Shown here: positions 1 through 64,000 of the stretch, piece after piece | How the letters are laid out: the number at the start of each line of letters is the position of its first letter | Position numbering within the stretch: the stretch's first letter is position 1 | Origin: Lytechinus pictus | Taxonomy: Eukaryota | NCBI RefSeq assembly: GCF_037042905.1 | Contig: NC_087250.1 | Span: 5,210,001 to 5,274,000 of the forward strand | Length of the DNA: 64,000 nt | Direction of reading: 5' to 3' | The notes under the pieces: model-generated | Database searches by the model: none | What the model saw: only the letters and a program-made list of their open reading frames with translations | What the model was told of the DNA's origin: nothing | Position numbers and translations under genes: made by a program

Positions 1-45
1 AACTCTTCAAGAAACGGGGCCCCTGTTCAGATTGGCTGATCTTAC

Positions 46-199
46 CAGATACTCCAATTTTTTTCCGAAGAGAGCGTCCTTTAGCGTGGAGCCTTCGATG
101 AGCTCAAGAATAAGATCGAAGCATAAATATTCGGTTCGGTTTCCTTGTTTAAACTTCGAGTATGCATACAGCATAACAATGTTGGGATGTTTGACCAGT
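46..199 (-). CDS. Protein kinase internal exon (subdomains IV-V: LVKHPNIVMLYAY...LILELIEGSTLKDALF)
   Basis: Acceptor TTTTTTTGCAG| before 199 and donor CTG|GTAAGA after 46 on the minus strand. HPNIV and LxLExxxGxxL kinase motifs are present. Splices in frame (GC|A = Ala) to the exon at 7040-7217. The gene continues left of the window. Confidence 0.85.
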
Positions 200-3121
200 C
201 TGCAAAAAAAGAAATGAAAACGCAAATCAGATGGATTCTCTTTCGCAGGCATATGACTAAAAACGCTGATAACTTAGCGCGAGACGCGACTGTTAAATAA
301 ATGCCAACTATTTCATTTCATTTCGTTTATTTCTATTTTCCATTATTACAGTTTTGTACATTTTGACATACAAATAACAAAACATGTTTCAAGTATCCCT
401 GTACAAAAATTATATTCAAGATATCTTGTATTGTTTTTTTACAGATGTGAAATAAATGAATTTGAATTTGAATAAACATATCAGGTTGGAAATGGAGGAG
501 GCTGCTAAAAAGCGGAGCTTGTAGAGTGCAGCCTCCTAATGAATATTTTTGTAGTTACATAGCATGTAAAAATCAAAATAACAACTTGAGCATACCAGTT
601 GAATTAAAAAGAAATAGGAGGAAATTAAAGTAGAAAAGGAAAAAAGAAAAAGAGAGATTAAAGGTCTCCAGAATCCAGCCCCAGTACTCGCAGACGGACC
701 TCGCTGATCAACAGGAAAACGAAAGAGATGGAAAAGTGTACGTCACATGATATTCATGTTTCATTAAAAAAAATACAAGAGTTTGAGTAATAAAGAGTTA
801 ATTCAATGGTTATCTTGGAGAAACTTTTTGAACTTCTATTTGAAAGAATTTAGGCTTTGTGATTCTTTGATGTTATTATTAATAGTTCCCCAGAGTCTAG
901 GGCCTTCAAAAGTAAAAATAGATTTTGCAAGGATGGTCCGGGGTAGTGGTAAATGGAATTCATCTGATTGACGTGTGGGATATTTGTGAAGAGTTTAGTT
1001 TTTGTTAAATGAAGAATTAAATATGGGTGGTAACATGTTATTTTTTAATTGATACATGAATTGACCTAAGTTAAATTGGTACAGTGTTTTTATTTTTAGA
1101 ATGTTATTATTGAAAAACAAGTGATCTGTGTGGGATCTCCAGGACAAGTTGAAAATAACACGCAACGCCTTCTTTTGTAAAAGCAATATTCTATCTAGGT
1201 AGGTCGAGTGTGTATTTCCCCAAACAATTGCTCCATTAGATATGGTAAAATTAACGTTGAATAAAGCATTTTTAGGGAGGAAGTTGGAAGAAAAAACTTA
1301 ACTTTGTTGATAACACCAATATTGCGTGAAATTGTACAACATATAAAGTCATTGTATGTTTTCCAAGATAAGTTGATGTCTATTATGAGACCTAATTTTT
1401 TTGTTGCAGTAACAATTTCAATGTATATATTGTCTAGTTTGATATTAAATGGCATTTGTTCTAAAGAATTGCTAAAAAGCATGCATTTGTTTTTTTGTAC
1501 ATTAGTTGACAATTTGTTAGCCCTAATCCATTGTACCAACTTATCCAGTTCAGTGTTCAGTACATTAATTAAAATATCGGGGTTAGGATGAGAGTAGAGT
1601 ACATTTGAATTATCTGCAAAAAGGACACGACATGATACTTCAGTTAACATCTTGTAGAGAAGAATTTTGTTAATTTATGCTTGCGAATTTGTTTACGATT
1701 TGCGAGGTAGTTTCTGAACCACTCCAAGACCTTCCCACGAACTCCGTAATTTTCAAGTTTGTAAAGAAGTATTTCATGATTTACAGTGTCAAAGGCCTTG
1801 GAGAGGTCCAGAAAAACACCTATTGTATGTTCGAAGTTGTCAATAGCTTTTTGTGATTTTGTCAATAAATGAGAGAGTGGCATGAGATGTACTATATTTT
1901 TGGCGAAATCCTAATTGAAAATCAGAAATTATAGTATATTTATTCAAATAATTTAATAATCTTGTATAGATCACCCTTTCCATAAATTTTAGACAAAGTA
2001 TGCAATAAAGCTATCGGTCTATAGTTACATACATTAATCTTTTCTCCTTTTTTGTGCACTGGTATCATCTTTGATATTTTCATATTGTCAGGCACGACGC
2101 CATTACTTAAAGAAAGGTTAAATATGTATACTAATGGATCAACAATATATTCTATAACATTTTTAATAAAAATATTGTCAATACCATCGTGACCACATCT
2201 TTTGTGTTTAAGTTGTTCACTTTATCTACTGGTACTAAAAATAAAGAATTAGGGTTTGGTTGGTATATGAAATATGTAAATTTCGTTTGTGTTACTGGTA
2301 TATTGTCTGCAAAACTGTTTCCAATTTGTGTAAAGTATTGATTAAATATATCAGCTATACGAAGAGAATCATGAATTTCAACATTATTGTGCTTTACTGT
2401 TTTTATGCTTTGTTTATTTATGGCAGTGTTTATGGTTTTCCATTTTTTATTGATGTCGTGTTTGAAACGAATTAATTGATTCGTGAAATATTTTTGTTTT
2501 TCACTCCGCAATAATTTAGTGAGGGTATTTTTATATGTAGTATATTTACGATGTGACTTTTCTGAGCGATTAATTTTATCGGCATAGTATAAGTTGTTTT
2601 TGCGATTTATTGATCGTAATATTGATTTCGATATCCAAGGAAGTCCTTGACTCTTTTTATAATTATTACATTTACTTACCAACGGTACATGTCTATCTAA
2701 ATGTGAAGTAATTTTTTTCATGAATAAATTACATGCTGTCTTTGTATCTTGAGAACAGAACGCTTCAGACCAATCCGCATCTTCAAGACCATCTTTTAGG
2801 CTCTGTAAATTATTTGGTGTTAGTCGTCGGAATTTATGTTGCGGGGTATTTTTTTTTTGCTTACCTAAACGGAGTTCTTGAAAATATCGGGAAATGGTCA
2901 GAAATATCAGATAAAATTATTCCAGACTCGGGTAAAGGAGAAACATTACAGAAAATATTATCAATAAGGATTGCAGATTGGTCAGTAACCCTAGTGGGTT
3001 TTGTTATCAATGGTAAAAAGGATGATGAAAGCATGATATAAAAAAATTCATGTGACCTATTGTGATTAGATTTAGATATGTCTATATTAAAGTCACATAC
3101 TACATAACAATCTTTATTATA

Positions 3122-4232
3122 AACAAGGCAAAAGCGATTTGTGTCTCGCCCACTTATGAAAATAACTAGAAATATCGTGATTTGCGAGGGCACGCCGCAG
3201 AATTATATCGAAACTTCATTGTGAAATGACTGGGATGGAATAACACTTGTCATAAGAGCCTTGCACGTTAACTCTAATGTTGACAAGAAAAAGACCTTTG
3301 ACCTTACCATGTGACCTCCGACTGCAGCCTAACATGCAGGTCCCCCAAGTCCATCTAGTGTCCAAGTTTGGTTGAAAAGTGACTTACGGTTGCGGAGCTA
3401 GGTGTCATAAGAGAGTCTTGCATGTAAACTTTAACGTTGACCTGAAAATGACCTTCACCTTACCATGTGACCTCCGACTGCAGCATAACATGCACGGTCC
3501 CCAAGTCCATCTACCATACAAGTTTGATTGAAAAGTGACTTACGGTTGCGGAGTTAGGTGTCATAAGAGAGTCTTGCATGTAAACTTTAACGTTGACCTG
3601 AAAATGACCTTGACCTTACCATGTGACCACCGACTGCAGCATAACATGCAGGTCCCCAAGTCCATACCATCCAAGTTTGGTTGAAAAGTGACTTACGGTT
3701 GCGGAGCTAGGTGTCATAAGAGAGTCTTGCATGTCAACTTTAACGTTGACCTAAAAATGACCTTGACCTTACCATGTGACCACCGACTGCAGCATAACAT
3801 GCAGGTCCCCAAGTCCATACCATCCAAGTTTGGTTGAAAAGTGACTTACGGTTGCGGAGCTAGGTGTCATAAGAGAGTCTTGCATGTAAACTTTAACGTT
3901 GACCTGAAAATGACCTTGACCTTACCATGTGACCTCCGACTGCAGCATAACATGCAGGTCCCCCAGGCCATCTACCATCCAAGTTTGGTTGAAAAGTGAC
4001 TGACGGTTGCGGAGTAAGGTGTCATAAGAGAGTCTTGCATGTAAACTTTAACGTTGACCTGAAATGACCTTTCACCCTACCATGTGACCTCCGACTGCAG
4101 CATAACATACAGGTCCCCCAGTTTGGTTGAAAAGAGACTTACGGTTGTGGAGTTATGTGTCATTAGGTTTGTGACGGACGGACGACATTTGGATCCCTAA
4201 GTCTCGCCTTCACCTCTGGTGGCCGAGACAAA
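3122..4232 (+). mobile_element. Helentron/HINE-like non-autonomous element carrying a ~155-bp tandem array
   Basis: 5' GTCTCGCC motif (3143), about 6 copies of a ~155-bp unit, a (CGGA)n microsatellite, and a 3' GTCTCGCC...GGCCGAGAC hairpin followed by an A-run. The LINE endonuclease frame rejoins approximately across it. Confidence 0.7.
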
Positions 4233-4417
4233 AAACGGATTTGTAGAAAATCTTGCAAGTATTCAAAAAAGTAATTTGTGTTGGAGTTAGGAGGTCTATA
4301 ATATACTGCGATCATTATGTTATTTAGAGTTTGGTATCCGAATTTCAATGATATGAGATTCAGCAATTTCATTCATACAATTAAGATCATTGTTAGTAAA
4401 ATATTTTAGTTCATTAA

Positions 4418-4970
4418 AGGGATGGTCCGGGCTAAAAATATTTATATCTTAATACATAAAGTAGAATTAACTGAGCAAAATGCCGAAAATTTCATCAAAA
4501 TCGGATAACAAATAATAAAGTTATTAAAGTTTAAAGTTTACCAATCGTTAGGTGGGCTGATGATGTCACATCTCCACTTTCCGTTTTCTTATGTTATTAC
4601 ATAAAATCATATTTTTTTTCATTATTTCATACTTGTGTGAATAATATGTCTCCCTTATAATGAAATAAGTTGCAGCAATAAATATCTAATGCATTAAATC
4701 AGTTGCCAATCCAATGTTTCTAGTTCTTGGGGGAACATTTTGAATAAACCTAATTTCATATAATAAAATACAAAAGAACAAGTGGGAATGTGACATCATC
4801 AGCACACCTAATGAACATTCATGACGACTGTTTTCACAAAATACTGCTAAACTTTAAAATTCAATAAATTTGTTATTTGTTATCCGATTTTGATGATATT
4901 TTCGGCATTTTGCTCAGTGAGTTCTACTCTATTTATTAAGCTATAAATACTTTCAACCCAGACCACCCCT
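4418..4970. mobile_element. Kolobok-like MITE with TTAA TSD
   Basis: TTAA|AGGGATGGTCCGGG ... CCCAGACCACCCCT|TTAA with a long internal palindrome. Removing it restores the LINE frame GISINELKYF. Confidence 0.85.
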
Positions 4971-5753
4971 TTAATAGAGATACCTACCCCTCCTCCCCGT
5001 CTATTACCCCTGCGGTTTTCTATGAACGTATAACCAGGAAGTGAGTATAAACCATCAGATTCCCGAGATAACCATGGCTCGGTTAACGCAATTATAGACA
5101 TTTTGATTTGTGAAGATGAATCGGTTAAAAGGCGTAAATTGTCGAAATTACTGCTCAAGCTCCTTATATTCATGTGCATTATTGAAAGTGTATTTGCTGA
5201 TTTATCAAGAGAATTAAATTGATTTATTGTAAAATAATTCGAACTTGGATAATAATTGTCGTTATTATCATTTATATCTGCAGCTAAATACATCTCATTT
5301 GATACGATATTTTCAAAAAAAGAATTGTAATTAATATTTTGGGTTTCGTTGTTCGGCCTCAACAAATTGTAAAACTCATCATCATTCAACATTGAAAAGG
5401 AGTAATTTTTAATCACTGGGAATTGAAAGAGAAAAACACGTAATGCAAAAAATCGCTTCCTGTAGAGACCGATGAGACCGCGTGCTCGTGAGTGTCAGCG
5501 AGGCAAGGATCTGGGGAGAAGAATAATTGGGTAAAAAAAAAAATGGTTAAACACATTCCTATGAAAAAAGAGATCACAAACACGTAAAAGTCATCAGGTA
5601 AACATTGGCAATTAAATACGATGTTAATTGCATCGTAAATATGTTGTACTTAATAAGCATAAAAGAATTGGCTGAGCTCCCGTGAATAAAACAAGCTGGG
5701 AAACCTTCCCTATAGAGTAAGATAAGGGATGACACAAACTCAAATTATTAATA

Positions 5754-6261
5754 CCCCCTTTACACCAGATGAAGTTTCCGCTACGTTCTTGAAGTTCAGA
5801 AGCAAACCAACGTGGCGCCAGCATGCACCCATTACACCGGAGGAAGTTCCCGCTACGTCCTTGAAATTCCGAAAAAATTGCAGGGACGTAGCGATAACTT
5901 TCTTGTTTTCAAAAAATATGAAATCGTCCCGAGCATGCTACGTCTGCGCTACGTCCTTGATACGTTCATGGTGCGTTAGTGGTGTTCTTTCCCTGTCCGC
6001 TACGTCTATGTTACGTCGATGGAGCTTTTAGTACGCGATAAGAAGGTCCTTAAGTGCGTCAGTACTACGCACTGCTCAGACGGCGCTCCCGCTACGTGGA
6101 CTTTGGACATGTTCACAGTCACGTGCAGTCATGCAGACTATGCCACGTCAATAACAGTTCTCGCTACGCTCTCAGTACGCTGCAGCAGTTCCCACTGCGT
6201 CATGGCCATTTTTCTTTGACGTAGCGAAAACTGCATGGACGTAGCGTTGGTGTAATGGGGG
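5754..6261. mobile_element. MITE with CCCCC(T/A)TTACACCA TIRs, flanked by TA
   Basis: TA|CCCCCTTTACACCA ... TGGTGTAATGGGGG|TA, with internal repeated CTACGT/ACGTAG motifs. Confidence 0.65.
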
Positions 6262-7039
6262 TAAGGGCATGCTTCCCAGAAAACTGAATGAAGGTGAAAA
6301 GTCATTCGAATGGAGTGGCGGTGTTCGTATATTTTAAAAAAACTTGTACTATCACACCTGGTATACAAATTGTTTGGCTTGTTCGAAATAGCTGTGAATT
6401 GATGAATAAAAAGAATGATCGTCTGAGATCCAGATAATGTTCACACTGAATATCATAAAGTATAGTTGATCTGTCTAAACCATAAATTAACTAAAGCTAT
6501 CTTTTTTTAAAATATAATTATAGAACGGTTAGTGCTTTTACATAACTACGTCCTACGTCTTCAGTGAACAGAGTAGTTAAACCTCTACATGACGAATTAC
6601 AAAGTTCTTTCCTCTTTTGTCCTTATGATTAATAATGAATATTTTTTATTTTTCTTCTTCAAAACAACAGAAAGAAAATTTTGCAGTCAAGAATAAGTCT
6701 TTGTGAACAATGTACAAGCATGGCATTAAAATGTACGCAAGGGTTCTATTGACAAGATTGTCATTGAATCCAAAATTCGAAAATAAATCCGGAATGGCCA
6801 GTTTACTGGATATATTAGAATTCATCAAGGTCACGTCGCTGGTTTGTTTGCTCTTTATAATCAAAGGAGTTACAATAATACATTCCTTTTTTATTCCAAA
6901 ATAAACCGTGAAATTATAAAAAAAAAGTCCCACCAGCACCTAGTATACAAAATATTTATCTTGCTCATGTGTATACATTTCCGGTGATTAATTTATGAGA
7001 TGCAAATATTTTCAGTCCCTTTAAATACGACAAACTTAC

Positions 7040-7217
7040 GCATTTATCTTGATCTCCTTTACCAGATCCAATGCAATCTTATCTTCAACACACTTTACCC
7101 GTTTTACGGCCACCTTTCTGCCATTCCAATTTCCCTCGTACACCTCCCCGTATCCTCCAGAAGAAATCAGGTCTAAGGTTGATACTTCGTACTCGGATTT
7201 ACCAATTTCTTCGATTT
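7040..7217 (-). CDS. Protein kinase exon (subdomains I-III, TKL-like: LISSGGYGEVYEGNWNGRKVAVKRV...KEIKINA)
   Basis: Gly-rich loop, VAVK lysine and alphaC Glu are present. Acceptor TCATCTTTTTCAG| (phase 1) and donor GC|GTAAGT (phase 2) match the exon at 46-199. Confidence 0.85.
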
Positions 7218-7519
7218 CTGAAAAAGATGATTTAGAAATGTACACAAATTTTGTTAGATAATATTTCATACACAATATACAGCATATGGGTTGTTGCGTC
7301 TAGCCAAATGTGGAAAATAATTATCACAGTCTCCCTTGCATAACAAAAGAACTGTATCCAAAGCTCATTGTGAAATGTGAAATCAATAATTTTTATGCTA
7401 CTCCATTTCCTTATCCGCTTTCCACCGTTCTCCAACCAGGGCTAAAATAATGTCCGATTTTAAAAGATAAATTCTGTTTCAAGGACACATGTAAAAAGTA
7501 CTTAGTATAAGTGTACGAA

Positions 7520-7900
7520 TCATACATGAGCCGCGGTTCAGACCATAGCAGAGCAGCGCTGGGCCGCCAAAGCTTCCCCGTGCGCGCCTGCAGCTAGAGT
7601 CGAGCTCAAAGACCTTATAATATATTACTAGACCAAAAGCTGCGTGCGCGTTCAGCACAAAACAAATGAGATTAGGCTCCGCCTACCGCGATCATTTGAA
7701 GACAAAAATAAGCCCTCATTGACATTCATGAGCATGAAGATATTCATAATCCGGCCTTTTCATTGGCTAAGAGCGTCATTAATACGCGATTTCCCCGATT
7801 CTTTGTCATCGATACTAGTGGTATCGTGTTACAGAATTAATTATTCATTTGACCTCATTACGTCATCTAATTTATTCATTCTGAAACTTTTCTTTCCACA
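7520..7900. promoter_or_regulatory. CpG-enriched promoter-like segment with an inverted CCAAT box
   Basis: Local CpG/GC enrichment in an AT-rich background and ATTGG at ~7763. It lies directly upstream of the exon-1 candidate at 7907. Confidence 0.4.
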
Positions 7901-7906
7901 CACAAA

Positions 7907-9960
7907 ATGGACCTACGAACACTCCGGTGAGTACGTATTAATTGATATAACCACATGAATTCAGTGGACTATTTACACATTTCACACTGTATTTTGTGAT
8001 CTTAGGTTATTTGTTTAACAAATTAGAGAGTTTGCTATTAATCTTCTGTTAAAAGAAAGCAGAATTTGGTCTTTGAAATTGAAGTTAGATTGTCATCGTC
8101 GCCCAGTGCAGCCTGTATGTTGCTTGCAGTGTTGTGGTTATGCCGTTATGCCGCTGTGTTAACCACATGTATTTTGTACGGGCTCCTAGCCGGCTGGGAA
8201 TCGAGAGATAATCGGGCTGGTTTGGTTCACCTCCAACAATAAGGACCAACCCACGATTGATTAAAACAAGAAGAATGAGGCTTCTTTTTGTACACTGTAA
8301 CGTTAGATCTAGAGGGAGATCTGCATCTATCTTCAGTAGATCGAGACTCAGTCAGGAATAAACTGTGAAGCGGAGTATGGATGAAGATACGCCTGTCATT
8401 ATGTCAATCCTCACTTTGTTTCAGATATCAAATTTATTTTGCATAACTTCAGGCTTCTGCATTTAGCCCCCACCCATTTTAACTCTATTGTTATTTATAA
8501 ATATAGTTAGACTCGGTCTTAGAAATAACATGCTGCTCTGCATGTTTGTCTTATTATCAATAGATCTGGGGCCTAGATCTTCTTAATCCTAGGCCCTACT
8601 TACTTTATACTTAGATCTAACGTTAGGCTACTTTTATTACTTTTATTTATTCATCGATGCTATCAAGACAAGAGCTAGGCCTACCTAATTCAAATCTAGT
8701 CTAACTTATACTTTCCCAACCCTCGGCCTCGACACTTACTCCCAGGGCTTATGATCTAGGTCTGTAATTTAGGCCTAGATCTAGGTCTGGGCCTAAACGA
8801 CTCCATTTACATGTACGAGTATGACTGTCAGTGGACCAAGGACTAGATCTAGATCTATAATGGCAATGAAGTCTTAGCCAGGAATAAAAGTCAGAGTCAG
8901 ACATCAAAAATTTCTTAACCGATATAGGGTCTAGATCTCGGTTTAGAACCGAAGCTTTACTTTCTAGGTCTAGATAGATCGAGAGTCCATCGTTAGTCTA
9001 GATCTAGACCTAATTTAGATAGGACCTACATGAATGCTGTCGCACAGCACTGAGTCTTGTTGGACTAGATCTGGACTAAATAGATCTAGACCTAGTGCAT
9101 GAGATTATGAAATTATGTTAAAATCAAATGAAATAAGATTCGGAAATAAAAAGATCCAGATTTTTTTTTTAATTTTTTTTTTTTTTGGGGGGGGGGGCAG
9201 ACATGTGAAAAATTTTAGAGAAACCTAAAATTCAGAAAGCGAGGGCCAGAAGCGACCAATACTACCTAGGGCCGTTTTGTGCATTTTCTAAAGTAAAATT
9301 GAAGGATGTCATGCAATTCTCTTTTTGATGAAGGTTTCACATTTCAGCTCTTACCCAAACCCCTCCCCCTATACATACGGCCATGAAAAAGATCACTTCT
9401 TATTATTGTTCTCTTTTCTTTCACAAACAGGTTGAGTTTGAAGAACAAGAAAAACAGTAGAGGTCTACCTATATGGTTCAAGATGATGATCATAAGTGCA
9501 TGCATCATTTTGCCGATTCTCATCCAGGTATAAAACTTAAACTAACCCATACAAAATTACAGATACATTACATGCATTGAATGTTAACCATGTTTACATT
9601 AAATAAAAATTATCCGAGCCACAAAGAGGTAGGATCTGTAATGAATATAGACACTTCTTAAATATACAGGCTCTCGAGTCTAAAATAGAACCAATGCCAA
9701 AAGTTATGTACCTTGGGCAAATTTATAAAATACCGGTAAGGTCATGTCCTTGATCTACTAGTAATTAAATGGCCTTTTTATTTCCTATTTGTTTTAAACA
9801 AAGCAATATCTATTTTCCATATTTTACAAAAATGTATTTTATTCATTCTTTAGTGTGATATTCATATTTCATATTTGTAGATTTACGATTTTTTCTAAAT
9901 CTTGTTATTTTACATTTTGTCCAATAGGATGATGCAGTTTTACAATTTCCATGGAGGTGA
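7907..9960 (+). CDS. Candidate spliced small ORF, 49 aa (exons 7907-7926, 9431-9527, 9928-9960)
   Basis: CAAAATGG start context. Splice sites CG|GTGAGT, ACAG|G, CAG|GTATAA and AATAG|GAT. The frame stays open across three exons: MDLRTLRLSLKNKKNSRGLPIWFKMMIISACIILPILIQDDAVLQFPWR. A further donor lies after 10047 and an acceptor before 10508. Confidence 0.4.
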
Positions 9961-11873
9961 TTGATGATGATAAATAATTGGTGAAGTAGGCCTAATAGAA
10001 CAGCGACTAGACCACAAAGAGAAATACAACCTACAGCAGTTATATGAGTGAGTTAATTAGTGAATATTGTTAATAATGGAGGTTGTTCACATTTTTTCGG
10101 CAACAAATAGACCTGCCTTTGAAAAACCCATTTCAATTTTGTTTTTAGATTATAGTTAGTGTCGTTTTTAATCACAGATCAAAATATTCTGTGCAACAAA
10201 ACATATCAACTTTAATTCTGACTATTTATATAATTTACATATGTTGATTCATATATTCATATTTATGAGAAATCTCTGACATTTTTTCATAGAGTACATG
10301 TAGTTATAACGGAGAGTGGTATGTAAACTGCATAGAACAGGTTTAAGTGATATGCTTTATAGAAGTACAAGTTTATAATAAGTAGAAGTAAGATTTCCTG
10401 TTATGTGTTGAAGAAACATATATATGTATAGTCTCACTTGTTTTATAATTCACGACAATTTTAATTTAAATTCATTGATTTTCTTTCTCTATTTTTTCAA
10501 TCTGCAGGACTGGTGTAACAGATGTTTTCATTCAAGAAATCCAACAAATCAAGAGTCTGACTTAGGAACCACTTGATGAAGATGGAAAAGGTTTTTTTTT
10601 TCCAAGTCCAATTTAAAAAAAAAAAAAAATTCTTGTTGATTTTCATTAAAACTGGTTGCAAAAGGAGAAGCTATAAACATACAAATAGGAGCGGCGGAGT
10701 GAAGTTGAAAGTGGGGGGGGGGGGGGGGGGGGCATAGGGAAAATGCTGTATTACGTGAAATTTTTAAGAAGTTGCAAATTTTTGACATTTTTAAAAAGAA
10801 AATCTAAAATATTCATAATGATATATTTCACCTTTTTCTTTCCTTTTCTCTTTTTTTTTCTTGGTCGTGATTTTTTTATTTTTTTATTTATTTATTTTTT
10901 TTTTTTTTTTGGGGGGGGCAAGAGTCCTTCAAGCCCCCCCCCCCTCCATCCGTACAAACCTGCTTATATACCCCCACTCATGAATTATTAAACTTAATGC
11001 ACAAAGGATTTCCTTCATAAGTATATTATCGAAATGAGAATATTGTTTTCTTGTTTCAAAGGGCAATCGTCATGGTGTCCATAAAACGGGTCCTTCTCAG
11101 GTGAAAGGGGCACAGAACAAGTTCTTTAGGAGCACTTTTCTTGGGTAAAAAGGGGCAGTGATTCGAGAAAGGGCACTTACAAGAAGGCGAGGGGGCACTC
11201 TCTAACACATGAAACGGGCTCTCAGATGAAAGGGCACAGAACACGTTCCAGGGGGGGGGGGCATTTTGGGGTTAAAAAATTGCATACAAGGAAGAGCACT
11301 TGGTAACACCTAAAACAGGTTCTCGTCAGGTGAAAGGGACACAGTACACGTTCGTGAGGGGGCATTTTTCTTGCATAAAAAGGCACTTTTCAGTACTTAA
11401 AGAAGTAGGGGGAACTGTGCCCCCCCCCCCTCCCCAGGATCGCTGCCCCAGCATACAAAAAAATATTCTTTTGGTTCAAAGTATTAACATATATGCTTAA
11501 GAAAAAGGTAAAGCTTAATCCTCTGATAATGTGATATTTTTTTATGGCTAATTAATAAAATTCATCCCTAACCAGAGAATTCCTTTATGTCTTTCATTTG
11601 TGTTCATATAGTATTTGTACAGAGCTAAAATGAAAGGGATTTCGAATTTGCGAAATTCAAAATGAGATGAAGATCGAAAGAGGGAAAGAGTGATGAGAAG
11701 TGGATTGAAAAGAGATGAGAAAGAAATGGAAGGGCACATATGAAGAGATAATTTAGAGGGGGTGGTAAGAGAGCTAGAATGTGGGAAGTAGGAACAAAAG
11801 GGGTGGAAGAGAAATAAGACGAGATTTATGGAAACCAGGAGACAGATAACAAGTGGGAAAAAAAGAAGGAAAT

Positions 11874-12686
11874 ATATGAAGAGTTTAGTTGCAAAAGGGG
11901 TTAGGGTCACTTTGGACCATTCCGAGAAAAACCATGTTTTTATTCTCACTTATTGCAATATTCTTATGAGAAACTAAATTGTCATGATGTACTACTCTAT
12001 CATGTGAACATAAAATTAGGTATAAAAGAAATCTACCTGTCTTCAATTTTTTCTATATACTTAAAAAAAATATCATTGTGTACCTAACCCCTTTTGCAAG
12101 TAAATTGAAGTGAATCCAATCTCTTTTGATTAAAAAAGTGATTTTTTTTTTGCCACTTCCATTCACGTTTTCATTTGAATTTCAAATTTTCTTTGGTATC
12201 ATCAGAGTGACTGAAAATTTAGAGGTTTAGAGACAGAAAACAATAAAATATATGAAAAATGGACCTAACCCCTTTTGACAAATGAGTTCTTCAGAAAAGT
12301 TTAGTTGCAAAAGGGGTTAGGTCCACTCCAAGAAAATAATTATTTTTTAATTCTACCATATTGCAATATTCTTATGCGAAACTGAATTTTCATGGTACCC
12401 TACCATGAGAACATAAAATTGGGTATAAAAGATATTTACTTGTCTTCATATTTTTTAAGATATTATTTTCCAAAAAAAAAACCTTTTGCAACTAAACTGA
12501 AATGGACCTAACCCCTTTTGAAAAAAAGGTGATTTTTCTTTGCCATATTAGTTCACTTTTTAATAGGAATTTCAACTTTTCTATGGTATCATCTTATATA
12601 GCTACTAAAAATCTATACATTAAGACATAAAAATCAAGTTTGATGAAAAATGGACCTAACCCCTTTTGAAAATGTGCTCTACATAT
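11874..12686. mobile_element. Head-to-tail dimer of a ~400-bp MITE
   Basis: Two related units (~11876-12293, ~12294-12684), each opening with AGTTTAGTTGCAAAAGGGGTTAGG and closing with GGACCTAACCCCTTTTGA. Confidence 0.7.
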
Positions 12687-13565
12687 GTAGGAGAAAGGCG
12701 GCACAAAAGAATTTTGAGTGAGAAAATGATTAAATGGAAAAAAAAAACAGAGTAAGAAATGCTGGAGAATAAAGGGGACAGGAAACGTATTAAACATAAT
12801 AAATTGGGGCCCGTTTCATCATGAGTTACAAGTATGGTAACTACGATTTAGGGATGGCAAAAGCTGTAGAGACCTCTTTACCTAATCACGACTTGATCTA
12901 CTCTTTTCATCTTCCCTTTTGGAATTAGCAAAGGCCTATAAGACGCAATACAAACAATGCTTTGTTTTTAAGTGATTATCGCTTGTGATATCGATACTTT
13001 ATATAGCGCAACATATCATCTCAGATTTGCGCTTGCTTGATTCGCTGAATCCTTCGCGTCACGAGCGCGTAACAAAATGAATACATTAATGAATTTGCCA
13101 AGTTGACCTTTGTCATTGCGCTGATGTGCGTATTGTCTAATACACGTACAAAACCACAGTTGACGAGGGAGCATCGTACGAAATTAATATTAATGAGGGC
13201 TTATTTTAGCTTCTAATGGATTAAACAAAATGGCGGTAGCTTCGGGGGCTTGGTCGAGCTAGACGCACGCACGCACTTTTTTTGCCGCTACCAAGCTTTG
13301 TTCCAGAGCCCCCAACCCCCGACTTTGGCGCGGCACATAGCTATCATGTTAGCATTCGAGTACCCCCCCCCCCCGGGCTGAGAACAGGCCATTACGGTTG
13401 ACACCAACGCTCACTCGCAGAATGAGACCGCACACACACACACACACACACAAACGTCCAACTTTGGCGATTGTCAAACTACTAAACCTTGCGTGTGTAC
13501 GATGATGTGTGTGTACATGTTAATTTAGGTGGGTTTGTGTATAAACACTACGACAAATAAATTAC

Positions 13566-13607
13566 CCCTTCTTTCTCTAGGCCTACGACCATCTCCAGCT
13601 CCAGAGT
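13566..13607 (-). CDS. Candidate 42-nt phase-1/phase-1 micro-exon (DSGAGDGRRPRERRG)
   Basis: Acceptor TTCTGTTTATTTAG| and donor AGGG|GTAATT. Open in phase 1, length divisible by 3. Confidence 0.35.
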
Positions 13608-13927
13608 CTAAATAAACAGAATGAAGAAAACAACAAAGTTTACACACCATCTACATGAACATGATGTATCACTTTAGATTTTGAATGTACAAATTAAACG
13701 CTAAAATTGTCATAAAATTACAAAAAAAATTGAAAGATATAGGCCTCTATTGTAACAAATAGGTCCATGATTGGAATAACTAATTTATACGATAAAATAC
13801 AGTACAATATAAACAGTGAGTGTTTCTGGCTGGCTCTCTCATTTGTGTATTACCAGTGTGATGCATATTTATGCAAAACAACATGTCATTATCTTATGTA
13901 ACATCATCCGATTTCGATTTCGTAATA

Positions 13928-15644
13928 CATAGGCGGATCCAAACGGGTCAAGGGGCCCGCCCCCCCCCTCCCCCCCCCCCCCCCCATTGCCGTAGAAAAA
14001 AAGAAAAGTAAAAAAAGGGATAGTAAAAAAAAGAAAAAGAATGGGAAGGAAAGGAAAGGAAAGGAGGAAAAAAAGGAATTAAAGGAAAACGAGTGAATAA
14101 AATAAGGTAAGGGGGAGACTTGAAAAAAAAGTTCAATTCACTATTATCAAGTTATAATGTGCTCGCAGTACCTGTTCGATGAGTTACATATCTTGCTCAA
14201 TAGGCTGATATAGAACATACGCTGTTTGAAGTCCATTTACAAAACACATTTCAGCTAGGACATCGAGCTTTCATTATTTTGTTTGATTTACAATTTTTTT
14301 TAAGTGCTCTGCAAAATATACGTATTATGGTGTGAATATCAACATTTTTAACCTGCGCTGTGCTCTCGCACTATTTGAATTGCCAAGTACCTTTTGTATT
14401 TGAAATATATTTGAAATATCCCTTTTCACGTGTGTGATTATCAAAACGTAGGCCTATGAGCTAGGGCTGTGCGCTCGCACTTTGATTGGTGAGTTATGTA
14501 TAACAGTTTTCAAGCCTCAATATTAACAAATTTAACCCTCTCATTAGTTTTATCACATCATTGAATAAGATAATATCATTTTCATGAATTCCTAATGACT
14601 AAATTGTCCCTTTTCAGAATGGAATATCGGCATGTTTCATCTCGCGCTTAGAAAGAAGAATAGGAAGATCATATTCATATGATGAAAAAATAGAATTTCC
14701 CTGTCCTTGGTCAAAATAATAATTAAAAAATATCAGCTTGCGCTTCACGCACGGATCATTTATTGAGTGCAATCCACATCTACTTCACAGTTTTCCTACA
14801 CAGTACTTGAAATAGGGCTTACATTGACCCTTTTCAGGTGAGAATATCAAATATTTTGTTATTCGCGCTCGCATTATTGATTTTTATGATTAAAAAATGT
14901 ATTCAAAATTCCCAGATTCTATTTAACTCTTAAAACACGCGCACGTATGTTTATTGAGATACGCAGCTTGTTCTTTATTTAAAACGTGCTTAAATTATCA
15001 AGTCACAGATCAGAATATCAAAAAGAATGTTCTGCTCGCGCTTCGCGATCGCATTATTAATGTAGGAAGATACCCATCCTTCATGATTTACAAGACGTGA
15101 ATAAAGTTTCCTGTTTTTAGGTCTGAAATACCTTTTTTCCGTTCGCGCTCGCATCAATTGTTTAGTTATATACCTATCCCGTTCATATTTTAGAAAAGGT
15201 GCTTAGAATGTCCATTTCACAGGTCGGAATGTCAAAGATTTTCAGCTCGCGCTTGCATCATTTAATTGTTGAAATATGTATCGTCTTAACCAAGTCCTTA
15301 ACAGGTCCTTTTTTCGATCAGGTCATAATGCATTTTAAAAATTTCTGCTCCGGCTTCGCGCCCGCAGTAATCTGTACTGACATACGCATCATGGTTAGGA
15401 TCACAACATCGCCTAAAATGTACAATTATCAGGACAAAATGCATGACTTTTTAAAAAAGTTTTAGCTCGCGCATCTCGCTCGCACTTTTAAAATAGGGCT
15501 TATGAGATTATTTCACAAATATGTTGCTTCATAAGAATAAAGCTAAGTAGTGACTGTTAGGACTACCCTTTCAAAGAAACAAACAAAAAATCATCTTTGA
15601 GCGGCCGATCGGGGATTAAATGGCGGAAACTGGATCCGCCCCTG
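13928..15644. mobile_element. Non-autonomous TIR element (CATAGGCGGATCC...GGATCCGCCCCTG) with GCGC(T)TCGC-motif repeats
   Basis: Inverted termini, flanks GTAATA/GTTATA, and internal sequence shared with 20069-22053. Confidence 0.7.
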
Positions 15645-16243
15645 GTTATACCTGTTTGAGCATCTCTATGAATTTCAATCCACTCTCTTCCGAGATGATT
15701 TGACCTTTAAGTTAGTACCTGTTATATTGTATACAAAATTTAGGTTTATTTTGTGTGGGATGTGTTTAGGTGTATAAAAGTGAGAATAGCCTACATATAT
15801 GTGAATGAGACAAATAGTGTGTGGGTGCGCGAGAGAGTGTGAAATATGGAAAAAATAAAATAGTCTTTGTCTACGTCTAAGCCTGTCTACAGACTCTAAA
15901 CTATCCAATTTATCACACCCTAACCCCCCCCCCAAAAAAAAAAAAAGAATAAACAAAATAAATAAAATGGAATAAGTTTAAAAGATAAGAAAATAACGAT
16001 AATGATGAAGATAAATTAATAAATAATTAATAAGGAACAAAAAAAAAAAAATATTCTTTCGCGTATAATTCACTTCCGCGCCAATACCTAATATAACAGT
16101 ACGACCAGACAATATCGGGTAGGCCTACTAATATACACTGCACCATATTATTTCACAATAGATGCTTACGAAAATTACCATTTGACATTTTTCACAAACC
16201 AGAATGTAGAATGTTTGAATATAACGATGTTATGTGTACTGAC

Positions 16244-16417
16244 CCTCTGGCATGGTGGGAGTAGATTTTTGGGCACCGGAAGACAGACTCGTATCAGATT
16301 CAGTTGCATCTTTAGGAGCTGAATTGTCGGGAAAGGAAAATGGTGTGTCTTCTGTGGTAACTGGTCCCGTACCTGGTTCTGGTGACTTTAACTTTGGTGC
16401 TGGAGGATGGTGTTCTC
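16244..16417 (-). CDS. Candidate 174-nt phase-1/phase-1 exon encoding a Pro/Ser/Thr-rich linker (GEHHPPAPKLKSPEPG...STPTMPE)
   Basis: Acceptor CTTCCTCCAG| and donor GAGG|GTCAGT. Open frame with higher GC than the flanks, and its phase matches the NACHT exon donor. Confidence 0.6.
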
Positions 16418-17488
16418 CTGGAGGAAGTACACACACAGAGACACACGAACAAAACTGTTAGTAGATTATGTACGCTTTTCTTTCTTCTTCTTGCAGCGTT
16501 TTGAGGACACAATGCAAATTATCAACCTGCAAGGCATGGCATAATCGGACGTTCTTGAGGGTGTACCTCAAGGCACCGTCAGCACACCCTTCCTCTTTCT
16601 GGTATAGGCCACACTTTCAAAGAATGCACATTCCGAATAAATGTAACTTAATTCCAGATAAATCACACGTAAAATCTATAACAATATCAACGGTAATGAC
16701 ATTAGTATTTCGCTAAGTACACTACAGTGTGCCTAATCTATTAAGCATAGACCAACTCTTAAGTGATAGGGACATGCGTCTACAAGACGCCTGGCTAGCT
16801 CATAATCGACGATAGATCTGGAAAGTATTTTTACTTATTACAAAATAATCTTTTTAGGTTCCCTGTTATTCTTATTTCTGATTAATCATAAATTTAGCAT
16901 TAGCCACCCATCCCCTCGACCACAACATTTACAGGCCGCATGGGTTTATTTCCAATTGATCTCATGCCAATTCGTTCAATTATCAACTCGTCTACTATCA
17001 TTTGGTTTACCATCATTTCGTCCATTATCCACATGGTTTATTTGCCATTTGTCCACTCACCATTATTATATGACATTGACTACTTTAGAATTTCCAAGTT
17101 GAGTGAACAGAAAACATAATAGGTCAATATAGCTGTATGTACTAAACTTCAGTGGCGACCGCACAGAAGCGTTGTTAGCTTAACAGAACGCCAACAGTAG
17201 GGCCAGTCACACCTTTCACGGGAGACCACCGCTAGACGCATTGTTTTCACTAAAAGAGCACTAAAAGAAGGCCTACCGGTATCGATAAACTCACAGAAGC
17301 TTAGCCGAATTCCTAATAATCTAACAATAAAAGGCTTAGCAGAAGCTAACAGTGGCGCTAATGTTAATACAAATCACTAACAGGGCCAAGGGAACCAATA
17401 GTGACGATGTTAGTGAATAACTTCTCTCTTTAAAACGTGTCTCCCTTTCTTATACCAAGTAATTAAAAATATACCTCGACCGAATTAA

Positions 17489-17934
17489 AGGGGTATTCTG
17501 GGCCCAAAAATATATGAAAAAATTGAGTAAAATTAGATGAGCAAATTGGTGAAAATTTCATCAAAATCTTTAAAAAAATTACAAAATTCTTGAATATTAG
17601 AAATTAAACACTTTTTTTGCAACTGATATTACTGAGCAGCATGTGTCCATGAATATGCAATAAATGGAACGATAATGCCATATCCTCTAGCTCTTTCCCC
17701 TTTTTCCTGATTTTATTGAAATGAACTCATAATTGTCTCAAATGTGTATGTCGCCCGAGTAACAAAATGATGATCTTTGAAGCAATATTCTGTGTGGACA
17801 AAATTTAAATAAACCGATTTTTTAATGATACAACAGACCCTCATTGCATTCCAATTTTTATCAATTTGTCAGTGTTTTGTTTGTCTCACTTTACTGTTCA
17901 AATCGTATTATTTTCTTCAGCCTGGAGTACCCCT
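17489..17934. mobile_element. Kolobok-like MITE (decayed)
   Basis: TTAA|AGGGGTATTCTGGG ... CCTGGAGTACCCCT|TTAG. Confidence 0.7.
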
Positions 17935-18654
17935 TTAGGAATATATATATAGGTATATAGCGGGGGATGCTGATTAGTGCCAAGATATATGATCCTTTTC
18001 AAAGATTTTTTTTCTTCCAAGATATATCATTTATTTAGGTGTTTGAAGACATTTTTACGAATAGACCCTACATTAGAAAGAAGAACAATAGCTGATGAAG
18101 TTTATCGCATGATAACCATCATTGGCAAATACTCTATCATGGGCATGATGAGTGAAGTCTGTGAAGAGCATTATTAAACAAAAGAAACTGATGAAAGATT
18201 GGATTGCATTTTTTTTGTACAGAATCTCCATCGTAATATCATGATAGGCTAATTTTTTAAATCTTTTTGAACCTTATTCGATATTTTTTAAATTAAATTA
18301 TATATATTTACTACCTGCTGCCATTTCATGTTTAAAATGTAATAATAATTCAATTTTGTAGGCATATATGATAAGGGGACATCCCGATAGACCGCGGGTC
18401 CGATAGACCGCGGGTCCGTTAGACCGCGGGTCCGATAGACCGCGGGTCCGATAGACCGCGGGTCCGATAGTCCGCGGGTCCGATAGACCGCGGGTCCGAT
18501 AGTCCGCAGTGTGTGTAAAATTATGATCAGATATATCAAATGTCATCGAGAGGTCCAAAGGTCAAATGATACGAGGCCATGGGGTTCTATCAGGTGCGGA
18601 TCCATGGAGGGCCGAGGGGGGACTGCCTCACCCCCCCCCCACCCCCAGCTCCCA

Positions 18655-19358
18655 AAAAAAGAGGGGGGAAGAGGGGAAAAGGGAGAGAATAAAAAAAAAG
18701 AGGAAGATGGGAAAAGAAGAGAATAGAAAAGAGGGTAAGAAGGAGAAAGGAAGAGAAGAAAAAGGGGAAAGGAAAGACAAAGAAAAAAGGGAGAAGAAAA
18801 GGGGAAAGAAGAGGGAAAAAAGAGGAGGGAAAAGGAAGAGAAGAAAAGAAAGGAGAAAGGAAAAGGAGGAAAAAGAAGAAAAAAAAGAGGAACGAAGAGA
18901 AGAATATCTAAATAGAGAGGAAGATGGGAAGAAAGATAAGAAAAAAGAGAGAGAGAGGAAGAGGGGAAGAAGAGAAGAAAGAGAGAGAGGGAGGAAGGGG
19001 AGAGAGAGAAGAAAAAATATTAAAAGAGAAAAAAGGGAGAAGGAAGAAAAAGAAAAAGGGAGAAGTTAAGGGGAAAAGAAAAAAAAAGTGGAAGAGGGAA
19101 AAGAAAAGAACGGAGTAAGGAAAAAGGGAAAAGAAGAAGAAAAAAGAGCGAGAGTAAGTGGGAAGAGAGGAAAAACGAGAAAAGAGGGAAAGAAAAGACA
19201 GCAAAAAGAGAAGAAAAGGGGGAAGATGGGGGAAAGAGAAGAAAGGGGGGAAAAGAAGAGGGGGAAAGAAAGAGAGAAAGAAAGAGAAAGGAAGGAAGGG
19301 GAATGAGGATAAAAGAAAGAAAAAAGAAAGAAAAGGAGATGGGAAACGGAAGAGGGAG
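18655..19358 (+). repeat. Near-pure polypurine (GA-rich) low-complexity tract
   Basis: About 700 bp almost exclusively A/G. It is the source of spurious K/E/R-rich and F/L/S-rich ORFs. Confidence 0.9.
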
Positions 19359-19368
19359 ATGTTGACCT

Positions 19369-19527
19369 GGGGAGTGTTTCATCAACATTTTCATCCGACA
19401 AGTTTTCAGATCTGACATCTTTCTCTGATGTTGATTGGCTGAGAGGTACTGTTACTATGGTAACTGTCGGATGAAATGGGACTTGTCGGATAAAACGTCC
19501 GACAAGTCCTTTCATGAAACGCCCCCC
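19369..19527. mobile_element. Short Harbinger-like MITE flanked by CTG
   Basis: CCTG|GGGAGTGTTTCAT ... ATGAAACGCCCC|CTGG. Confidence 0.55.
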
Positions 19528-20068
19528 TGGACGTCGATTTGATGGCGCCAAAATGACGTTCGAACTATGGGGCGCCGAATTGATGTTCGATCTAGCGGGG
19601 CACCAAATTGATGTTCGAACTAGAGGAGCGCTAATTTGAATTTTGACCATAATGCGACAAATACATGTTTCAGAGAGGGGAGGGAGGGCAAAGTTATATT
19701 TCACATGATGGGGGTGCCAAGTTTATGTTCAACCGAGGGCGCCAAATTGACCTTAAACTTAGAGGGCTTCATGCAAATTCATTTTCGACCGGGGACGCAA
19801 CATTGCCTGTTTATAGTAAAATATATGTCCTGCCAAAAAACTTCAATTAATGCGGCTGAATTAAAATATCCCGTTCTTACGATAACAGAAAAAAAAATGT
19901 TTTCGAGTTTTAAGTCTGTTTAGCGAGATAGATACCCTGTTCAGGGTCACAAAAAAGGGTTATTGTCAAATTCAGCTCGCGCTACGCGCTCGCAATATTT
20001 GATTAATGAGGTATGCATCCTCTGCTTCAATCCCACATGTAAGTGTTAGTGTTTTTCAAGTCAACATA

Positions 20069-22053
20069 CATAGGTCGATCCAGGGGGCAAAGATTTTGCC
20101 CCCCCCCCCCATGGTGGCACAAAAAGGGGTAAGAAACAGAAAAAAGGAAGAGAAAAGGACAAGCAATTAGAATAGGAATTATACCTTAGTCCTTCTTAAG
20201 TCAGTATATAAATACAGCTCAATAGGCTGATATGTAGTTTAAAATATCAAGTTTTGATATCAATATACAAAACATAATTCAGCTCGGACATCGATCTTTC
20301 ATTATTTTGTTTTATTTACCAATTTATGTTTTAAGTGCTCTGGAAAATGTCCGTTTTATGGTTTGAATCAACATTTGCAACATTTTGTGCGCTCGCACTA
20401 TATGCCAAGTAGGCCTATGTATTGTCTTTTTATATTTCATATAAGATTCTCTAAATATACCTTTTCAGGTGTCTCGATTATAAAAAAAATAATAATAAAG
20501 GCCTATGAGCTAGCGCTGTGCGCTCGCGTTTTGATTGGTGAGTTATGTATACCTATATATTAATTTTATAACAAACTACTTAAATCCCCCCATTAAAAGA
20601 AAAATCCGGATCGCGATTTGCGCTCGTATTATCTGCTAAAAATATATCAACCAATGAATCCTATTCATGATTACAAAAATACTTAAAATATCCAGTTTTC
20701 AGGCCTCATGCACTGTCAACAAATTTCACACACTCATTAGGCTTAACAGATTAATAAATATGAAATAAAATTTGTATAAATTCATTATAACTAAATTGTC
20801 CCTTTTTCAGAAATAAATTTTTAGGAAAACAAAGAGAAGATAGTCATCATTCTTATATGATGACAAAATGTCCTTAGGCCTAAAATGTCTCGACCCTAGG
20901 TCAAATAAATAATAAAATATCAGCTCGCGCTTCGCGCTCGCATTATTTATATAGTGCTATCAAATTTCCCTATATACACAGTGCTGTAAACAGTGCTTAA
21001 ATTGACCCTTTTCATATCGGAATTTCAAATATTATTTTCAGCTCGGGCTCTGCGCTCGCATTATTGATTTTTATGATGAAAAATGAAATGTATTCAGATT
21101 GCCAGGATTCTGTCTAACTCTAAAACACGCGCACGCATGTTTTTAGGATACAAAGCTTGATCTTATTCAAAACGTGCTAAAATTATCCAGTTTCGAATCA
21201 GAATATCAAAAAAAATTTGCTCGCGCTTTGCGCTCGCATTATTATTGTAGGAAGATACCAAAAATTACCCATCCTTTTTCATGATTGACAAACATGAATC
21301 GAATGTCCCATTGGGGGATTTGAAATCTCATCTTTTTAGGTTGGAATATCAAAACTGTTCAGCTTGCGCTTCGCGCTCGCATTATTTAATCGTTGAAATA
21401 TGTATCGTCTTAATGGCTAACTGCAAAACATCCTTAACATGTCCCTTTTCGACCAGGCCAGAACGAATATTTAACATTTCTGCTCGGCTTCGCGCTCGTG
21501 GTAATTATCTAGTTATATACGCTGTTCAGGTTCACAAACATTGCCCAAAATGTTCAATTTTCAGGACAAAATACATGAAATTTCATTTTTAGATTACGTA
21601 GGGCTTAAGAGATTATTACACATTTATGTTGCTTATAAAGTAAAGCTAGGAAATGACTGTTAGGACATGGGTGTTTTGCCCCCCCCCCAAAAAAAAAAAA
21701 AAAAGAAGAAGAAGAAGAGAGAATCAAGACTAAGAAAAAATAGAGAGAAAAGGAAAGGGATAAGGATGAAATATAATATTATTTTCCAAATATTATGTCA
21801 AAATCTATCACAACCTTGTATTTTTGTAATAAAAATGTCAGCATATTTGCTTGCTCGCTTCGCTCACTGGCAACTTCTTATTAATTTTATGCGATACACC
21901 ATATCGAGCCCCCTCGAAATTGTTGGCTCATTACGGCACTGGGACAACCCCTTCAAAGAAACCAAAAAAAATCAACTTTGAGCGGCCGATCGGGGAAAAT
22001 ATGGGTGAAAAAATGGCCCCTCCCCCTAATGGCGGAAGCTGGGTCCGCACCTG
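20069..22053. mobile_element. Second copy of the 13928-15644 family, nested in the hAT-like element
   Basis: CATAGGTCGATCC ... GGGTCCGCACCTG termini and shared internal blocks (GCTCAATAGGCTGATA, AAAACACGCGCACG, TTTGAGCGGCCGATCGGGGA). Confidence 0.65.
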
Positions 22054-22945
22054 ACTTAGGCTTTCAGGATATAATACATGATAAATCTATTTTAAAAAAT
22101 CAGATCGCGCTTCGCGTTCTCATTATTTATTTAGGCCTTGTGAGATTTGTTTTTAAGAATGAAATATCAGATTTTCTTTGACGTCTACCCCCCCCATTTC
22201 ATTTATTTTTTTTTTAACTTGGTGCCCTCGCCACCCATCCCCCCCCGTGCACCCATGCTGAATAAATACGCCACTGATGAGGAGAATTAGTCGATTGCTT
22301 CGAGATTGCATTATTCCCAAGAGGTTATCATTAATATTATTGAAGGGTATTCTAACACAACAGTACAGAAACTACAGCTCCCATTCACAGAATATTCTAG
22401 TAGGGCCTACTCTGGTAAGAAGTTAAACCAAATTGAACCCCCCCCCCCAAAAAAAAAAAAAAAAAAAAAAAAATCGCTCGTGCTTTGCGCTCCCATTGAT
22501 ATTACATTATATATTCATGGATTTTTTTTTTCAAGAACACATGAAAAAGTGGTCTTTTGTTTTTTTTAAATGTGATTATAAGATAATTCAAAATCCATTT
22601 AAGGCACTTTAGTTAGCATGGCCGGGAGGGAGTGGGCGCCATTTTTCGAAAAGTACACATATGGGCGCCAAAAATCAGGTCAAATTTCCCCCCCCCCCTC
22701 CCCACGAAATCCTGGATCCGCGCCTGGGTTCTATAACAATAACCCAATTAGGGCAATCACCCCCTGACAACTACTTCAAGGAAAATATTATCCCCATATT
22801 TTTACCGGCGGGGACTGATACCCCCCCCCCGGAAATTTACCCTCCAGATAATTACCCCGGATAATTACCCCTAGTATGGAGCCTTGAAAATGCTATTAAC
22901 GTGACGACATGGCGTGGTACTTTATCTTGCCATGTCTTAATTAAT

Positions 22946-23263
22946 CATTGGCGGCGGAAGGCAAAAAAATTTAGGGGGGTCCACCTGAAATTTTGGGATG
23001 GACACAGGTAAAAAAATTGACAAGCAAATCAACCAAAATTTGTAGGAAGGACCACCAATTTTGAAAATATTTTGACAAGAAAAAAGGTTATAAACCAAAA
23101 TTAGGGGGACAAAAAGATTTTAGGGGGGGTCCACCTCAATTTAGGGGGGACGTAGAAAACAAATTGACAAGCAAAAAAAAGGTTCTCAACTAAAAATCTA
23201 GGGGGGACCGTCCCCCACCTCAAATTTAGGAGGAAAGGTCCCCCCCCGCTTCCGCCGCCTAAG
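22946..23263. mobile_element. hAT-like MITE (8-bp TSD TAATTAAT)
   Basis: TAATTAAT|CATTGGCGGCGGAAG ... CTTCCGCCGCCTAAG|TAATTAAT. Confidence 0.8.
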
Positions 23264-24020
23264 TAATTAATACGCTTATTATTTTGACATAGCGATATAT
23301 TCTATCTTGTCAGGTCGATATGTCCACATGGCGAGATATGAAGTGTACAAGCCCCGGCGAGAATCCCGATATATCGCTATGTTGACATGTAACTTATTTA
23401 AGTCGACTTGGCAAGATAAAATATCTCGCCATGTCGTCAAGTCGATGGCTCCGTATGGCGTCTAGAGGGTAAATTTCCGGGGGGGGGGGGGGTAACAGTC
23501 CCTGACGATAAAATATGGGGATAATATTTTCCTTGAAGTAGATGTCAGGGGGTGATTGTCCTTTGGGTCATCGTTATAGAACCCCAATGGACTCGTATCA
23601 TTGGCCTTTTGACCTCTTGATGGCATTGGATCTCACTATATCCTGACCATAATTTTACACACACCGCGGGCTATCGGACCCGCGGTCTATCGGACCCGCG
23701 GACTATCGGACCCGCGGTCTATCGGACCCGCGGACTATCGAACCCGCGGTCTATCGGACCCGCGGGCTATCGGACCCGCGGTCTATCGGACCCGCGGTCT
23801 ATCGGGCTGTAACCATATGATAATGAATTACATTCCTTTACCCTTTCCTAGACAAGATTTTAAACTTGTAGGATGTGCAAATAATTATAACTAAATCTAA
23901 GTTAAATCTAGATCACTACGCACAAATTATAGATTTTGCCTCACTCTAATCCCCTAATAACAGCTTTCTGTGCCTTCTGCGCGGTAATTCTACCCATGTT
24001 GTTAGGAGTTGATTTGTTAA

Positions 24021-24603
24021 AGGAGAATGAAACTCTTGAAACTAGCTGAATCCATATCAAAGAGAAAAATCTAAGAAACATATTGTTGAAAGTTTGAGGA
24101 AGATTGAATGAATAATAAGAAAGTTATGAGCATTTGAATATTGAGATCACTAGTGCCATGTAGATCCTCCCATCGGCAATGCGACCAAGATCTGTGATAT
24201 CACACACGTACAACTCCCTCATTACTTTAGTACTTATTTCACTTATATTCTCACTTTTATAGAGTCTTTCACAAGGTTAGGTGTTTTCTTTATGAGATGA
24301 CAAGTACAGAGGTTTCACAACATTATATCATTGATGAATCGTTTGTCATATGATTAGAATGAGCAAAAAGAGATGTTTTGGGGTATATTTTCAGTGTCCG
24401 AATGGGAGAGTTGTACGTGTGTGACATCACAGATCTTGGTCGCATTGCCAATGGGAGGATCTCCATAGCATTAGTGATCTCGACATTCAAATGCTCATAA
24501 CTCTTTTATTGCTAGTCCTATTTTACTCAAAGTTTTGTTGATCTTATTCTTAGATTTTTCTGCTTTCACAAAAGCTAACTTGCTCCAAGAGTTTCATTCT
24601 CCT
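24021..24603. mobile_element. Kolobok-like MITE with TTAA TSD
   Basis: TTAA|AGGAGAATGAAACTCTTG ... CAAGAGTTTCATTCTCCT|TTAA with long inverted arms. Confidence 0.85.
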
Positions 24604-26908
24604 TTAATGGATAATACTATACAGATTGTGATGTCAAGCGTTGATCTCAGATGTAAATAATGCATTATAGCCATCGCGGCGAGATTACCGGTTGTAACAG
24701 GGCCCTTTGTTAGCGCAGTGTTAGTGAAATGTTACGCTAACAGCGTTTCTGTGCGGCCGATACTGGTCTTTTAGAGATTGTTTTATTTACATTATAGAAG
24801 AAGACTTTGTAATTAATTTTCAAACTTCTTTTCGCTTTGATTGATTATGTATAAATAAATATATATATATATAGCTTTTTTTCTCTGTCTTTTATCGAAA
24901 TGGTACAATAATTTTCTTGTGTTATTTGTAGTAAATGTGTTAAAGCAAATCAAAAAAGAATTGCTCTGTATTTTTTTCAAGCATGGGTTCACATACATGT
25001 ATACTGTACTGGAGACTCTACGATGACATAAGAAGACTCAAATGAGAATTCAATAAATTGGGAGTGTTCTAAATGTCTACTTTAACACCTTCCAAATTAT
25101 TTAGAAAATAATTCAGACCCTGATGTTGATGACTCTACCAAAACTTATCCAAAATATGACACTAAAAAAATCTTTAGAATATGAAGAAGTTACTAGTAAG
25201 GAAATAAAATTTGTTCATATGAATAGACAGTGTAACCTTTCTAAAAAATTACGAGGAAATAAAGCAAATTCTTTTGTTAAATAATATTAATTTTCTCGCT
25301 CTAATTGAGACTAGATTACATTTGTTCCACATTATGGACTGCTAAGAAGAGACAGGAATAGAAATGGAGGTGGAGAGGCTATTTATGTTCACGAGTCTAT
25401 CCAATTTGATGCGCTTAGTCACTCTTCGTTCATGTCGTTAGAACATCTAGAAGCTTTATGTATAAGATTTTGTTTTAAGAACACAAAAGCAGTTTTATTT
25501 GTAAATTGGTATAGGCCACCAAATTCCAAAATTGAACTGTTTAGTTTTTATGAGGACCTATGTTAATAGTTTCAATTGTCAGCTCATCATTATGGGCGAT
25601 AGAAACTTTGATATAATGAAAAACATTTTGAAGGATATACAAATTAAGGCCTATAATCAAATCGATGATATACATTATTTGAAACAGGTAAATAAAATGC
25701 TGTATACCAAAGTAACTGACATATCTTGCACTCTTGTTGATCATATACTAACTGATTGTCTTGATAAAATAAACTCGTATGGTATTATTCAGAATGGTAT
25801 GACTGATCATTATGCCAGTTATCTGGTATGTAAAGGTAACAAACTTGTTCAGAAGAAACGTTTATATCGTTCAGAAAGTCGGAAAATGTTGACGTGAAGG
25901 CTTTCAGGATGGATTTACATAATCGAAATTGGGAGAAATTCAAAGAATGTAGTAACGTCAATGATGCAACTAATGAATTGGAAAGATTGCTTCTAGAGGT
26001 AGTGAACAAACATATGCCAATAAAGACAAGAAGAGTAAGAAGAAAGCAATCCCCATGGATGAACAATGAAATACTGTCATTAATGAAACAGAGAGATAAA
26101 GCAAAAGTCACCACTGAGATAAGGAAATCTAAGCGGAAACATATCTTTGAAAGGTTATCTGAAGTTACCAATATAAATGAGTCTTGGAAAACATTTAAAA
26201 TTAATATGGGCAATGATTGTAATTCTTGTAGAAGCGCTTTCCCTAAACAAAATTCAAATGATTTTGCTTATGAGTTTAATGATCATTTTGAAAATATATC
26301 TTCTAACATTGGTAGTACTCACAACAAAGCTAAGAATAGACTCGATTCTCAGAATATTAGGTCTCGTAACAGGAAATTTAATTTTTTATATGTATCGCCA
26401 TCTAGTCTCTGGGAGCATGTAATGTCAATGAAAACTAAAAAGTAAGCTGGTTTAGATGGAATTTCTATGTTTATTATCTAGGAAATGTTACCTGAAATGA
26501 TTGAACCCTTTGCTTATTTGATTAATAAATCCTTATCGGAAGGGATAGTGCCAGACAAATGATGTGGAAAAAGTTATGCCCATACACAAAAAGGGAGACA
26601 AATTAGAACTACAGGCCGATCTCGTTGTTGCCTTGTGCCTCTAAAGTTTTGGAAAGAATAGTTCAAAGACAGTTACTCGATTATTTGATGATGTATTCCT
26701 TGCTTTGCCAAAATCAGTCGGGATTTTGCCCAAAACACTCGATTGTAACCGCACAAGCCACAGTCACAGATGACTGGTTCAACGCAATAGATAGTGGCTC
26801 CTATGTTGGCACTATTTTCGTAGATTTGCAACAAGTGTTTGACATGGTCGACCACTTCTTTTTCTAAGCTTGAGTCTATTGGTGTCAAGGGTATAAAAGA
26901 ATTACAAT

Positions 26909-29900
26909 TAGTCCGGATTATAATTGAACAAGGTGCCACTCGGAGGAGAAATTTTCATATAATGCTTCTAGACCAGTTTTTTTTACGCTGAATATGAATA
27001 TATGAGGTAAACAGGCTGTATCCTGAAAATTTACCTGTGAGGACGCTTTTTTCAAAATGGCCGCTGAATTTTCGTACGTAGATTTTGACATAAGCATTCA
27101 ATTGCCATTAAATTAGTGTCATATGAAAGCCAAATAAATTCCCTATAATTTGGTACTATTTATAGGGGATAAATAAATCATTTGGCTGAGATTGTAAGTA
27201 GAAAACTGCATTTTTTGTAGTTTTTCCCCAAAAATTTGAAATTTTGCAAATACATGATTTTACATATTTCTAAAAAAAATGAATGAATTACCTTGAAATG
27301 TTCCAGAAAACTTTATTGATATACTATTATCATGTGGATGAAATTCCAACTCCATATCATTTTTAAAGCAAATGTATAAGGTATCAAACTTGAATTATTC
27401 AATATCAGAAATGTCGCTTTTTGTATGCATTTCCATAGACTAATACGTATACCATGTATAATGCATGTATGTATAATGTATACAGGTAGTTAATAATTAA
27501 ATGCAATTTCCGCTTTTTAATCACTTGGAGAGTTAAGAGTAGGCTTTTCTCTATCAGCTATACATAAAAAATGTTGGCACATCGAGGTCTGACCCTCTCA
27601 TGGGGATGGGGGTGTCGAAGTCACCCCCCCCCCCTGCCCTTTGCTATATCATGTTGTTGTACACTGTTGTATATTGCCTATTTGTTGGAAAAATAATTTT
27701 TTTTTTTTTTGGAGCACCCATGGAGGCCAAAACAGGCATTTCTGCTATATTGTACAGCCACTTTGATTGCTTTGAAACCACTTGGAGAGGAAAGAGTAAG
27801 CTTTGTTCTACCAGCTTCATCTAAAGAAGTGGCATATCGAAACCTATCCCCCTCGGGTGGGGGAGCTTTTACTTAATATTGCCAATTTATTAGAAAATTC
27901 ACAATTTTGGACCCAACATTGAGACCAAAAAGCGTTTGTGCTTTGTTGTACCCCCCATTTTATTGATTTGAAACCACTTATAGAGGAAAGAGTAGAGTTT
28001 GTTCTACCAGCTACAATAAGCGCTGGTACGTTGAACCCTAGCCCTCTCAGGGGTTGTCTAAGTCAGCCCCCCCCCCCCTTCTATATCATGTATATTGCCT
28101 ATTTTATTGGGTATTTCACCTCTTTGGATAACCCATTTGAGGCAAAAGCGTATTTCTACTATATAGCACAGCCAATTTTATTTTCTTGCAATGACTTGGA
28201 GAAGAAAGATTAGGCTTTGCTCTATCAGCTACACATAAATAGGTATTGGCAATCGCAGCCTATCCCCTTAAGAATGTTCAGGGGGCTGTATAATTTACCT
28301 TACCAATTTTCGGTATTTGACTATCTATTAGACATTCACAATGTTGGATCACCCATTAAGGCAAAAGGGCGTTTCTACTATAGTACAGCAAATTTTCTTT
28401 TCTTGCAATGACTTGGAGAGGAAAGAGTAGGCTTTGCTCTATTAGCTCCATATAAAGAGGTGTTGGCCAACACGCGGCTGTTAAAGTTACCCCACTAATT
28501 TTTGGTATTTGGCTATTTGTTGAAAATTCACAAATTTGGAGCCCCCATTGAAGCAAAAAGCATCTCTGATATCTGATATATAGTTCTGTCACTTTTATTG
28601 TCTTGAAACCACTTAGAGAGGAAAAAATTGACTTTGCTCTATAATCTATAAAGATGTGCTGGTAAATAAAAGCCTACCCCTTCTGGGGGCTGTTGAAATC
28701 ACCCCCTCCCTCCTTTGCATTATTACCTATTTATTGGAAAATTCACAATTTTTAGCCCCATTGAGGTAAAAAGGCAACTCTGATATACAGGGTGAGTCAG
28801 AAAAAATGTCCCACTTTTGTAAAGTTGAATTGTTTAAAATATGAATATTTAATCATTAGTTTCATGATATGTCTTGATAGACGTATCCTCCAAGTACATT
28901 CAGGTACCATTTTCATTTGATCCCGTGCACGTATGACTGAACATCGGACAATCTTTAGAAGACTGTCAGATCTCACTTGCGCCAAGTTACTGGGTGATGA
29001 ATAAAACAGTGCTTTAGACAAAGACAGTCAGACAGACAGACTGGCATGCTCACACACACACACACACACACCCCCACACGCTAACACACACAACACACAT
29101 GGTAATAACCGGTTCATAATTTTCTCTTTTCTGATTAAGCATTGATTTTTAGCAAGATCGCTGAATGAACTTTGGGGGAAACAGATTCATTGTTGAACCA
29201 CAATAAACTACCTCAACAAATACAAAAATTCCCTTTTAATTGTTTGTGTTTTTATTCACCGACGTTTGCAGTAATTGTGTGCTTGTGTGTCTGTGTGTGT
29301 GTGCGTGTGCTTGTGTGTGCATGTTTGAGTGGGTCTGTCAGTGCGTGTGCGTGTGTGTGTGTGTTTGTGTGTGCGTACGTGTGTGTGTGTTTGTGTGTGT
29401 GTGTTTCAGTTTGTCGGACTGTCTTTGTTCAAAAGAGTGTTTTATTCCCTACCCTGTAACTTGGCGCAAGTGAGATCTGACATTCTTCTAAAGATTGTCC
29501 GCTGTTCAGTCATGCGTGCAGGGGATCAAATGAAAAAGGTACCTGAATGTATTGGGAGGATACCTCTATCAAGACATATCATGAAACTAATGATTAAATA
29601 TTCATATTTTAAACAATTCAACTTTACAAAAGTGGGACATTTTTTCTGACTCACTCTGTATCTTATACCTCAATGGGTGATCCATAAATGGTGAAATTTC
29701 CAATAAATAGGCAATATACATAGAGAAGGGGGGGGGGGCTGACTTAGACATCACCTAGGAGGGCTAGAGTTCGATATGCGTGCGCTTATTTATGTAGCTG
29801 ATAGAACGAACTCTACTCTTTCAAATCAATAAAATGGGGGTGTACTATGAAGCACAAACGCTTTTTTGCCTCAATGATGGGTCCAAAATGGTGAATTTCC

Positions 29901-30900
29901 AAATAAATTAGCGATAAGCAAAAGCGGGAGGGGTTATTTCCACAGCCCTCCCCCCCCCCCCCGAGAGGGGTAGGCTTCGATGTACCACTTCTTTTGATGT
30001 ATCTGGTAGAACAAAGCCTACTCTTTTCCTCTCCAAGTGGTTTTAAAGTGGCTGTACTGTATGCCAGAAATGCCTTTTGCCTCAATGGGTGCTTAAAAAA
30101 TAGTGATTTTCCATTAAATAGGCAATATACAACAACATGATATAGCCACGGGGGGGGGGGGGGGGGGGGATTCGACACCCCACCCCCTGAGAATGTTAGG
30201 CTTTGATGTGCCAACATTTTGTTTTGTGTAGCTGATAGAGAAAAACCTGCTCTTAACTCTCCAAGTGATTAACTAGCGGATATAATTGCATTTAAGTTTT
30301 AACTATGCATTATACATACATGTATTATACATGTTATACGTATTAATCTATGGAAATGTATACAAAAATCGACATTTCTGAAATTGAGGTTTTCAAGTTT
30401 GATACCTTATAAATTCGCTAAAAAGAATGATACAGTGTTGGAATTTTATCCACATGATAATAGTTAACCAATAAAGTTTTCTGGAACATTTCAAGGTAAT
30501 TCATTCATTTTTCTTAGAATCATGTAAAATCATGTATTTGCAAAGTTTTTAATTTTTGGGAAAAAATCACAAAAAATGCAGTTTTCTGCTTTAAATCTCA
30601 GCCAAATGATCTAATTATCCCCAATTAATAGTACCAAATTGTAGGGAATTTATTTGGCTTTCATATGACACTAATTTTATGGCAATTAAATGCTTATGTC
30701 ACAATCTATGTACGAAAATTCAAATTTTCGGAAAATAAGGCGGCCATTTTGAAAAAAGTGCCCTCACAGGTTAATTTTCAGGATACAGCAGTATACCTCA
30801 TATATTCATATTCAACGTAAAAAACTGGTCTTGCCTAGAGGCACTTTATGAAAATTTCTCCCTCTCCGAGTGCCACCTTGCTCAATTATAACCCGGACTA
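26909..30900. mobile_element. Academ-like non-autonomous DNA transposon (TAG...CTA termini, 3-bp TSD, >1-kb inverted arms)
   Basis: AAT|TAGTCCGG ... CCGGACTA|AAT. The arms are inverted for over 1 kb and contain ~200-bp subrepeats. Excision restores the LINE RT frame. Confidence 0.85.
28788..29658. mobile_element. Tc1/mariner-like MITE (TA TSD, ~250-bp TIRs, CA/TG microsatellites)
   Basis: TA|CAGGGTGAGTCAGAAAAAATGTCCCAC ... GTGGGACATTTTTTCTGACTCACTCTG|TA. Confidence 0.85.
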
Positions 30901-32701
30901 AATAGTTTGTAAACTATTTATCTAACAGGAAAATTAGAACTTGTATCAATAATGTACTTTCTGTAGAAAAGGCGATTACGAAAGGTATTCCACAAGGTTC
31001 TTTACTGGCACCGCTGTTGTTCATCATTTTTTTAAATAACATAAATTTTCATCTTTATGCAGATGACACGGTCATTCATTATTCGCATAAAAATTCGGAA
31101 GTTTTGGAAAATGTACTAAATAAAGTGTGTAAAGATCTGGTAACGTGGATGAATAATAACAATTTAGAGATCGATTACGAGAAAACTATATGCATATTGC
31201 TTGGAACAGGCAGCATGCTTAAAAACATCTTCTGAATATAAAACTTTAAGATCAACAGCTGTCTCAGGGAAATTTCTCGGTATTCATGTAGATGATAAAT
31301 TACGATGGGAAGGTCAATGGAAAGATGTGTAGCAAGATAAGTAAAATGGTCGGTTATCTAGGTAGATTAAGACAGTATGTGAACATGTCTGAAATTGAAT
31401 TGATATTTAAATCTATCTTATTACCCCATTCCGATTATGGAGATGTAATCTGGCAGTCTACTAGCAAAAATTGTTTATCACAACTGCAAAAAATAAAAAA
31501 CATTGCTGGACGGATAATACAAAAGGTTAACCCATACTCTCATACTTGTACGAATCAAATTCACAGCCGCCTTGGCTGACAAACTCTATTTGTCAGGCAA
31601 AAACCCTCCTACTCTTCACTTTTAAAGTATTGAATAACTTGACCTTAAAGTACTTGAAAGACAGATTCAGTCTAAAATCTCTTCCATATTCCCTCCAAAA
31701 TTTTAACATGATTACATTACCTAAATCAAATTCAAATTATGGTAAAAGAAAATTTGGATACAGAGCTTCCTCAGAATATAATAGATTACTCACTAATCTG
31801 GGTCAACTTCCCACTCTAACTAACTTTAGAAATCATCTTCATGAACTTCATGCACCATAGTTTTTATTAAGTTGTACCTCTTGTTTATTTATATATATTA
31901 TTTTGATATAATTATGTTTTACTTTATTTTATTTTAGTTTTGTTTTGTAATTCGTTATATCATTATCAATGGATTATAGATTTCATTTTATGATTTGTCA
32001 TATTAAATGTCTTACATTGCACTGGCCCCAAAGAAGACCAGCAGCAACAATTATAGTTGCAGGTGAATATGGGCTACCAGCCGTAGTTTTATCTTGCTTG
32101 TATATACTTTACCTTTTTATTTGTAAAATTGTATATTTTTATCTTACGGAAATAAAAACAAGACAAACAACCATTTCGTCCAATAACCAGTTGGTTCAGC
32201 ATTTTTTTTTGTACATATACCATTTGGTCTAAATGAACTAAGTATTAATTTGGCAAAATGAATGAAAATAAAATGAGTAATATACGAAATGGTTATGAGA
32301 CGAAACGGTCATAGACGAAGTGATTATGGGACCAAATGGTTATTGGACTAAAATCACTAAATTAATGGTTGTAAGACGACACGATGGAAGGGATGGCATT
32401 AGACTAAATGAAGGATCGTTGTAGCAAGAATTGCGTTTAAATGTAACCTAAAAAAGGCGATCTGAATCAAATAAACGGGGACATTTTGTTGTAACAACAA
32501 TAAAATATACACTATGAACTTCATAATGTTTTTTTTTTTTGGGGGGGATAAATAATTCGGCTAAGAGACATTTTCAGATTTACTAATTTTAAGAATTCTA
32601 AAACGTATAAGTGGTAAACCTATTAAGATAATCACATATCATGAGAATGTATTACCATATTAGCTCATGCAATGTATAAATTGATAAAAAAAGCAACTCA
32701 C

Positions 32702-34578
32702 CGCCTCTTGCCGGCCTTTTCCCCTTGACTATGATGCTGAGTTTCCTTACGCTCTTTTGCGTATGAGGTGGCTGGGAAGAATCTCCAGGGGCGGTTTCTT
32801 CATATTCGTAGTCGATGTTGTTCTTTTGGGGCAGACTGTCTTGTATCTTACGGGGGACGTCTAAAACTTCTATCTTTAATTCGTCAGTTGGAGATGCAGG
32901 ATGATCTGTAGCGTGTTCTAAGAAGTAGGCAAGAGATCTGGTCAGGATGTCCGATGGGGACAGGATCTGTAGCCTTTTTACCAATGGATGCAGGACACCA
33001 TTAAGACGACCATTACTTCTTGATTCGTAGTTCAAAGCAAGAATGAACTCGACCATGTACTGGTACTGCCCATCACCGGCTTTCCAATTGATTCCTTCCC
33101 CTTCCTTTGCATGTAGGCCGACATCTTTTTCGTAGGCCAAGGTAAGACCAACCATATGGCATACGATAGCCCTTGCCGCGTCGATGGACTCTCCACAAGA
33201 AAACTGAATCAAATTTCGAAGGGAATATGCATCATCCATGGAGCGTATATTATGGAGACTTGTGTGAAATGATTGTTTCTCTTCGTTGTTTCCATGGAGG
33301 AGTTTGGAGAAGCGTTTAGCAGCAATCCTCTGCTGAAATGGCCCATTGAGAAAGCTATAGATCTTCCCTTCACTTGCTTCATGAGTAGAAGGAATTAACT
33401 CCTCATGAACAGATTTCACCAAGAGTCCTTTACGAATTCCATATGTAAGTACGTCTTTTTTTAACTCCCCACAAACATCAAAGTCGCTTTCACACAGGTG
33501 AAATTCTTCTTGCTGACCGTCCTTCAAATAGCGATTGAATGCTACGACTGACAAATGCGCCATCGTTTGGTCTTTCGAGAGTGTAGGCCTCGTCCCAGTC
33601 TGGGTACGCATGTTGCTTTTCAGCGAGCTTGGACTTGAGACTGAATGTTCGATTGGTTCGGTATTCAGAGATGGATCTGAATGCCTCATGATGCAATCGA
33701 TGGACTTGTCTATAAATGCAGAACTAGTTTTTAGCTCACCCAGTGATGCAGGATTATCATTCCATTTCAGGATCTGGCACATTATGCACAGGAGCACTGG
33801 TGACGCCACCATGTCACGAAGCAATTCTGTGTTCTCAATATATTCCTTTACCTTTAACCCAAAGTCTTCTCTCTTGTCGAACACCTTCCCAATGTAGGTA
33901 CCAACTGAGGTTTTACTTATTCCCTCCACTTTCACATGGTCATAATTTCCATACACTTCACGGAAATCCCCGATCCCACCGGATTTCGTGGCAACCAAAA
34001 CGGTTAGATGTTGAAATTCTCGAAGGAGAACCATATCTTCGAGGGAGCTCGAATTCTGCTCACACACCGGCTGACCAGTCCTTTGCAATTTCATGTAGTG
34101 GTCAAGGATAACCAATATCTCATCGGCGCTTTCTTTGCACATATTCTCGATACCCTCCGGAGTGAAACTGGTGTTAGCTGGCAAACATTGCTTTTTTATT
34201 GCTTGGCCGAGACCAGTTCCAATTTCAACTTTCACTCCGTCAATGTAAAAAACAAGGCTGAAATTCTTCATTGGACCTTTGTTTTGACACCATTGGGATA
34301 GCCACATCTTGATTTCGGTTGTTTTACCGACGCCAGATGGACCAAAGAAGAGAATTCTTGTCTTATTGAAGTGGGGACCCTGAAAAACGTCGTTGGCCTC
34401 TATCTCCGGCATCCGCGGACGATCTGGGGTGATTTCACTCTTCTTCAGAATTACCGGGACATGAAGATCTTCAACACTATGAATTTGGGAATCCGTAGAA
34501 GGAAGGAGCGTTATTTTTAATGCATTGCCATAATGCATGTATTGTTGTTGTAACTGTTCCCGACACATTTCGATTGGC
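32702..34578 (-). CDS. NACHT-domain exon of an NLR-like (STAND NTPase) gene
   Basis: Uninterrupted ~625-codon frame with Walker A ILFFGPSGVGKTT, Walker-B position ILVILDHYMK, VLVATKS, ASPVLLCIMC and winged-helix-like YSFLNGPFQQRIAA. Acceptor polypyrimidine...CATTAG| (phase 2) and donor GGCG|GTGAGT (phase 1). Confidence 0.9.
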
Positions 34579-34880
34579 CTAATGCAGATATAAGAGAAGG
34601 AAGAGAAAATAGATGATGCACAGATAATTTCCTTGAAACTACAACATCATAGACACGCTCCTCAATAGCGGAGAAGGGGCAGAGTATCCCCACCCCCCGA
34701 CCGTCCGAAAGAATTTTGATGACCTTTTTATTATTTTGTTTTAGCGGATTGGCGGGGTTGGCGTGCTTGGCAGAAATGTTTTAGGACGGTTGGTTTCATC
34801 TTTTTTTTTTTTTATTAAGTTTTTTTTTTTATTAAGTTAGATAATTAGATATTTAGTAAGTAATTTAGTTGGTTGTACAG

Positions 34881-35209
34881 CAGTGGCGTACCAAGGATTT
34901 TCCACAGGGGGGGCAAAATCGGCCGCCAAAAAAATTGACAAGCAAAAAAAAAAAAAAAAAAAAAAAAAGGTCTTCAATAAAAAAAAAAAGGTTTTCGTAC
35001 CAGAAAATAAATTGACAAGCAAAAAAAAAAAAAAAGGTCTTCAAGCTCGTCAGGGGGCCAATGAAGGTCTTAAAGCTCGTCAGGGGGGGCAAAAAAGGTA
35101 TTTCAAGCTCGTCAGGGGGGGGCAGAGATATGTTTTTTGTATGGGTTTTGGCTCGTGAGAGGGGGGCAGACTGCCCCCCTGCCCCCCCCCCCCCGTAGGT
35201 ACGCTAGTG
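34881..35209. mobile_element. hAT-like MITE (8-bp TSD TTGTACAG)
   Basis: TTGTACAG|CAGTGGCGTACC ... GGTACGCTAGTG|TTGTACAG. Confidence 0.8.
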
Positions 35210-35609
35210 TTGTACAGACTGTTTGCCCCTCTTGACCAGATTGTCCAGATACGACACTGCTTCGCTGAATTAGATCACATGTGGATGTTATCTATTGCTT
35301 GTACAAACTTCATCTCGTTATTAACAATCTACCACAAACGGCGTGACCAAAATAAACTCTAATACTTGGTCATATCTACTAAAGAGGTGTTTCAAAATTC
35401 ATTTCGAGCCATTTTACAGTTGTTTGCACAGCATACTTCCTAGTAGGCATAATCCTCTCATATTATAGAATATAGTTCGAAACTCGTTCTTCTCCCATTA
35501 AAGAATATATAAATCTTTTAGTAGTGTTTTATTGAATATGGGGCAAAGCAGTGAGCAGTACATAATTCACTCGACTTCTAAAAGAAAAATAAATTAAATG
35601 GTTAAAAAA

Positions 35610-36611
35610 TATGGAACGCCTTGGGCAGTCTCGCCTGCATTACGCAATTCGATATAGCAGCAGTGCTGCCTCTGAAAACAGCTAATGAATAATTATTCAT
35701 AGAAGAAAACACTAATATGATAATAAAATATGTCCATTCACCCAAAATGACCTTTGATAATGATCCTGTGACCTAAGACATGTGCAAAACAATCATTCAT
35801 ACTTGATTACCTTATGTCGATGTTTCATGAGCTAGATCCAAAAACTTTTTAAGTTATGATGCCAATTCAACACATACTCGCAATACGGCCAGAGGTCATT
35901 AACCTTTAAATGACCTTTGATCTTTACCATGCTCCCGAAACGCGCAAAGGGTATTCAGGGATACATTGCTGCTCTTATGTCCAAGTTTCATGAACTATAT
36001 CCATAAACTTTTAAAGTTATGATGACAATTCCACAAATACCCCCAACATTACCAAAGTTTGTTGACCCTAAATGACCTTTGACCTTGATCATATTACTTA
36101 CAACTCGCACAGGATGTTCACGGATATTTGATTGCACTTATGTTCAAGTTTCATGAACTGCATCCATAAACTTTAAAAGTTATGATGACAATTCCTCAAA
36201 TTACACCAAAATGGCCAAAGTTCGTTTACCCTAGGTTACCTTTGACCTTAATCATGTGACCTGAAACTCAGGCAGGATCTTCAGTGATACGTTATTACCC
36301 AGCTTCATGAACTAGGTCCTTATACTTTCGAAGTTATGACAAGATTTCAAAAACTTAACCTTGGTTAAGATTTCGATATTGATTCCCCAACATGGTCTAA
36401 GTTCATTGACCCTAAATGACCTTTGACCTTAATCATGTGACCTGAAACTCAGGCAGAATATTTAGTAATACTTGATTACCCTATGTCCAAGTTTCATAAA
36501 CTAGGTTCATATACTTTCTAGGTTATGATGACATTTCAAAAACTTAGGCCGTTGCCGCCGTCGCCTTAAGCAGCGCCTATAGTCTCGCTCTGCTATGCAG
36601 GCGGGACAAAA
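35610..36611 (+). mobile_element. Helentron/HINE-like element with a degenerate tandem array
   Basis: 5' GTCTCGCCTGCAT, repeated GACCTTTGACC units, (GCC)n-like repeat, and a 3' GTCTCGCTCTGC...GCAGGCGGGAC hairpin plus A-run. Same layout as 3122-4232. Confidence 0.7.
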
Positions 36612-38098
36612 CTGATGTACTTGACAAGGGTTAATTGTGCCACACCCCACCCCCATTCACTTTTTATTTCGGATTTTCCTCATCGTAACAGAAGCAAAGT
36701 TTGTGACCCCCCCCCCTGAATATTCTTAATAAGCTGTAGCCATTAGAGATTTGCTACCTAGTCTTCAATATAGTCCGGGGGCTGGGAGAGTTTATTGAGC
36801 TGATCCGGTACAAAAGGTTCAATGGTCCCATCATGTTGGCATGAAGGCAGTGATCAAATAAAAGTGGTGCTGCCAGGCCATATCCTGTACGGAAGGCCCC
36901 GATGGCCTCAAATAGGGGACCAAAAAATTGGTTTATTCAGCTAAAAAGGTACATGGCTAATTCTTTTTGCAATGGAGATTTTCAAAAATACCCATGCCAG
37001 CAACTTTATCCTGTACAGGGGTCCAGACAGTAGCCCCAAAGGGCCCATATATGTCCCACAACTAATCTATTCAGCTGAAAATGTACACGGATAATTCCTT
37101 TTGCAATGGAGGCAGTATACAAGTATACAATGCGATTTAAAAAGAAAAATCCATGCCAGCAACGTTGTCCTGTATAGGGGCCCAGACAGTAGGCCCGAAG
37201 GGCCCCCCGAAAATGGGTTTATTCAGCTGAAAAGGTACATGGCTATTTTTTTGCAATGGACCGAGTATACATCGGGATTTCCCAAAGTACCCATGCCAGC
37301 AACTTTATCCTGTACGGGGGCCCAGACAGTAGCCCCAAAGTGCCCATATTTTCCTGTATATGTCCCACAACTAATTTATTAGGCTGAAAATGTACATGGA
37401 TAATTCCTTTTGCAATGGAGGCAGTATACATTGGGATTTTCCAAAATACCCATGCCAGCAACTTTATCCTGTACAGGGGCCCAGACAGTAGGCCCAAAGG
37501 GCCCCCCGAAAATGGGTTTATTCAGCTGAAAAGGTACATTGCTAATTTATTTTGCAATGGACCGAGTATACATCGGGATTTACCAAACTACCCATGCCAG
37601 CAACTTTATCCTGTACAGGGGCCCAGACAGTAGGCCCAAAGGGCCCCCTGAAAATGGGTTTATTCAGCTGAAAAGGTACATGGCTAACTTCTTTTGCAAT
37701 GGACCAAGTATACATCGGAATTTTCCAAAATACCCATGCCAGCAACTTTATCCTGTACGGGGGCCCAGACAGTAGCCCCAAAGGGCCCATATATGTCCCA
37801 CAACTAATTTATTCACCTGAAAAGGTACATGGCTAATTCATTTTGCAATGGAGGCAGTATACAATGTAATTTAAAAAGAAAAACCCATGCCAGCAACTTT
37901 GTCCTGTATAGGGGCCCAGATAGTAGGCCCGAAGGGTCCCCGAAAATGGGGTTATTCAGCTGAAAAGGTACATGGCTAATTCTTTTTTAAATGGAATCTG
38001 CATACTTTAAGGCTCACAAAACTACCCATGCCACCAGCATTATACCTGTGTGTGGGGTCCAAGACATTATTCATACAGGGCCCATTAGAATGGTGCCT

Positions 38099-38133
<35 letters not shown>

Positions 38134-39219
38134 TCGGGGGGATACAAAAGAACATGAAGGCCTTCATTGATAACAATGTAAGGGATGGGAGTGTTCAGGA
38201 ATATCCAGCCGGATGAGACACAATAATATGGCCCCTGAAATGATATTGTGGCTAATCTAGCTCCACGCCCTGAACATGCTGAACTTCTTTTTATTGGGAT
38301 TGCCTGACATTGTATAATGGCAACAGCCGCATATTCTGATTTGCCTTCAACTACTTATAAGTGCTTCCAGACTACTGTACATCATGGCTTCCACTACTCA
38401 GGTGAGAAATGTTAATTGTACTCATATTTTTATTCAAACCGATTTGACTGATTAAACTATCTGTTGAACATTATAATGATCAAGCATCATCCATTACTTA
38501 TTAACAATAAAAGTTCTCTCTCTCTCTCCCTATCCCTATCCACCCCCCCTCTCTCTCTCTCTATCTGCCTCTCCTCCTTCCCATCTCTCTCACAACACAA
38601 GTAGTTTTCAATACCATACTTTATCCGTATTATTTATTTTGTAATTATCTGTGTTATTGTTTGAATATTTTTTGTGTATTTATTACCTTGTGAATACATC
38701 GCTATTCGGCATTAGCCGCGATGATGTATTGATTTTTATTAATAAACCATTTATATATCTATTTATCTATCTAAATAGAAAGAAAAGTAACTGAAATGAG
38801 AGAAAGGGGAGAATTGGTAAATACCACACCTTTAAGGTTAATAAATAAAAATAATATTTTATTCCGGCCTTTAACTATTATCACCAAAAGTAATACATGT
38901 TAGTATTAGGCACACGGTAATATACTCCAGTATCCATAGCCCTTGTGATAATTACAAACCACTTGAAAGATAATTACAAACCACCTCGCTTCGCTCGCCC
39001 ACATATTGATATCATACCGACTTCAGTAACTAAGAAAACTGTTATAATATAGGTATTTAAAAATCGTCATAAGCTTAAAAGGAAAGATCGTAATATTAGC
39101 TAGGTACACGCTCATAATATCCTGTGTTTTGGGTGTCCCCCAAATTTTGAATTTTCATCTCAATATTTCTATGATCACCCACTGCTTGGACCGGATATAC
39201 GTCACTGGGGAATGAGAGG

Positions 39220-39950
39220 CAATGAGAAGGAAAAGAAGAGAGGGGGAGAGGGAGAGAAGGGAAAAAAAGGGGGAAATGTGAGGGGCAATGGGAAAAGGGA
39301 GCTGGAGAGGAAAGAAGTGAAGGGAATAGAGGGGAAAAAATGGAGAACGGGAGAAGTAAAATAAGGGGGAAGGGAATGGGACTGAGGGAGAAGTTCAAGT
39401 TTATTTCATTTCTCAACTCAATAAAAGATAATGAATAATTACGAATAAGAATTGTCCTGTATGAGAAGAGAAAGGGAGAGTGGAAAGGACAGAAAGTGAA
39501 AAAAGAAGGAAAAAGTAAAGGGGGAAGAAATGGAGGAAATAGAAAACGAAAAGAGATTAGAGGAGGGAGAAGAAAAGGAAGGGGAGGAAAGAGAGAAAAT
39601 GAGGAGAGGAATACAGATGGGAGAGAGAGTGAAGGGGACAAAGAGAAAGAATGAGAAGGAAAGAACGAAGAGGGGAGAGAAGGGGAATTGGGAAGAGAAA
39701 AACGAGAAAGGAAATAGAGATCCGGAGAGAAAAGGAAGGGAGAGAGAGAAGGAAGGAAGCTGGGAGAGACTAAAGAAAAGGGAGAGTGAACAAAATAGAG
39801 GAGAGGGGGAAGGGGAAGGAAAGAGAAAGAGGAAATGTAAAAACTAGGAGAGATAGAGGAAGAACAGAATAAAAGATAGAGAAAATGAGAAAAAGAAGAA
39901 TGGATTAAGGAAAGTGATTGAGGAAACAGAAGAATTAAATATAGAGACGA
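39220..39950 (+). repeat. Polypurine GA-rich low-complexity tract
   Basis: Strong A/G strand bias with spurious ORFs. Confidence 0.85.
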
Positions 39951-40987
39951 TTGTCAAGGTCTTAAAAGCGACTCGGGCTTAACGTGTAACTCGCCGGGTA
40001 AGTTCGCGAAAAAGTGTTCTATTGCAAATATAATGTACGCGCGCGCACTGAATGGGGAGTTTGTGCGAGAAAATCAATTCAGTACCGTACACGGTATCAT
40101 CAATTTTCCATAAAATACCTGAGTATTATTGAAAGAATCGTACTATATCAGTTATGTAATGTTAGTGAGTAATTATATAACTGCGGGCGTGAATTTATAC
40201 AATCTAATGCACTTATTCGATATTTGTATGTAATAACATCGCCAACAAATATTGCGGTGATTGCTTTGAATACTCTTGCCTTGGCTGCTCTATCTGTCTC
40301 TAGCGGTGTGACGCTGACAGTGCATGCGGAGAGTTCCGGCGAATGACTAACCTGAATTTCGTTTAGGTTTATACGGTTTCCAAATAGGCGGAACGGGTCA
40401 TATCGCCATGGATTAACTGTGTTACGGTGTTTGGGTTGCAAGTTCTAATCCTCGACATTGTTTAATACATGCATGCTGACTGTCAAGTTGACTCACTTCT
40501 GTTATTCGAGAATAGATCTTCTTATAGCAGTGTAATTAATTGACTGTCTGTGTACCTCTGGCTCTAGACCAAAAGTTTTGGTCTCTGTAACTTATAATTA
40601 TATTGGTTGTTCCGCTGAACTCCGTTGTGGCTCCACTCACCAAATACAGAGACCAAAGTTCTAATTCAATCTGTACAGGGACTCAATGGCCATATGTTTA
40701 TTTATTAAGTTGAATAAACCAGGGAAGTGGGAGTTGCATGACAGCCGAAGTAAGTCACTGTTTTTCTCTCCTTTTAATTTTTTAAAGGTTGTTTTTTATC
40801 CTTTATTAATGGGGCAAAACCAGTGATGGGGCTGGGATAATTAAGCTGGATTTGCTGGCTTACCTTCAGCTTAACAATATGGGTTTGGAGCTCATGAACC
40901 TACCAATTTCCATCCTTAAATGTGGAATCTCTAACTAGATTCTGGAACAATTATGGTTGACCTGAGGGAGGGGGGCAGTGGTTGATA

Positions 40988-41212
40988 CACAGCAAAAACT
41001 GTGGTGTTAACCGGTGTACATAAAGGAACACACCAGTCATTTTACACCGGTGTTAAATTGACAGTGTTAGGTGTTATTACAACACTTTTGGTTGTTACAC
41101 TTACACTAGCTGGTGTGACATTCAATCTCTAGTGTGTAATTTTAGCACTTCAGGGTGTGGTCCTCTATAGACACCTACTGGTATCAGTTTTAACACCACA
41201 GTTTTTACAGTG
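40988..41212. mobile_element. EnSpm/CACTA-like MITE (CAC...GTG, 2-bp TA TSD)
   Basis: TA|CACAGCAAAAACTGTGGTGTTAA ... TTAACACCACAGTTTTTACAGTG|TA. Confidence 0.7.
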
Positions 41213-41277
41213 TAGCCAGTTGAAAATAAAAAAAGTAATAGTGAGATGGTACACCCGTGATACATGACAATTCAGGC

Positions 41278-42242
41278 TTTTTATGCCCCGCAGACGAAGT
41301 CCGGAGGGGGCATTAAGCGTTGCCCTTGTCCGTCCATCTGTCTGTCCCCCCCACTTGGTTTCCAAGCAATAACTCGACAAATATTTAATGGATTTCAAAA
41401 ATGTTTGGTGTGTAGGTAGATGACACTAAAATACAGGCTAAGCTTGAATTCAGAGTCTGCAGGTCAAAGGTCACAGCTCATTAAATATGCAAGTTGGCTT
41501 CCAGCTCATTAAATATGCGAGTTGGTTTCCGCGCAATAACTCGAAAATTATTTAATGGATTTTAAAAATGTTTGGTGTGTAGGTAGATGACACCAAAATA
41601 CAGGCTAAGTTTGAATTCGGAGTCCGCATGAAGGTCAAAGGTCACAGCTCATTAGATATGCAAGTTGGTTTCCGCACAATAACTTGAAAAATATTTAATG
41701 GATTTTTTAAATGTTTGTTGTGAAGGTAGATGATACTAAAATTCAGGCTAAGTTTGAATTCGGAGTCCGCAGGTCAAAGGTCACAGCTAGTTAAGTATGT
41801 GAGTTGGTTTCCGCGCAAAAACTCGAAAAATATTTAATGGATTAAATTTGTTTGGTATGTAGGTAGATGACACCAAAATACAGGCAAAGTATGAATTCGG
41901 AGACCGCTGTTCAAAGGTCACATCTCATTAAATATACGAATTTGTTTCATCATAACTTTAAAAGTTTATGAATCTGACTCATGAAACTTGGACATAAGAG
42001 TAATCAGGTATCACTGAACATCCTGTGCAAGTTTTAAGTCACATGTTCAAGGTCAAAGGTCATGTAAGGTCAATGAACTTTGGCCATGTTGGGGGTATTT
42101 GTTGAATTACCATTATATCTCTGTAAGTGTATTGGTCTAGTTCATAAAACGTGGACGTAAGAGTAACCAAGTATCACTGAACATCTTGTGCGAGTTATAG
42201 TAGTTTTCAGAGTCAGCACTGCTGCTATATTGAATCGCGTTA
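41278..42242 (-). mobile_element. Helentron/HINE-like element in reverse orientation with a ~140-bp array
   Basis: T-run followed by an ATGCCCC...GGGGCAT hairpin, (GTCC/GTCT)n, and about 4 tandem units. The segment at 42210-42242 is the reverse complement of ~35641-35670. Confidence 0.65.
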
Positions 42243-42964
42243 CTCTACTTGTTACTCTAATCTCGATATGCTCTCCAAATCTTGAAGCAATGTAAGTATT
42301 TTTATAACACTTTTCATTTGCTTTCATCCAACATGCAGATTTAAGTTATCGAAACAAGGCATTATGACTGGAACATGAAGGCAATCAATGCAGAGGAAGA
42401 AAAATTATCTTTTATGGTGAACTCTGCGGGCATCCCATTTTTTTCAAATGCCCCCAGTTAAGTCAACAATGGAACTTTCCAAGAAGAGGGAAGATGGCCT
42501 ATAGAAAGATATCCGCCCATTTTTAGATGAGGAAAAGGTAGATCCTCTCAGCATGATCTGACCAATGCGGTGATGTCTTTTAAGTCAAGCGCACACCTTA
42601 CGACCCGATCCAGCGTCACAGCTCTTGTCAGCTTGAGAGTCGCAGACCGGTCAGAGACAAGTCGCAAGGAAAACCGTAAGGAACGGCAGGCTCAATCCAA
42701 CTTCCAACAAATCAGACAGCAGAGTTGCACGACGCGTATATGATATACAACTTGCATACGCTGTACGTAGTAAGCGCTATTTTCTCAGTTGCTATGGCAA
42801 AAAGCGCAGCATGCGTGAGTCAAAGACAGCATAGCATGAAAGTCGGATCGCAAGGTGTGCGGTGTCGAGGCTTATGACTACCATGCAATTTAAGCTTCGA
42901 CACTGCACACCTTGCGATCCGACTACCATGCTGTCTGCTACTCACGCATGCAATATAAGGCCAG

Positions 42965-43144
42965 GGGGTGTTTCACAAAGATTTAAGTATGACTTAGAGT
43001 CGCACTTAAATGCCTCATTACGTGCGACATAAAAGGCATGACCGCATTGGTTAGGTCATGAGTAGAGGCAGAGCACTACTGCCTATTTGCGTTGGCATTT
43101 AAGTGCTACCTAAGTCATACTTAAATCGTTGTGAAACACCACCC
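42965..43144. mobile_element. Harbinger-like MITE (GGGGTGTTTCACAAAG family)
   Basis: CCAGGGGGTGTTTCACAAAGATTTAAGTATGACTTAG ... CTAAGTCATACTTAAATCGTTGTGAAACACCACCCTGG. Confidence 0.65.
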
Positions 43145-43149
43145 TGGTT

Positions 43150-45290
43150 ACATTGTAAAGCCAGGTTACACTATAAGTTGTTTCAATTTTAAGCCAAGTT
43201 ACTATTTAATGTTGGGTTACATTACAAGGCAAGACTACATTATCCGGCCATGTTACACTTTTAGTCAGGTTACACTATAAGGTCAGTGGTGTTTCACAAA
43301 GATTTTAATATGACTCTTACATGATATGCAACATTAATCTTTTTTATCAATACCGTACGCAATAGTGCGAGTCCTCTCAGCATGATCTGACCAATGCAGT
43401 GATGTATTTAATACTGCATGCAAGTAGGCCCAGATTACACTTTTAGATCAATATACCTTCTAAAGCCTGGTTACGCTTTAAAGAAGGTAAGTCTTTAAAG
43501 CAGGTTAAATTATTAGGAGAAGTTACACAATAAGCACATGAATCACACTTAAAAGGTGTATGGAAGCCACTTGACTTTTCAATTGCAGGTTACATTATAA
43601 GGCAAGGTTACACAATAAGCACAGGTATCACACTATCAGGCAACTCAGCCTAGATTACACTAAAAGATCAGGATACATTTTAAAGTCAGGTTTAAAGCAA
43701 GGTTACTGTTTTAAGAAGTTAACTCTTTGCAGGTTACACTATAAGGCCATGTTACACAATAAGCACAGGTATCACACTTTAAAGCCTATCAAAGCCAGAT
43801 TACTTTTTAATTCCAGGTTACATTATATAGGCCAGGGGGTGTTTCACAAAGATTTAATTATGACTTAGAGTCGCACTTAAATGCCTAGTTTTGCGCGGTA
43901 TAAAAGCCATGACCGCATTGCGCATTGGTCAGATCATGCAAAGAGGACGCGCACTATTGCGTATTTTACCGTGTTTACACTTAATTGGCAATTGGTTCTG
44001 AACCAAATGCCGATGCAGAATCGGCATTTGGATTGCGTTTACACGTTGTTACAGCTCGCGGTTCAGAACCGCGAGCCGATGCAAAAACCTGAAATGATAC
44101 GCATACCTACAATATACGTCATAATAAAGACAACGCTGGATCAGTGCGCTTACAATTACGTCACAATGGTAAAGTAATTGAAATGCGCACAAATTGCCGG
44201 TGCAGAATCGGCTTTCTGTTTACACGTAGTAAAAAAGCCGATTCTGCATCGGCTCACGGTTCAGAACCTACTACTTTGGTGGTGCAAATTGCCGGTTCTG
44301 AACCGCGAGCCGATTCAAGTTGCTCGCGTTTACACGCTATGAAAAAGCCGATGCTGAATCGGCTCGCGGTTCAGAACCGCGAGCCGATTCAAATGCCGAT
44401 TAAGTGTAAACACGGTATTAATGAATTAGATTGCGCGTTGCATTTTAGATACGCGTCGGCATTTAAGTGCGATTTAAGTCATACTTAAATCTTTGTGAAA
44501 CACCCCCCAGGTTACGTTGACCATGTTTCAGTTTTAACCTAGTTACTCTTTAATGTTGGGTTACATTACAAGGCAAGACTACATTATCAGGTCATGTTAC
44601 ACTTTTAGTCAGGTTACACTATAAGGTCAGGGGTGTTTCACAAAGATTCAAATATGACTCTTACATGACATGCAACGTGAATCTTTTTTATCAATACCGT
44701 ACGCAGTAGTGCGAGTCCTCTCAGCATGATTTGACCAATGTGGTGATGTCTTTTATACTGCACGCAAGTAGGCCCAGATTACACTTATAGATCAGGATGC
44801 ATTCTAAAGCCAGGTTACACTCTAAAGCCTGGTTATGCTTTAAAGAAGGTAACTCTTTAAAGCAGGTTAAATTATTAGGCCAGGTTACAAAATAATCGCA
44901 TGAATCACACTTCAAAGTCTATGGAGGCCACATGAGTTTTTAATTGCAGGTTACATTATAAGGCAAGGTTACACAATAAGCACAGGTATCACACTATCAG
45001 GCAACTAGGCCCAGATTACACTAAAAGATCAGGATATATTTTAAAGCCAGGTTTAAAGCAAGGTTACTGATTTAATAAGTTCACTCTTTGCAGGTTAAAC
45101 TATAAGGCCAGGTTACACAATAAGCACGGGTTTCAAACTTTAAAGTCTATTAACAAAGCTAGATTACTTTTTAATTGCAGGTTATATTGTAAGGCCCGGT
45201 TATAAGTTGTTTCAATTTTAAGCCAAGTTATTATTTAATGCTAGCTCACATTACAAGACCTGGCTACATTATCAGGCCATGTTACACCTT
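43150..45290 (+). repeat. Degenerate GGTTACA(C/T)TATAAG minisatellite block, locally duplicated
   Basis: A ~650-680-bp unit occurs at ~43180-43830 and ~44525-45200, with a partial third copy from ~45207. Confidence 0.75.
43836..44507. mobile_element. Harbinger-like MITE containing a nested MITE (43967-44417)
   Basis: Outer GGGGTGTTTCACAAAG ... CTTTGTGAAACACCCC; inner TACCGTGTTTACACTTAAT ... ATTAAGTGTAAACACGGTA. Confidence 0.75.
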
Positions 45291-45573
45291 AATTCCAGAA
45301 GCTACTGCTATATCAGACTTTGTTCTTGTACTAAAAGTCTTCAGATTACTAAAAAATAGTGGTCATAAAACTGTCTGGGAGTTATGCTTAATTTTATACC
45401 TAAAAAGCCATTTGTGACTTTGAGGATTTTTTCACTCCTATTTTGGGGGGGATTTTTTTTACAAAAACATCACGCTGATCATTTCATGACATGAATGCAA
45501 GCAAGAATAAAACCTGAAAAATAAACATTTCTAATTATATGCATTCTAATTTTATATGAATAAAACAAGGATC

Positions 45574-45809
45574 AATAGACCGGTTTACTAACATATTCCA
45601 ATTTTATGCATACCAGTTTAACAAAGGTTGCTTCTAACAACCGGAAAGCTTGCCTGATATTTGCCGAAAATAGCAACAACTAATGTATGCAAAGTGGATT
45701 CCAAGTATTGAAATACCATTAATAGGTACAGGTTAATAGAATAACTCGTTACTAGGCCCCGATGGAAGAAACATTCATGAATTTGACTATATTAGTAAAC
45801 CGGTCTATT
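45574..45809. mobile_element. Short MITE with 18-bp perfect TIR
   Basis: AATAGACCGGTTTACTAA ... TTAGTAAACCGGTCTATT. Confidence 0.7.
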
Positions 45810-47360
45810 CCAGGGCGTCACTGGTACCTATCCCCTGTTGGCTGCGAGCTGCTCATTGTTGGAAAGTGAACATTGCGCGTTGGATCTCAAATCAAAAGTT
45901 TTTTTATTAGAATATCTCTTTTACAGTTTTATTGATCAAATTCGTATATATCCAATATATAGTATTCCTCTGGTAAGTATGGAGTCAGAAGACATGTAAC
46001 TGTTATTATTTTGGCTATATAGATCCATAATGTTTTGGATATTCATGTTTGTGCAATCATCAATTTCAGGTTTCTGACGGTATCAGGATTGGGTTCTGGC
46101 TTAGTGGTCGAGGATTTGGCTTTGCGTCCCACCCCCACCCACAAACAACAATATATAGTTGACTTGCCATATTATTGTATTTTAATAACTCAGGTATATG
46201 ATTTTTTTTATATTCTAAGAATTTTATGTCGTATATATAATGCTTTTGTCTAGTTTTGTTTTCAGGAGTTTCACAGAAGACACAGAGTATTCATTTGCTT
46301 TATACTTCGCTTTATTTTGCTGCTTTGTTCTCCTTAACAAGATATATGTAGCATCATTTTGCTAGTACGTTTGTTTCTTTTGATTGCTCTTTCTTTTATG
46401 TACATATATTTTATAGAAACAGGCCCACTCCACCTCAAGTAAAAGGTAGTCTTGTACACATCGGGGTGTGGCCTTCTAATCTAAATTGTTTGGTCTTCCT
46501 TATGGTATGAGATATATGGAGTTTAATTTAAACTATTATTTGAATAGTTTTGTGGAGTAGAGTATTTGTTACCCATACAGATAACATGACTTTTGTCTTT
46601 CTTAATCTAAGAGTTTTATGAAGTATATTGACGACTAGATTTGCTTCACATCTCAGTGTATTTTGTTGATTTTTTCTTCAATAAAGTTACATCAGCACTT
46701 TATATGCCCATGTGTTTCTTGAGTGCTTTATGTACTGTATCTTAAGCTTATTATAATGAATTACATTAATTCATTTTATAATGTTTAAGCCTGGTGATGC
46801 TTCAGTTACTTGATGTATGTCAAATTCATAGATGCCTTAAAATTAATGTTGGGGTGTTGCATGAAAATATTTGCGATAAATTGCAAATTTATGATGGAAA
46901 TTTACAAGTAATAGATCAATTTAAACTAAAGCAAATCAATTTATACTTGTTGATGCAAAAAGCAGGCCATCAGTCAGTTACAAATTTGCAATGAAATGCA
47001 TGAATTTCAATTGATTTTGGGAACTGAAATTGACTTGCGATCAATTGCAAGTTTCTTGCAACACCCAATAAGAGTACAGAATATATGAATAATGTGTGTG
47101 AGCACCAGCACTGGTATGAGGCAAGTAAAAGTATTGTGGAAATATGAAAAGATGTGACAAATATGAGAAAAGATGAGCATGAGAAGACTGAGAAACATCT
47201 AAAATTATCTTTGAACCAGGACTTCGATTTAGCTAATTTATAGAGAAATGCTATGCACTGAGGCCAAAAATCAAAAGAAATTAAGAAAATGATATCTTTG
47301 CAGATCTTGCTTTTCTTCTTTTACAAATAAACAATTTTTACCAAAGAGTTTACCTTATGA

Positions 47361-47942
47361 AGGGATGGTCCCAGCTGGAGATATTTACATATCAATACAC
47401 AGAGTGAAATTCACAAAGCAAAATGCTGAAAGTTTTATAAAAATCGGATAACAAATAACAAAGTTATTAAATATTAAATATTTGCATTTTGCCGGTGAAA
47501 TAGTTCTAGGCATGTATTTATGAATATTCATTAGGTGGGCTGATGATATCCTTTCCCACTTGTTCTTTTGTATTTCATTATATGAAATTAGGTTTATTCA
47601 AAAAATTTATACCAAGAACTAAAACAATTGGATTGACAACTGATTAAGTGCATTAGTTATTTACTGCCGCAACTTATTTCATCATAATGGAGACACATCA
47701 TTTACACATGTATGAAAAAATGAAACATTTATGATTTTATGTAATAACATAAGAAAAGGGAAGTGGGGATGTGACATCAGCCCACCTAATGAATATTCAT
47801 GACGATGTGCATATAACTGTTTTCACAAAATATTGATAAAACTTCGTTATTTTTTATCCGATTTTGATGAAATTTTCAGCATTTTGCTCAGTGAATTTAA
47901 CTATTTATTTAGATATAAATATTTTCAGCCCGGATCATCCTT
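47361..47942. mobile_element. Kolobok-like MITE, same family as 4418-4970
   Basis: AGGGATGGTCC ... GGATCATCCTT|TTAA, with internal sequence matching 4418-4970 in opposite orientation. Confidence 0.8.
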
Positions 47943-48076
47943 TTAATGAGGATTTGTTTTGCGACTATTTGAAATGCTAACTTTCATTTCTGACATGGCA
48001 ATAAATGCGGAAGTTTATAACATATGTGTAATCCTTCTTTGTTTACTATTTATGAAAAAAATGGTTAGCTTATTAA

Positions 48077-48741
48077 AGGTCAAGTCCACCCAAGAAAAAC
48101 GTTGATTTGAATAAGTAGAAAAAAATCAAACTAGCATTACTGAAAATTTTATCAAAATCGGATGTAAAATAAGAAAGTTATGACATTTTTAAGTTTCGCT
48201 TATTTTTCTCAAAACAGTGATATGCACAACTCAGTGACATGTTAATAAGACAGTCGATGATGTCCATCACTCACTATTTCTTTTGTTTTCAATTGTTTGA
48301 ATTATAAAATATTTCATTTGTTACAGTTTTAACATTAATGACCAACTTGACTTAACCATATTTTGCAGGGCCTCTTTGTAAATCAGTTCTATAACTGAAA
48401 GGGCTACCCTGTATGAAAACTGAAATAAATAAATATAGCATTAAATAATTCTACTTCCACATGTTCAGGGAGGAATTAATCTTTGTATCACTTGACAATA
48501 AGGAGAAAATGAGAATATTTCAGATAATAAAATACAAAAGAAAGAGTGGATGACGTCATAAGTCTCCTTATTTGCATACTGACCAAGATGTGTATATAAC
48601 TGTTTTGTGAAATTAAGCGAACGTTTTAAATGTCATAACTCCCTTATTTTTCATCCGATTTCGATGAAATTTTCAGTGTTATGCTTGTTAGATTTTTATC
48701 TTTTTATTCAAATCAACTTTTTGTTGGGGTGGACTTGTCCT
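48077..48741. mobile_element. Kolobok-like MITE with TTAA TSD, containing a short LINE 3'-end insert (~48360-48435)
   Basis: TTAA|AGGTCAAGTCCACCC ... GGGTGGACTTGTCCT|TTAA. The insert has CAGGG...CCCTG pairing and an (AAAT)n tail. Confidence 0.8.
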
Positions 48742-51700
48742 TTAACAATTAAAACCACTGTCGTAAAGAAGGGGACTCTGGCTCTAGTCCCTCAAAAGTT
48801 CCAAAATTGGAGATAGAAATAAAATAAGAAAGAGAAAGATATTGAGAAGGGAAAGGGTTCAATGAGTCATTTCCTTTTTTATATATGCGCTAGCTACCAC
48901 CTGGTACAAGTGCAGTACACAGGGGAAAGGCGTGCACCCCATGAAAGTTGAAGGGGGAGTAAAAAAGGGAACTTATATGTCAAAATGGGCATTTGGTGCA
49001 GACGGATATTTTCACCAGGAGATTATCATCTGCGTGAAGTAGTTGTGAGTTTTGTGGTACTAAAGTTGAGCAAAGCCTTCAGGACTAGTGATTGATTACA
49101 TAATTTTACGTAAGCTTTATTTTTTCCGCGAGCAAATGGTCAGGAAAAATTTAAAACCTGAATATGTGAAATTCGATTCTTGGTCAATTGTGGTGATTAC
49201 TGTCAAAAGAGCATCCTTGCGAGATGTTACAGGCGCGAATCACCATCTCAAACTTTTGGATATTTTATGTATTAAGACAAGAAAATTAAAAATTACTACC
49301 AGTTTTTGTTATGTGTATCAAATTAACTAAAGAATTTACACAAGCGCGAAGCGCGAGCATTTAGTGACTGATGAATAGGATACATCTAACAAATCGGATA
49401 GGGAAGAGTGGGGCTAATCCGCCCCAGGTTCAAGTCCGCCCACCACTTGATTTGACACTTTGCTGTGACTGGATGTAGGTTTTGTTGATGTAATGTTAAC
49501 ATGCCCAAGGTAGCAACATAACTTGGTGCGAGGTCATCTGTTCGGAATTTCAGAAAACTATTAAAGGCGACTCCTCCATTTCGAGGCCATTTGTAAAATG
49601 AAATGTCTTGTATCTTTTGTACAGGCACTCATGAATGCAGTTATATATATATATATGCAGGAGTGATATTTGTTGCTTACTGAAATATGCATTTGATATT
49701 TTAAAATATGTAAGTATCTTGTAAGTTTTGCGAAAAACAAGAGAACAGAAAATGGCTGCATATATCGTTTTGCAAAAAGGGAACTTTCAATTTTGAAACA
49801 AGTTATAGACTAAAGGGCGAGTCCAGGATTGTTTTCTTTTTGGGGGGTATCTTTTTATTCTTGTAATCGAATGTAGAATGGGCCATGAGGTATCAGAATT
49901 ACAATTTTGTCATCGTACTCGCTTACCTACTTACCTGCATGTATCTAAAAATAAAACAAGCGAGCACAACGCAGGAGGAAAGATGTACAATATCTTTATT
50001 GGTACCATACTTTGATTTGATTTGCATTATTTCATTTACAAATTCATAGTAATAACTGGAGAATAATTATAATTCACAATAATACATACATATATACATA
50101 CATGATAAACAAAGAACAATTGGATTAAAATGTCAATTTAAAAAAGTGATCATTGTATAGAAAATTAGCAAAGTATTGAATAACTAAGTGCAGTAAGTCG
50201 GGCAGAAGGTCCCTAGATCCCGAAAATATGAACATGACGAATAGTAGGCCTATAATTTGTTTTTCGTAAAGTAAAATACATAATTAGCCAAACACTGTTT
50301 TCATGACTGCATACATTTACACTTACAATGTTACATATAGGATGTAAATACAAATGACACGCACAAATTGAATTATATTATTGTGCATATTAGTGAAAAA
50401 ATAAATAAAATGAAAAAGCTGATGTAAGAGTAAAAGAAAGAGGGAGAGAGAGAGAGAAAATGATTCTTCAAGTCAGTCACTGTTGAGGTTTATGTATTTG
50501 AAAAACAATGTGCTTTTCAATTTTTGTTTAAAGCTATGCAAGCTTTGGGGAACCTTTGAACTATCATCTAATGAAATCCAGAATGAAATCCTAATTAATG
50601 AAAATATCTTATTTGCAAAAAGATATTGTCATTTCATCGTTAAGTTACACAAAGAAAACAATTTGATAATTTTCTCCTCTTTAATACTTCCTTATCCTTA
50701 TCAATTGTTATTTTCATGAAATAATCTATATATTGGACAATTCATATTTTTATTGATATTTCAGTGTTTTATGTTGATCATTTAGTCCCACAGGGAAAAG
50801 GAGGCACATGCCCCCAATTGCCCCCCCCCTCCGCCTTGTCCCCCCCCCCCAAAAAAAAAAAAAAAATAATAATAATAACTATAGGAAACTATTTTTTTTT
50901 CCAAAATGGAGGCCTTTTTTAAATGAAATATGTCTTTTTCTAACAAACATTTTAGGTTAAAAAATCACTAAATTTTTGGCTCGTGTTTCGCGCTCCATCA
51001 ATTATCACTATTCAGTAAGGTAGTCCTGTCTACGGTTTTCAAAATGTTTAGAATGTCCAGTGTCTAAGTTTCTATTATTTACAATTTTTCTCGCGTTTCG
51101 CGCTAGCATCAAAGGTATTCATGTTTCTGATGGCAAAAAATGTTGAGGTCGCGATTCGCACTTAAATAACTCGAAATAATGCCCTTTTATTTTAAAACTT
51201 ATTAGCACCATGAAGCGGATTTTGCAACTTCAGATTTGATTTTTTTCCAAAGCGCTTGCATGCTATACTCTCTCGCGGAAAAGAGCCTATATATCTCAGA
51301 AATCACTGAGTTCAAAAGACTCTCCTCAACCTATAAATTACTACAAAACATCCAACTACTTCATGCAGAGGGTAGTGTCATGGTAACATGTACATTTGCA
51401 CCAAAATGCAAATCTTGACATACTAAGTACTCTTTTTGTCTTTGCCCCCCCCCCCCTCCAAACGAAAATATGTTCAGAGCCGCCCCTGCTTTTACTTTTA
51501 AAATGTATGTTAATCTAATTTGTAAAATATTCACGCACAAACACTCTGTATGGGTAATGCTTTTTCAACTGGTTAAGTTTTTTTTTTTTTTTTGGGGGGG
51601 GGGGTTGTAGTCCATTTAAAAAAAAACATCTTTCTCATCACAAAACAAGAGATTAAAAAAAAGTGCAGCATATTTTTCATTTAGAGAAAATCATAGGTGA

Positions 51701-52950
51701 TCGATCGTGAACGTGTACATGCAGTGGATCCTATGCGTGCATCCGGTGCGTTGGTGTACAAACAAATGGTACCAAACAACACAGAGGCAGTGCGCGCACA
51801 CACTGGACATATTTTCACTAAGCTAGGGAGCGAGTTACGCTATAGCAGGAGTTTACAGTTTAAGACCTTAATAAACGATCATAATAATAGGGAAAAGAGA
51901 AAGGAATAACACTAAATGGAAGAAATTATTATTTTTTTAACAAAAGCCCTTGCCGTCTCGTACAAAATAAAAAAAAATGAAAAGGGACGTATATGGGAAT
52001 ATGTAGTTGGATCTTGGAGCTGAGGCAGCCTCGTCCCTTTGATGGCGACGCAAAGGATTATGAGGGATAAAAGAGGAAAATAACAAGAAAGGAGAAAGAT
52101 GTTTTTAAAAGATACATAGAAATGGAAATGGAAAGAAAAGTAACCAAAATGAGAGGAAGAGGGAAATGGGCAAATATCACACCTTTCAGGTTAATAAATC
52201 AAAATACTATTCTACTATATTCGGGCCTTTAACTGTAATCACCGTAAGTAATAGATGTTAATATTATGCACACCGCAATATACTCCCATATCCATACCAC
52301 TTGTGATAATTACAAACCACTTGAAAGAGGTTTTGGGGGACACGCCATTCTACGCGCTCGCTTCGCTCGCTACTAGTACTAATACTGTCATTATTTCAGT
52401 TCAAGAAAGATTATGCATGTTTCAATCTATTTTGTAAACCCTCACTTATAATGTAGTTATGTAAATAATTACCCCCTCTATGTCTTCAGCCCAGTTAATC
52501 AAGTGTGGTATTTCCGCCAGTTCCAAGCATATATTCGTTACCCCAAATTGAAACTATAGGCCTATATATTGCACACGGGGCCCCTTTCAGGCATATATTA
52601 CTGAAAATAAGGACCAAGGTATACTTATTACATTACGAAATTAATTATCCATGTATATCTTATTATCCTTGGGGCTTTTGGGGTCGACTGCATGTCTGGT
52701 CCTCATACAGAATAAAGTTGATGGCATTGGTATTTTTTTTTTGAAACCTTAGCTAAGTGCATACAAATTCCATCCAAAAAAGTTATATCTATGCATCACT
52801 TCTGCCGAAGTGGGCCCTGGGCACCCATACAGGGTAAATTTGCTGAAATTGACATTTACATGACCCCCAAAGTATATGCAAGTTCCATCATCCATCATCC
52901 ATGTATGTCTTTAGCCTAAAATACACTTTTTGGGGAGGGGCACTATGGGC

Positions 52951-55044
52951 CAGTGTTGTAGTGCCTTGATGCTCGGCCTTGGCCTTAAGGCGCCTTAAGG
53001 CCTACTTTTTCAAAGCCTTGGCCTTGAATATTCAAGCCTTGGCCTTGAGAGGGCCTTGGCCTTGAGGATTTTGAGCCTTGAAATTTCAAGGCATTTTCAA
53101 GGCATTTTCAAGGCTTTTTCAAGGCATTTTATATTTTGTACTTTCATTTGTTTTTATAAAGTAGTTACAAATGTTTAAATTGTTCTGTATATCTAATGAA
53201 ACTATTGGTCAATAATACCAGTCAGCAGTAGCATTAGCAGCAGCAGTAGTAAGTGTACTTAGCAGTGCCATCAATTTTAATTATCAAGAATTATCATCAC
53301 ATAATCAAGTTACAAAGAAAACAGAAGTGATGAAAAATAACATTATTTATTAGTAATATGTTGCTTAAAAATGATGATAATGGCAAAATCAATAATAATG
53401 ATAATGATGAAGATTATAGTGATTTTATGACAGGAATAATTCTGACAGATCTCACTGCAATTTTGACAACAATTTTCATACTTTAAGAATAGCTACATCT
53501 AACTCTAAAGAATGATAACAAGGTTGATTTCTATTCCATTAGGATTTTCCTTGTATTATCTTTGACCAACAAGAATGTTTTAAGACTTAATGATATTCTG
53601 AAAAGATTTGGTAAACCTAAACACAACAGGCAAGACAGAGGAATGGGAAGAGAGATAGAGAGGAGAAGGGGGAGGCTGGTTTGGCATAATATACTGCTAA
53701 ATCAGTTAATATGTTGATAGGCAGTACATCTCATTTTTTTCTGGGGGGGGGGGGTGTGTAGTGTCTCAGATTGACAAAACAGAGTAAAAAAAAGGTTACT
53801 TATTTTTAATCATATGGTTTGACAGTGAATTTCATTTCACTACAGTTTCAAGGAAACAAAAAAATATTTGTTTTTGTGTCAGTGTGGTTTCATAGAAAAC
53901 TCTATTTTATTGTTTTAAGAAATAATTAAGATTTAACCTCCCCCAACTAATGGTGTGAGGTGTGCCGTGTTTATTTTATATCCTTTTGAATATTTCTTTA
54001 TATTTTTAGTATTCTTTATTCCGGTTTTTGAGGTAAATTAATAGAAGATACAAGAAAAGAGAATTGAAATTTGATATTGGTTGTAAGCAGAAAAAAAAAC
54101 CATGAAAACTGACAAGAGTCCTAAAAATGACGAATTTTCAGGTCAGCATTTGAAAATTTCAACTTGCGCTTTGTGCTCTCTTGCCCCCTCCCCCCTGAAA
54201 AACTCCCTGTAGGAAAAAATTCCCTTTTTTCCAAAATCAAAAATGCCCTTTTTTTACAAATCAAATGTGCCCTTTTTCAAAAAGAAATACCTTTTTTATA
54301 GTAAAACATAATACATTTTAGCTGGCAACATTCCGCAAGCATGCCCTTTTAACAGTGATTAGCGCCATAATTGACCGAAAATCGAGTTTTACTACTTGAG
54401 AATCGATTTTTTTTTCAAAACCGCTCGCTCGCTATGCTTTCTGGCAGAAAAGTAAAGCGTAAATCTAAATATCTGTCTTATCAATTAGAAATCACTTTGA
54501 AAAGGCTTTCATTTTGACTTATAAGTGTATTTTTAGGCTTTGACACCCCCCCCCCCAAAAAAAAAAAACGTTCTGCCTCCCCTGTCCCAAGGAGTGGAGA
54601 AAGACCTACGTTGATAATGGGCATGCCAGGATCATCTGATCCTGGTAATGATAATTATTGCAATGTAAATTGCCTAGAAAAAAAAAATGTATTATGTTCA
54701 AAGGTAACTATTTTATTATTTTAATCATGTCTAAATCTATCATGAAATTATTTTTGTTTTACATGTACAAGGATCAAAATTTTCGCTCGCTCACACCTTT
54801 AATACATTTTGCCCTGTGTGTCATGTCTGCCGCCTAAGCATTGTTGTCTCATTGTTCCATATACATGTATTGAAAGTTTGAAATGCCTTGGCCTTGGCCT
54901 TGGCCTTGGCCTTGAGGTTTTCAAGCCTTGGCCTTGGCCTTGGGTTTGCATGCCTTGGCCTCGGCCTTGGGTATTGAAGCCTTGGCCTTGGGCATTAAAG
55001 CCTTGGCCTTGGCCTTGGAGGTTTAAGCCTTGACTATAACACTG
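52951..55044. mobile_element. hAT-like element with (GGCCTT)n subterminal arrays
   Basis: CTATGGGC|CAGTGTTGTAGT ... ACTATAACACTG|CTTTGGGC (8-bp TSD, one mismatch). Confidence 0.8.
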
Positions 55045-56306
55045 CTTTGGGCTACTGTCTGGGCCCCCGTACAGGATAAAGTTGATGACATGTGTATTTC
55101 TGTGAGCCTTAAAGTATTTACTTATTTTGTATTTGGTATTATTTATACAGGGTAACCCCATCAGTAGTCAAATACTGTTGTACTTGGGGGGCCTGTATAA
55201 CATGAAACAAAACAAAATACAAGCATAATACAATACAAATGAAAAATACACATCCTGAACATAAACAGATGGAAATTTTAAGAATAAATCTAATAACAGA
55301 AAATTGTGTGTGAAATTGAGAACAATTAAACCAGAGCTACAAGTAGAAAGTAATAAGGGAAAGAAAAATAGAAAGTAAGGATGGGTTGAGGTAAAAAAAA
55401 AAGAACACAGCAGAGAGCTAGAGCGGGGGAAGAAGGCACATCACCATTTACACTATAATGCAATATTATAGTCTAAATATATATATAATTCTTGCTTATA
55501 TATTAAAAGCAGATGCAGATTCCATTTAAAAATATAATTGACCATGTATCTTTTTAGCTGAATAACCCCATTTCGGGGGCCCTTCGGGCCTACTGTCTGG
55601 GCCCCCGTACAGGATAAAGTTGCTGGCATGTTTTTTTTTTTAAATCCCATTGTATACTGCCTCTATTGCAAAATGAAGTATCCATGTACATTTGTAGCTG
55701 AATAAATTAGTTGTGGGGCATATGGACACTTCGGGGCTACTGTTTGGGTCCCCGTACAGGGTAAATTTGCTTGCATGGGTTTTTCTTTTTAATTCGCATT
55801 GTATACTGCCTCATTGCAAAATGAATTATCTGTGTACATTTTCAGCTGAATAAATTAGTTGTGGGACATATATGGGCAGTTTGGGGCTACTGTCTGGGCC
55901 CCCGTACAGGATAAAGTTGCTGGCATGGGTATTTTTGGAAATACCAATATATTCTTGGTCCATTGAAAAAAGAATTGGCCATGTACCTTTTCAGCTGAAT
56001 AAACCCATTGCCGGGGGCCCTTTGGGCCTACTCTCTGGGCCCCTGTACAGGATAAAGTAGCCAGCATGGGTATTTTTCAAAATCCCAATTTATACTGCCC
56101 CCATTGCAAAAGGAACTATCCATGTACATTTTTAACTAAATAAATTAGTTGTGGGACATGTACATGATATATGGGCTACTGTCTGTGCCCCTGTACAGGA
56201 TGAAGTTGCTGGCATGGGTATTTTGGGAAATCCCGATGTATATTCGGTCCATTGCAAAAATAATTAGCCATGTACCTTTTCAGCTGAATAAACCCATTTT
56301 CGGGGG

Positions 56307-57822
56307 CAGTGGCGTAACTACGGAGGGCATGGGGGGGGGGGCACGTGCCCCCCCCCCCCCAATCGGCTGGCAAAAATAAAAAATAAACGGGGAAAAGGAG
56401 AAAAAGAGGGAGAAAGGAAGATAAACGTAGTGGGGAAAGGAGAAATTATTGTCCATTATAATGCTATATTATATTATGTTATATTACATAATGTTATGTT
56501 ATATTACACACGAAACATTTTTTCATAACTATATGAAACATCATTTTGCTCATGTCCTATGTCTTCATTTTTTTTCTGGTGCTCGCATAGACTGTTTAAC
56601 GAGATATATAATTCAGTTGTACTAAAACCTCCCGTTTTCAAGTCAATATACACCAAATATATTTCCTCGCAATTCGATTTATTGTTTTTTGTAATGACAT
56701 ACAGCTGTATGCTTCTTCTTCATAACTACTTAAAGTGATTGCCCCCTTTTAAGGTCTTAGTATAAAACATTTCCTGTCCATGCGTACGTTCGCATTAGTG
56801 GATTGGTAAGATGTCTACTCTTCATGAATTCCTAAAATCAGTCCTTATAATGTGCATTTTTTCTGATCTAAATATCAATAATTTTCAGCTCGCGCTTCGC
56901 GCTCGCATCATTTGGTTAGTGAAATACATGCGGTCTTAGTGAATTCTTACAAACAAGCCTTATAATGTCTCTCTTCAGGTCTGATTTTCCTAAATTTTAA
57001 GCTCGCGCTTCACGCTCGCAGTATTTGATAAGTGAGATGCGTATAATCATGATTACAATGACTTCAAAAAGTGCTTCATGTGTTTAGATGTAATTCTAAC
57101 AAAATCAGCTAGCACTCGCATTAGATGACTATGGTGAGATATGTATACTCTTAATGGATTCCTACAAATAGTCTTTAAAGTATCCATGTTTGGGGTCAAT
57201 ATATACACAAATTTCAGCTCGCGCTACGCGCTCGCATCATTTGGTTAGCGAAATACGTATGGTCTTCATTAATTCCGACAAACAGGCCTCAAAACGCTGG
57301 TCTGAATTTCCTAAATTTTCAACTAGCGCTCGCAATAATTGATTAGTGAGATGCGTATGTTAATCATGATTACAATGACTTCATGTATTTAGATGTAATT
57401 CTAACCAAATCAGCAAAGCATGACACTAGCATTATATGACTATGGTGAGATATTTATACTATTAATGGATTCCTAAAATATAGTCCTTAAAATATCCCTG
57501 TTTGGGGTCAATATATACAAAATTTTCAGCTCGCGCTTCGCGCTCGCATTTTTGTTTAGCGAGACAGGTACGTATCATGACGACAAAAAACTTGCTTATA
57601 ATGCCCCTTTTTTGGTCTGAATATCAAAAAATTATCAGCTCGCGCTTTGCACTCGCAGTATTTAACCAGTGAAATACATATCCGTTTAATGGCACTGCAT
57701 GTCCGTAAAATGTCTCTATTATGTCAGTTTACCTGGCAACAGAGCGCGCTTCGCGCGTTTACTAAGTGACTCGAAGTTTTTGCTGGTGCCCCCCCAATGC
57801 CGTGACCCACGGTACGCCACTG
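56307..57822. mobile_element. hAT-like element (perfect 8-bp TSD) in the right arm of the 21-kb element
   Basis: TTCGGGGG|CAGTGGCGTAAC ... GGTACGCCACTG|TTCGGGGG. Confidence 0.85.
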
Positions 57823-58699
57823 TTCGGGGGGCCCTTCGGGCCTACTGTCTGGGCCCCCGTACAGGATAGAGTTGCTGGCATTGGTGTTTTTGAAAATCTC
57901 AATGTATACTCGGTCCATTGCAAAAAGAATTAGCCATGTACCTTTTCAGCTGAATAAACCAATTTGTTGGGCCCCTTTTTGGAACCATCAGGGCCTTCCG
58001 TACAGGATATGGCCCGGCAGGAACACCTTTCCTTGATCACTGCCTTAATGCCAACATGACGGGACCATCAAACCTTTTGTACCCGATCAGCTGAATAAAC
58101 TATCCCAGCCCCCGGACTAATAGTGTCGAATCTCCAAAAGATGAAATGAGGTTTAATTTTTCTAACAATAAAATATTAATTTTTTTTTTTGAGTTGATGA
58201 CGTCGTCCGTTCTTTCATTTAAATGCAGACTGGGGAGGGTGGGGGTTTAAGATTTAAGTGTGACTTATATGTGAAAAGGCCCTAAGTTCAAAATTATCCA
58301 TGGACCATTGTTTTTTTATTTCTTAAAACTTTTCTGTCAAGTGCTGCATAGTATGGCGAACGAGTTCGAATTAGTGGTTTGGAACTTTTCCTCACATAGA
58401 TGCAAAGCCTTTGGCACGTTTTTGGTGTTTAAAATAGCACATTTGCTCCAACAGAAGTGCTAGTGTTAGAACAAGCAGGACTGTGAATCATTGTTTTTAA
58501 AATTTATACTGTTTGAGCATGCGAAGTTCTTTTGAAAAATATTTACTCCAGGGTAGGCCCCATAAAAATTGACTGACTTTTTTTCATATATATATATATA
58601 TATATATAAAATATGTTTTTATGGTTTCTTTTCAATTCGGGGGTGCTGGTTACTAATTTGAATGATGCTTCTCATGTAACCTTGAGCCTTTTTCCGCAA

Positions 58700-59725
58700 A
58701 TTCGCAAAATCCAAAATGGCCGCCAAAATATGCAAATTACCTATGAAAATACAAAATTGCCCGCACATTGGTTATAAAATGCATGAAATTTTGTGGCAGG
58801 AGTAAAATACTCTCTGAAAAAAATAACAAAATATTTATTTTCTGGATATTCAAAATAGCCGCCATAGGCCTCTGTATACTCATCATGTACAATATGAATA
58901 GAGAAAATTAATGTTAAAAAACATGAGCACTAAACTACAAGATATCATGATATATGAACAAAGTACTGTATTAAAATCACCATTACTAACGAGATACATT
59001 ATTTATTATGTCATGTATGGGGAAATTATTGCTGTATTTTGATATTTAGATTAGCCGCCACTGGCCCAAACAGTATTATGTACAATGGAAATGGGGGCCA
59101 ACAAATCCACAATAGTGAGCACTAAGATGCATATTATTAAGATAAACGAGTGCAATACTGACTCAAATCACAATTGTTAACGAAATACATTATTTGATAT
59201 GCCATGTATGTGATGAATGCTTTATTTTCAAATTCAAAATGGCCGCCATAAGCCTTATCCTGTATTTATTATTTACAATGCGAATGGAGAAACTAATTTT
59301 CACAAGAGTAAGAAAAATAAAATGCATGTAATTGGGATCTACGAGTAAAAAAATGTCTGAAAACATGTTTCCTAACGGGATATATTATTCATTTTGTCAT
59401 GCATTAGATAAATTGTTGTATTGGAAAATTCAAAATGGCCCATATAGGCCCTAACAGTATTATCTACAATGTAAATGGGGACATATAATTTTGTAAGAAT
59501 TTGTATTTGCTTGACTATGACATCCATATAATCCTCTAGTATGAGAAAAATATTTTTTGACAACATAATTTTTATGAATCATAGAATTTATCCTGCCATG
59601 TAAGTGATAAATACTGTATTTTCACATTCAAAATAGCCACTACAAGCCCTAACTAAATTATGTATGAACGTGCGTATAGGGAAACTGAATTTCACAATAG
59701 TGAGAATCATAAAATGCATGTAAGT
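58700..59725 (+). repeat. Degenerate ~190-bp tandem array with a TTCAAAATGGCCGCC core
   Basis: Core motif variants at ~58712, 58850, 59050, 59233, 59429 and 59627. Probably the subterminal array of another DNA element interrupted by the LINE. Confidence 0.6.
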
Positions 59726-59739
59726 GTTTTACCATATAG

Positions 59740-62700
59740 GTTTACATAGGGTTGAGCGCGTGAGTGTTGCTCCTCAGCTTGTGCCTAACTTCTGACTTTT
59801 TATATGTTTCTGATATGAGTGATTGTCTCTACTGTGCACCAAGTGGAAGGAACAGTATCAAGGAAGTTACAGGACAATTTTTAGTAGGATCTTCATTTTA
59901 TTAAGTGAGTAGTTGTGTTTTCTATTTCACAACATTGAACTTGCTTAAAAGGCACTGGCCATTTTGAACAGCAACCATATATATAGGCCTACACATTATA
60001 GCCTGAGGCGGTCAAGCTGAACTTGAATCAAAAGCTGTCTATTGTTTCCTAACAATAGAACCCGAAAATGACCATGGCACTGACCAGCTTAGTGACCGCT
60101 GGTGTCATCCTAATGTTATGTGACACTGTATCGACTACTTCACATACATATGAATATGTAGCAAATGAGCATATACCTAGGCACAATATATGGAAATCTA
60201 ATGGCAAATACTGCGGCAAACACTCATGTTATTACCCTAACTCGGTTGCCACATTCCAAACACTTCTTCTACAAGCAGGAGATATAAGCCCTAACCCAGG
60301 TCCTAATGATAATGATAGACAACTTGAATATTACCAATCACAAACCGGACCAATCTCACAACCCGATTCTGACTGTAAATATATATATTCTCGAGAGGAG
60401 CTATATAATCTAAACCCTCTTCATCGTGCCTCGGGCTGTAAGCTAAGGCTTTTGCGGCCAATTTGGGAAACCATTAATAGTCTCGGTATTGGCAACACAA
60501 ATAAAACTAGACGAGGAAAAATGGGAAGGGCTGTCAGACCATTGCCTGTACATGTATCTACAAACTCTCCTGATGATTCTAACATTGTTGGACGCCCTCT
60601 AGGATCTGCAGAGTTTGCCAATTACAACTCCAATATGTGCCTGAAATGTCGGAAATCAATCCACCTAAATCAGAAGAGTATCACCTGTGTGGGCTGCAAA
60701 TCTCCTTGGCACCTGAAGTGCACCAATGTACCACTGTCAAGGTATGACGACGGATCCACTTATTCTGGGAATTGGGAATGCTTCAGATGTGACCAACAAA
60801 CTGATGAAGACCAGCAATACAACCAGGATAGATGTCAACGTGAATATCCAATTAACATTTCTACTAAAGGACTCAAGATTGCTCACATTAATATTCATAG
60901 TCTCCTAGCTAAACATGACCATCTTAAAGAGAAATTAGCTAACCGGCCATTTGATGTCTTTACTGTATCAGAAACTTTGTTAGACGGTAGTGTAGTTGAA
61001 GCGGAGATACATTTGAATGGATTTACTATTGAGAGAGCTGATAGAAACCGTCATGGTGGTGGGGTAGCTGTGTATGTTTCAAATGAACTGGTCTATACTC
61101 GCAGATTAGATTTAGAAATTGAAGGTCTTGAGTCGTTGTGGGTAGAAGTTATATTGACAAACTCAACTCATATTCTTATAGGGACGTTCTACCGACCCCC
61201 CGAGTTCAAGGGTCGAGTATCAAATGTTAATTGGTCAATCAATCACCAGAGCAACAAGTGAACAAAAAGAGTTATACATTCTTGGTGATTTTAATTGGGA
61301 CATGTACTGTAGAGACTCTAAGTTTGTCAAACAGCTATGCAATCAGAATTACCTGAAGCAAATGATTAATTTCCCAACTAGGATTACAGAAACTAGCACA
61401 AGTCTGATTGATCTGATCTTGACAAATACCCCCAAAAATGTATGTGAAAGTAAAGTACTCTCTGAAGGATTGAGTGACCATAGTCTGGTTTATGTAGTTC
61501 GGAAGATGTTCAAACCTAAAATACCACCAAAAATAGTACAGTTCAGATCTTACAAGAAGTTTAAAGAAGCTGATTTTATTAATGATCTTAGAAGTGCTGA
61601 CTTGAACTACTACCTGGGCAACCCAAATTTCCATGTAGCTTGGAATTCATGGAAATCTGGCTTCCTTAAAGTATGCGAAAAGCATGCCCCGTGTATAACT
61701 AGGAGAGTCAGGGGTGAAAAGACTCCATGGGTTACAGAAGAATTCATTGACCTGTCAAGAAATCGAGACAGACTCAAACTGAAGGCAGAACAAAGTAGGT
61801 CATCTGCAGATTGGAAACAGTATCGTTCAGTTAGAAATCACGTCAACAACCTGCGCCAAACACTAAAGAAAGGCTATTATAGTAGTATCTTAGAAAACAG
61901 AAACAACTCTGCCAAACTATGGAAAGTATTGAAAACCTTGACAACATGTGATACTAAATTTGCCACAGACCAGCTCATTGTAAATGGAGATCAAGTGTCT
62001 GACACCCTTGACATGGCCAATGAATTCAACACATACTTTGTATCTGTAGGAGCCAGATTGTCTTTAAAATTTACCACAGGGGTAGAATGTAGTATTGACG
62101 AGTTACTTACCAGTATAACTAAGCCTACCCCTGGTACTAAATTTGTCTTTGAACAGGTTGGGGAACAAAATGTATCAAAAATCATGAAGAAACTGCAAAC
62201 ATCCAAAGCAAAGGGATTGGATGGTCTTGATACTGTGCTTCTAAAAGCAGCCTCTCCATTGATTTGTACTCACATCACTTCACTCTTTAATCGCTCACTA
62301 GATTCTGGATTTATCCCCGATGAATGGAGACATGCTAAAGTTACTCCCATTCACAAGGGGGGTGAGAAACATGACCCTAATAACTATAGACCTATATCTG
62401 TCATCCCTGTGGTTATGAAAATATTCGAAAGACTAGTCCATACCCAGGTTCAAGACTACTTTTTGGAACATAGTTTATTTGCTAGTGAACAGTCTGGATT
62501 TCGGAAGAACCACTCAACAAGCACGGTTCTTACCTATTTGAGTGATCAACTGTACAAGCAAATGGATCAGGGTCGACTAACGGGAGTTGTGTTTTTAGAC
62601 CTCAAGAAGGCATTTGACTCAGTCGACCATGATCTATTGCTTCACAAACTTACCATGTATGGAATTCTTGGAACGGAGTATAATTGGTTTGAAAACTACC

Positions 62701-64000
62701 TGAAACATCGTTCGCAGTGTACTTCTGTAAAAACATCTTCCTCTGAATTGAAAAAAAGTACAAACAGGAGTGCCTCAAGGCTCAATCTTGGGGCCCCTCC
62801 TGATCACTATAATGGTTAATGACATGCCCAATGTACTTAAGAAATGTAAGATCATGCTCTATGCTGATGATACTGCATTAATGTACAGTGCTAAATGCAC
62901 TGAAGAAATTGAAACAGAAATCAATGCTGATCTTCAGAGAATAAGTCAATGGCTAATATTAAATCGACTTACACTAAACCCTGAAAAGTCGAAATTCATG
63001 TTATTTGGTACCTCAAACAAACTGAAAAATGCTAATCCCTTAAATGTGCAAGTCGATAATCATGCCTTTGAAAGAGTTCCAAATTTCAAATACCTGGGCA
63101 CGTGGTTGGACGAGTCACTCACCTGGCAAAAACAAGTTGATGAGATGAGCAAAAAGATTGGCACACGTATTGCCTTACTAAGTAGACTAAGAAAGTACTT
63201 AACTATCGATAGTGCCAAACTCCTAGCTAATGCATTGATAACACCTCATTTTGACTACTGCAGTCCTTCCTGGGCAAACTGTTCACAACATGTGAAGAAT
63301 GTTCTCATTGCCCAGCATAAGAAAATGGCAAGACTTGTCCTTAGATGCAATTTTATGACACCTACTGTTGAGGTATTGTCACAACTGAAATGGGTAAACA
63401 TTGAACAAAGATGGAAATTCAACAAATGTAAATTAATGTATAATCCCCTGAATGGAGAGGGTCCTAAATATATTTCTGATATGTTTACTAAGAGTAATAG
63501 TGTCCACACTCACAGTACGAGGGGTGCCACCTCACAAGGCTTGCTGGTACCTATGGTCAAAACGCAGATGGGGAAAAAAAGCTTTTCTCATGAAGGGTCA
63601 CTCTTGTGGAACGGACTTCCTTCAGCACTTAAAAATGCAGCAACCAAAGAAGCATTCACCACCTTATACTGGAGATTAGTAAAAACTCATGGGGGATTGT
63701 AATTACTTGTTTATGCAGTTGTTAGCTTGCCAGGGAGTGTAAATCATTTGAATAGCAATCTTATGTAATATTATATTTTCATGTAACATGCAGTCACTAT
63801 TGAATCTTCATTACTCATATCATACGCAATATTTCATACGCTGTGTAAAATAAATGTATATAATTGTTAATTAACTAAAATAATATGATGTAGTCGAATG
63901 TATATTGAGAAGTAATAACCACTCTGTAGTATAAGTGTAATGTATCTTTTTTTAAAATAGAAGTAACTTGTATCCGATACGTATACACTCATAGTTCTTT
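59740..64000 (+). mobile_element. Nearly intact CR1-clade-like LINE (single ORF: 2A-like, PHD, APE, RT); 3' UTR runs out of the window
   Basis: ORF motifs as given in the CDS entry. The 5' boundary is approximate. Confidence 0.9.
60068..63702 (+). CDS. LINE ORF2-type polyprotein (~1210 aa after correcting two +1 homopolymer indels)
   Basis: LLLQAGDISPNPGP; PHD C-x2-C...C-x2-C-x4-H-x2-C...WxC-x2-C (60638-60790); APE motifs HINIHSL, VSET, GGGVA, YRPP, GDFN, SDH; RT motifs YRPISV, LDLKKAFD, PQGS, YADD, KYLG. Confidence 0.9.

Follow-up and report, generated by a model that had tools for sequence, protein, structure and literature searches.

A Putative NACHT–Kinase Fusion Gene in Sea Urchins

Introduction

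In the textbook view, animal NLRs are death-fold/NACHT/LRR proteins, and the kinases or caspases that they recruit are separate chains. We asked whether a locus of the sea urchin Lytechinus pictus, in which exons for a NACHT NTPase and a protein kinase lie on the same strand, encodes a single protein that combines both functions. The locus could also represent two genes, a gene whose kinase is bait rather than output, or a copy in decay. We analyzed the locus within a window, the whole stretch of 64,000 nucleotides, and compared it with proteins of other urchins, solved structures, and published NLR architectures.

Exon Structure and Gene Model

An earlier reading of the letters without database searches, hereafter the sequence-only reading, had proposed that five candidate exons on the minus strand chain in phase from a NACHT domain to a kinase. 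Their positions and phases are exactly as claimed, with GT-AG borders throughout, and at each of the five exons a pyrimidine run leads into the AG acceptor (table 1). The intron between exons A and B is 16.3 kb long and filled with repeats. Joined, the five exons yield an open frame of 808 residues with no stops, and a frame joined without micro-exon C likewise has none. With the micro-exon included, the joined frame corresponds to residues 102 to 919 of an L. pictus protein of 1097 aa. A tblastn search with this protein against the window recovered exons A (E 0), B, D, and E as colinear matches. Of 127,912 ungapped six-frame 15-mers, that of micro-exon C matches best, at 9/15; the three runners-up reach 6/15. 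The sequence-only reading had allowed that the phase agreement could be chance, but given the colinear matches of four exons and the unique match of the micro-exon, it is more than that.

Table 1. Features of the locus in window coordinates. Identity is that of the joined frame, per exon, to the L. pictus protein.
Feature	Coordinates	Strand	Length (nt)	Phase	Donor	Identity	Evidence
Exon A: NACHT NTPase and putative helical domains after it, 625 codons	32702..34578	-	1877	ends 1	GTGAGT	84%	starts at AG acceptor; 84% identity to L. pictus 102-738
Exon B: Pro/Ser/Thr-rich linker	16244..16417	-	174	1/1	GTCAGT	53%	tblastn to L. pictus 746-797, 56% identity, E 5.7e-10; GT-AG
Exon C: micro-exon, basic, Arg-rich, directly before kinase	13566..13607	-	42	1/1	GTAATT	64%	9/15 match to L. 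pictus 797-811; GT-AG
Exon D: kinase subdomains I-III (Gly-loop, VAVK, alpha-C Glu)	7040..7217	-	178	1/2	GTAAGT	74%	L. pictus 811-868 matched by tblastn, E 9.1e-21
Exon E: kinase subdomains IV-V	46..199	-	154	starts 2	GTAAGA (at 45)	85%	tblastn E 1.2e-21, 84% identity to L. pictus 869-919
Candidate internal promoter: mildly GC-/CpG-rich stretch upstream of exon D	7401..7800	.					GC 0.42-0.47, CpG o/e 1.0-1.4, single copy in window

All three matches in a search for proteins of near length carry NACHT and Pkinase, the architecture that the sequence-only reading had suggested looking for. They are LOC135154507 of L. pictus (1097 aa), LOC121417768 of L. variegatus (XP_041467436.1, 1087 aa), and LOC754455 of S. 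purpuratus (XP_030849513.1, 1113 aa), with identities to exon A of 83, 80, and 52%, respectively. In these proteins, Pfam gives bit scores of 135.8, 136.7, and 79.3 for Pkinase and of 41.6, 40.5, and 36.7 for NACHT. RefSeq labels them "uncharacterized" or "protein kinase domain-containing." Judged by sequence, the window gene is the orthologue of all three, with which it shares architecture and exon order. The proposed NACHT-linker-kinase fusion is thus supported by an exon chain that reproduces most of the L. pictus protein and by three orthologous models, which are computational RefSeq gene predictions. On the basis of these predicted models, the five exons most likely belong to one gene that runs past both ends of the window. 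The remaining kinase exons are placed beyond position 1, where the gene continues past the window start.

Of 5858 candidates for longer relatives of exon A, none scored. When metagenomes were scanned with the three orthologues, 217 pattern matches came up, but not one was confirmed. A search for shorter proteins across the NACHT-linker-kinase junction of S. purpuratus yielded a single protein, which is a genomic ORF of exon D alone. The window has no matches to Rfam families.

Exons B and C together encode a linker of 72 residues. P, S, T, G, E, D, K, R, A, and Q make up 88% of it and hydrophobic residues 8%; from this composition, the linker is predicted to be a flexible tether. In the joined frame, exon B is only 49-53% identical to the Lytechinus proteins and 20% identical to that of S. 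purpuratus, and conservation here does little to prove that it is coding. The micro-exon is present in the L. pictus model, absent from that of L. variegatus, and partly alignable in that of S. purpuratus. Since the models treat it differently, they are not mere copies of each other.

It is conceivable that the locus instead holds two genes, a NACHT-only gene that ends after exon A or at an intronic stop exon and a kinase gene with its own start before exon B or exon D, with the database models being chimeric. Read-through beyond the donor at 32702 leads to a stop after 16 codons, and proteins P0159 and P0160 of the S. purpuratus run assembly end just past the exon A donor. Candidate stop exons named in the sequence-only reading (15650-15720 and 12880-12935) have plausible AG/GT borders and in-frame stops; they have no homology to the orthologues. 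The long, repeat-rich A-B intron also fits two genes, as do two features upstream of exon D. The in-frame ATG reported at 7269 is present (7269-7267), intronic and 17 codons upstream of the exon. The promoter-like island reported at 7520-7900 is a mild rise in GC and CpG, measured over 7401-7800 (table 1). Against a split, P0159, P0160, and P0173 are silent on splicing because they are gene-caller products of unspliced DNA. Exons B and C lack a start of their own, and both keep phase 1/1 and match the orthologues' linker in the same frame. Homology to the orthologues starts exactly at the exon D acceptor, and the models of three species agree on the fusion despite differing in detail. We consider two separate genes improbable. 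An additional kinase-only product starting near 7300-7650 is nevertheless conceivable from the sequence, because of the ATG upstream of exon D and because the S. purpuratus genomic ORF over exon D also begins with a Met upstream of the exon.

NACHT Module and Its Descent

The ORF of exon A matches Pfam NACHT (PF05729) over residues 98-257 with 44.8 bits, compared with a cut-off of 26.7 (E 1.5e-11). NLRC4 is the best solved relative of this part, with E 6.5e-85 by profile and E 2.2e-6 by single sequence; in the latter, a phmmer search, window residues 429-499 align to NLRC4. The helical family NLRC4_HD (PF17889) scores 18.5 bits on the window (E 0.0027), below its cut-off of 25, and 26 bits on the L. 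pictus orthologue, slightly above it. Across exon ORFs and orthologues, Pfam reports only NACHT, NLRC4_HD, kinase families, and a marginal AAA_7.

The NTPase motifs are partly degenerate. Walker A reads GPSGVGKTT in the window, in agreement with GxxxxGK[ST], and aligns with the GKTT of 13 relatives. At Walker B, the Asp is kept but the acidic pair after it is lost, with DHY-x-K in the window and Lytechinus and DNY-x-K in S. purpuratus, whereas all eight of the more distant relatives shown (P0009-P0016) have DGYDE or DSYDE. The sensor-1 Arg is lost as well, with ATKS in the window and Lytechinus and ATTS in S. purpuratus versus TTRP in relatives. Because the Walker B and sensor-1 losses are common to the window and all three orthologues, they appear to be old and tolerated. 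Having retained Walker A and the Walker B Asp but lost the acidic pair and sensor-1 Arg, the module probably binds nucleotide but hydrolyzes it poorly. With motifs this degenerate, the NACHT module may no longer be a working switch.

In a tree of 44 NACHT regions, the window and the three fusion proteins form a fusion clade (SH-aLRT 99) that is nested within echinoderm NACHT-LRR and Death-NACHT proteins. By this phylogeny, the NACHT part is a descendant of echinoderm NLRs. The kinase, in turn, appears to be particular to the fusion clade. Among 150 representatives of the NACHT relatives listed, a kinase profile matched only P0005 of the fusion clade and 0/149 others, and Pfam found Pkinase in 0/36 of the next-best NACHT relatives, several of which have Death or LRR. 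The sequence-only reading had recognized no LRR exons between NACHT and kinase, and the search for remnants agrees across the entire window. The lone tblastn match to an LRR has an E of 0.56 and is on the opposite strand, and no six-frame piece has two or more matches to the LRR consensus. Pfam likewise reports no LRR families on the three orthologues.

The first 101 residues of the orthologues were not found in 34579-64000; with a profile of the three N-termini against all six-frame pieces, the best E was 1.9. An N-terminal exon may sit more than 29 kb upstream, beyond the window. These residues, of which the N-terminal ~100 are conserved between two Lytechinus species, show no sign of a death-fold in Pfam or in hhalign against the Death domains of relatives (probability 0.4%). 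An atlas search with the orthologue N-terminus gave no usable match.

An unmatched N-terminus, degenerate NTPase motifs, and an end branch of 0.13 in the 44-region tree, compared with 0.025 and 0.042 for the Lytechinus proteins, are what would be seen if the locus were a decaying copy that has lost its N-terminal exon and is becoming a pseudogene. Yet 808 codons are open across five exons and the splice sites are intact, the motif losses are shared with three orthologues, and the missing exon may simply lie off the window. We judge decay to be very improbable.

Kinase Domain

As the sequence-only reading had noted, exon D has a strong acceptor and no Met from there to the Gly-loop. It encodes the Gly-loop, the VAVK lysine, and the alpha-C Glu, and this fragment alone matches Pfam PK_Tyr_Ser-Thr (E 0.0088). 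The window holds subdomains I-V only, in which Gly-loop, Lys, and Glu are present; the orthologues, the current S. purpuratus model XP_030849513.1 among them, have NACHT and the whole kinase but no LRR. Across the three orthologues, the Gly-loop, VAxK, HSD-IK-x-DN, DLG, and PPE are invariant. By these motifs, the later of which are read in the orthologues, the kinase is predicted to be of the non-RD Ser/Thr type with its catalytic motifs kept. Solved kinases gave 1882 matches, the best 60 of which spread over Src/Abl, NEK1, CTR1, STK24/25, TAK1, PAK1, ASK1, and a CDK-like kinase at E of about 1e-15, with no RIPK or IRAK chains among these 60. An atlas search with the kinase gave generic kinase clusters only, and Pfam finds no Death or CARD domain on the three orthologues.

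Even if the fusion is real, the kinase could be an integrated decoy, guarded by the NACHT module against tampering by pathogen effectors, with output passing through the N-terminus or a partner. The kinase stands at the usual sensor position of STAND proteins, and the N-terminal conservation within Lytechinus would suit such an output. There are also precedents. The C-terminal protein kinase of barley Rpg5 is read as an integrated decoy (PMC4246468), and the same was proposed for nine Sordariales NACHT NLRs with a C-terminal Pkinase (PMC12258605). As described there, however, Rpg5 and the fungal proteins keep full canonical architectures, whereas the urchin kinase is accompanied by neither LRR nor other repeats. 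Retention of every catalytic motif across three species also speaks against bait, and no parent kinase to mimic was found, the best solved matches being a spread of unrelated families. We regard the decoy as unlikely, albeit the most serious of the alternatives.

Proposed Mechanism and Significance

The reading that we prefer is one in which the kinase is the output. From N- to C-terminus, the protein would consist of a short N-terminal region, NACHT with NLRC4-like helical domains, a flexible linker of ~72 residues, and a Ser/Thr kinase that occupies the position of the LRRs in canonical NLRs. The NACHT module would oligomerize on a cue sensed by the helical domains or the N-terminus. Oligomerization would gather the tethered kinase domains, leading to trans-phosphorylation and downstream signaling, and the protein would do in one chain what an NLR with a recruited kinase does in two. 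We infer this sequence of events as plausible, with somewhat less than an even chance of being correct. More tentatively, camarodont sea urchins could have evolved a single-chain NLR signalosome. An NLRC4-clade NACHT would have shed death-fold and LRRs, lost its hydrolysis residues, and turned into a poorly hydrolyzing assembly module. By gaining a flexibly tethered, active kinase of the non-RD Ser/Thr type, it would have united sensing, oligomerization, and output in one polypeptide.

RefSeq already lists the gene as an uncharacterized model, and the novelty is in recognizing and explaining it rather than in new sequence. We found no paper that describes a NACHT-kinase architecture in animals and none under the locus or accession identifiers of the three orthologues. 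An echinoderm NACHT-kinase protein is unmentioned in passages of PMC2858798, PMC3879445, PMC11508797, PMC5094078, and PMC8242945. If the fusion is true, it would be the first integrated kinase described in an animal NLR, be the kinase output or decoy, and animals, too, would have explored STAND-kinase fusions, as have plants, fungi, and bacteria. It would also provide a compact system in which to test induced-proximity activation of a kinase by NACHT. With hydrolysis motifs lost in all of these proteins, one must also ask how such a switch is reset, and the fusion bears on the diversification of the very large NLR repertoire of sea urchins.

Comparison with Known Systems

Like NLRs of the NLRC4/NAIP clade and echinoderm Death-NACHT-LRR proteins, the fusion has NACHT followed by putative helical domains of the NLRC4 type. 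It differs from both in having no detected CARD or Death, no LRR, and a kinase; it has also lost the acidic pair after Walker B as well as the Arg of sensor 1. ROCO proteins (LRRK2, DAPK1) are animal proteins in which an NTPase switch is fused to a Ser/Thr kinase, the switch being a Roc-COR GTPase; Pfam reports no Roc or COR family on the urchin orthologues. In NOD1/NOD2 signaling, a NACHT oligomerizer is coupled to the output of a Ser/Thr kinase, RIP2 (RIPK2, its role as given in PMC3879445), which the NLR recruits as a separate kinase. The comparison is functional only. In the urchin protein, NACHT and kinase share one chain, there is no CARD, and no RIPK or IRAK chain appears in the top 60 solved kinase matches. 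Within echinoderms, AjNLRC4 of a sea cucumber has Ig and NACHT but no CARD or LRR, according to PMC8699970, and is an NLRC4-like protein that works without LRR or death-fold. In contrast to the urchin fusion, AjNLRC4 lacks a kinase and is an Ig-bearing membrane receptor.

Beyond animals, a preprint on bacterial anti-phage NACHT proteins lists a protein kinase among their effector domains (bioRxiv 10.1101/2022.07.19.500537). These proteins also have NACHT and a protein kinase in a single chain, but they are prokaryotic, with no orthology to the urchin gene. Barley Rpg5 and the Sordariales T-NACHT NLRs are alike in pairing a STAND NTPase with a C-terminal protein kinase (PMC4246468, PMC12258605). 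Unlike the urchin fusion, they keep repeat domains, their kinase is an add-on interpreted as a decoy, and Rpg5 has NB-ARC instead of NACHT. The NLR-kinases of plants and fungi and the urchin fusion are independent inventions in different kingdoms.

Structure of a probable NACHT-linker-kinase gene

The window (33-43% GC) consists of short open frames separated by long repeat-rich gaps; together with the protein matches, these traits identify it as nuclear DNA of an echinoid. Its NACHT frame, which spans 664 codons from stop to stop (34646-32652, minus strand), matches the Pfam NACHT profile (44.8 bits, cut-off 26.7; E = 1.5e-11) and has a sub-threshold match to the NLRC4 helical domain. The first five kinase subdomains are on short frames at 7299-7036 and 273-7, and the catalytic half of the kinase is past position 1 of the window. 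The sequence-only reading had proposed five exons that join these frames into an NLR-like protein with a C-terminal kinase instead of LRRs. All five have a GT donor and a pyrimidine-rich AG acceptor, their lengths reproduce the claimed phases exactly, and joined by coordinates they yield 808 codons with no stop. The frame remains open if the micro-exon, exon C, is skipped. The introns hold no LRR remnant; the sequence-only reading had recognized no LRR exons there either.

Features of the window
Feature	Position	Strand	Length (nt)	L. pictus residues	tblastn E	Remarks
Exon A	34578-32702	minus	1877	102-738	0	NACHT
Exon B	16417-16244	minus	174	746-797	5.7e-10	linker
Exon C	13607-13566	minus	42	797-811		micro-exon
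Exon D	7217-7040	minus	178	811-868	9.1e-21	kinase
Exon E	199-46	minus	154	869-919	1.2e-21	kinase
Walker B stretch	34161-34103					exon A
Sensor-1 site	34008-33964					exon A
Inverted arms	18384-18530, 23643-23789		~147 each			A-B intron; arrays of a 16-bp tandem unit
GA tracts	18600-19400, 39100-39950		~800 each			purine-rich, low complexity
Tandem repeat	3248-4122					D-E intron; 153-bp unit, 5.7 copies, 93% matches
Non-LTR retrotransposon	60059-63702	plus				PHD-finger (sub-threshold), endonuclease, reverse transcriptase (RT); three overlapping frames
Second RT fragment	30906-31235	plus				A-B intron
LINE-like ORFs (by eye)	995-5494	minus				Pfam match in 0 of 3 scanned
Candidate poison exons	12882-12935, 15651-15720	minus				AG...GT borders, in-frame stops

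Several other elements are present. The inverted arms are 95% complementary, lie 5.1 kb apart and resemble the termini of a DNA-transposon-like insertion. Long spurious ORFs on both strands result from the GA tracts. The two short segments with in-frame stops lack homology to the orthologues; inclusion by splicing could make them poison exons.

Orthologues and colinearity

Three proteins recovered in a near-length search with exon A all carry both NACHT and Pkinase, namely those of L. pictus LOC135154507 (83% identity to exon A, the highest of any database protein), L. variegatus LOC121417768 (80%) and S. purpuratus LOC754455 (52%). By Pfam, NACHT is present in all three, the kinase domain is full in both Lytechinus proteins and partial in the older S. 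purpuratus model, and LRR, Death and CARD are found in none; in the current S. purpuratus model (XP_030849513.1) the kinase is complete. On the 83% ceiling of identity, the window was placed in a species other than the two annotated Lytechinus, though far nearer to them than to Strongylocentrotus. Four exons align with the L. pictus orthologue by tblastn, and exon C matches it at 9 of 15 residues; across 127,912 six-frame positions no other score exceeds 6 of 15. The micro-exon is missing from the L. variegatus model and partly alignable with that of S. purpuratus; because it is handled differently in each, the three models are not copies of one another.

The NACHT and kinase exons might instead belong to two separate genes, as an in-frame ATG at 7269 and a promoter-like island upstream of exon D had seemed to allow. 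The ATG is present, and the island shows GC and CpG enrichment, but this is mild only; Met does not occur from the acceptor at 7217 to the Gly-loop, as had been noted. With both domains on all three orthologues, we consider two genes improbable. Run-assembly proteins of the S. purpuratus cluster terminate just past the exon A donor, and a search for the NACHT-linker-kinase junction gave a single match, a genomic ORF of exon D; both were rejected as evidence because neither is informative on splicing.

Residues 1-101 of the orthologues have no counterpart within 34579-64000: the N-terminal exon has been lost or is located over 29 kb upstream. That the window holds a decaying copy is a reading to which, given the stop-free join, we assign very little weight.

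In the older S. purpuratus model (P0006) the exon E segment is repeated, and two short models from this species that contain only kinase (P0157 and P0158) are near-duplicates of the C-lobe, a hint that a second copy of the kinase, or else an assembly duplicate, adjoins LOC754455.

Origin and distribution

With exon A as query, an exhaustive search yielded 418 proteins at E ≤1e-3. Of the 150 relatives listed, only the fusion clade's representative matched a kinase profile made from the three orthologues; the other 149 gave no match. By Pfam, the 36 next-best relatives have NACHT, in some cases accompanied by Death, LRR or NLRC4_HD, and none has Pkinase. Named neighbors are echinoderm NLRs (S. 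purpuratus "NLRC4", an L. pictus Death-NACHT protein and Asterias "NLRP3-like").

The window and the three fusion proteins cluster together (SH-aLRT 99) in a tree built from 44 NACHT regions. Their successive sisters are first two marine-assembly proteins and next an S. purpuratus NACHT-LRR protein. All five named members of the enclosing 19-row group (SH-aLRT 100) are echinoderm; the remainder lack names. The nearest sisters are the marine-assembly proteins P0007 (756 aa; 40% identity to exon A) and P0008 (624 aa; 32%). The simplest reading of these sequences is that a canonical echinoderm NLR shed its repeats and acquired a kinase before the Lytechinus/Strongylocentrotus split.

Predicted function and comparison with known systems

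The fusion clade keeps Walker A and the Walker B Asp. The acidic pair after Walker B (DGYDE in relatives) is replaced in all four fusion proteins, with an intermediate form, DNYDK, in P0007; likewise, the sensor-1 Arg (TTRP in relatives) is Lys or Thr in all four. With these residues replaced but Walker A and the Walker B Asp intact, the motifs suggest nucleotide binding with weak hydrolysis. The linker has 72 residues, 88% of which are P, S, T, G, E, D, K, R, A or Q. In the kinase, the Gly-loop, VAxK, alpha-C Glu, HSD-IK-x-DN catalytic loop, DLG and PPE are invariant across the three orthologues. The domain probably is active as a non-RD Ser/Thr kinase; kinases of that type are said to be linked to signaling in innate immunity across kingdoms (PMC8463890). 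The kinase of the fusion clade has no clear family: its top solved matches (E 1e-16 to 4e-14) range across Src/Abl, NEK1, CTR1, STK24/25, TAK1, PAK1 and ASK1, and RIPK and IRAK are both absent from the best 60 of 1882 solved kinase matches.

The best-supported model, which we hold tentatively, is that NACHT would serve as a STAND oligomerizer whose assembly would bring tethered kinase domains together. Its main rival, that the kinase is an integrated decoy at the sensor position, has been proposed for barley Rpg5 (PMC4246468) and nine Sordariales NACHT NLRs (PMC12258605). Here, however, every catalytic motif is conserved and no repeat domain accompanies the kinase; both favor the oligomerizer, and we regard the decoy as doubtful.

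RefSeq and UniProt already contain this sequence family in the form of uncharacterized models. No paper in the literature searched, surveys and studies of invertebrate immune genes among them, was seen to name the family or describe a NACHT-kinase protein in animals; supplements may list it. STAND-kinase fusions are already published from plants (PMC4246468), fungi (PMC12258605) and bacteria (bioRxiv 10.1101/2022.07.19.500537). The logic of the oligomerizer model is analogous to that of an NLR that recruits RIP2 as a separate kinase (PMC3879445), whereas in the fusion protein the kinase is tethered on the same chain.

Follow-up and report, generated by a model that had tools for sequence, protein, structure and literature searches.

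Does the minus strand of this locus encode a single NLR-like protein in which a C-terminal kinase stands where LRRs would be expected, or do a NACHT gene and a kinase gene lie here side by side? We addressed this in a 64,000-nt window of Lytechinus pictus contig NC_087250.1 (positions 5,210,001 to 5,274,000), for which a first-pass annotation had chained five exons into a possible NACHT-linker-kinase fusion gene.

Exon chain and extent of the gene

The coordinates proposed for these five exons were borne out, each with an AG acceptor and a GT donor. So were the phases: exit phase 1 for the NACHT exon, 1/1 for each of the two exons that follow, 1 to 2 for the first kinase exon and a start in phase 2 for the next. 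The borders of the proposed gene proved too narrow; by homology, it extends past both ends of the window. The chain, with two further kinase exons from the left flank, reads as follows.

32702..34578, minus strand: NACHT exon, 1877 nt, 625 codons, entry phase 2, exit phase 1, AG/GT borders, open frame; pre-NBD segment, NACHT NTPase domain and helical/winged-helix domains
16244..16417, minus strand: linker exon 1, 174 nt, Pro/Ser/Thr-rich, phase 1/1, AG/GT borders
13566..13607, minus strand: mini-exon DSGAGDGRRPRERR, 42 nt, phase 1/1, AG/GT borders
7040..7217, minus strand: kinase exon 1, 178 nt, phase 1 to 2, with SGGYGEV glycine-rich loop, VAVK lysine and alpha-C glutamate, no Met
46..199, minus strand: kinase exon 2, 154 nt, end of the N-lobe and hinge, phase 2 to 0, AG/GT borders
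-12276..-12383 (window-equivalent; contig 5197724-5197617), minus strand: kinase exon 3, left of the window
-12900..-13346 (window-equivalent; contig 5197100-5196654), minus strand: kinase exon 4, left of the window

Joined to kinase exons 3 and 4, the five window exons give 992 codons without interruption, and across these seven exons every splice site is canonical (14/14). To the right of the window lie two N-terminal cassettes in tandem, at window-equivalent positions 71616-71384 plus 70622-70544 and 67158-66923 plus 66086-66008. Each measures 312 or 315 nt, is open and in phase 2-2, and is compatible in phase with the downstream exons; a candidate ATG exon lies near window-equivalent 101,665, farther upstream than the cassettes by about 30 kb. 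By homology, the whole minus-strand gene would span about 115 kb, and the window would hold its middle, with five central coding exons. We predict 10 to 12 coding exons in all, in the order ATG exon, one or both N-terminal cassettes, NACHT exon, two linker exons and four kinase exons. The product, predicted at about 1,100-1,200 aa, would begin with a small N-terminal domain of four helices, followed by a NACHT module like that of NLRC4 (NBD-HD1-WHD-HD2), a linker without fixed structure and a non-RD kinase of Ser/Thr type, and would have no LRR or other repeat sensor.

Paralog, relatives and protein modules

An annotated counterpart lies on the same contig, about 390 kb from the window copy. 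This locus, LOC135154507, encodes XP_063956828.1 (P0004), a 1097-aa 'uncharacterized protein' with NACHT, NLRC4_HD and Pkinase domains. Splicing of LOC135154507 by script, with GT-AG introns, reproduced P0004 exactly. Exon order and phases equal those of the window copy, and exon lengths (1910/171/42/172/154/108 nt, against 1877/174/42/178/154/108 nt in the window copy) differ only by multiples of three. With P0004 as query, tblastn finds four window exons: the NACHT exon (residues 102-738, 82% identity), the linker exon (residues 746-797, 56%), kinase exon 1 (75%) and kinase exon 2 (residues 869-919, 84%). The mini-exon has no tblastn match because 42 nt are too short; its translation corresponds to ESGDGVGRRPIQRR of P0004, which also comes from a 42-nt exon. 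It is probably optional, because it is absent from the L. variegatus model. Judged by its sequence, the window copy is a paralog of LOC135154507. The earlier caveat that phase 1 is common and that the phases could match by chance thus loses its force, the exons being homologous to those of an annotated paralog and alike in phase and order.

The search of echinoderm proteins for this architecture that had been proposed at the outset yields fused NACHT and Pkinase models in three sea urchin species: L. pictus, L. variegatus (LOC121417768, XP_041467436.1) and S. purpuratus (LOC754455, XP_030849513.1, 1113 aa). All have the domain order of the window copy (N-terminal helical domain, NACHT and helical domains, linker, Pkinase) and share its exon order and phases. 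The NACHT-linker-kinase fusion is thus supported by an exon-for-exon match to a RefSeq gene model and by the L. variegatus and S. purpuratus models.

The two L. pictus copies differ at roughly 10% of nucleotides, and their proteins are 82-86% identical over the NACHT module and 82% over the kinase. Introns are far longer in the window copy (NACHT-to-linker 16 kb, vs 1 kb in LOC135154507), which also has an 11-codon deletion near the NACHT exon end, a shifted C-terminal tail and two N-terminal cassettes just 46-56% identical to the P0004 N-terminus. Its kinase is nearer the L. variegatus protein (86%) than its own paralog (82%), whereas its NACHT module is not. Compared with the S. purpuratus outgroup, the window copy is 61% identical and P0004 65% over the NBD; over the kinase, the values are 52% and 51%.

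Pfam NACHT (PF05729) scores 45.1 bits in the window exon (cut-off 26.7) over profile positions 3-165 of 167; NLRC4_HD reaches 18.6 bits there, below its cut-off of 25, and 26.0 bits in P0004. The translation contains a Walker A motif (GxxxxGK[ST]), GPSGVGKT, and a Walker B motif (hhhhD), ILVILD. Many NACHT proteins have acidic residues after the Walker B aspartate; no acidic pair is evident at that point in the NACHT exon translation (ILVILDHY). An AlphaFold model of P0004 (mean pLDDT 79; linker part below 50) matched autoinhibited NLRC4 (4kxf) best in Foldseek, with E 8e-19, about 580 aligned columns and a query TM-score of 0.39, followed by NLRP3, NOD2 and NAIP5. On this model of the paralog, the fold is NBD-HD1-WHD-HD2 as in solved NLRs. 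Pfam matched no family in either N-terminal cassette; models of the N-terminal domain have four helices (pLDDT about 69-80), and the best structural match, at Z 6.1, falls in a range common for helical models and gives no clear match. As the first-pass annotation had it, LRR exons are missing between the NACHT and kinase exons: 115 minus-strand ORFs of at least 40 aa in 7218-32701, a set that omitted ORFs overlapping 18900-19100, had no Pfam family at E ≤ 0.01, and no LRR family was found by Pfam in P0004, P0005, P0006 or P0159. Outside the family, the NACHT module comes closest to an L. pictus Death-NACHT protein, an Asterias 'NLRP3-like' protein and a S. purpuratus 'NLRC4' with NACHT and LRR. 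Echinoderm NLRs of the Death-NACHT(-LRR) type are the probable stock from which the family emerged within sea urchins.

Scored one by one rather than as a joined protein, the kinase exons of the window copy tile the Pkinase profile, exon 1 at positions 5-54 (17.1 bits), exon 3 at 103-130 (29.0 bits) and exon 4 at 139-259 (49.9 bits, cut-off 31.7), with exon 2 falling between the positions matched by exons 1 and 3. The exon 1 match, to PK_Tyr_Ser-Thr (PF07714), is below cut-off, as would be expected of a fragment of 58 aa; the P0004 kinase covers profile positions 3-259 of 263 with 135.8 bits (PF00069 / PF07714). Kinase catalytic motifs comprise the beta3 Lys, the alpha-C Glu, HxD...N, DxG and (A)PE, and the translation contains VAVK and KEIKI (alpha-C Glu), together with HSDIKSDN, DLG and PPE from exons 3 and 4. 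With HSD instead of HRD, this is a non-RD kinase. The catalytic residues are conserved in all four proteins compared (window copy, P0004, P0005 and P0159).

No RIPK or IRAK is listed within the kinase's 60 best sequence matches from the PDB; the top matches are a Src-Abl ancestor, NEK1, CTR1, STK24/25, TAK1, PAK1 and ABL1 (E 1e-16 to 4e-14). The P0004 kinase part matches BRAF best in structure (target TM-score about 0.86), and also Abl and TGF-beta receptor 1. By sequence, the kinase appears to sit diffusely among TKL/STE/Abl-like kinases, with no RIPK-specific affinity apparent among the matches listed. The nearest kinases outside the family belong to Diadema MIB_HERC2-ZZ-SH3_15-Ank-Pkinase proteins (35-37% identity), and the best other kinases in the own genome and in a library of 1.84 billion proteins are 32-37% identical. 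The kinase gained would be most like those of echinoid Mib/ankyrin-kinase proteins.

Signalling kinase, silenced duplicate or decoy

On balance, we favour a long minus-strand NACHT-kinase gene, a paralog of LOC135154507, in which the kinase would serve as a signalling output controlled by NACHT oligomerisation. Nucleotide-dependent oligomerisation of the NACHT module would gather the tethered kinase domains, which would trans-activate and then phosphorylate downstream targets. A signalling step like that of NOD plus RIPK2 would then sit in a single polypeptide, with the fast-diverging N-terminal cassette as its partner- or cue-binding end. More tentatively, this may be a small, camarodont lineage-specific, NLR-derived family in which a predicted-competent non-RD kinase replaces the LRR, a self-contained STAND 'sensor-switch-kinase' unreported in animals; in the window copy, tandem cassettes spliced alternatively or in tandem might yield receptor variants of differing partner specificity.

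No protein encoded by the window-copy exons was found in a set of 5.8 billion protein clusters, the NACHT exon being searched against proteins of 365-1162 aa and 1163-3320 aa; the last kinase exon, searched against proteins of 260-2000 aa, matched solely P0005 (90%) and P0004 (82%). The copy may therefore lack an annotation or carry a pseudogene flag. This absence, with the same-contig paralog annotated, speaks for a young pseudogene, duplicated from a functional LOC135154507 and still intact in structure but lately silenced or not expressed, as do the 11 deleted codons, the much enlarged, repeat-filled introns and an overall dN/dS against the paralog that is only moderate (0.52 over 958 codons; 2.7 over the 51-codon linker). 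So does a 4-nt indel that shifts the last five codons and turns the conserved terminus ...(L/S)(T/S)V(S/N)E into an 11-residue tail. However, this sole frameshift lies past the last kinase-domain motif, and the other three of the four coding indels (33, 3 and 6 nt) are in frame. When neutral drift was simulated with 4.5% of sites substituted, half the observed divergence and with indels uncounted, the frame remained open in just 0.65% of 2000 runs. The dN/dS of 0.52, and of 0.405 over 281 kinase codons, also points to constraint. Silencing is also opposed by the canonical splice sites, by the retained Walker A motif and full set of kinase catalytic residues, and by a divergence from the S. purpuratus outgroup no greater than that of P0004, and we consider it unlikely.

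An expressed gene in which pathogen effectors target the kinase as an integrated decoy or sensor, and the output comes from the N-terminal domain or the NACHT oligomer, is likewise a doubtful reading. The C-terminus is the usual sensor position in NLRs, and the kinase occupies the place of the LRR in NLRC4; kinase integrated domains reportedly also occur in plant NLRs. The C-terminal PKinase of nine fungal T-NACHT NLRs has been read as an integrated decoy, according to excerpts of PMC12258605. Against this, the own genome and the library of 1.84 billion proteins offer no close free-standing kinase to mimic, the best relatives being 32-37% identical, the kinase dN/dS is 0.405, and its catalytic residues are kept in 4/4 proteins. 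Nor does the sea urchin protein carry repeats or another sensor, whereas the fungal cases keep their full three-part architecture.

Introns of the window copy also hold several repeats.

310..3000, no strand assigned: multi-copy intronic repeat, 74 other genome matches at 87-95% identity
7606..8100, no strand assigned: interspersed intronic repeat, about 495 bp long, with at least 39 further copies in the genome (98-100% identity), GC 0.36-0.47
60059..63702, plus strand: degenerate non-LTR retrotransposon in the long 5' intron, with PHD, AP-endonuclease and reverse transcriptase over three frames

Matches to the first are interrupted at about 1641-1643, suggesting that two elements adjoin there; the third has Pfam matches to RVT_1 (69.1 and 63.2 bits) and Exo_endo_phos_2 (29.1 bits). 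A promoter-like island at 7520-7900, noted earlier, lies mostly within the repeat at 7606-8100.

Very improbable is a split into one gene with NACHT alone, which would end after 32702, and another with the kinase, starting at about 7300-7650, an option the first-pass annotation had kept: the ATG at 7269 is in frame with the kinase exon, but its equivalent is out of frame in the paralog, the proposed promoter is mostly high-copy repeat, no Met occurs from the kinase-exon acceptor to the Gly-loop (as had been noted) or elsewhere in kinase exon 1, the last kinase exon matches no kinase-only database protein of 260-2000 aa, just fused P0004 and P0005, and chance agreement of phases sits poorly with a linker exon and mini-exon homologous, in equal phases, to those joining NACHT and kinase in the paralog. 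In line with such a split, the frame stops 16 codons on if the donor at 32702 is unused, and a NACHT-only isoform is therefore possible.

Comparison with known systems

Our literature search found no description of an animal NACHT-kinase protein. The architecture is already annotated in RefSeq but uncharacterised, and is not a new discovery because RefSeq predicts such proteins, unnamed, in three species. New here are the second copy, which appears to be unannotated, the duplication of its N-terminal cassettes and the mosaic NACHT/kinase relationship among copies. If the favoured signalling reading is true, animals would have reached in this family, independently, the STAND-plus-kinase design of fungi, bacteria and plants, and the family would be a natural experiment in which an innate-immune pathway is shortened by wiring NACHT directly to a kinase without a repeat sensor. 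Kinase activity should then require both oligomerisation and the Walker A lysine of the NACHT domain, a prediction testable in L. pictus, a laboratory species.

Animal NLRs are thought to signal via separate adaptors and kinases recruited by death-fold domains. Vertebrate NLRC4, NLRP3 and NOD2 have a NACHT fold like that of the P0004 model over the ~580 aligned columns, with a sequence identity to NLRC4 of only about 18%. Animal NLRs usually carry LRR and death-fold domains, whereas the window copy has no LRR and no death-fold recognisable by Pfam or by structural match. Plant NLR-kinase integrated-domain receptors also combine a STAND immune ATPase with a kinase; they reportedly have NB-ARC and retain the LRR, with the kinase interpreted as effector bait, whereas the sea urchin protein has NACHT without LRR. 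Closer in layout are the fungal T-NACHT NLRs of Chaetomiaceae/Podosporaceae, described in PMC12258605, which likewise join a NACHT STAND NTPase to a C-terminal kinase; there, the kinase derives from CHK2/PRD-4, is read as a decoy and belongs to a full three-part architecture, and the sea urchin protein has neither the repeats of that architecture nor a kinase with a close free-standing relative. Bacterial and fungal NACHT proteins with kinase effector domains also appear in bioRxiv 10.1101/2022.07.19.500537. By sequence grouping, the sea urchin and fungal/bacterial NACHT-kinase origins are independent, because the sea urchin NACHT groups with echinoderm NLRs. NOD1 and NOD2 signal through recruitment of the kinase RIP2, according to passages of PMC3879445 and PMC13133943; in the window copy, the kinase is covalently attached in cis and would serve a like logic.

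Exon chain and reading frame of the second copy

The second copy is a minus-strand NACHT-linker-kinase gene, predicted from sequence, whose five central exons fall in the window. Its NACHT exon lies in a stop-to-stop frame of 664 codons on the minus strand (32652-34646), where the NACHT domain scored 44.8-45.1 bits against a Pfam cut-off of 26.7 and a match to the NLRC4 helical domain stayed below the Pfam threshold. A protein kinase begins in frames 7036-7299 and 7-273, where the translation reads SGGYGEV (the glycine loop), VAVK and HPNIV. The first-pass annotation had linked these parts through five exons, and their proposed borders all proved canonical (AG acceptor, GT donor). A tblastn search with P0004, the annotated L. 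pictus paralog on the same contig (XP_063956828.1, LOC135154507), added two kinase exons left of the window, in which HSDIKSDN, DLG and PPE precede a stop codon. Concatenating the seven exons in order yields a single open frame of 992 codons, and its phases are those that had been proposed.

Exons of the second copy (window-equivalent positions continue the window's scale beyond its ends)
34578-32702, minus strand: NACHT exon
16417-16244, minus strand: linker exon
13607-13566, minus strand: mini-exon
7217-7040, minus strand: kinase exon 1
199-46, minus strand: kinase exon 2
window-equivalent -12276 to -12383, minus strand: kinase exon left of the window, homologous to P0004 (tblastn, 86% identity)
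window-equivalent -12900 to -13346, minus strand: last kinase exon, left of the window, homologous to P0004 (tblastn, 82% identity)

The option that the phases chain by chance is countered by exon-by-exon homology to P0004 and by the rebuilt P0004 locus. In the same tblastn search, identity was 82% in the NACHT exon, 56% in the 174-nt linker exon, and 75% and 84% in the two kinase exons of the window. The 42-nt mini-exon encodes DSGAGDGRRPRERR, where P0004 reads ESGDGVGRRPIQRR. In the assembly (811.7 Mb, 368 contigs), the window is C6:5210001-5274000; the P0004 locus occupies C6:5610407-5651300, at a distance of about 390 kb, and P0004 was reconstructed from it exactly with GT-AG introns. Its exons measure 1910/171/42/172/154/108 nt plus a last exon, those of the second copy 1877/174/42/178/154/108 nt; all phases are identical and every length difference is a multiple of three.

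The claimed lack of LRR exons between NACHT and kinase also held: the 115 minus-strand ORFs of at least 40 aa screened between the NACHT exon and kinase exon 1 (those overlapping 18900-19100 omitted) all lacked a Pfam match at E<=0.01. Pfam likewise found no LRR in three homologous proteins. The minus-strand ORF 39096-39953 (285 aa) was considered as an additional exon and ruled out, as it has no Pfam match and is a dispersed repeat.

Upstream cassettes and repeats

Ahead of the NACHT exon, P0004 carries about 101 residues that matched nothing in the window. Two homologous exon pairs lie to its right.

N-terminal exon pairs homologous to P0004, right of the window (window-equivalent positions)
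71616-71384 and 70622-70544: cassette A
67158-66923 and 66086-66008: cassette B

Each pair spans 312 or 315 nt, is open, and has phase 2 at both ends. The NACHT exon starts in phase 2, so that A, B or A and B in series all fit ahead of it; alternative or serial cassette use would therefore preserve the frame. The cassettes form a tandem duplication (period about 4.5 kb) and are 75% identical to each other. Against the P0004 N-terminus they show only 56% and 46% identity, which makes the N-terminus and the linker the most diverged parts of the protein.

The ATG exon of the paralog, at C6:5651300, consists of ATG plus 11 nt and a GTAAGT donor; it was absent from the first 2 kb upstream and lies farther out. 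A candidate counterpart for the second copy, at window-equivalent ~101,665, is 90% identical to it, with an ATG, equal length and the same donor. If this candidate is used, the gene would span about 115 kb. Arrays of short tandem and inverted units rich in TTCGGAATTACGAACC-like words occur at window-equivalent ~72.6-73.4 kb and ~78-82.4 kb. Such arrays are also found upstream of the paralog's ATG exon and are thus common to the upstream regions of both copies.

The introns of the second copy are packed with repeats.

Repeats in the window
310-3000, intronic: multi-copy repeat, 74 other matches listed, 87-95% identity
7606-8100, intronic: interspersed repeat of ~495 bp, at least 39 other copies on many contigs, 98-100% identity
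39096-39953: dispersed repeat with a minus-strand 285-codon open frame, 56 other matches, 66-96% identity
60059-63702, plus strand: degenerate LINE / non-LTR retrotransposon remnant, with PHD finger, AP endonuclease and reverse transcriptase spread over three frames

Matches to the first repeat break at about 1641-1643 (310-1643 and 1641-3000), and the two parts adjoin at many loci; its ORFs 2152-2916 and 1195-1674 had no Pfam match. The identity among copies of the 7606-8100 repeat suggests a very young interspersed element. The LINE remnant lies on the strand opposite to the gene, within its long 5' intron. At 18288-19722, overlapping open frames cluster in several frames and on both strands, suggesting low-complexity or repetitive sequence.

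Domain architecture, predicted structure and relationships

The first-pass annotation had called for a search for the NACHT plus Pkinase architecture; fused models exist in three sea urchin species (RefSeq, Pfam). The paralog and its orthologs, including the current 1113-aa S. purpuratus model P0159 (XP_030849513.1), carry NACHT, NLRC4_HD and a complete Pkinase by Pfam. An AlphaFold model of P0004 (43-row alignment, mean pLDDT 79, pTM 0.60) predicts, from the N-terminus, a domain of four helices, a structured segment before the NBD, the NBD with helical domains to about residue 660, a few strands, disorder at 737-805, and the kinase. Foldseek matched the model best to autoinhibited NLRC4 (4kxf, E 8e-19, ~580 columns, 18% identity), then to NLRP3, NOD2 and NAIP5. 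The N-terminal cassette modelled alone reached a pLDDT of 69 and belongs to no Pfam family. A fold search of this domain against 48,161 PDB representatives produced no convincing match, as the best Z scores, 6.1 and 5.7, fall in the noise range that the tool states for helical models, and the ESM Atlas returned no usable match to the N-terminal 101 residues of P0004.

The kinase part of the model was closest to BRAF, Abl and TGF-beta receptor 1. By sequence the kinase appears to fit no clear subfamily: its best PDB matches were a Src-Abl ancestor, NEK1, CTR1, STK24/25 and TAK1, all near E 1e-15. Its set of catalytic residues is complete, with HSD in place of HRD, making it a non-RD kinase.

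We scored P0004 against 1.84 billion representative proteins and considered the best 150. Among these, NACHT and kinase were both matched only by the cluster of P0005, which is also a fused NACHT-kinase protein. A local phmmer search of the listed representatives and P0005-P0008 assigned 18 others to the NACHT part only and 131 to the kinase part only, and Pfam found no further NACHT-kinase protein among 33 of the 149 other representatives. The nearest NACHT relatives, at 29-32% identity, were an L. pictus Death-NACHT protein, an S. purpuratus NACHT-LRR protein ("NLRC4") and an Asterias Death-NACHT protein ("NLRP3-like"; names as in the source), and the nearest kinases, at 35-37%, were Diadema proteins whose kinase is preceded by MIB_HERC2, ZZ, SH3_15 and ankyrin repeats. 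On the simplest reading, exon shuffling within echinoids would have produced the family, an NLR losing its death domain and LRR and gaining a kinase.

The family occupies only two loci in the L. pictus genome. For the NACHT part, the closest pair is P0004 and the L. variegatus protein (XP_041467436.1), at 92-93%, with the second copy standing apart (79-86%). For the kinase, the closest pair is the second copy and the L. variegatus protein (86%), with P0004 standing apart (82% to the second copy, 77% to the L. variegatus one). This mosaic could reflect gene conversion, a chimeric model in L. variegatus or rapid change in the P0004 kinase. In the older S. purpuratus model P0006 (XP_011679536.1), the kinase C-terminus is garbled and an exon-2-like segment is repeated; P0006 and the short kinase-only S. 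purpuratus records P0023, P0160 and P0161 point to additional copies of kinase exons, or to old assembly errors, near LOC754455.

Function, competing explanations and known fusions

NLR-type NACHT modules are nucleotide-controlled oligomerisation switches. In the second copy, NACHT oligomerisation may bring together the tethered, catalytically complete kinases on their flexible linkers and activate them by induced proximity, with the variable N-terminal cassette as the putative binding end. RIP2 kinase is recruited by NOD1/2 for signalling (PMC3879445, PMC13133943); by analogy, a covalent kinase on a flexible linker suggests such proximity-driven activation. The main functional rival casts the kinase as an integrated decoy and not a signalling output, as has been proposed for nine fungal T-NACHT NLRs (PMC12258605). 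However, no close free-standing kinase for a decoy to mimic was found in the species' own genome or among the best 150 of the 1.84-billion-protein library, and the catalytic residues are kept in all four proteins compared.

We consider it unlikely that the second copy is a silenced or unused duplicate, although the database searches, over all length ranges covered, returned no protein from its locus, a 4-nt indel puts the last five codons out of frame and leaves an 11-residue tail instead of the conserved C-terminal end, and the linker (51 codons) has a dN/dS of 2.7. Against this stand the open 992-codon frame, a dN/dS against the paralog of 0.52 (958 codons; 0.49 in the NACHT part and 0.405 in the kinase), coding indels relative to the paralog that are in frame in three of four cases, and an identity to the S. 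purpuratus protein about equal to that of P0004. In 2000 runs of neutral substitution, the frame stayed open in 10.4% at 2% change per site, in 0.65% at 4.5% (roughly half of its actual divergence from the paralog) and in 0% at 9%. Among the sequencing runs listed, no RNA run contained the NACHT exon. Two Logan-derived proteins of an S. purpuratus cluster, P0162 and P0163, were rejected as junction support: both end with residues read through the donor of the NACHT exon and are thus unspliced or genomic, carrying no junction evidence.

That the kinase is a separate gene, with an in-frame ATG at 7269 and a promoter-like island at 7520-7900, is very improbable: the ATG is located in the acceptor region, and in the paralog a 2-nt difference in length puts it out of frame, the island has only modest GC (0.36-0.47) and is repeat from 7606 onward, kinase exon 1 indeed lacks a Met, and the last kinase exon matched, among database proteins of 260-2000 aa, only the fused P0005 and P0004. 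The NACHT-to-kinase exon chain of the second copy is real; the function of the predicted protein is putative.

A full-text identifier search, covering main texts as distinct from supplements, returned 0 papers for LOC754455, LOC121417768, LOC135154507, XP_030849513, XP_011679536 and A0A7M7T2R2. Within the full texts searched, as far as they were available and as distinct from supplementary tables and subscription papers, no animal NACHT-kinase protein was described. The fused architecture itself is already known from RefSeq predictions in three species, as "uncharacterized protein". In the portions of the literature available, NACHT-kinase fusions were reported from fungi and bacteria alone, and NLR-kinase fusions from plants alone.
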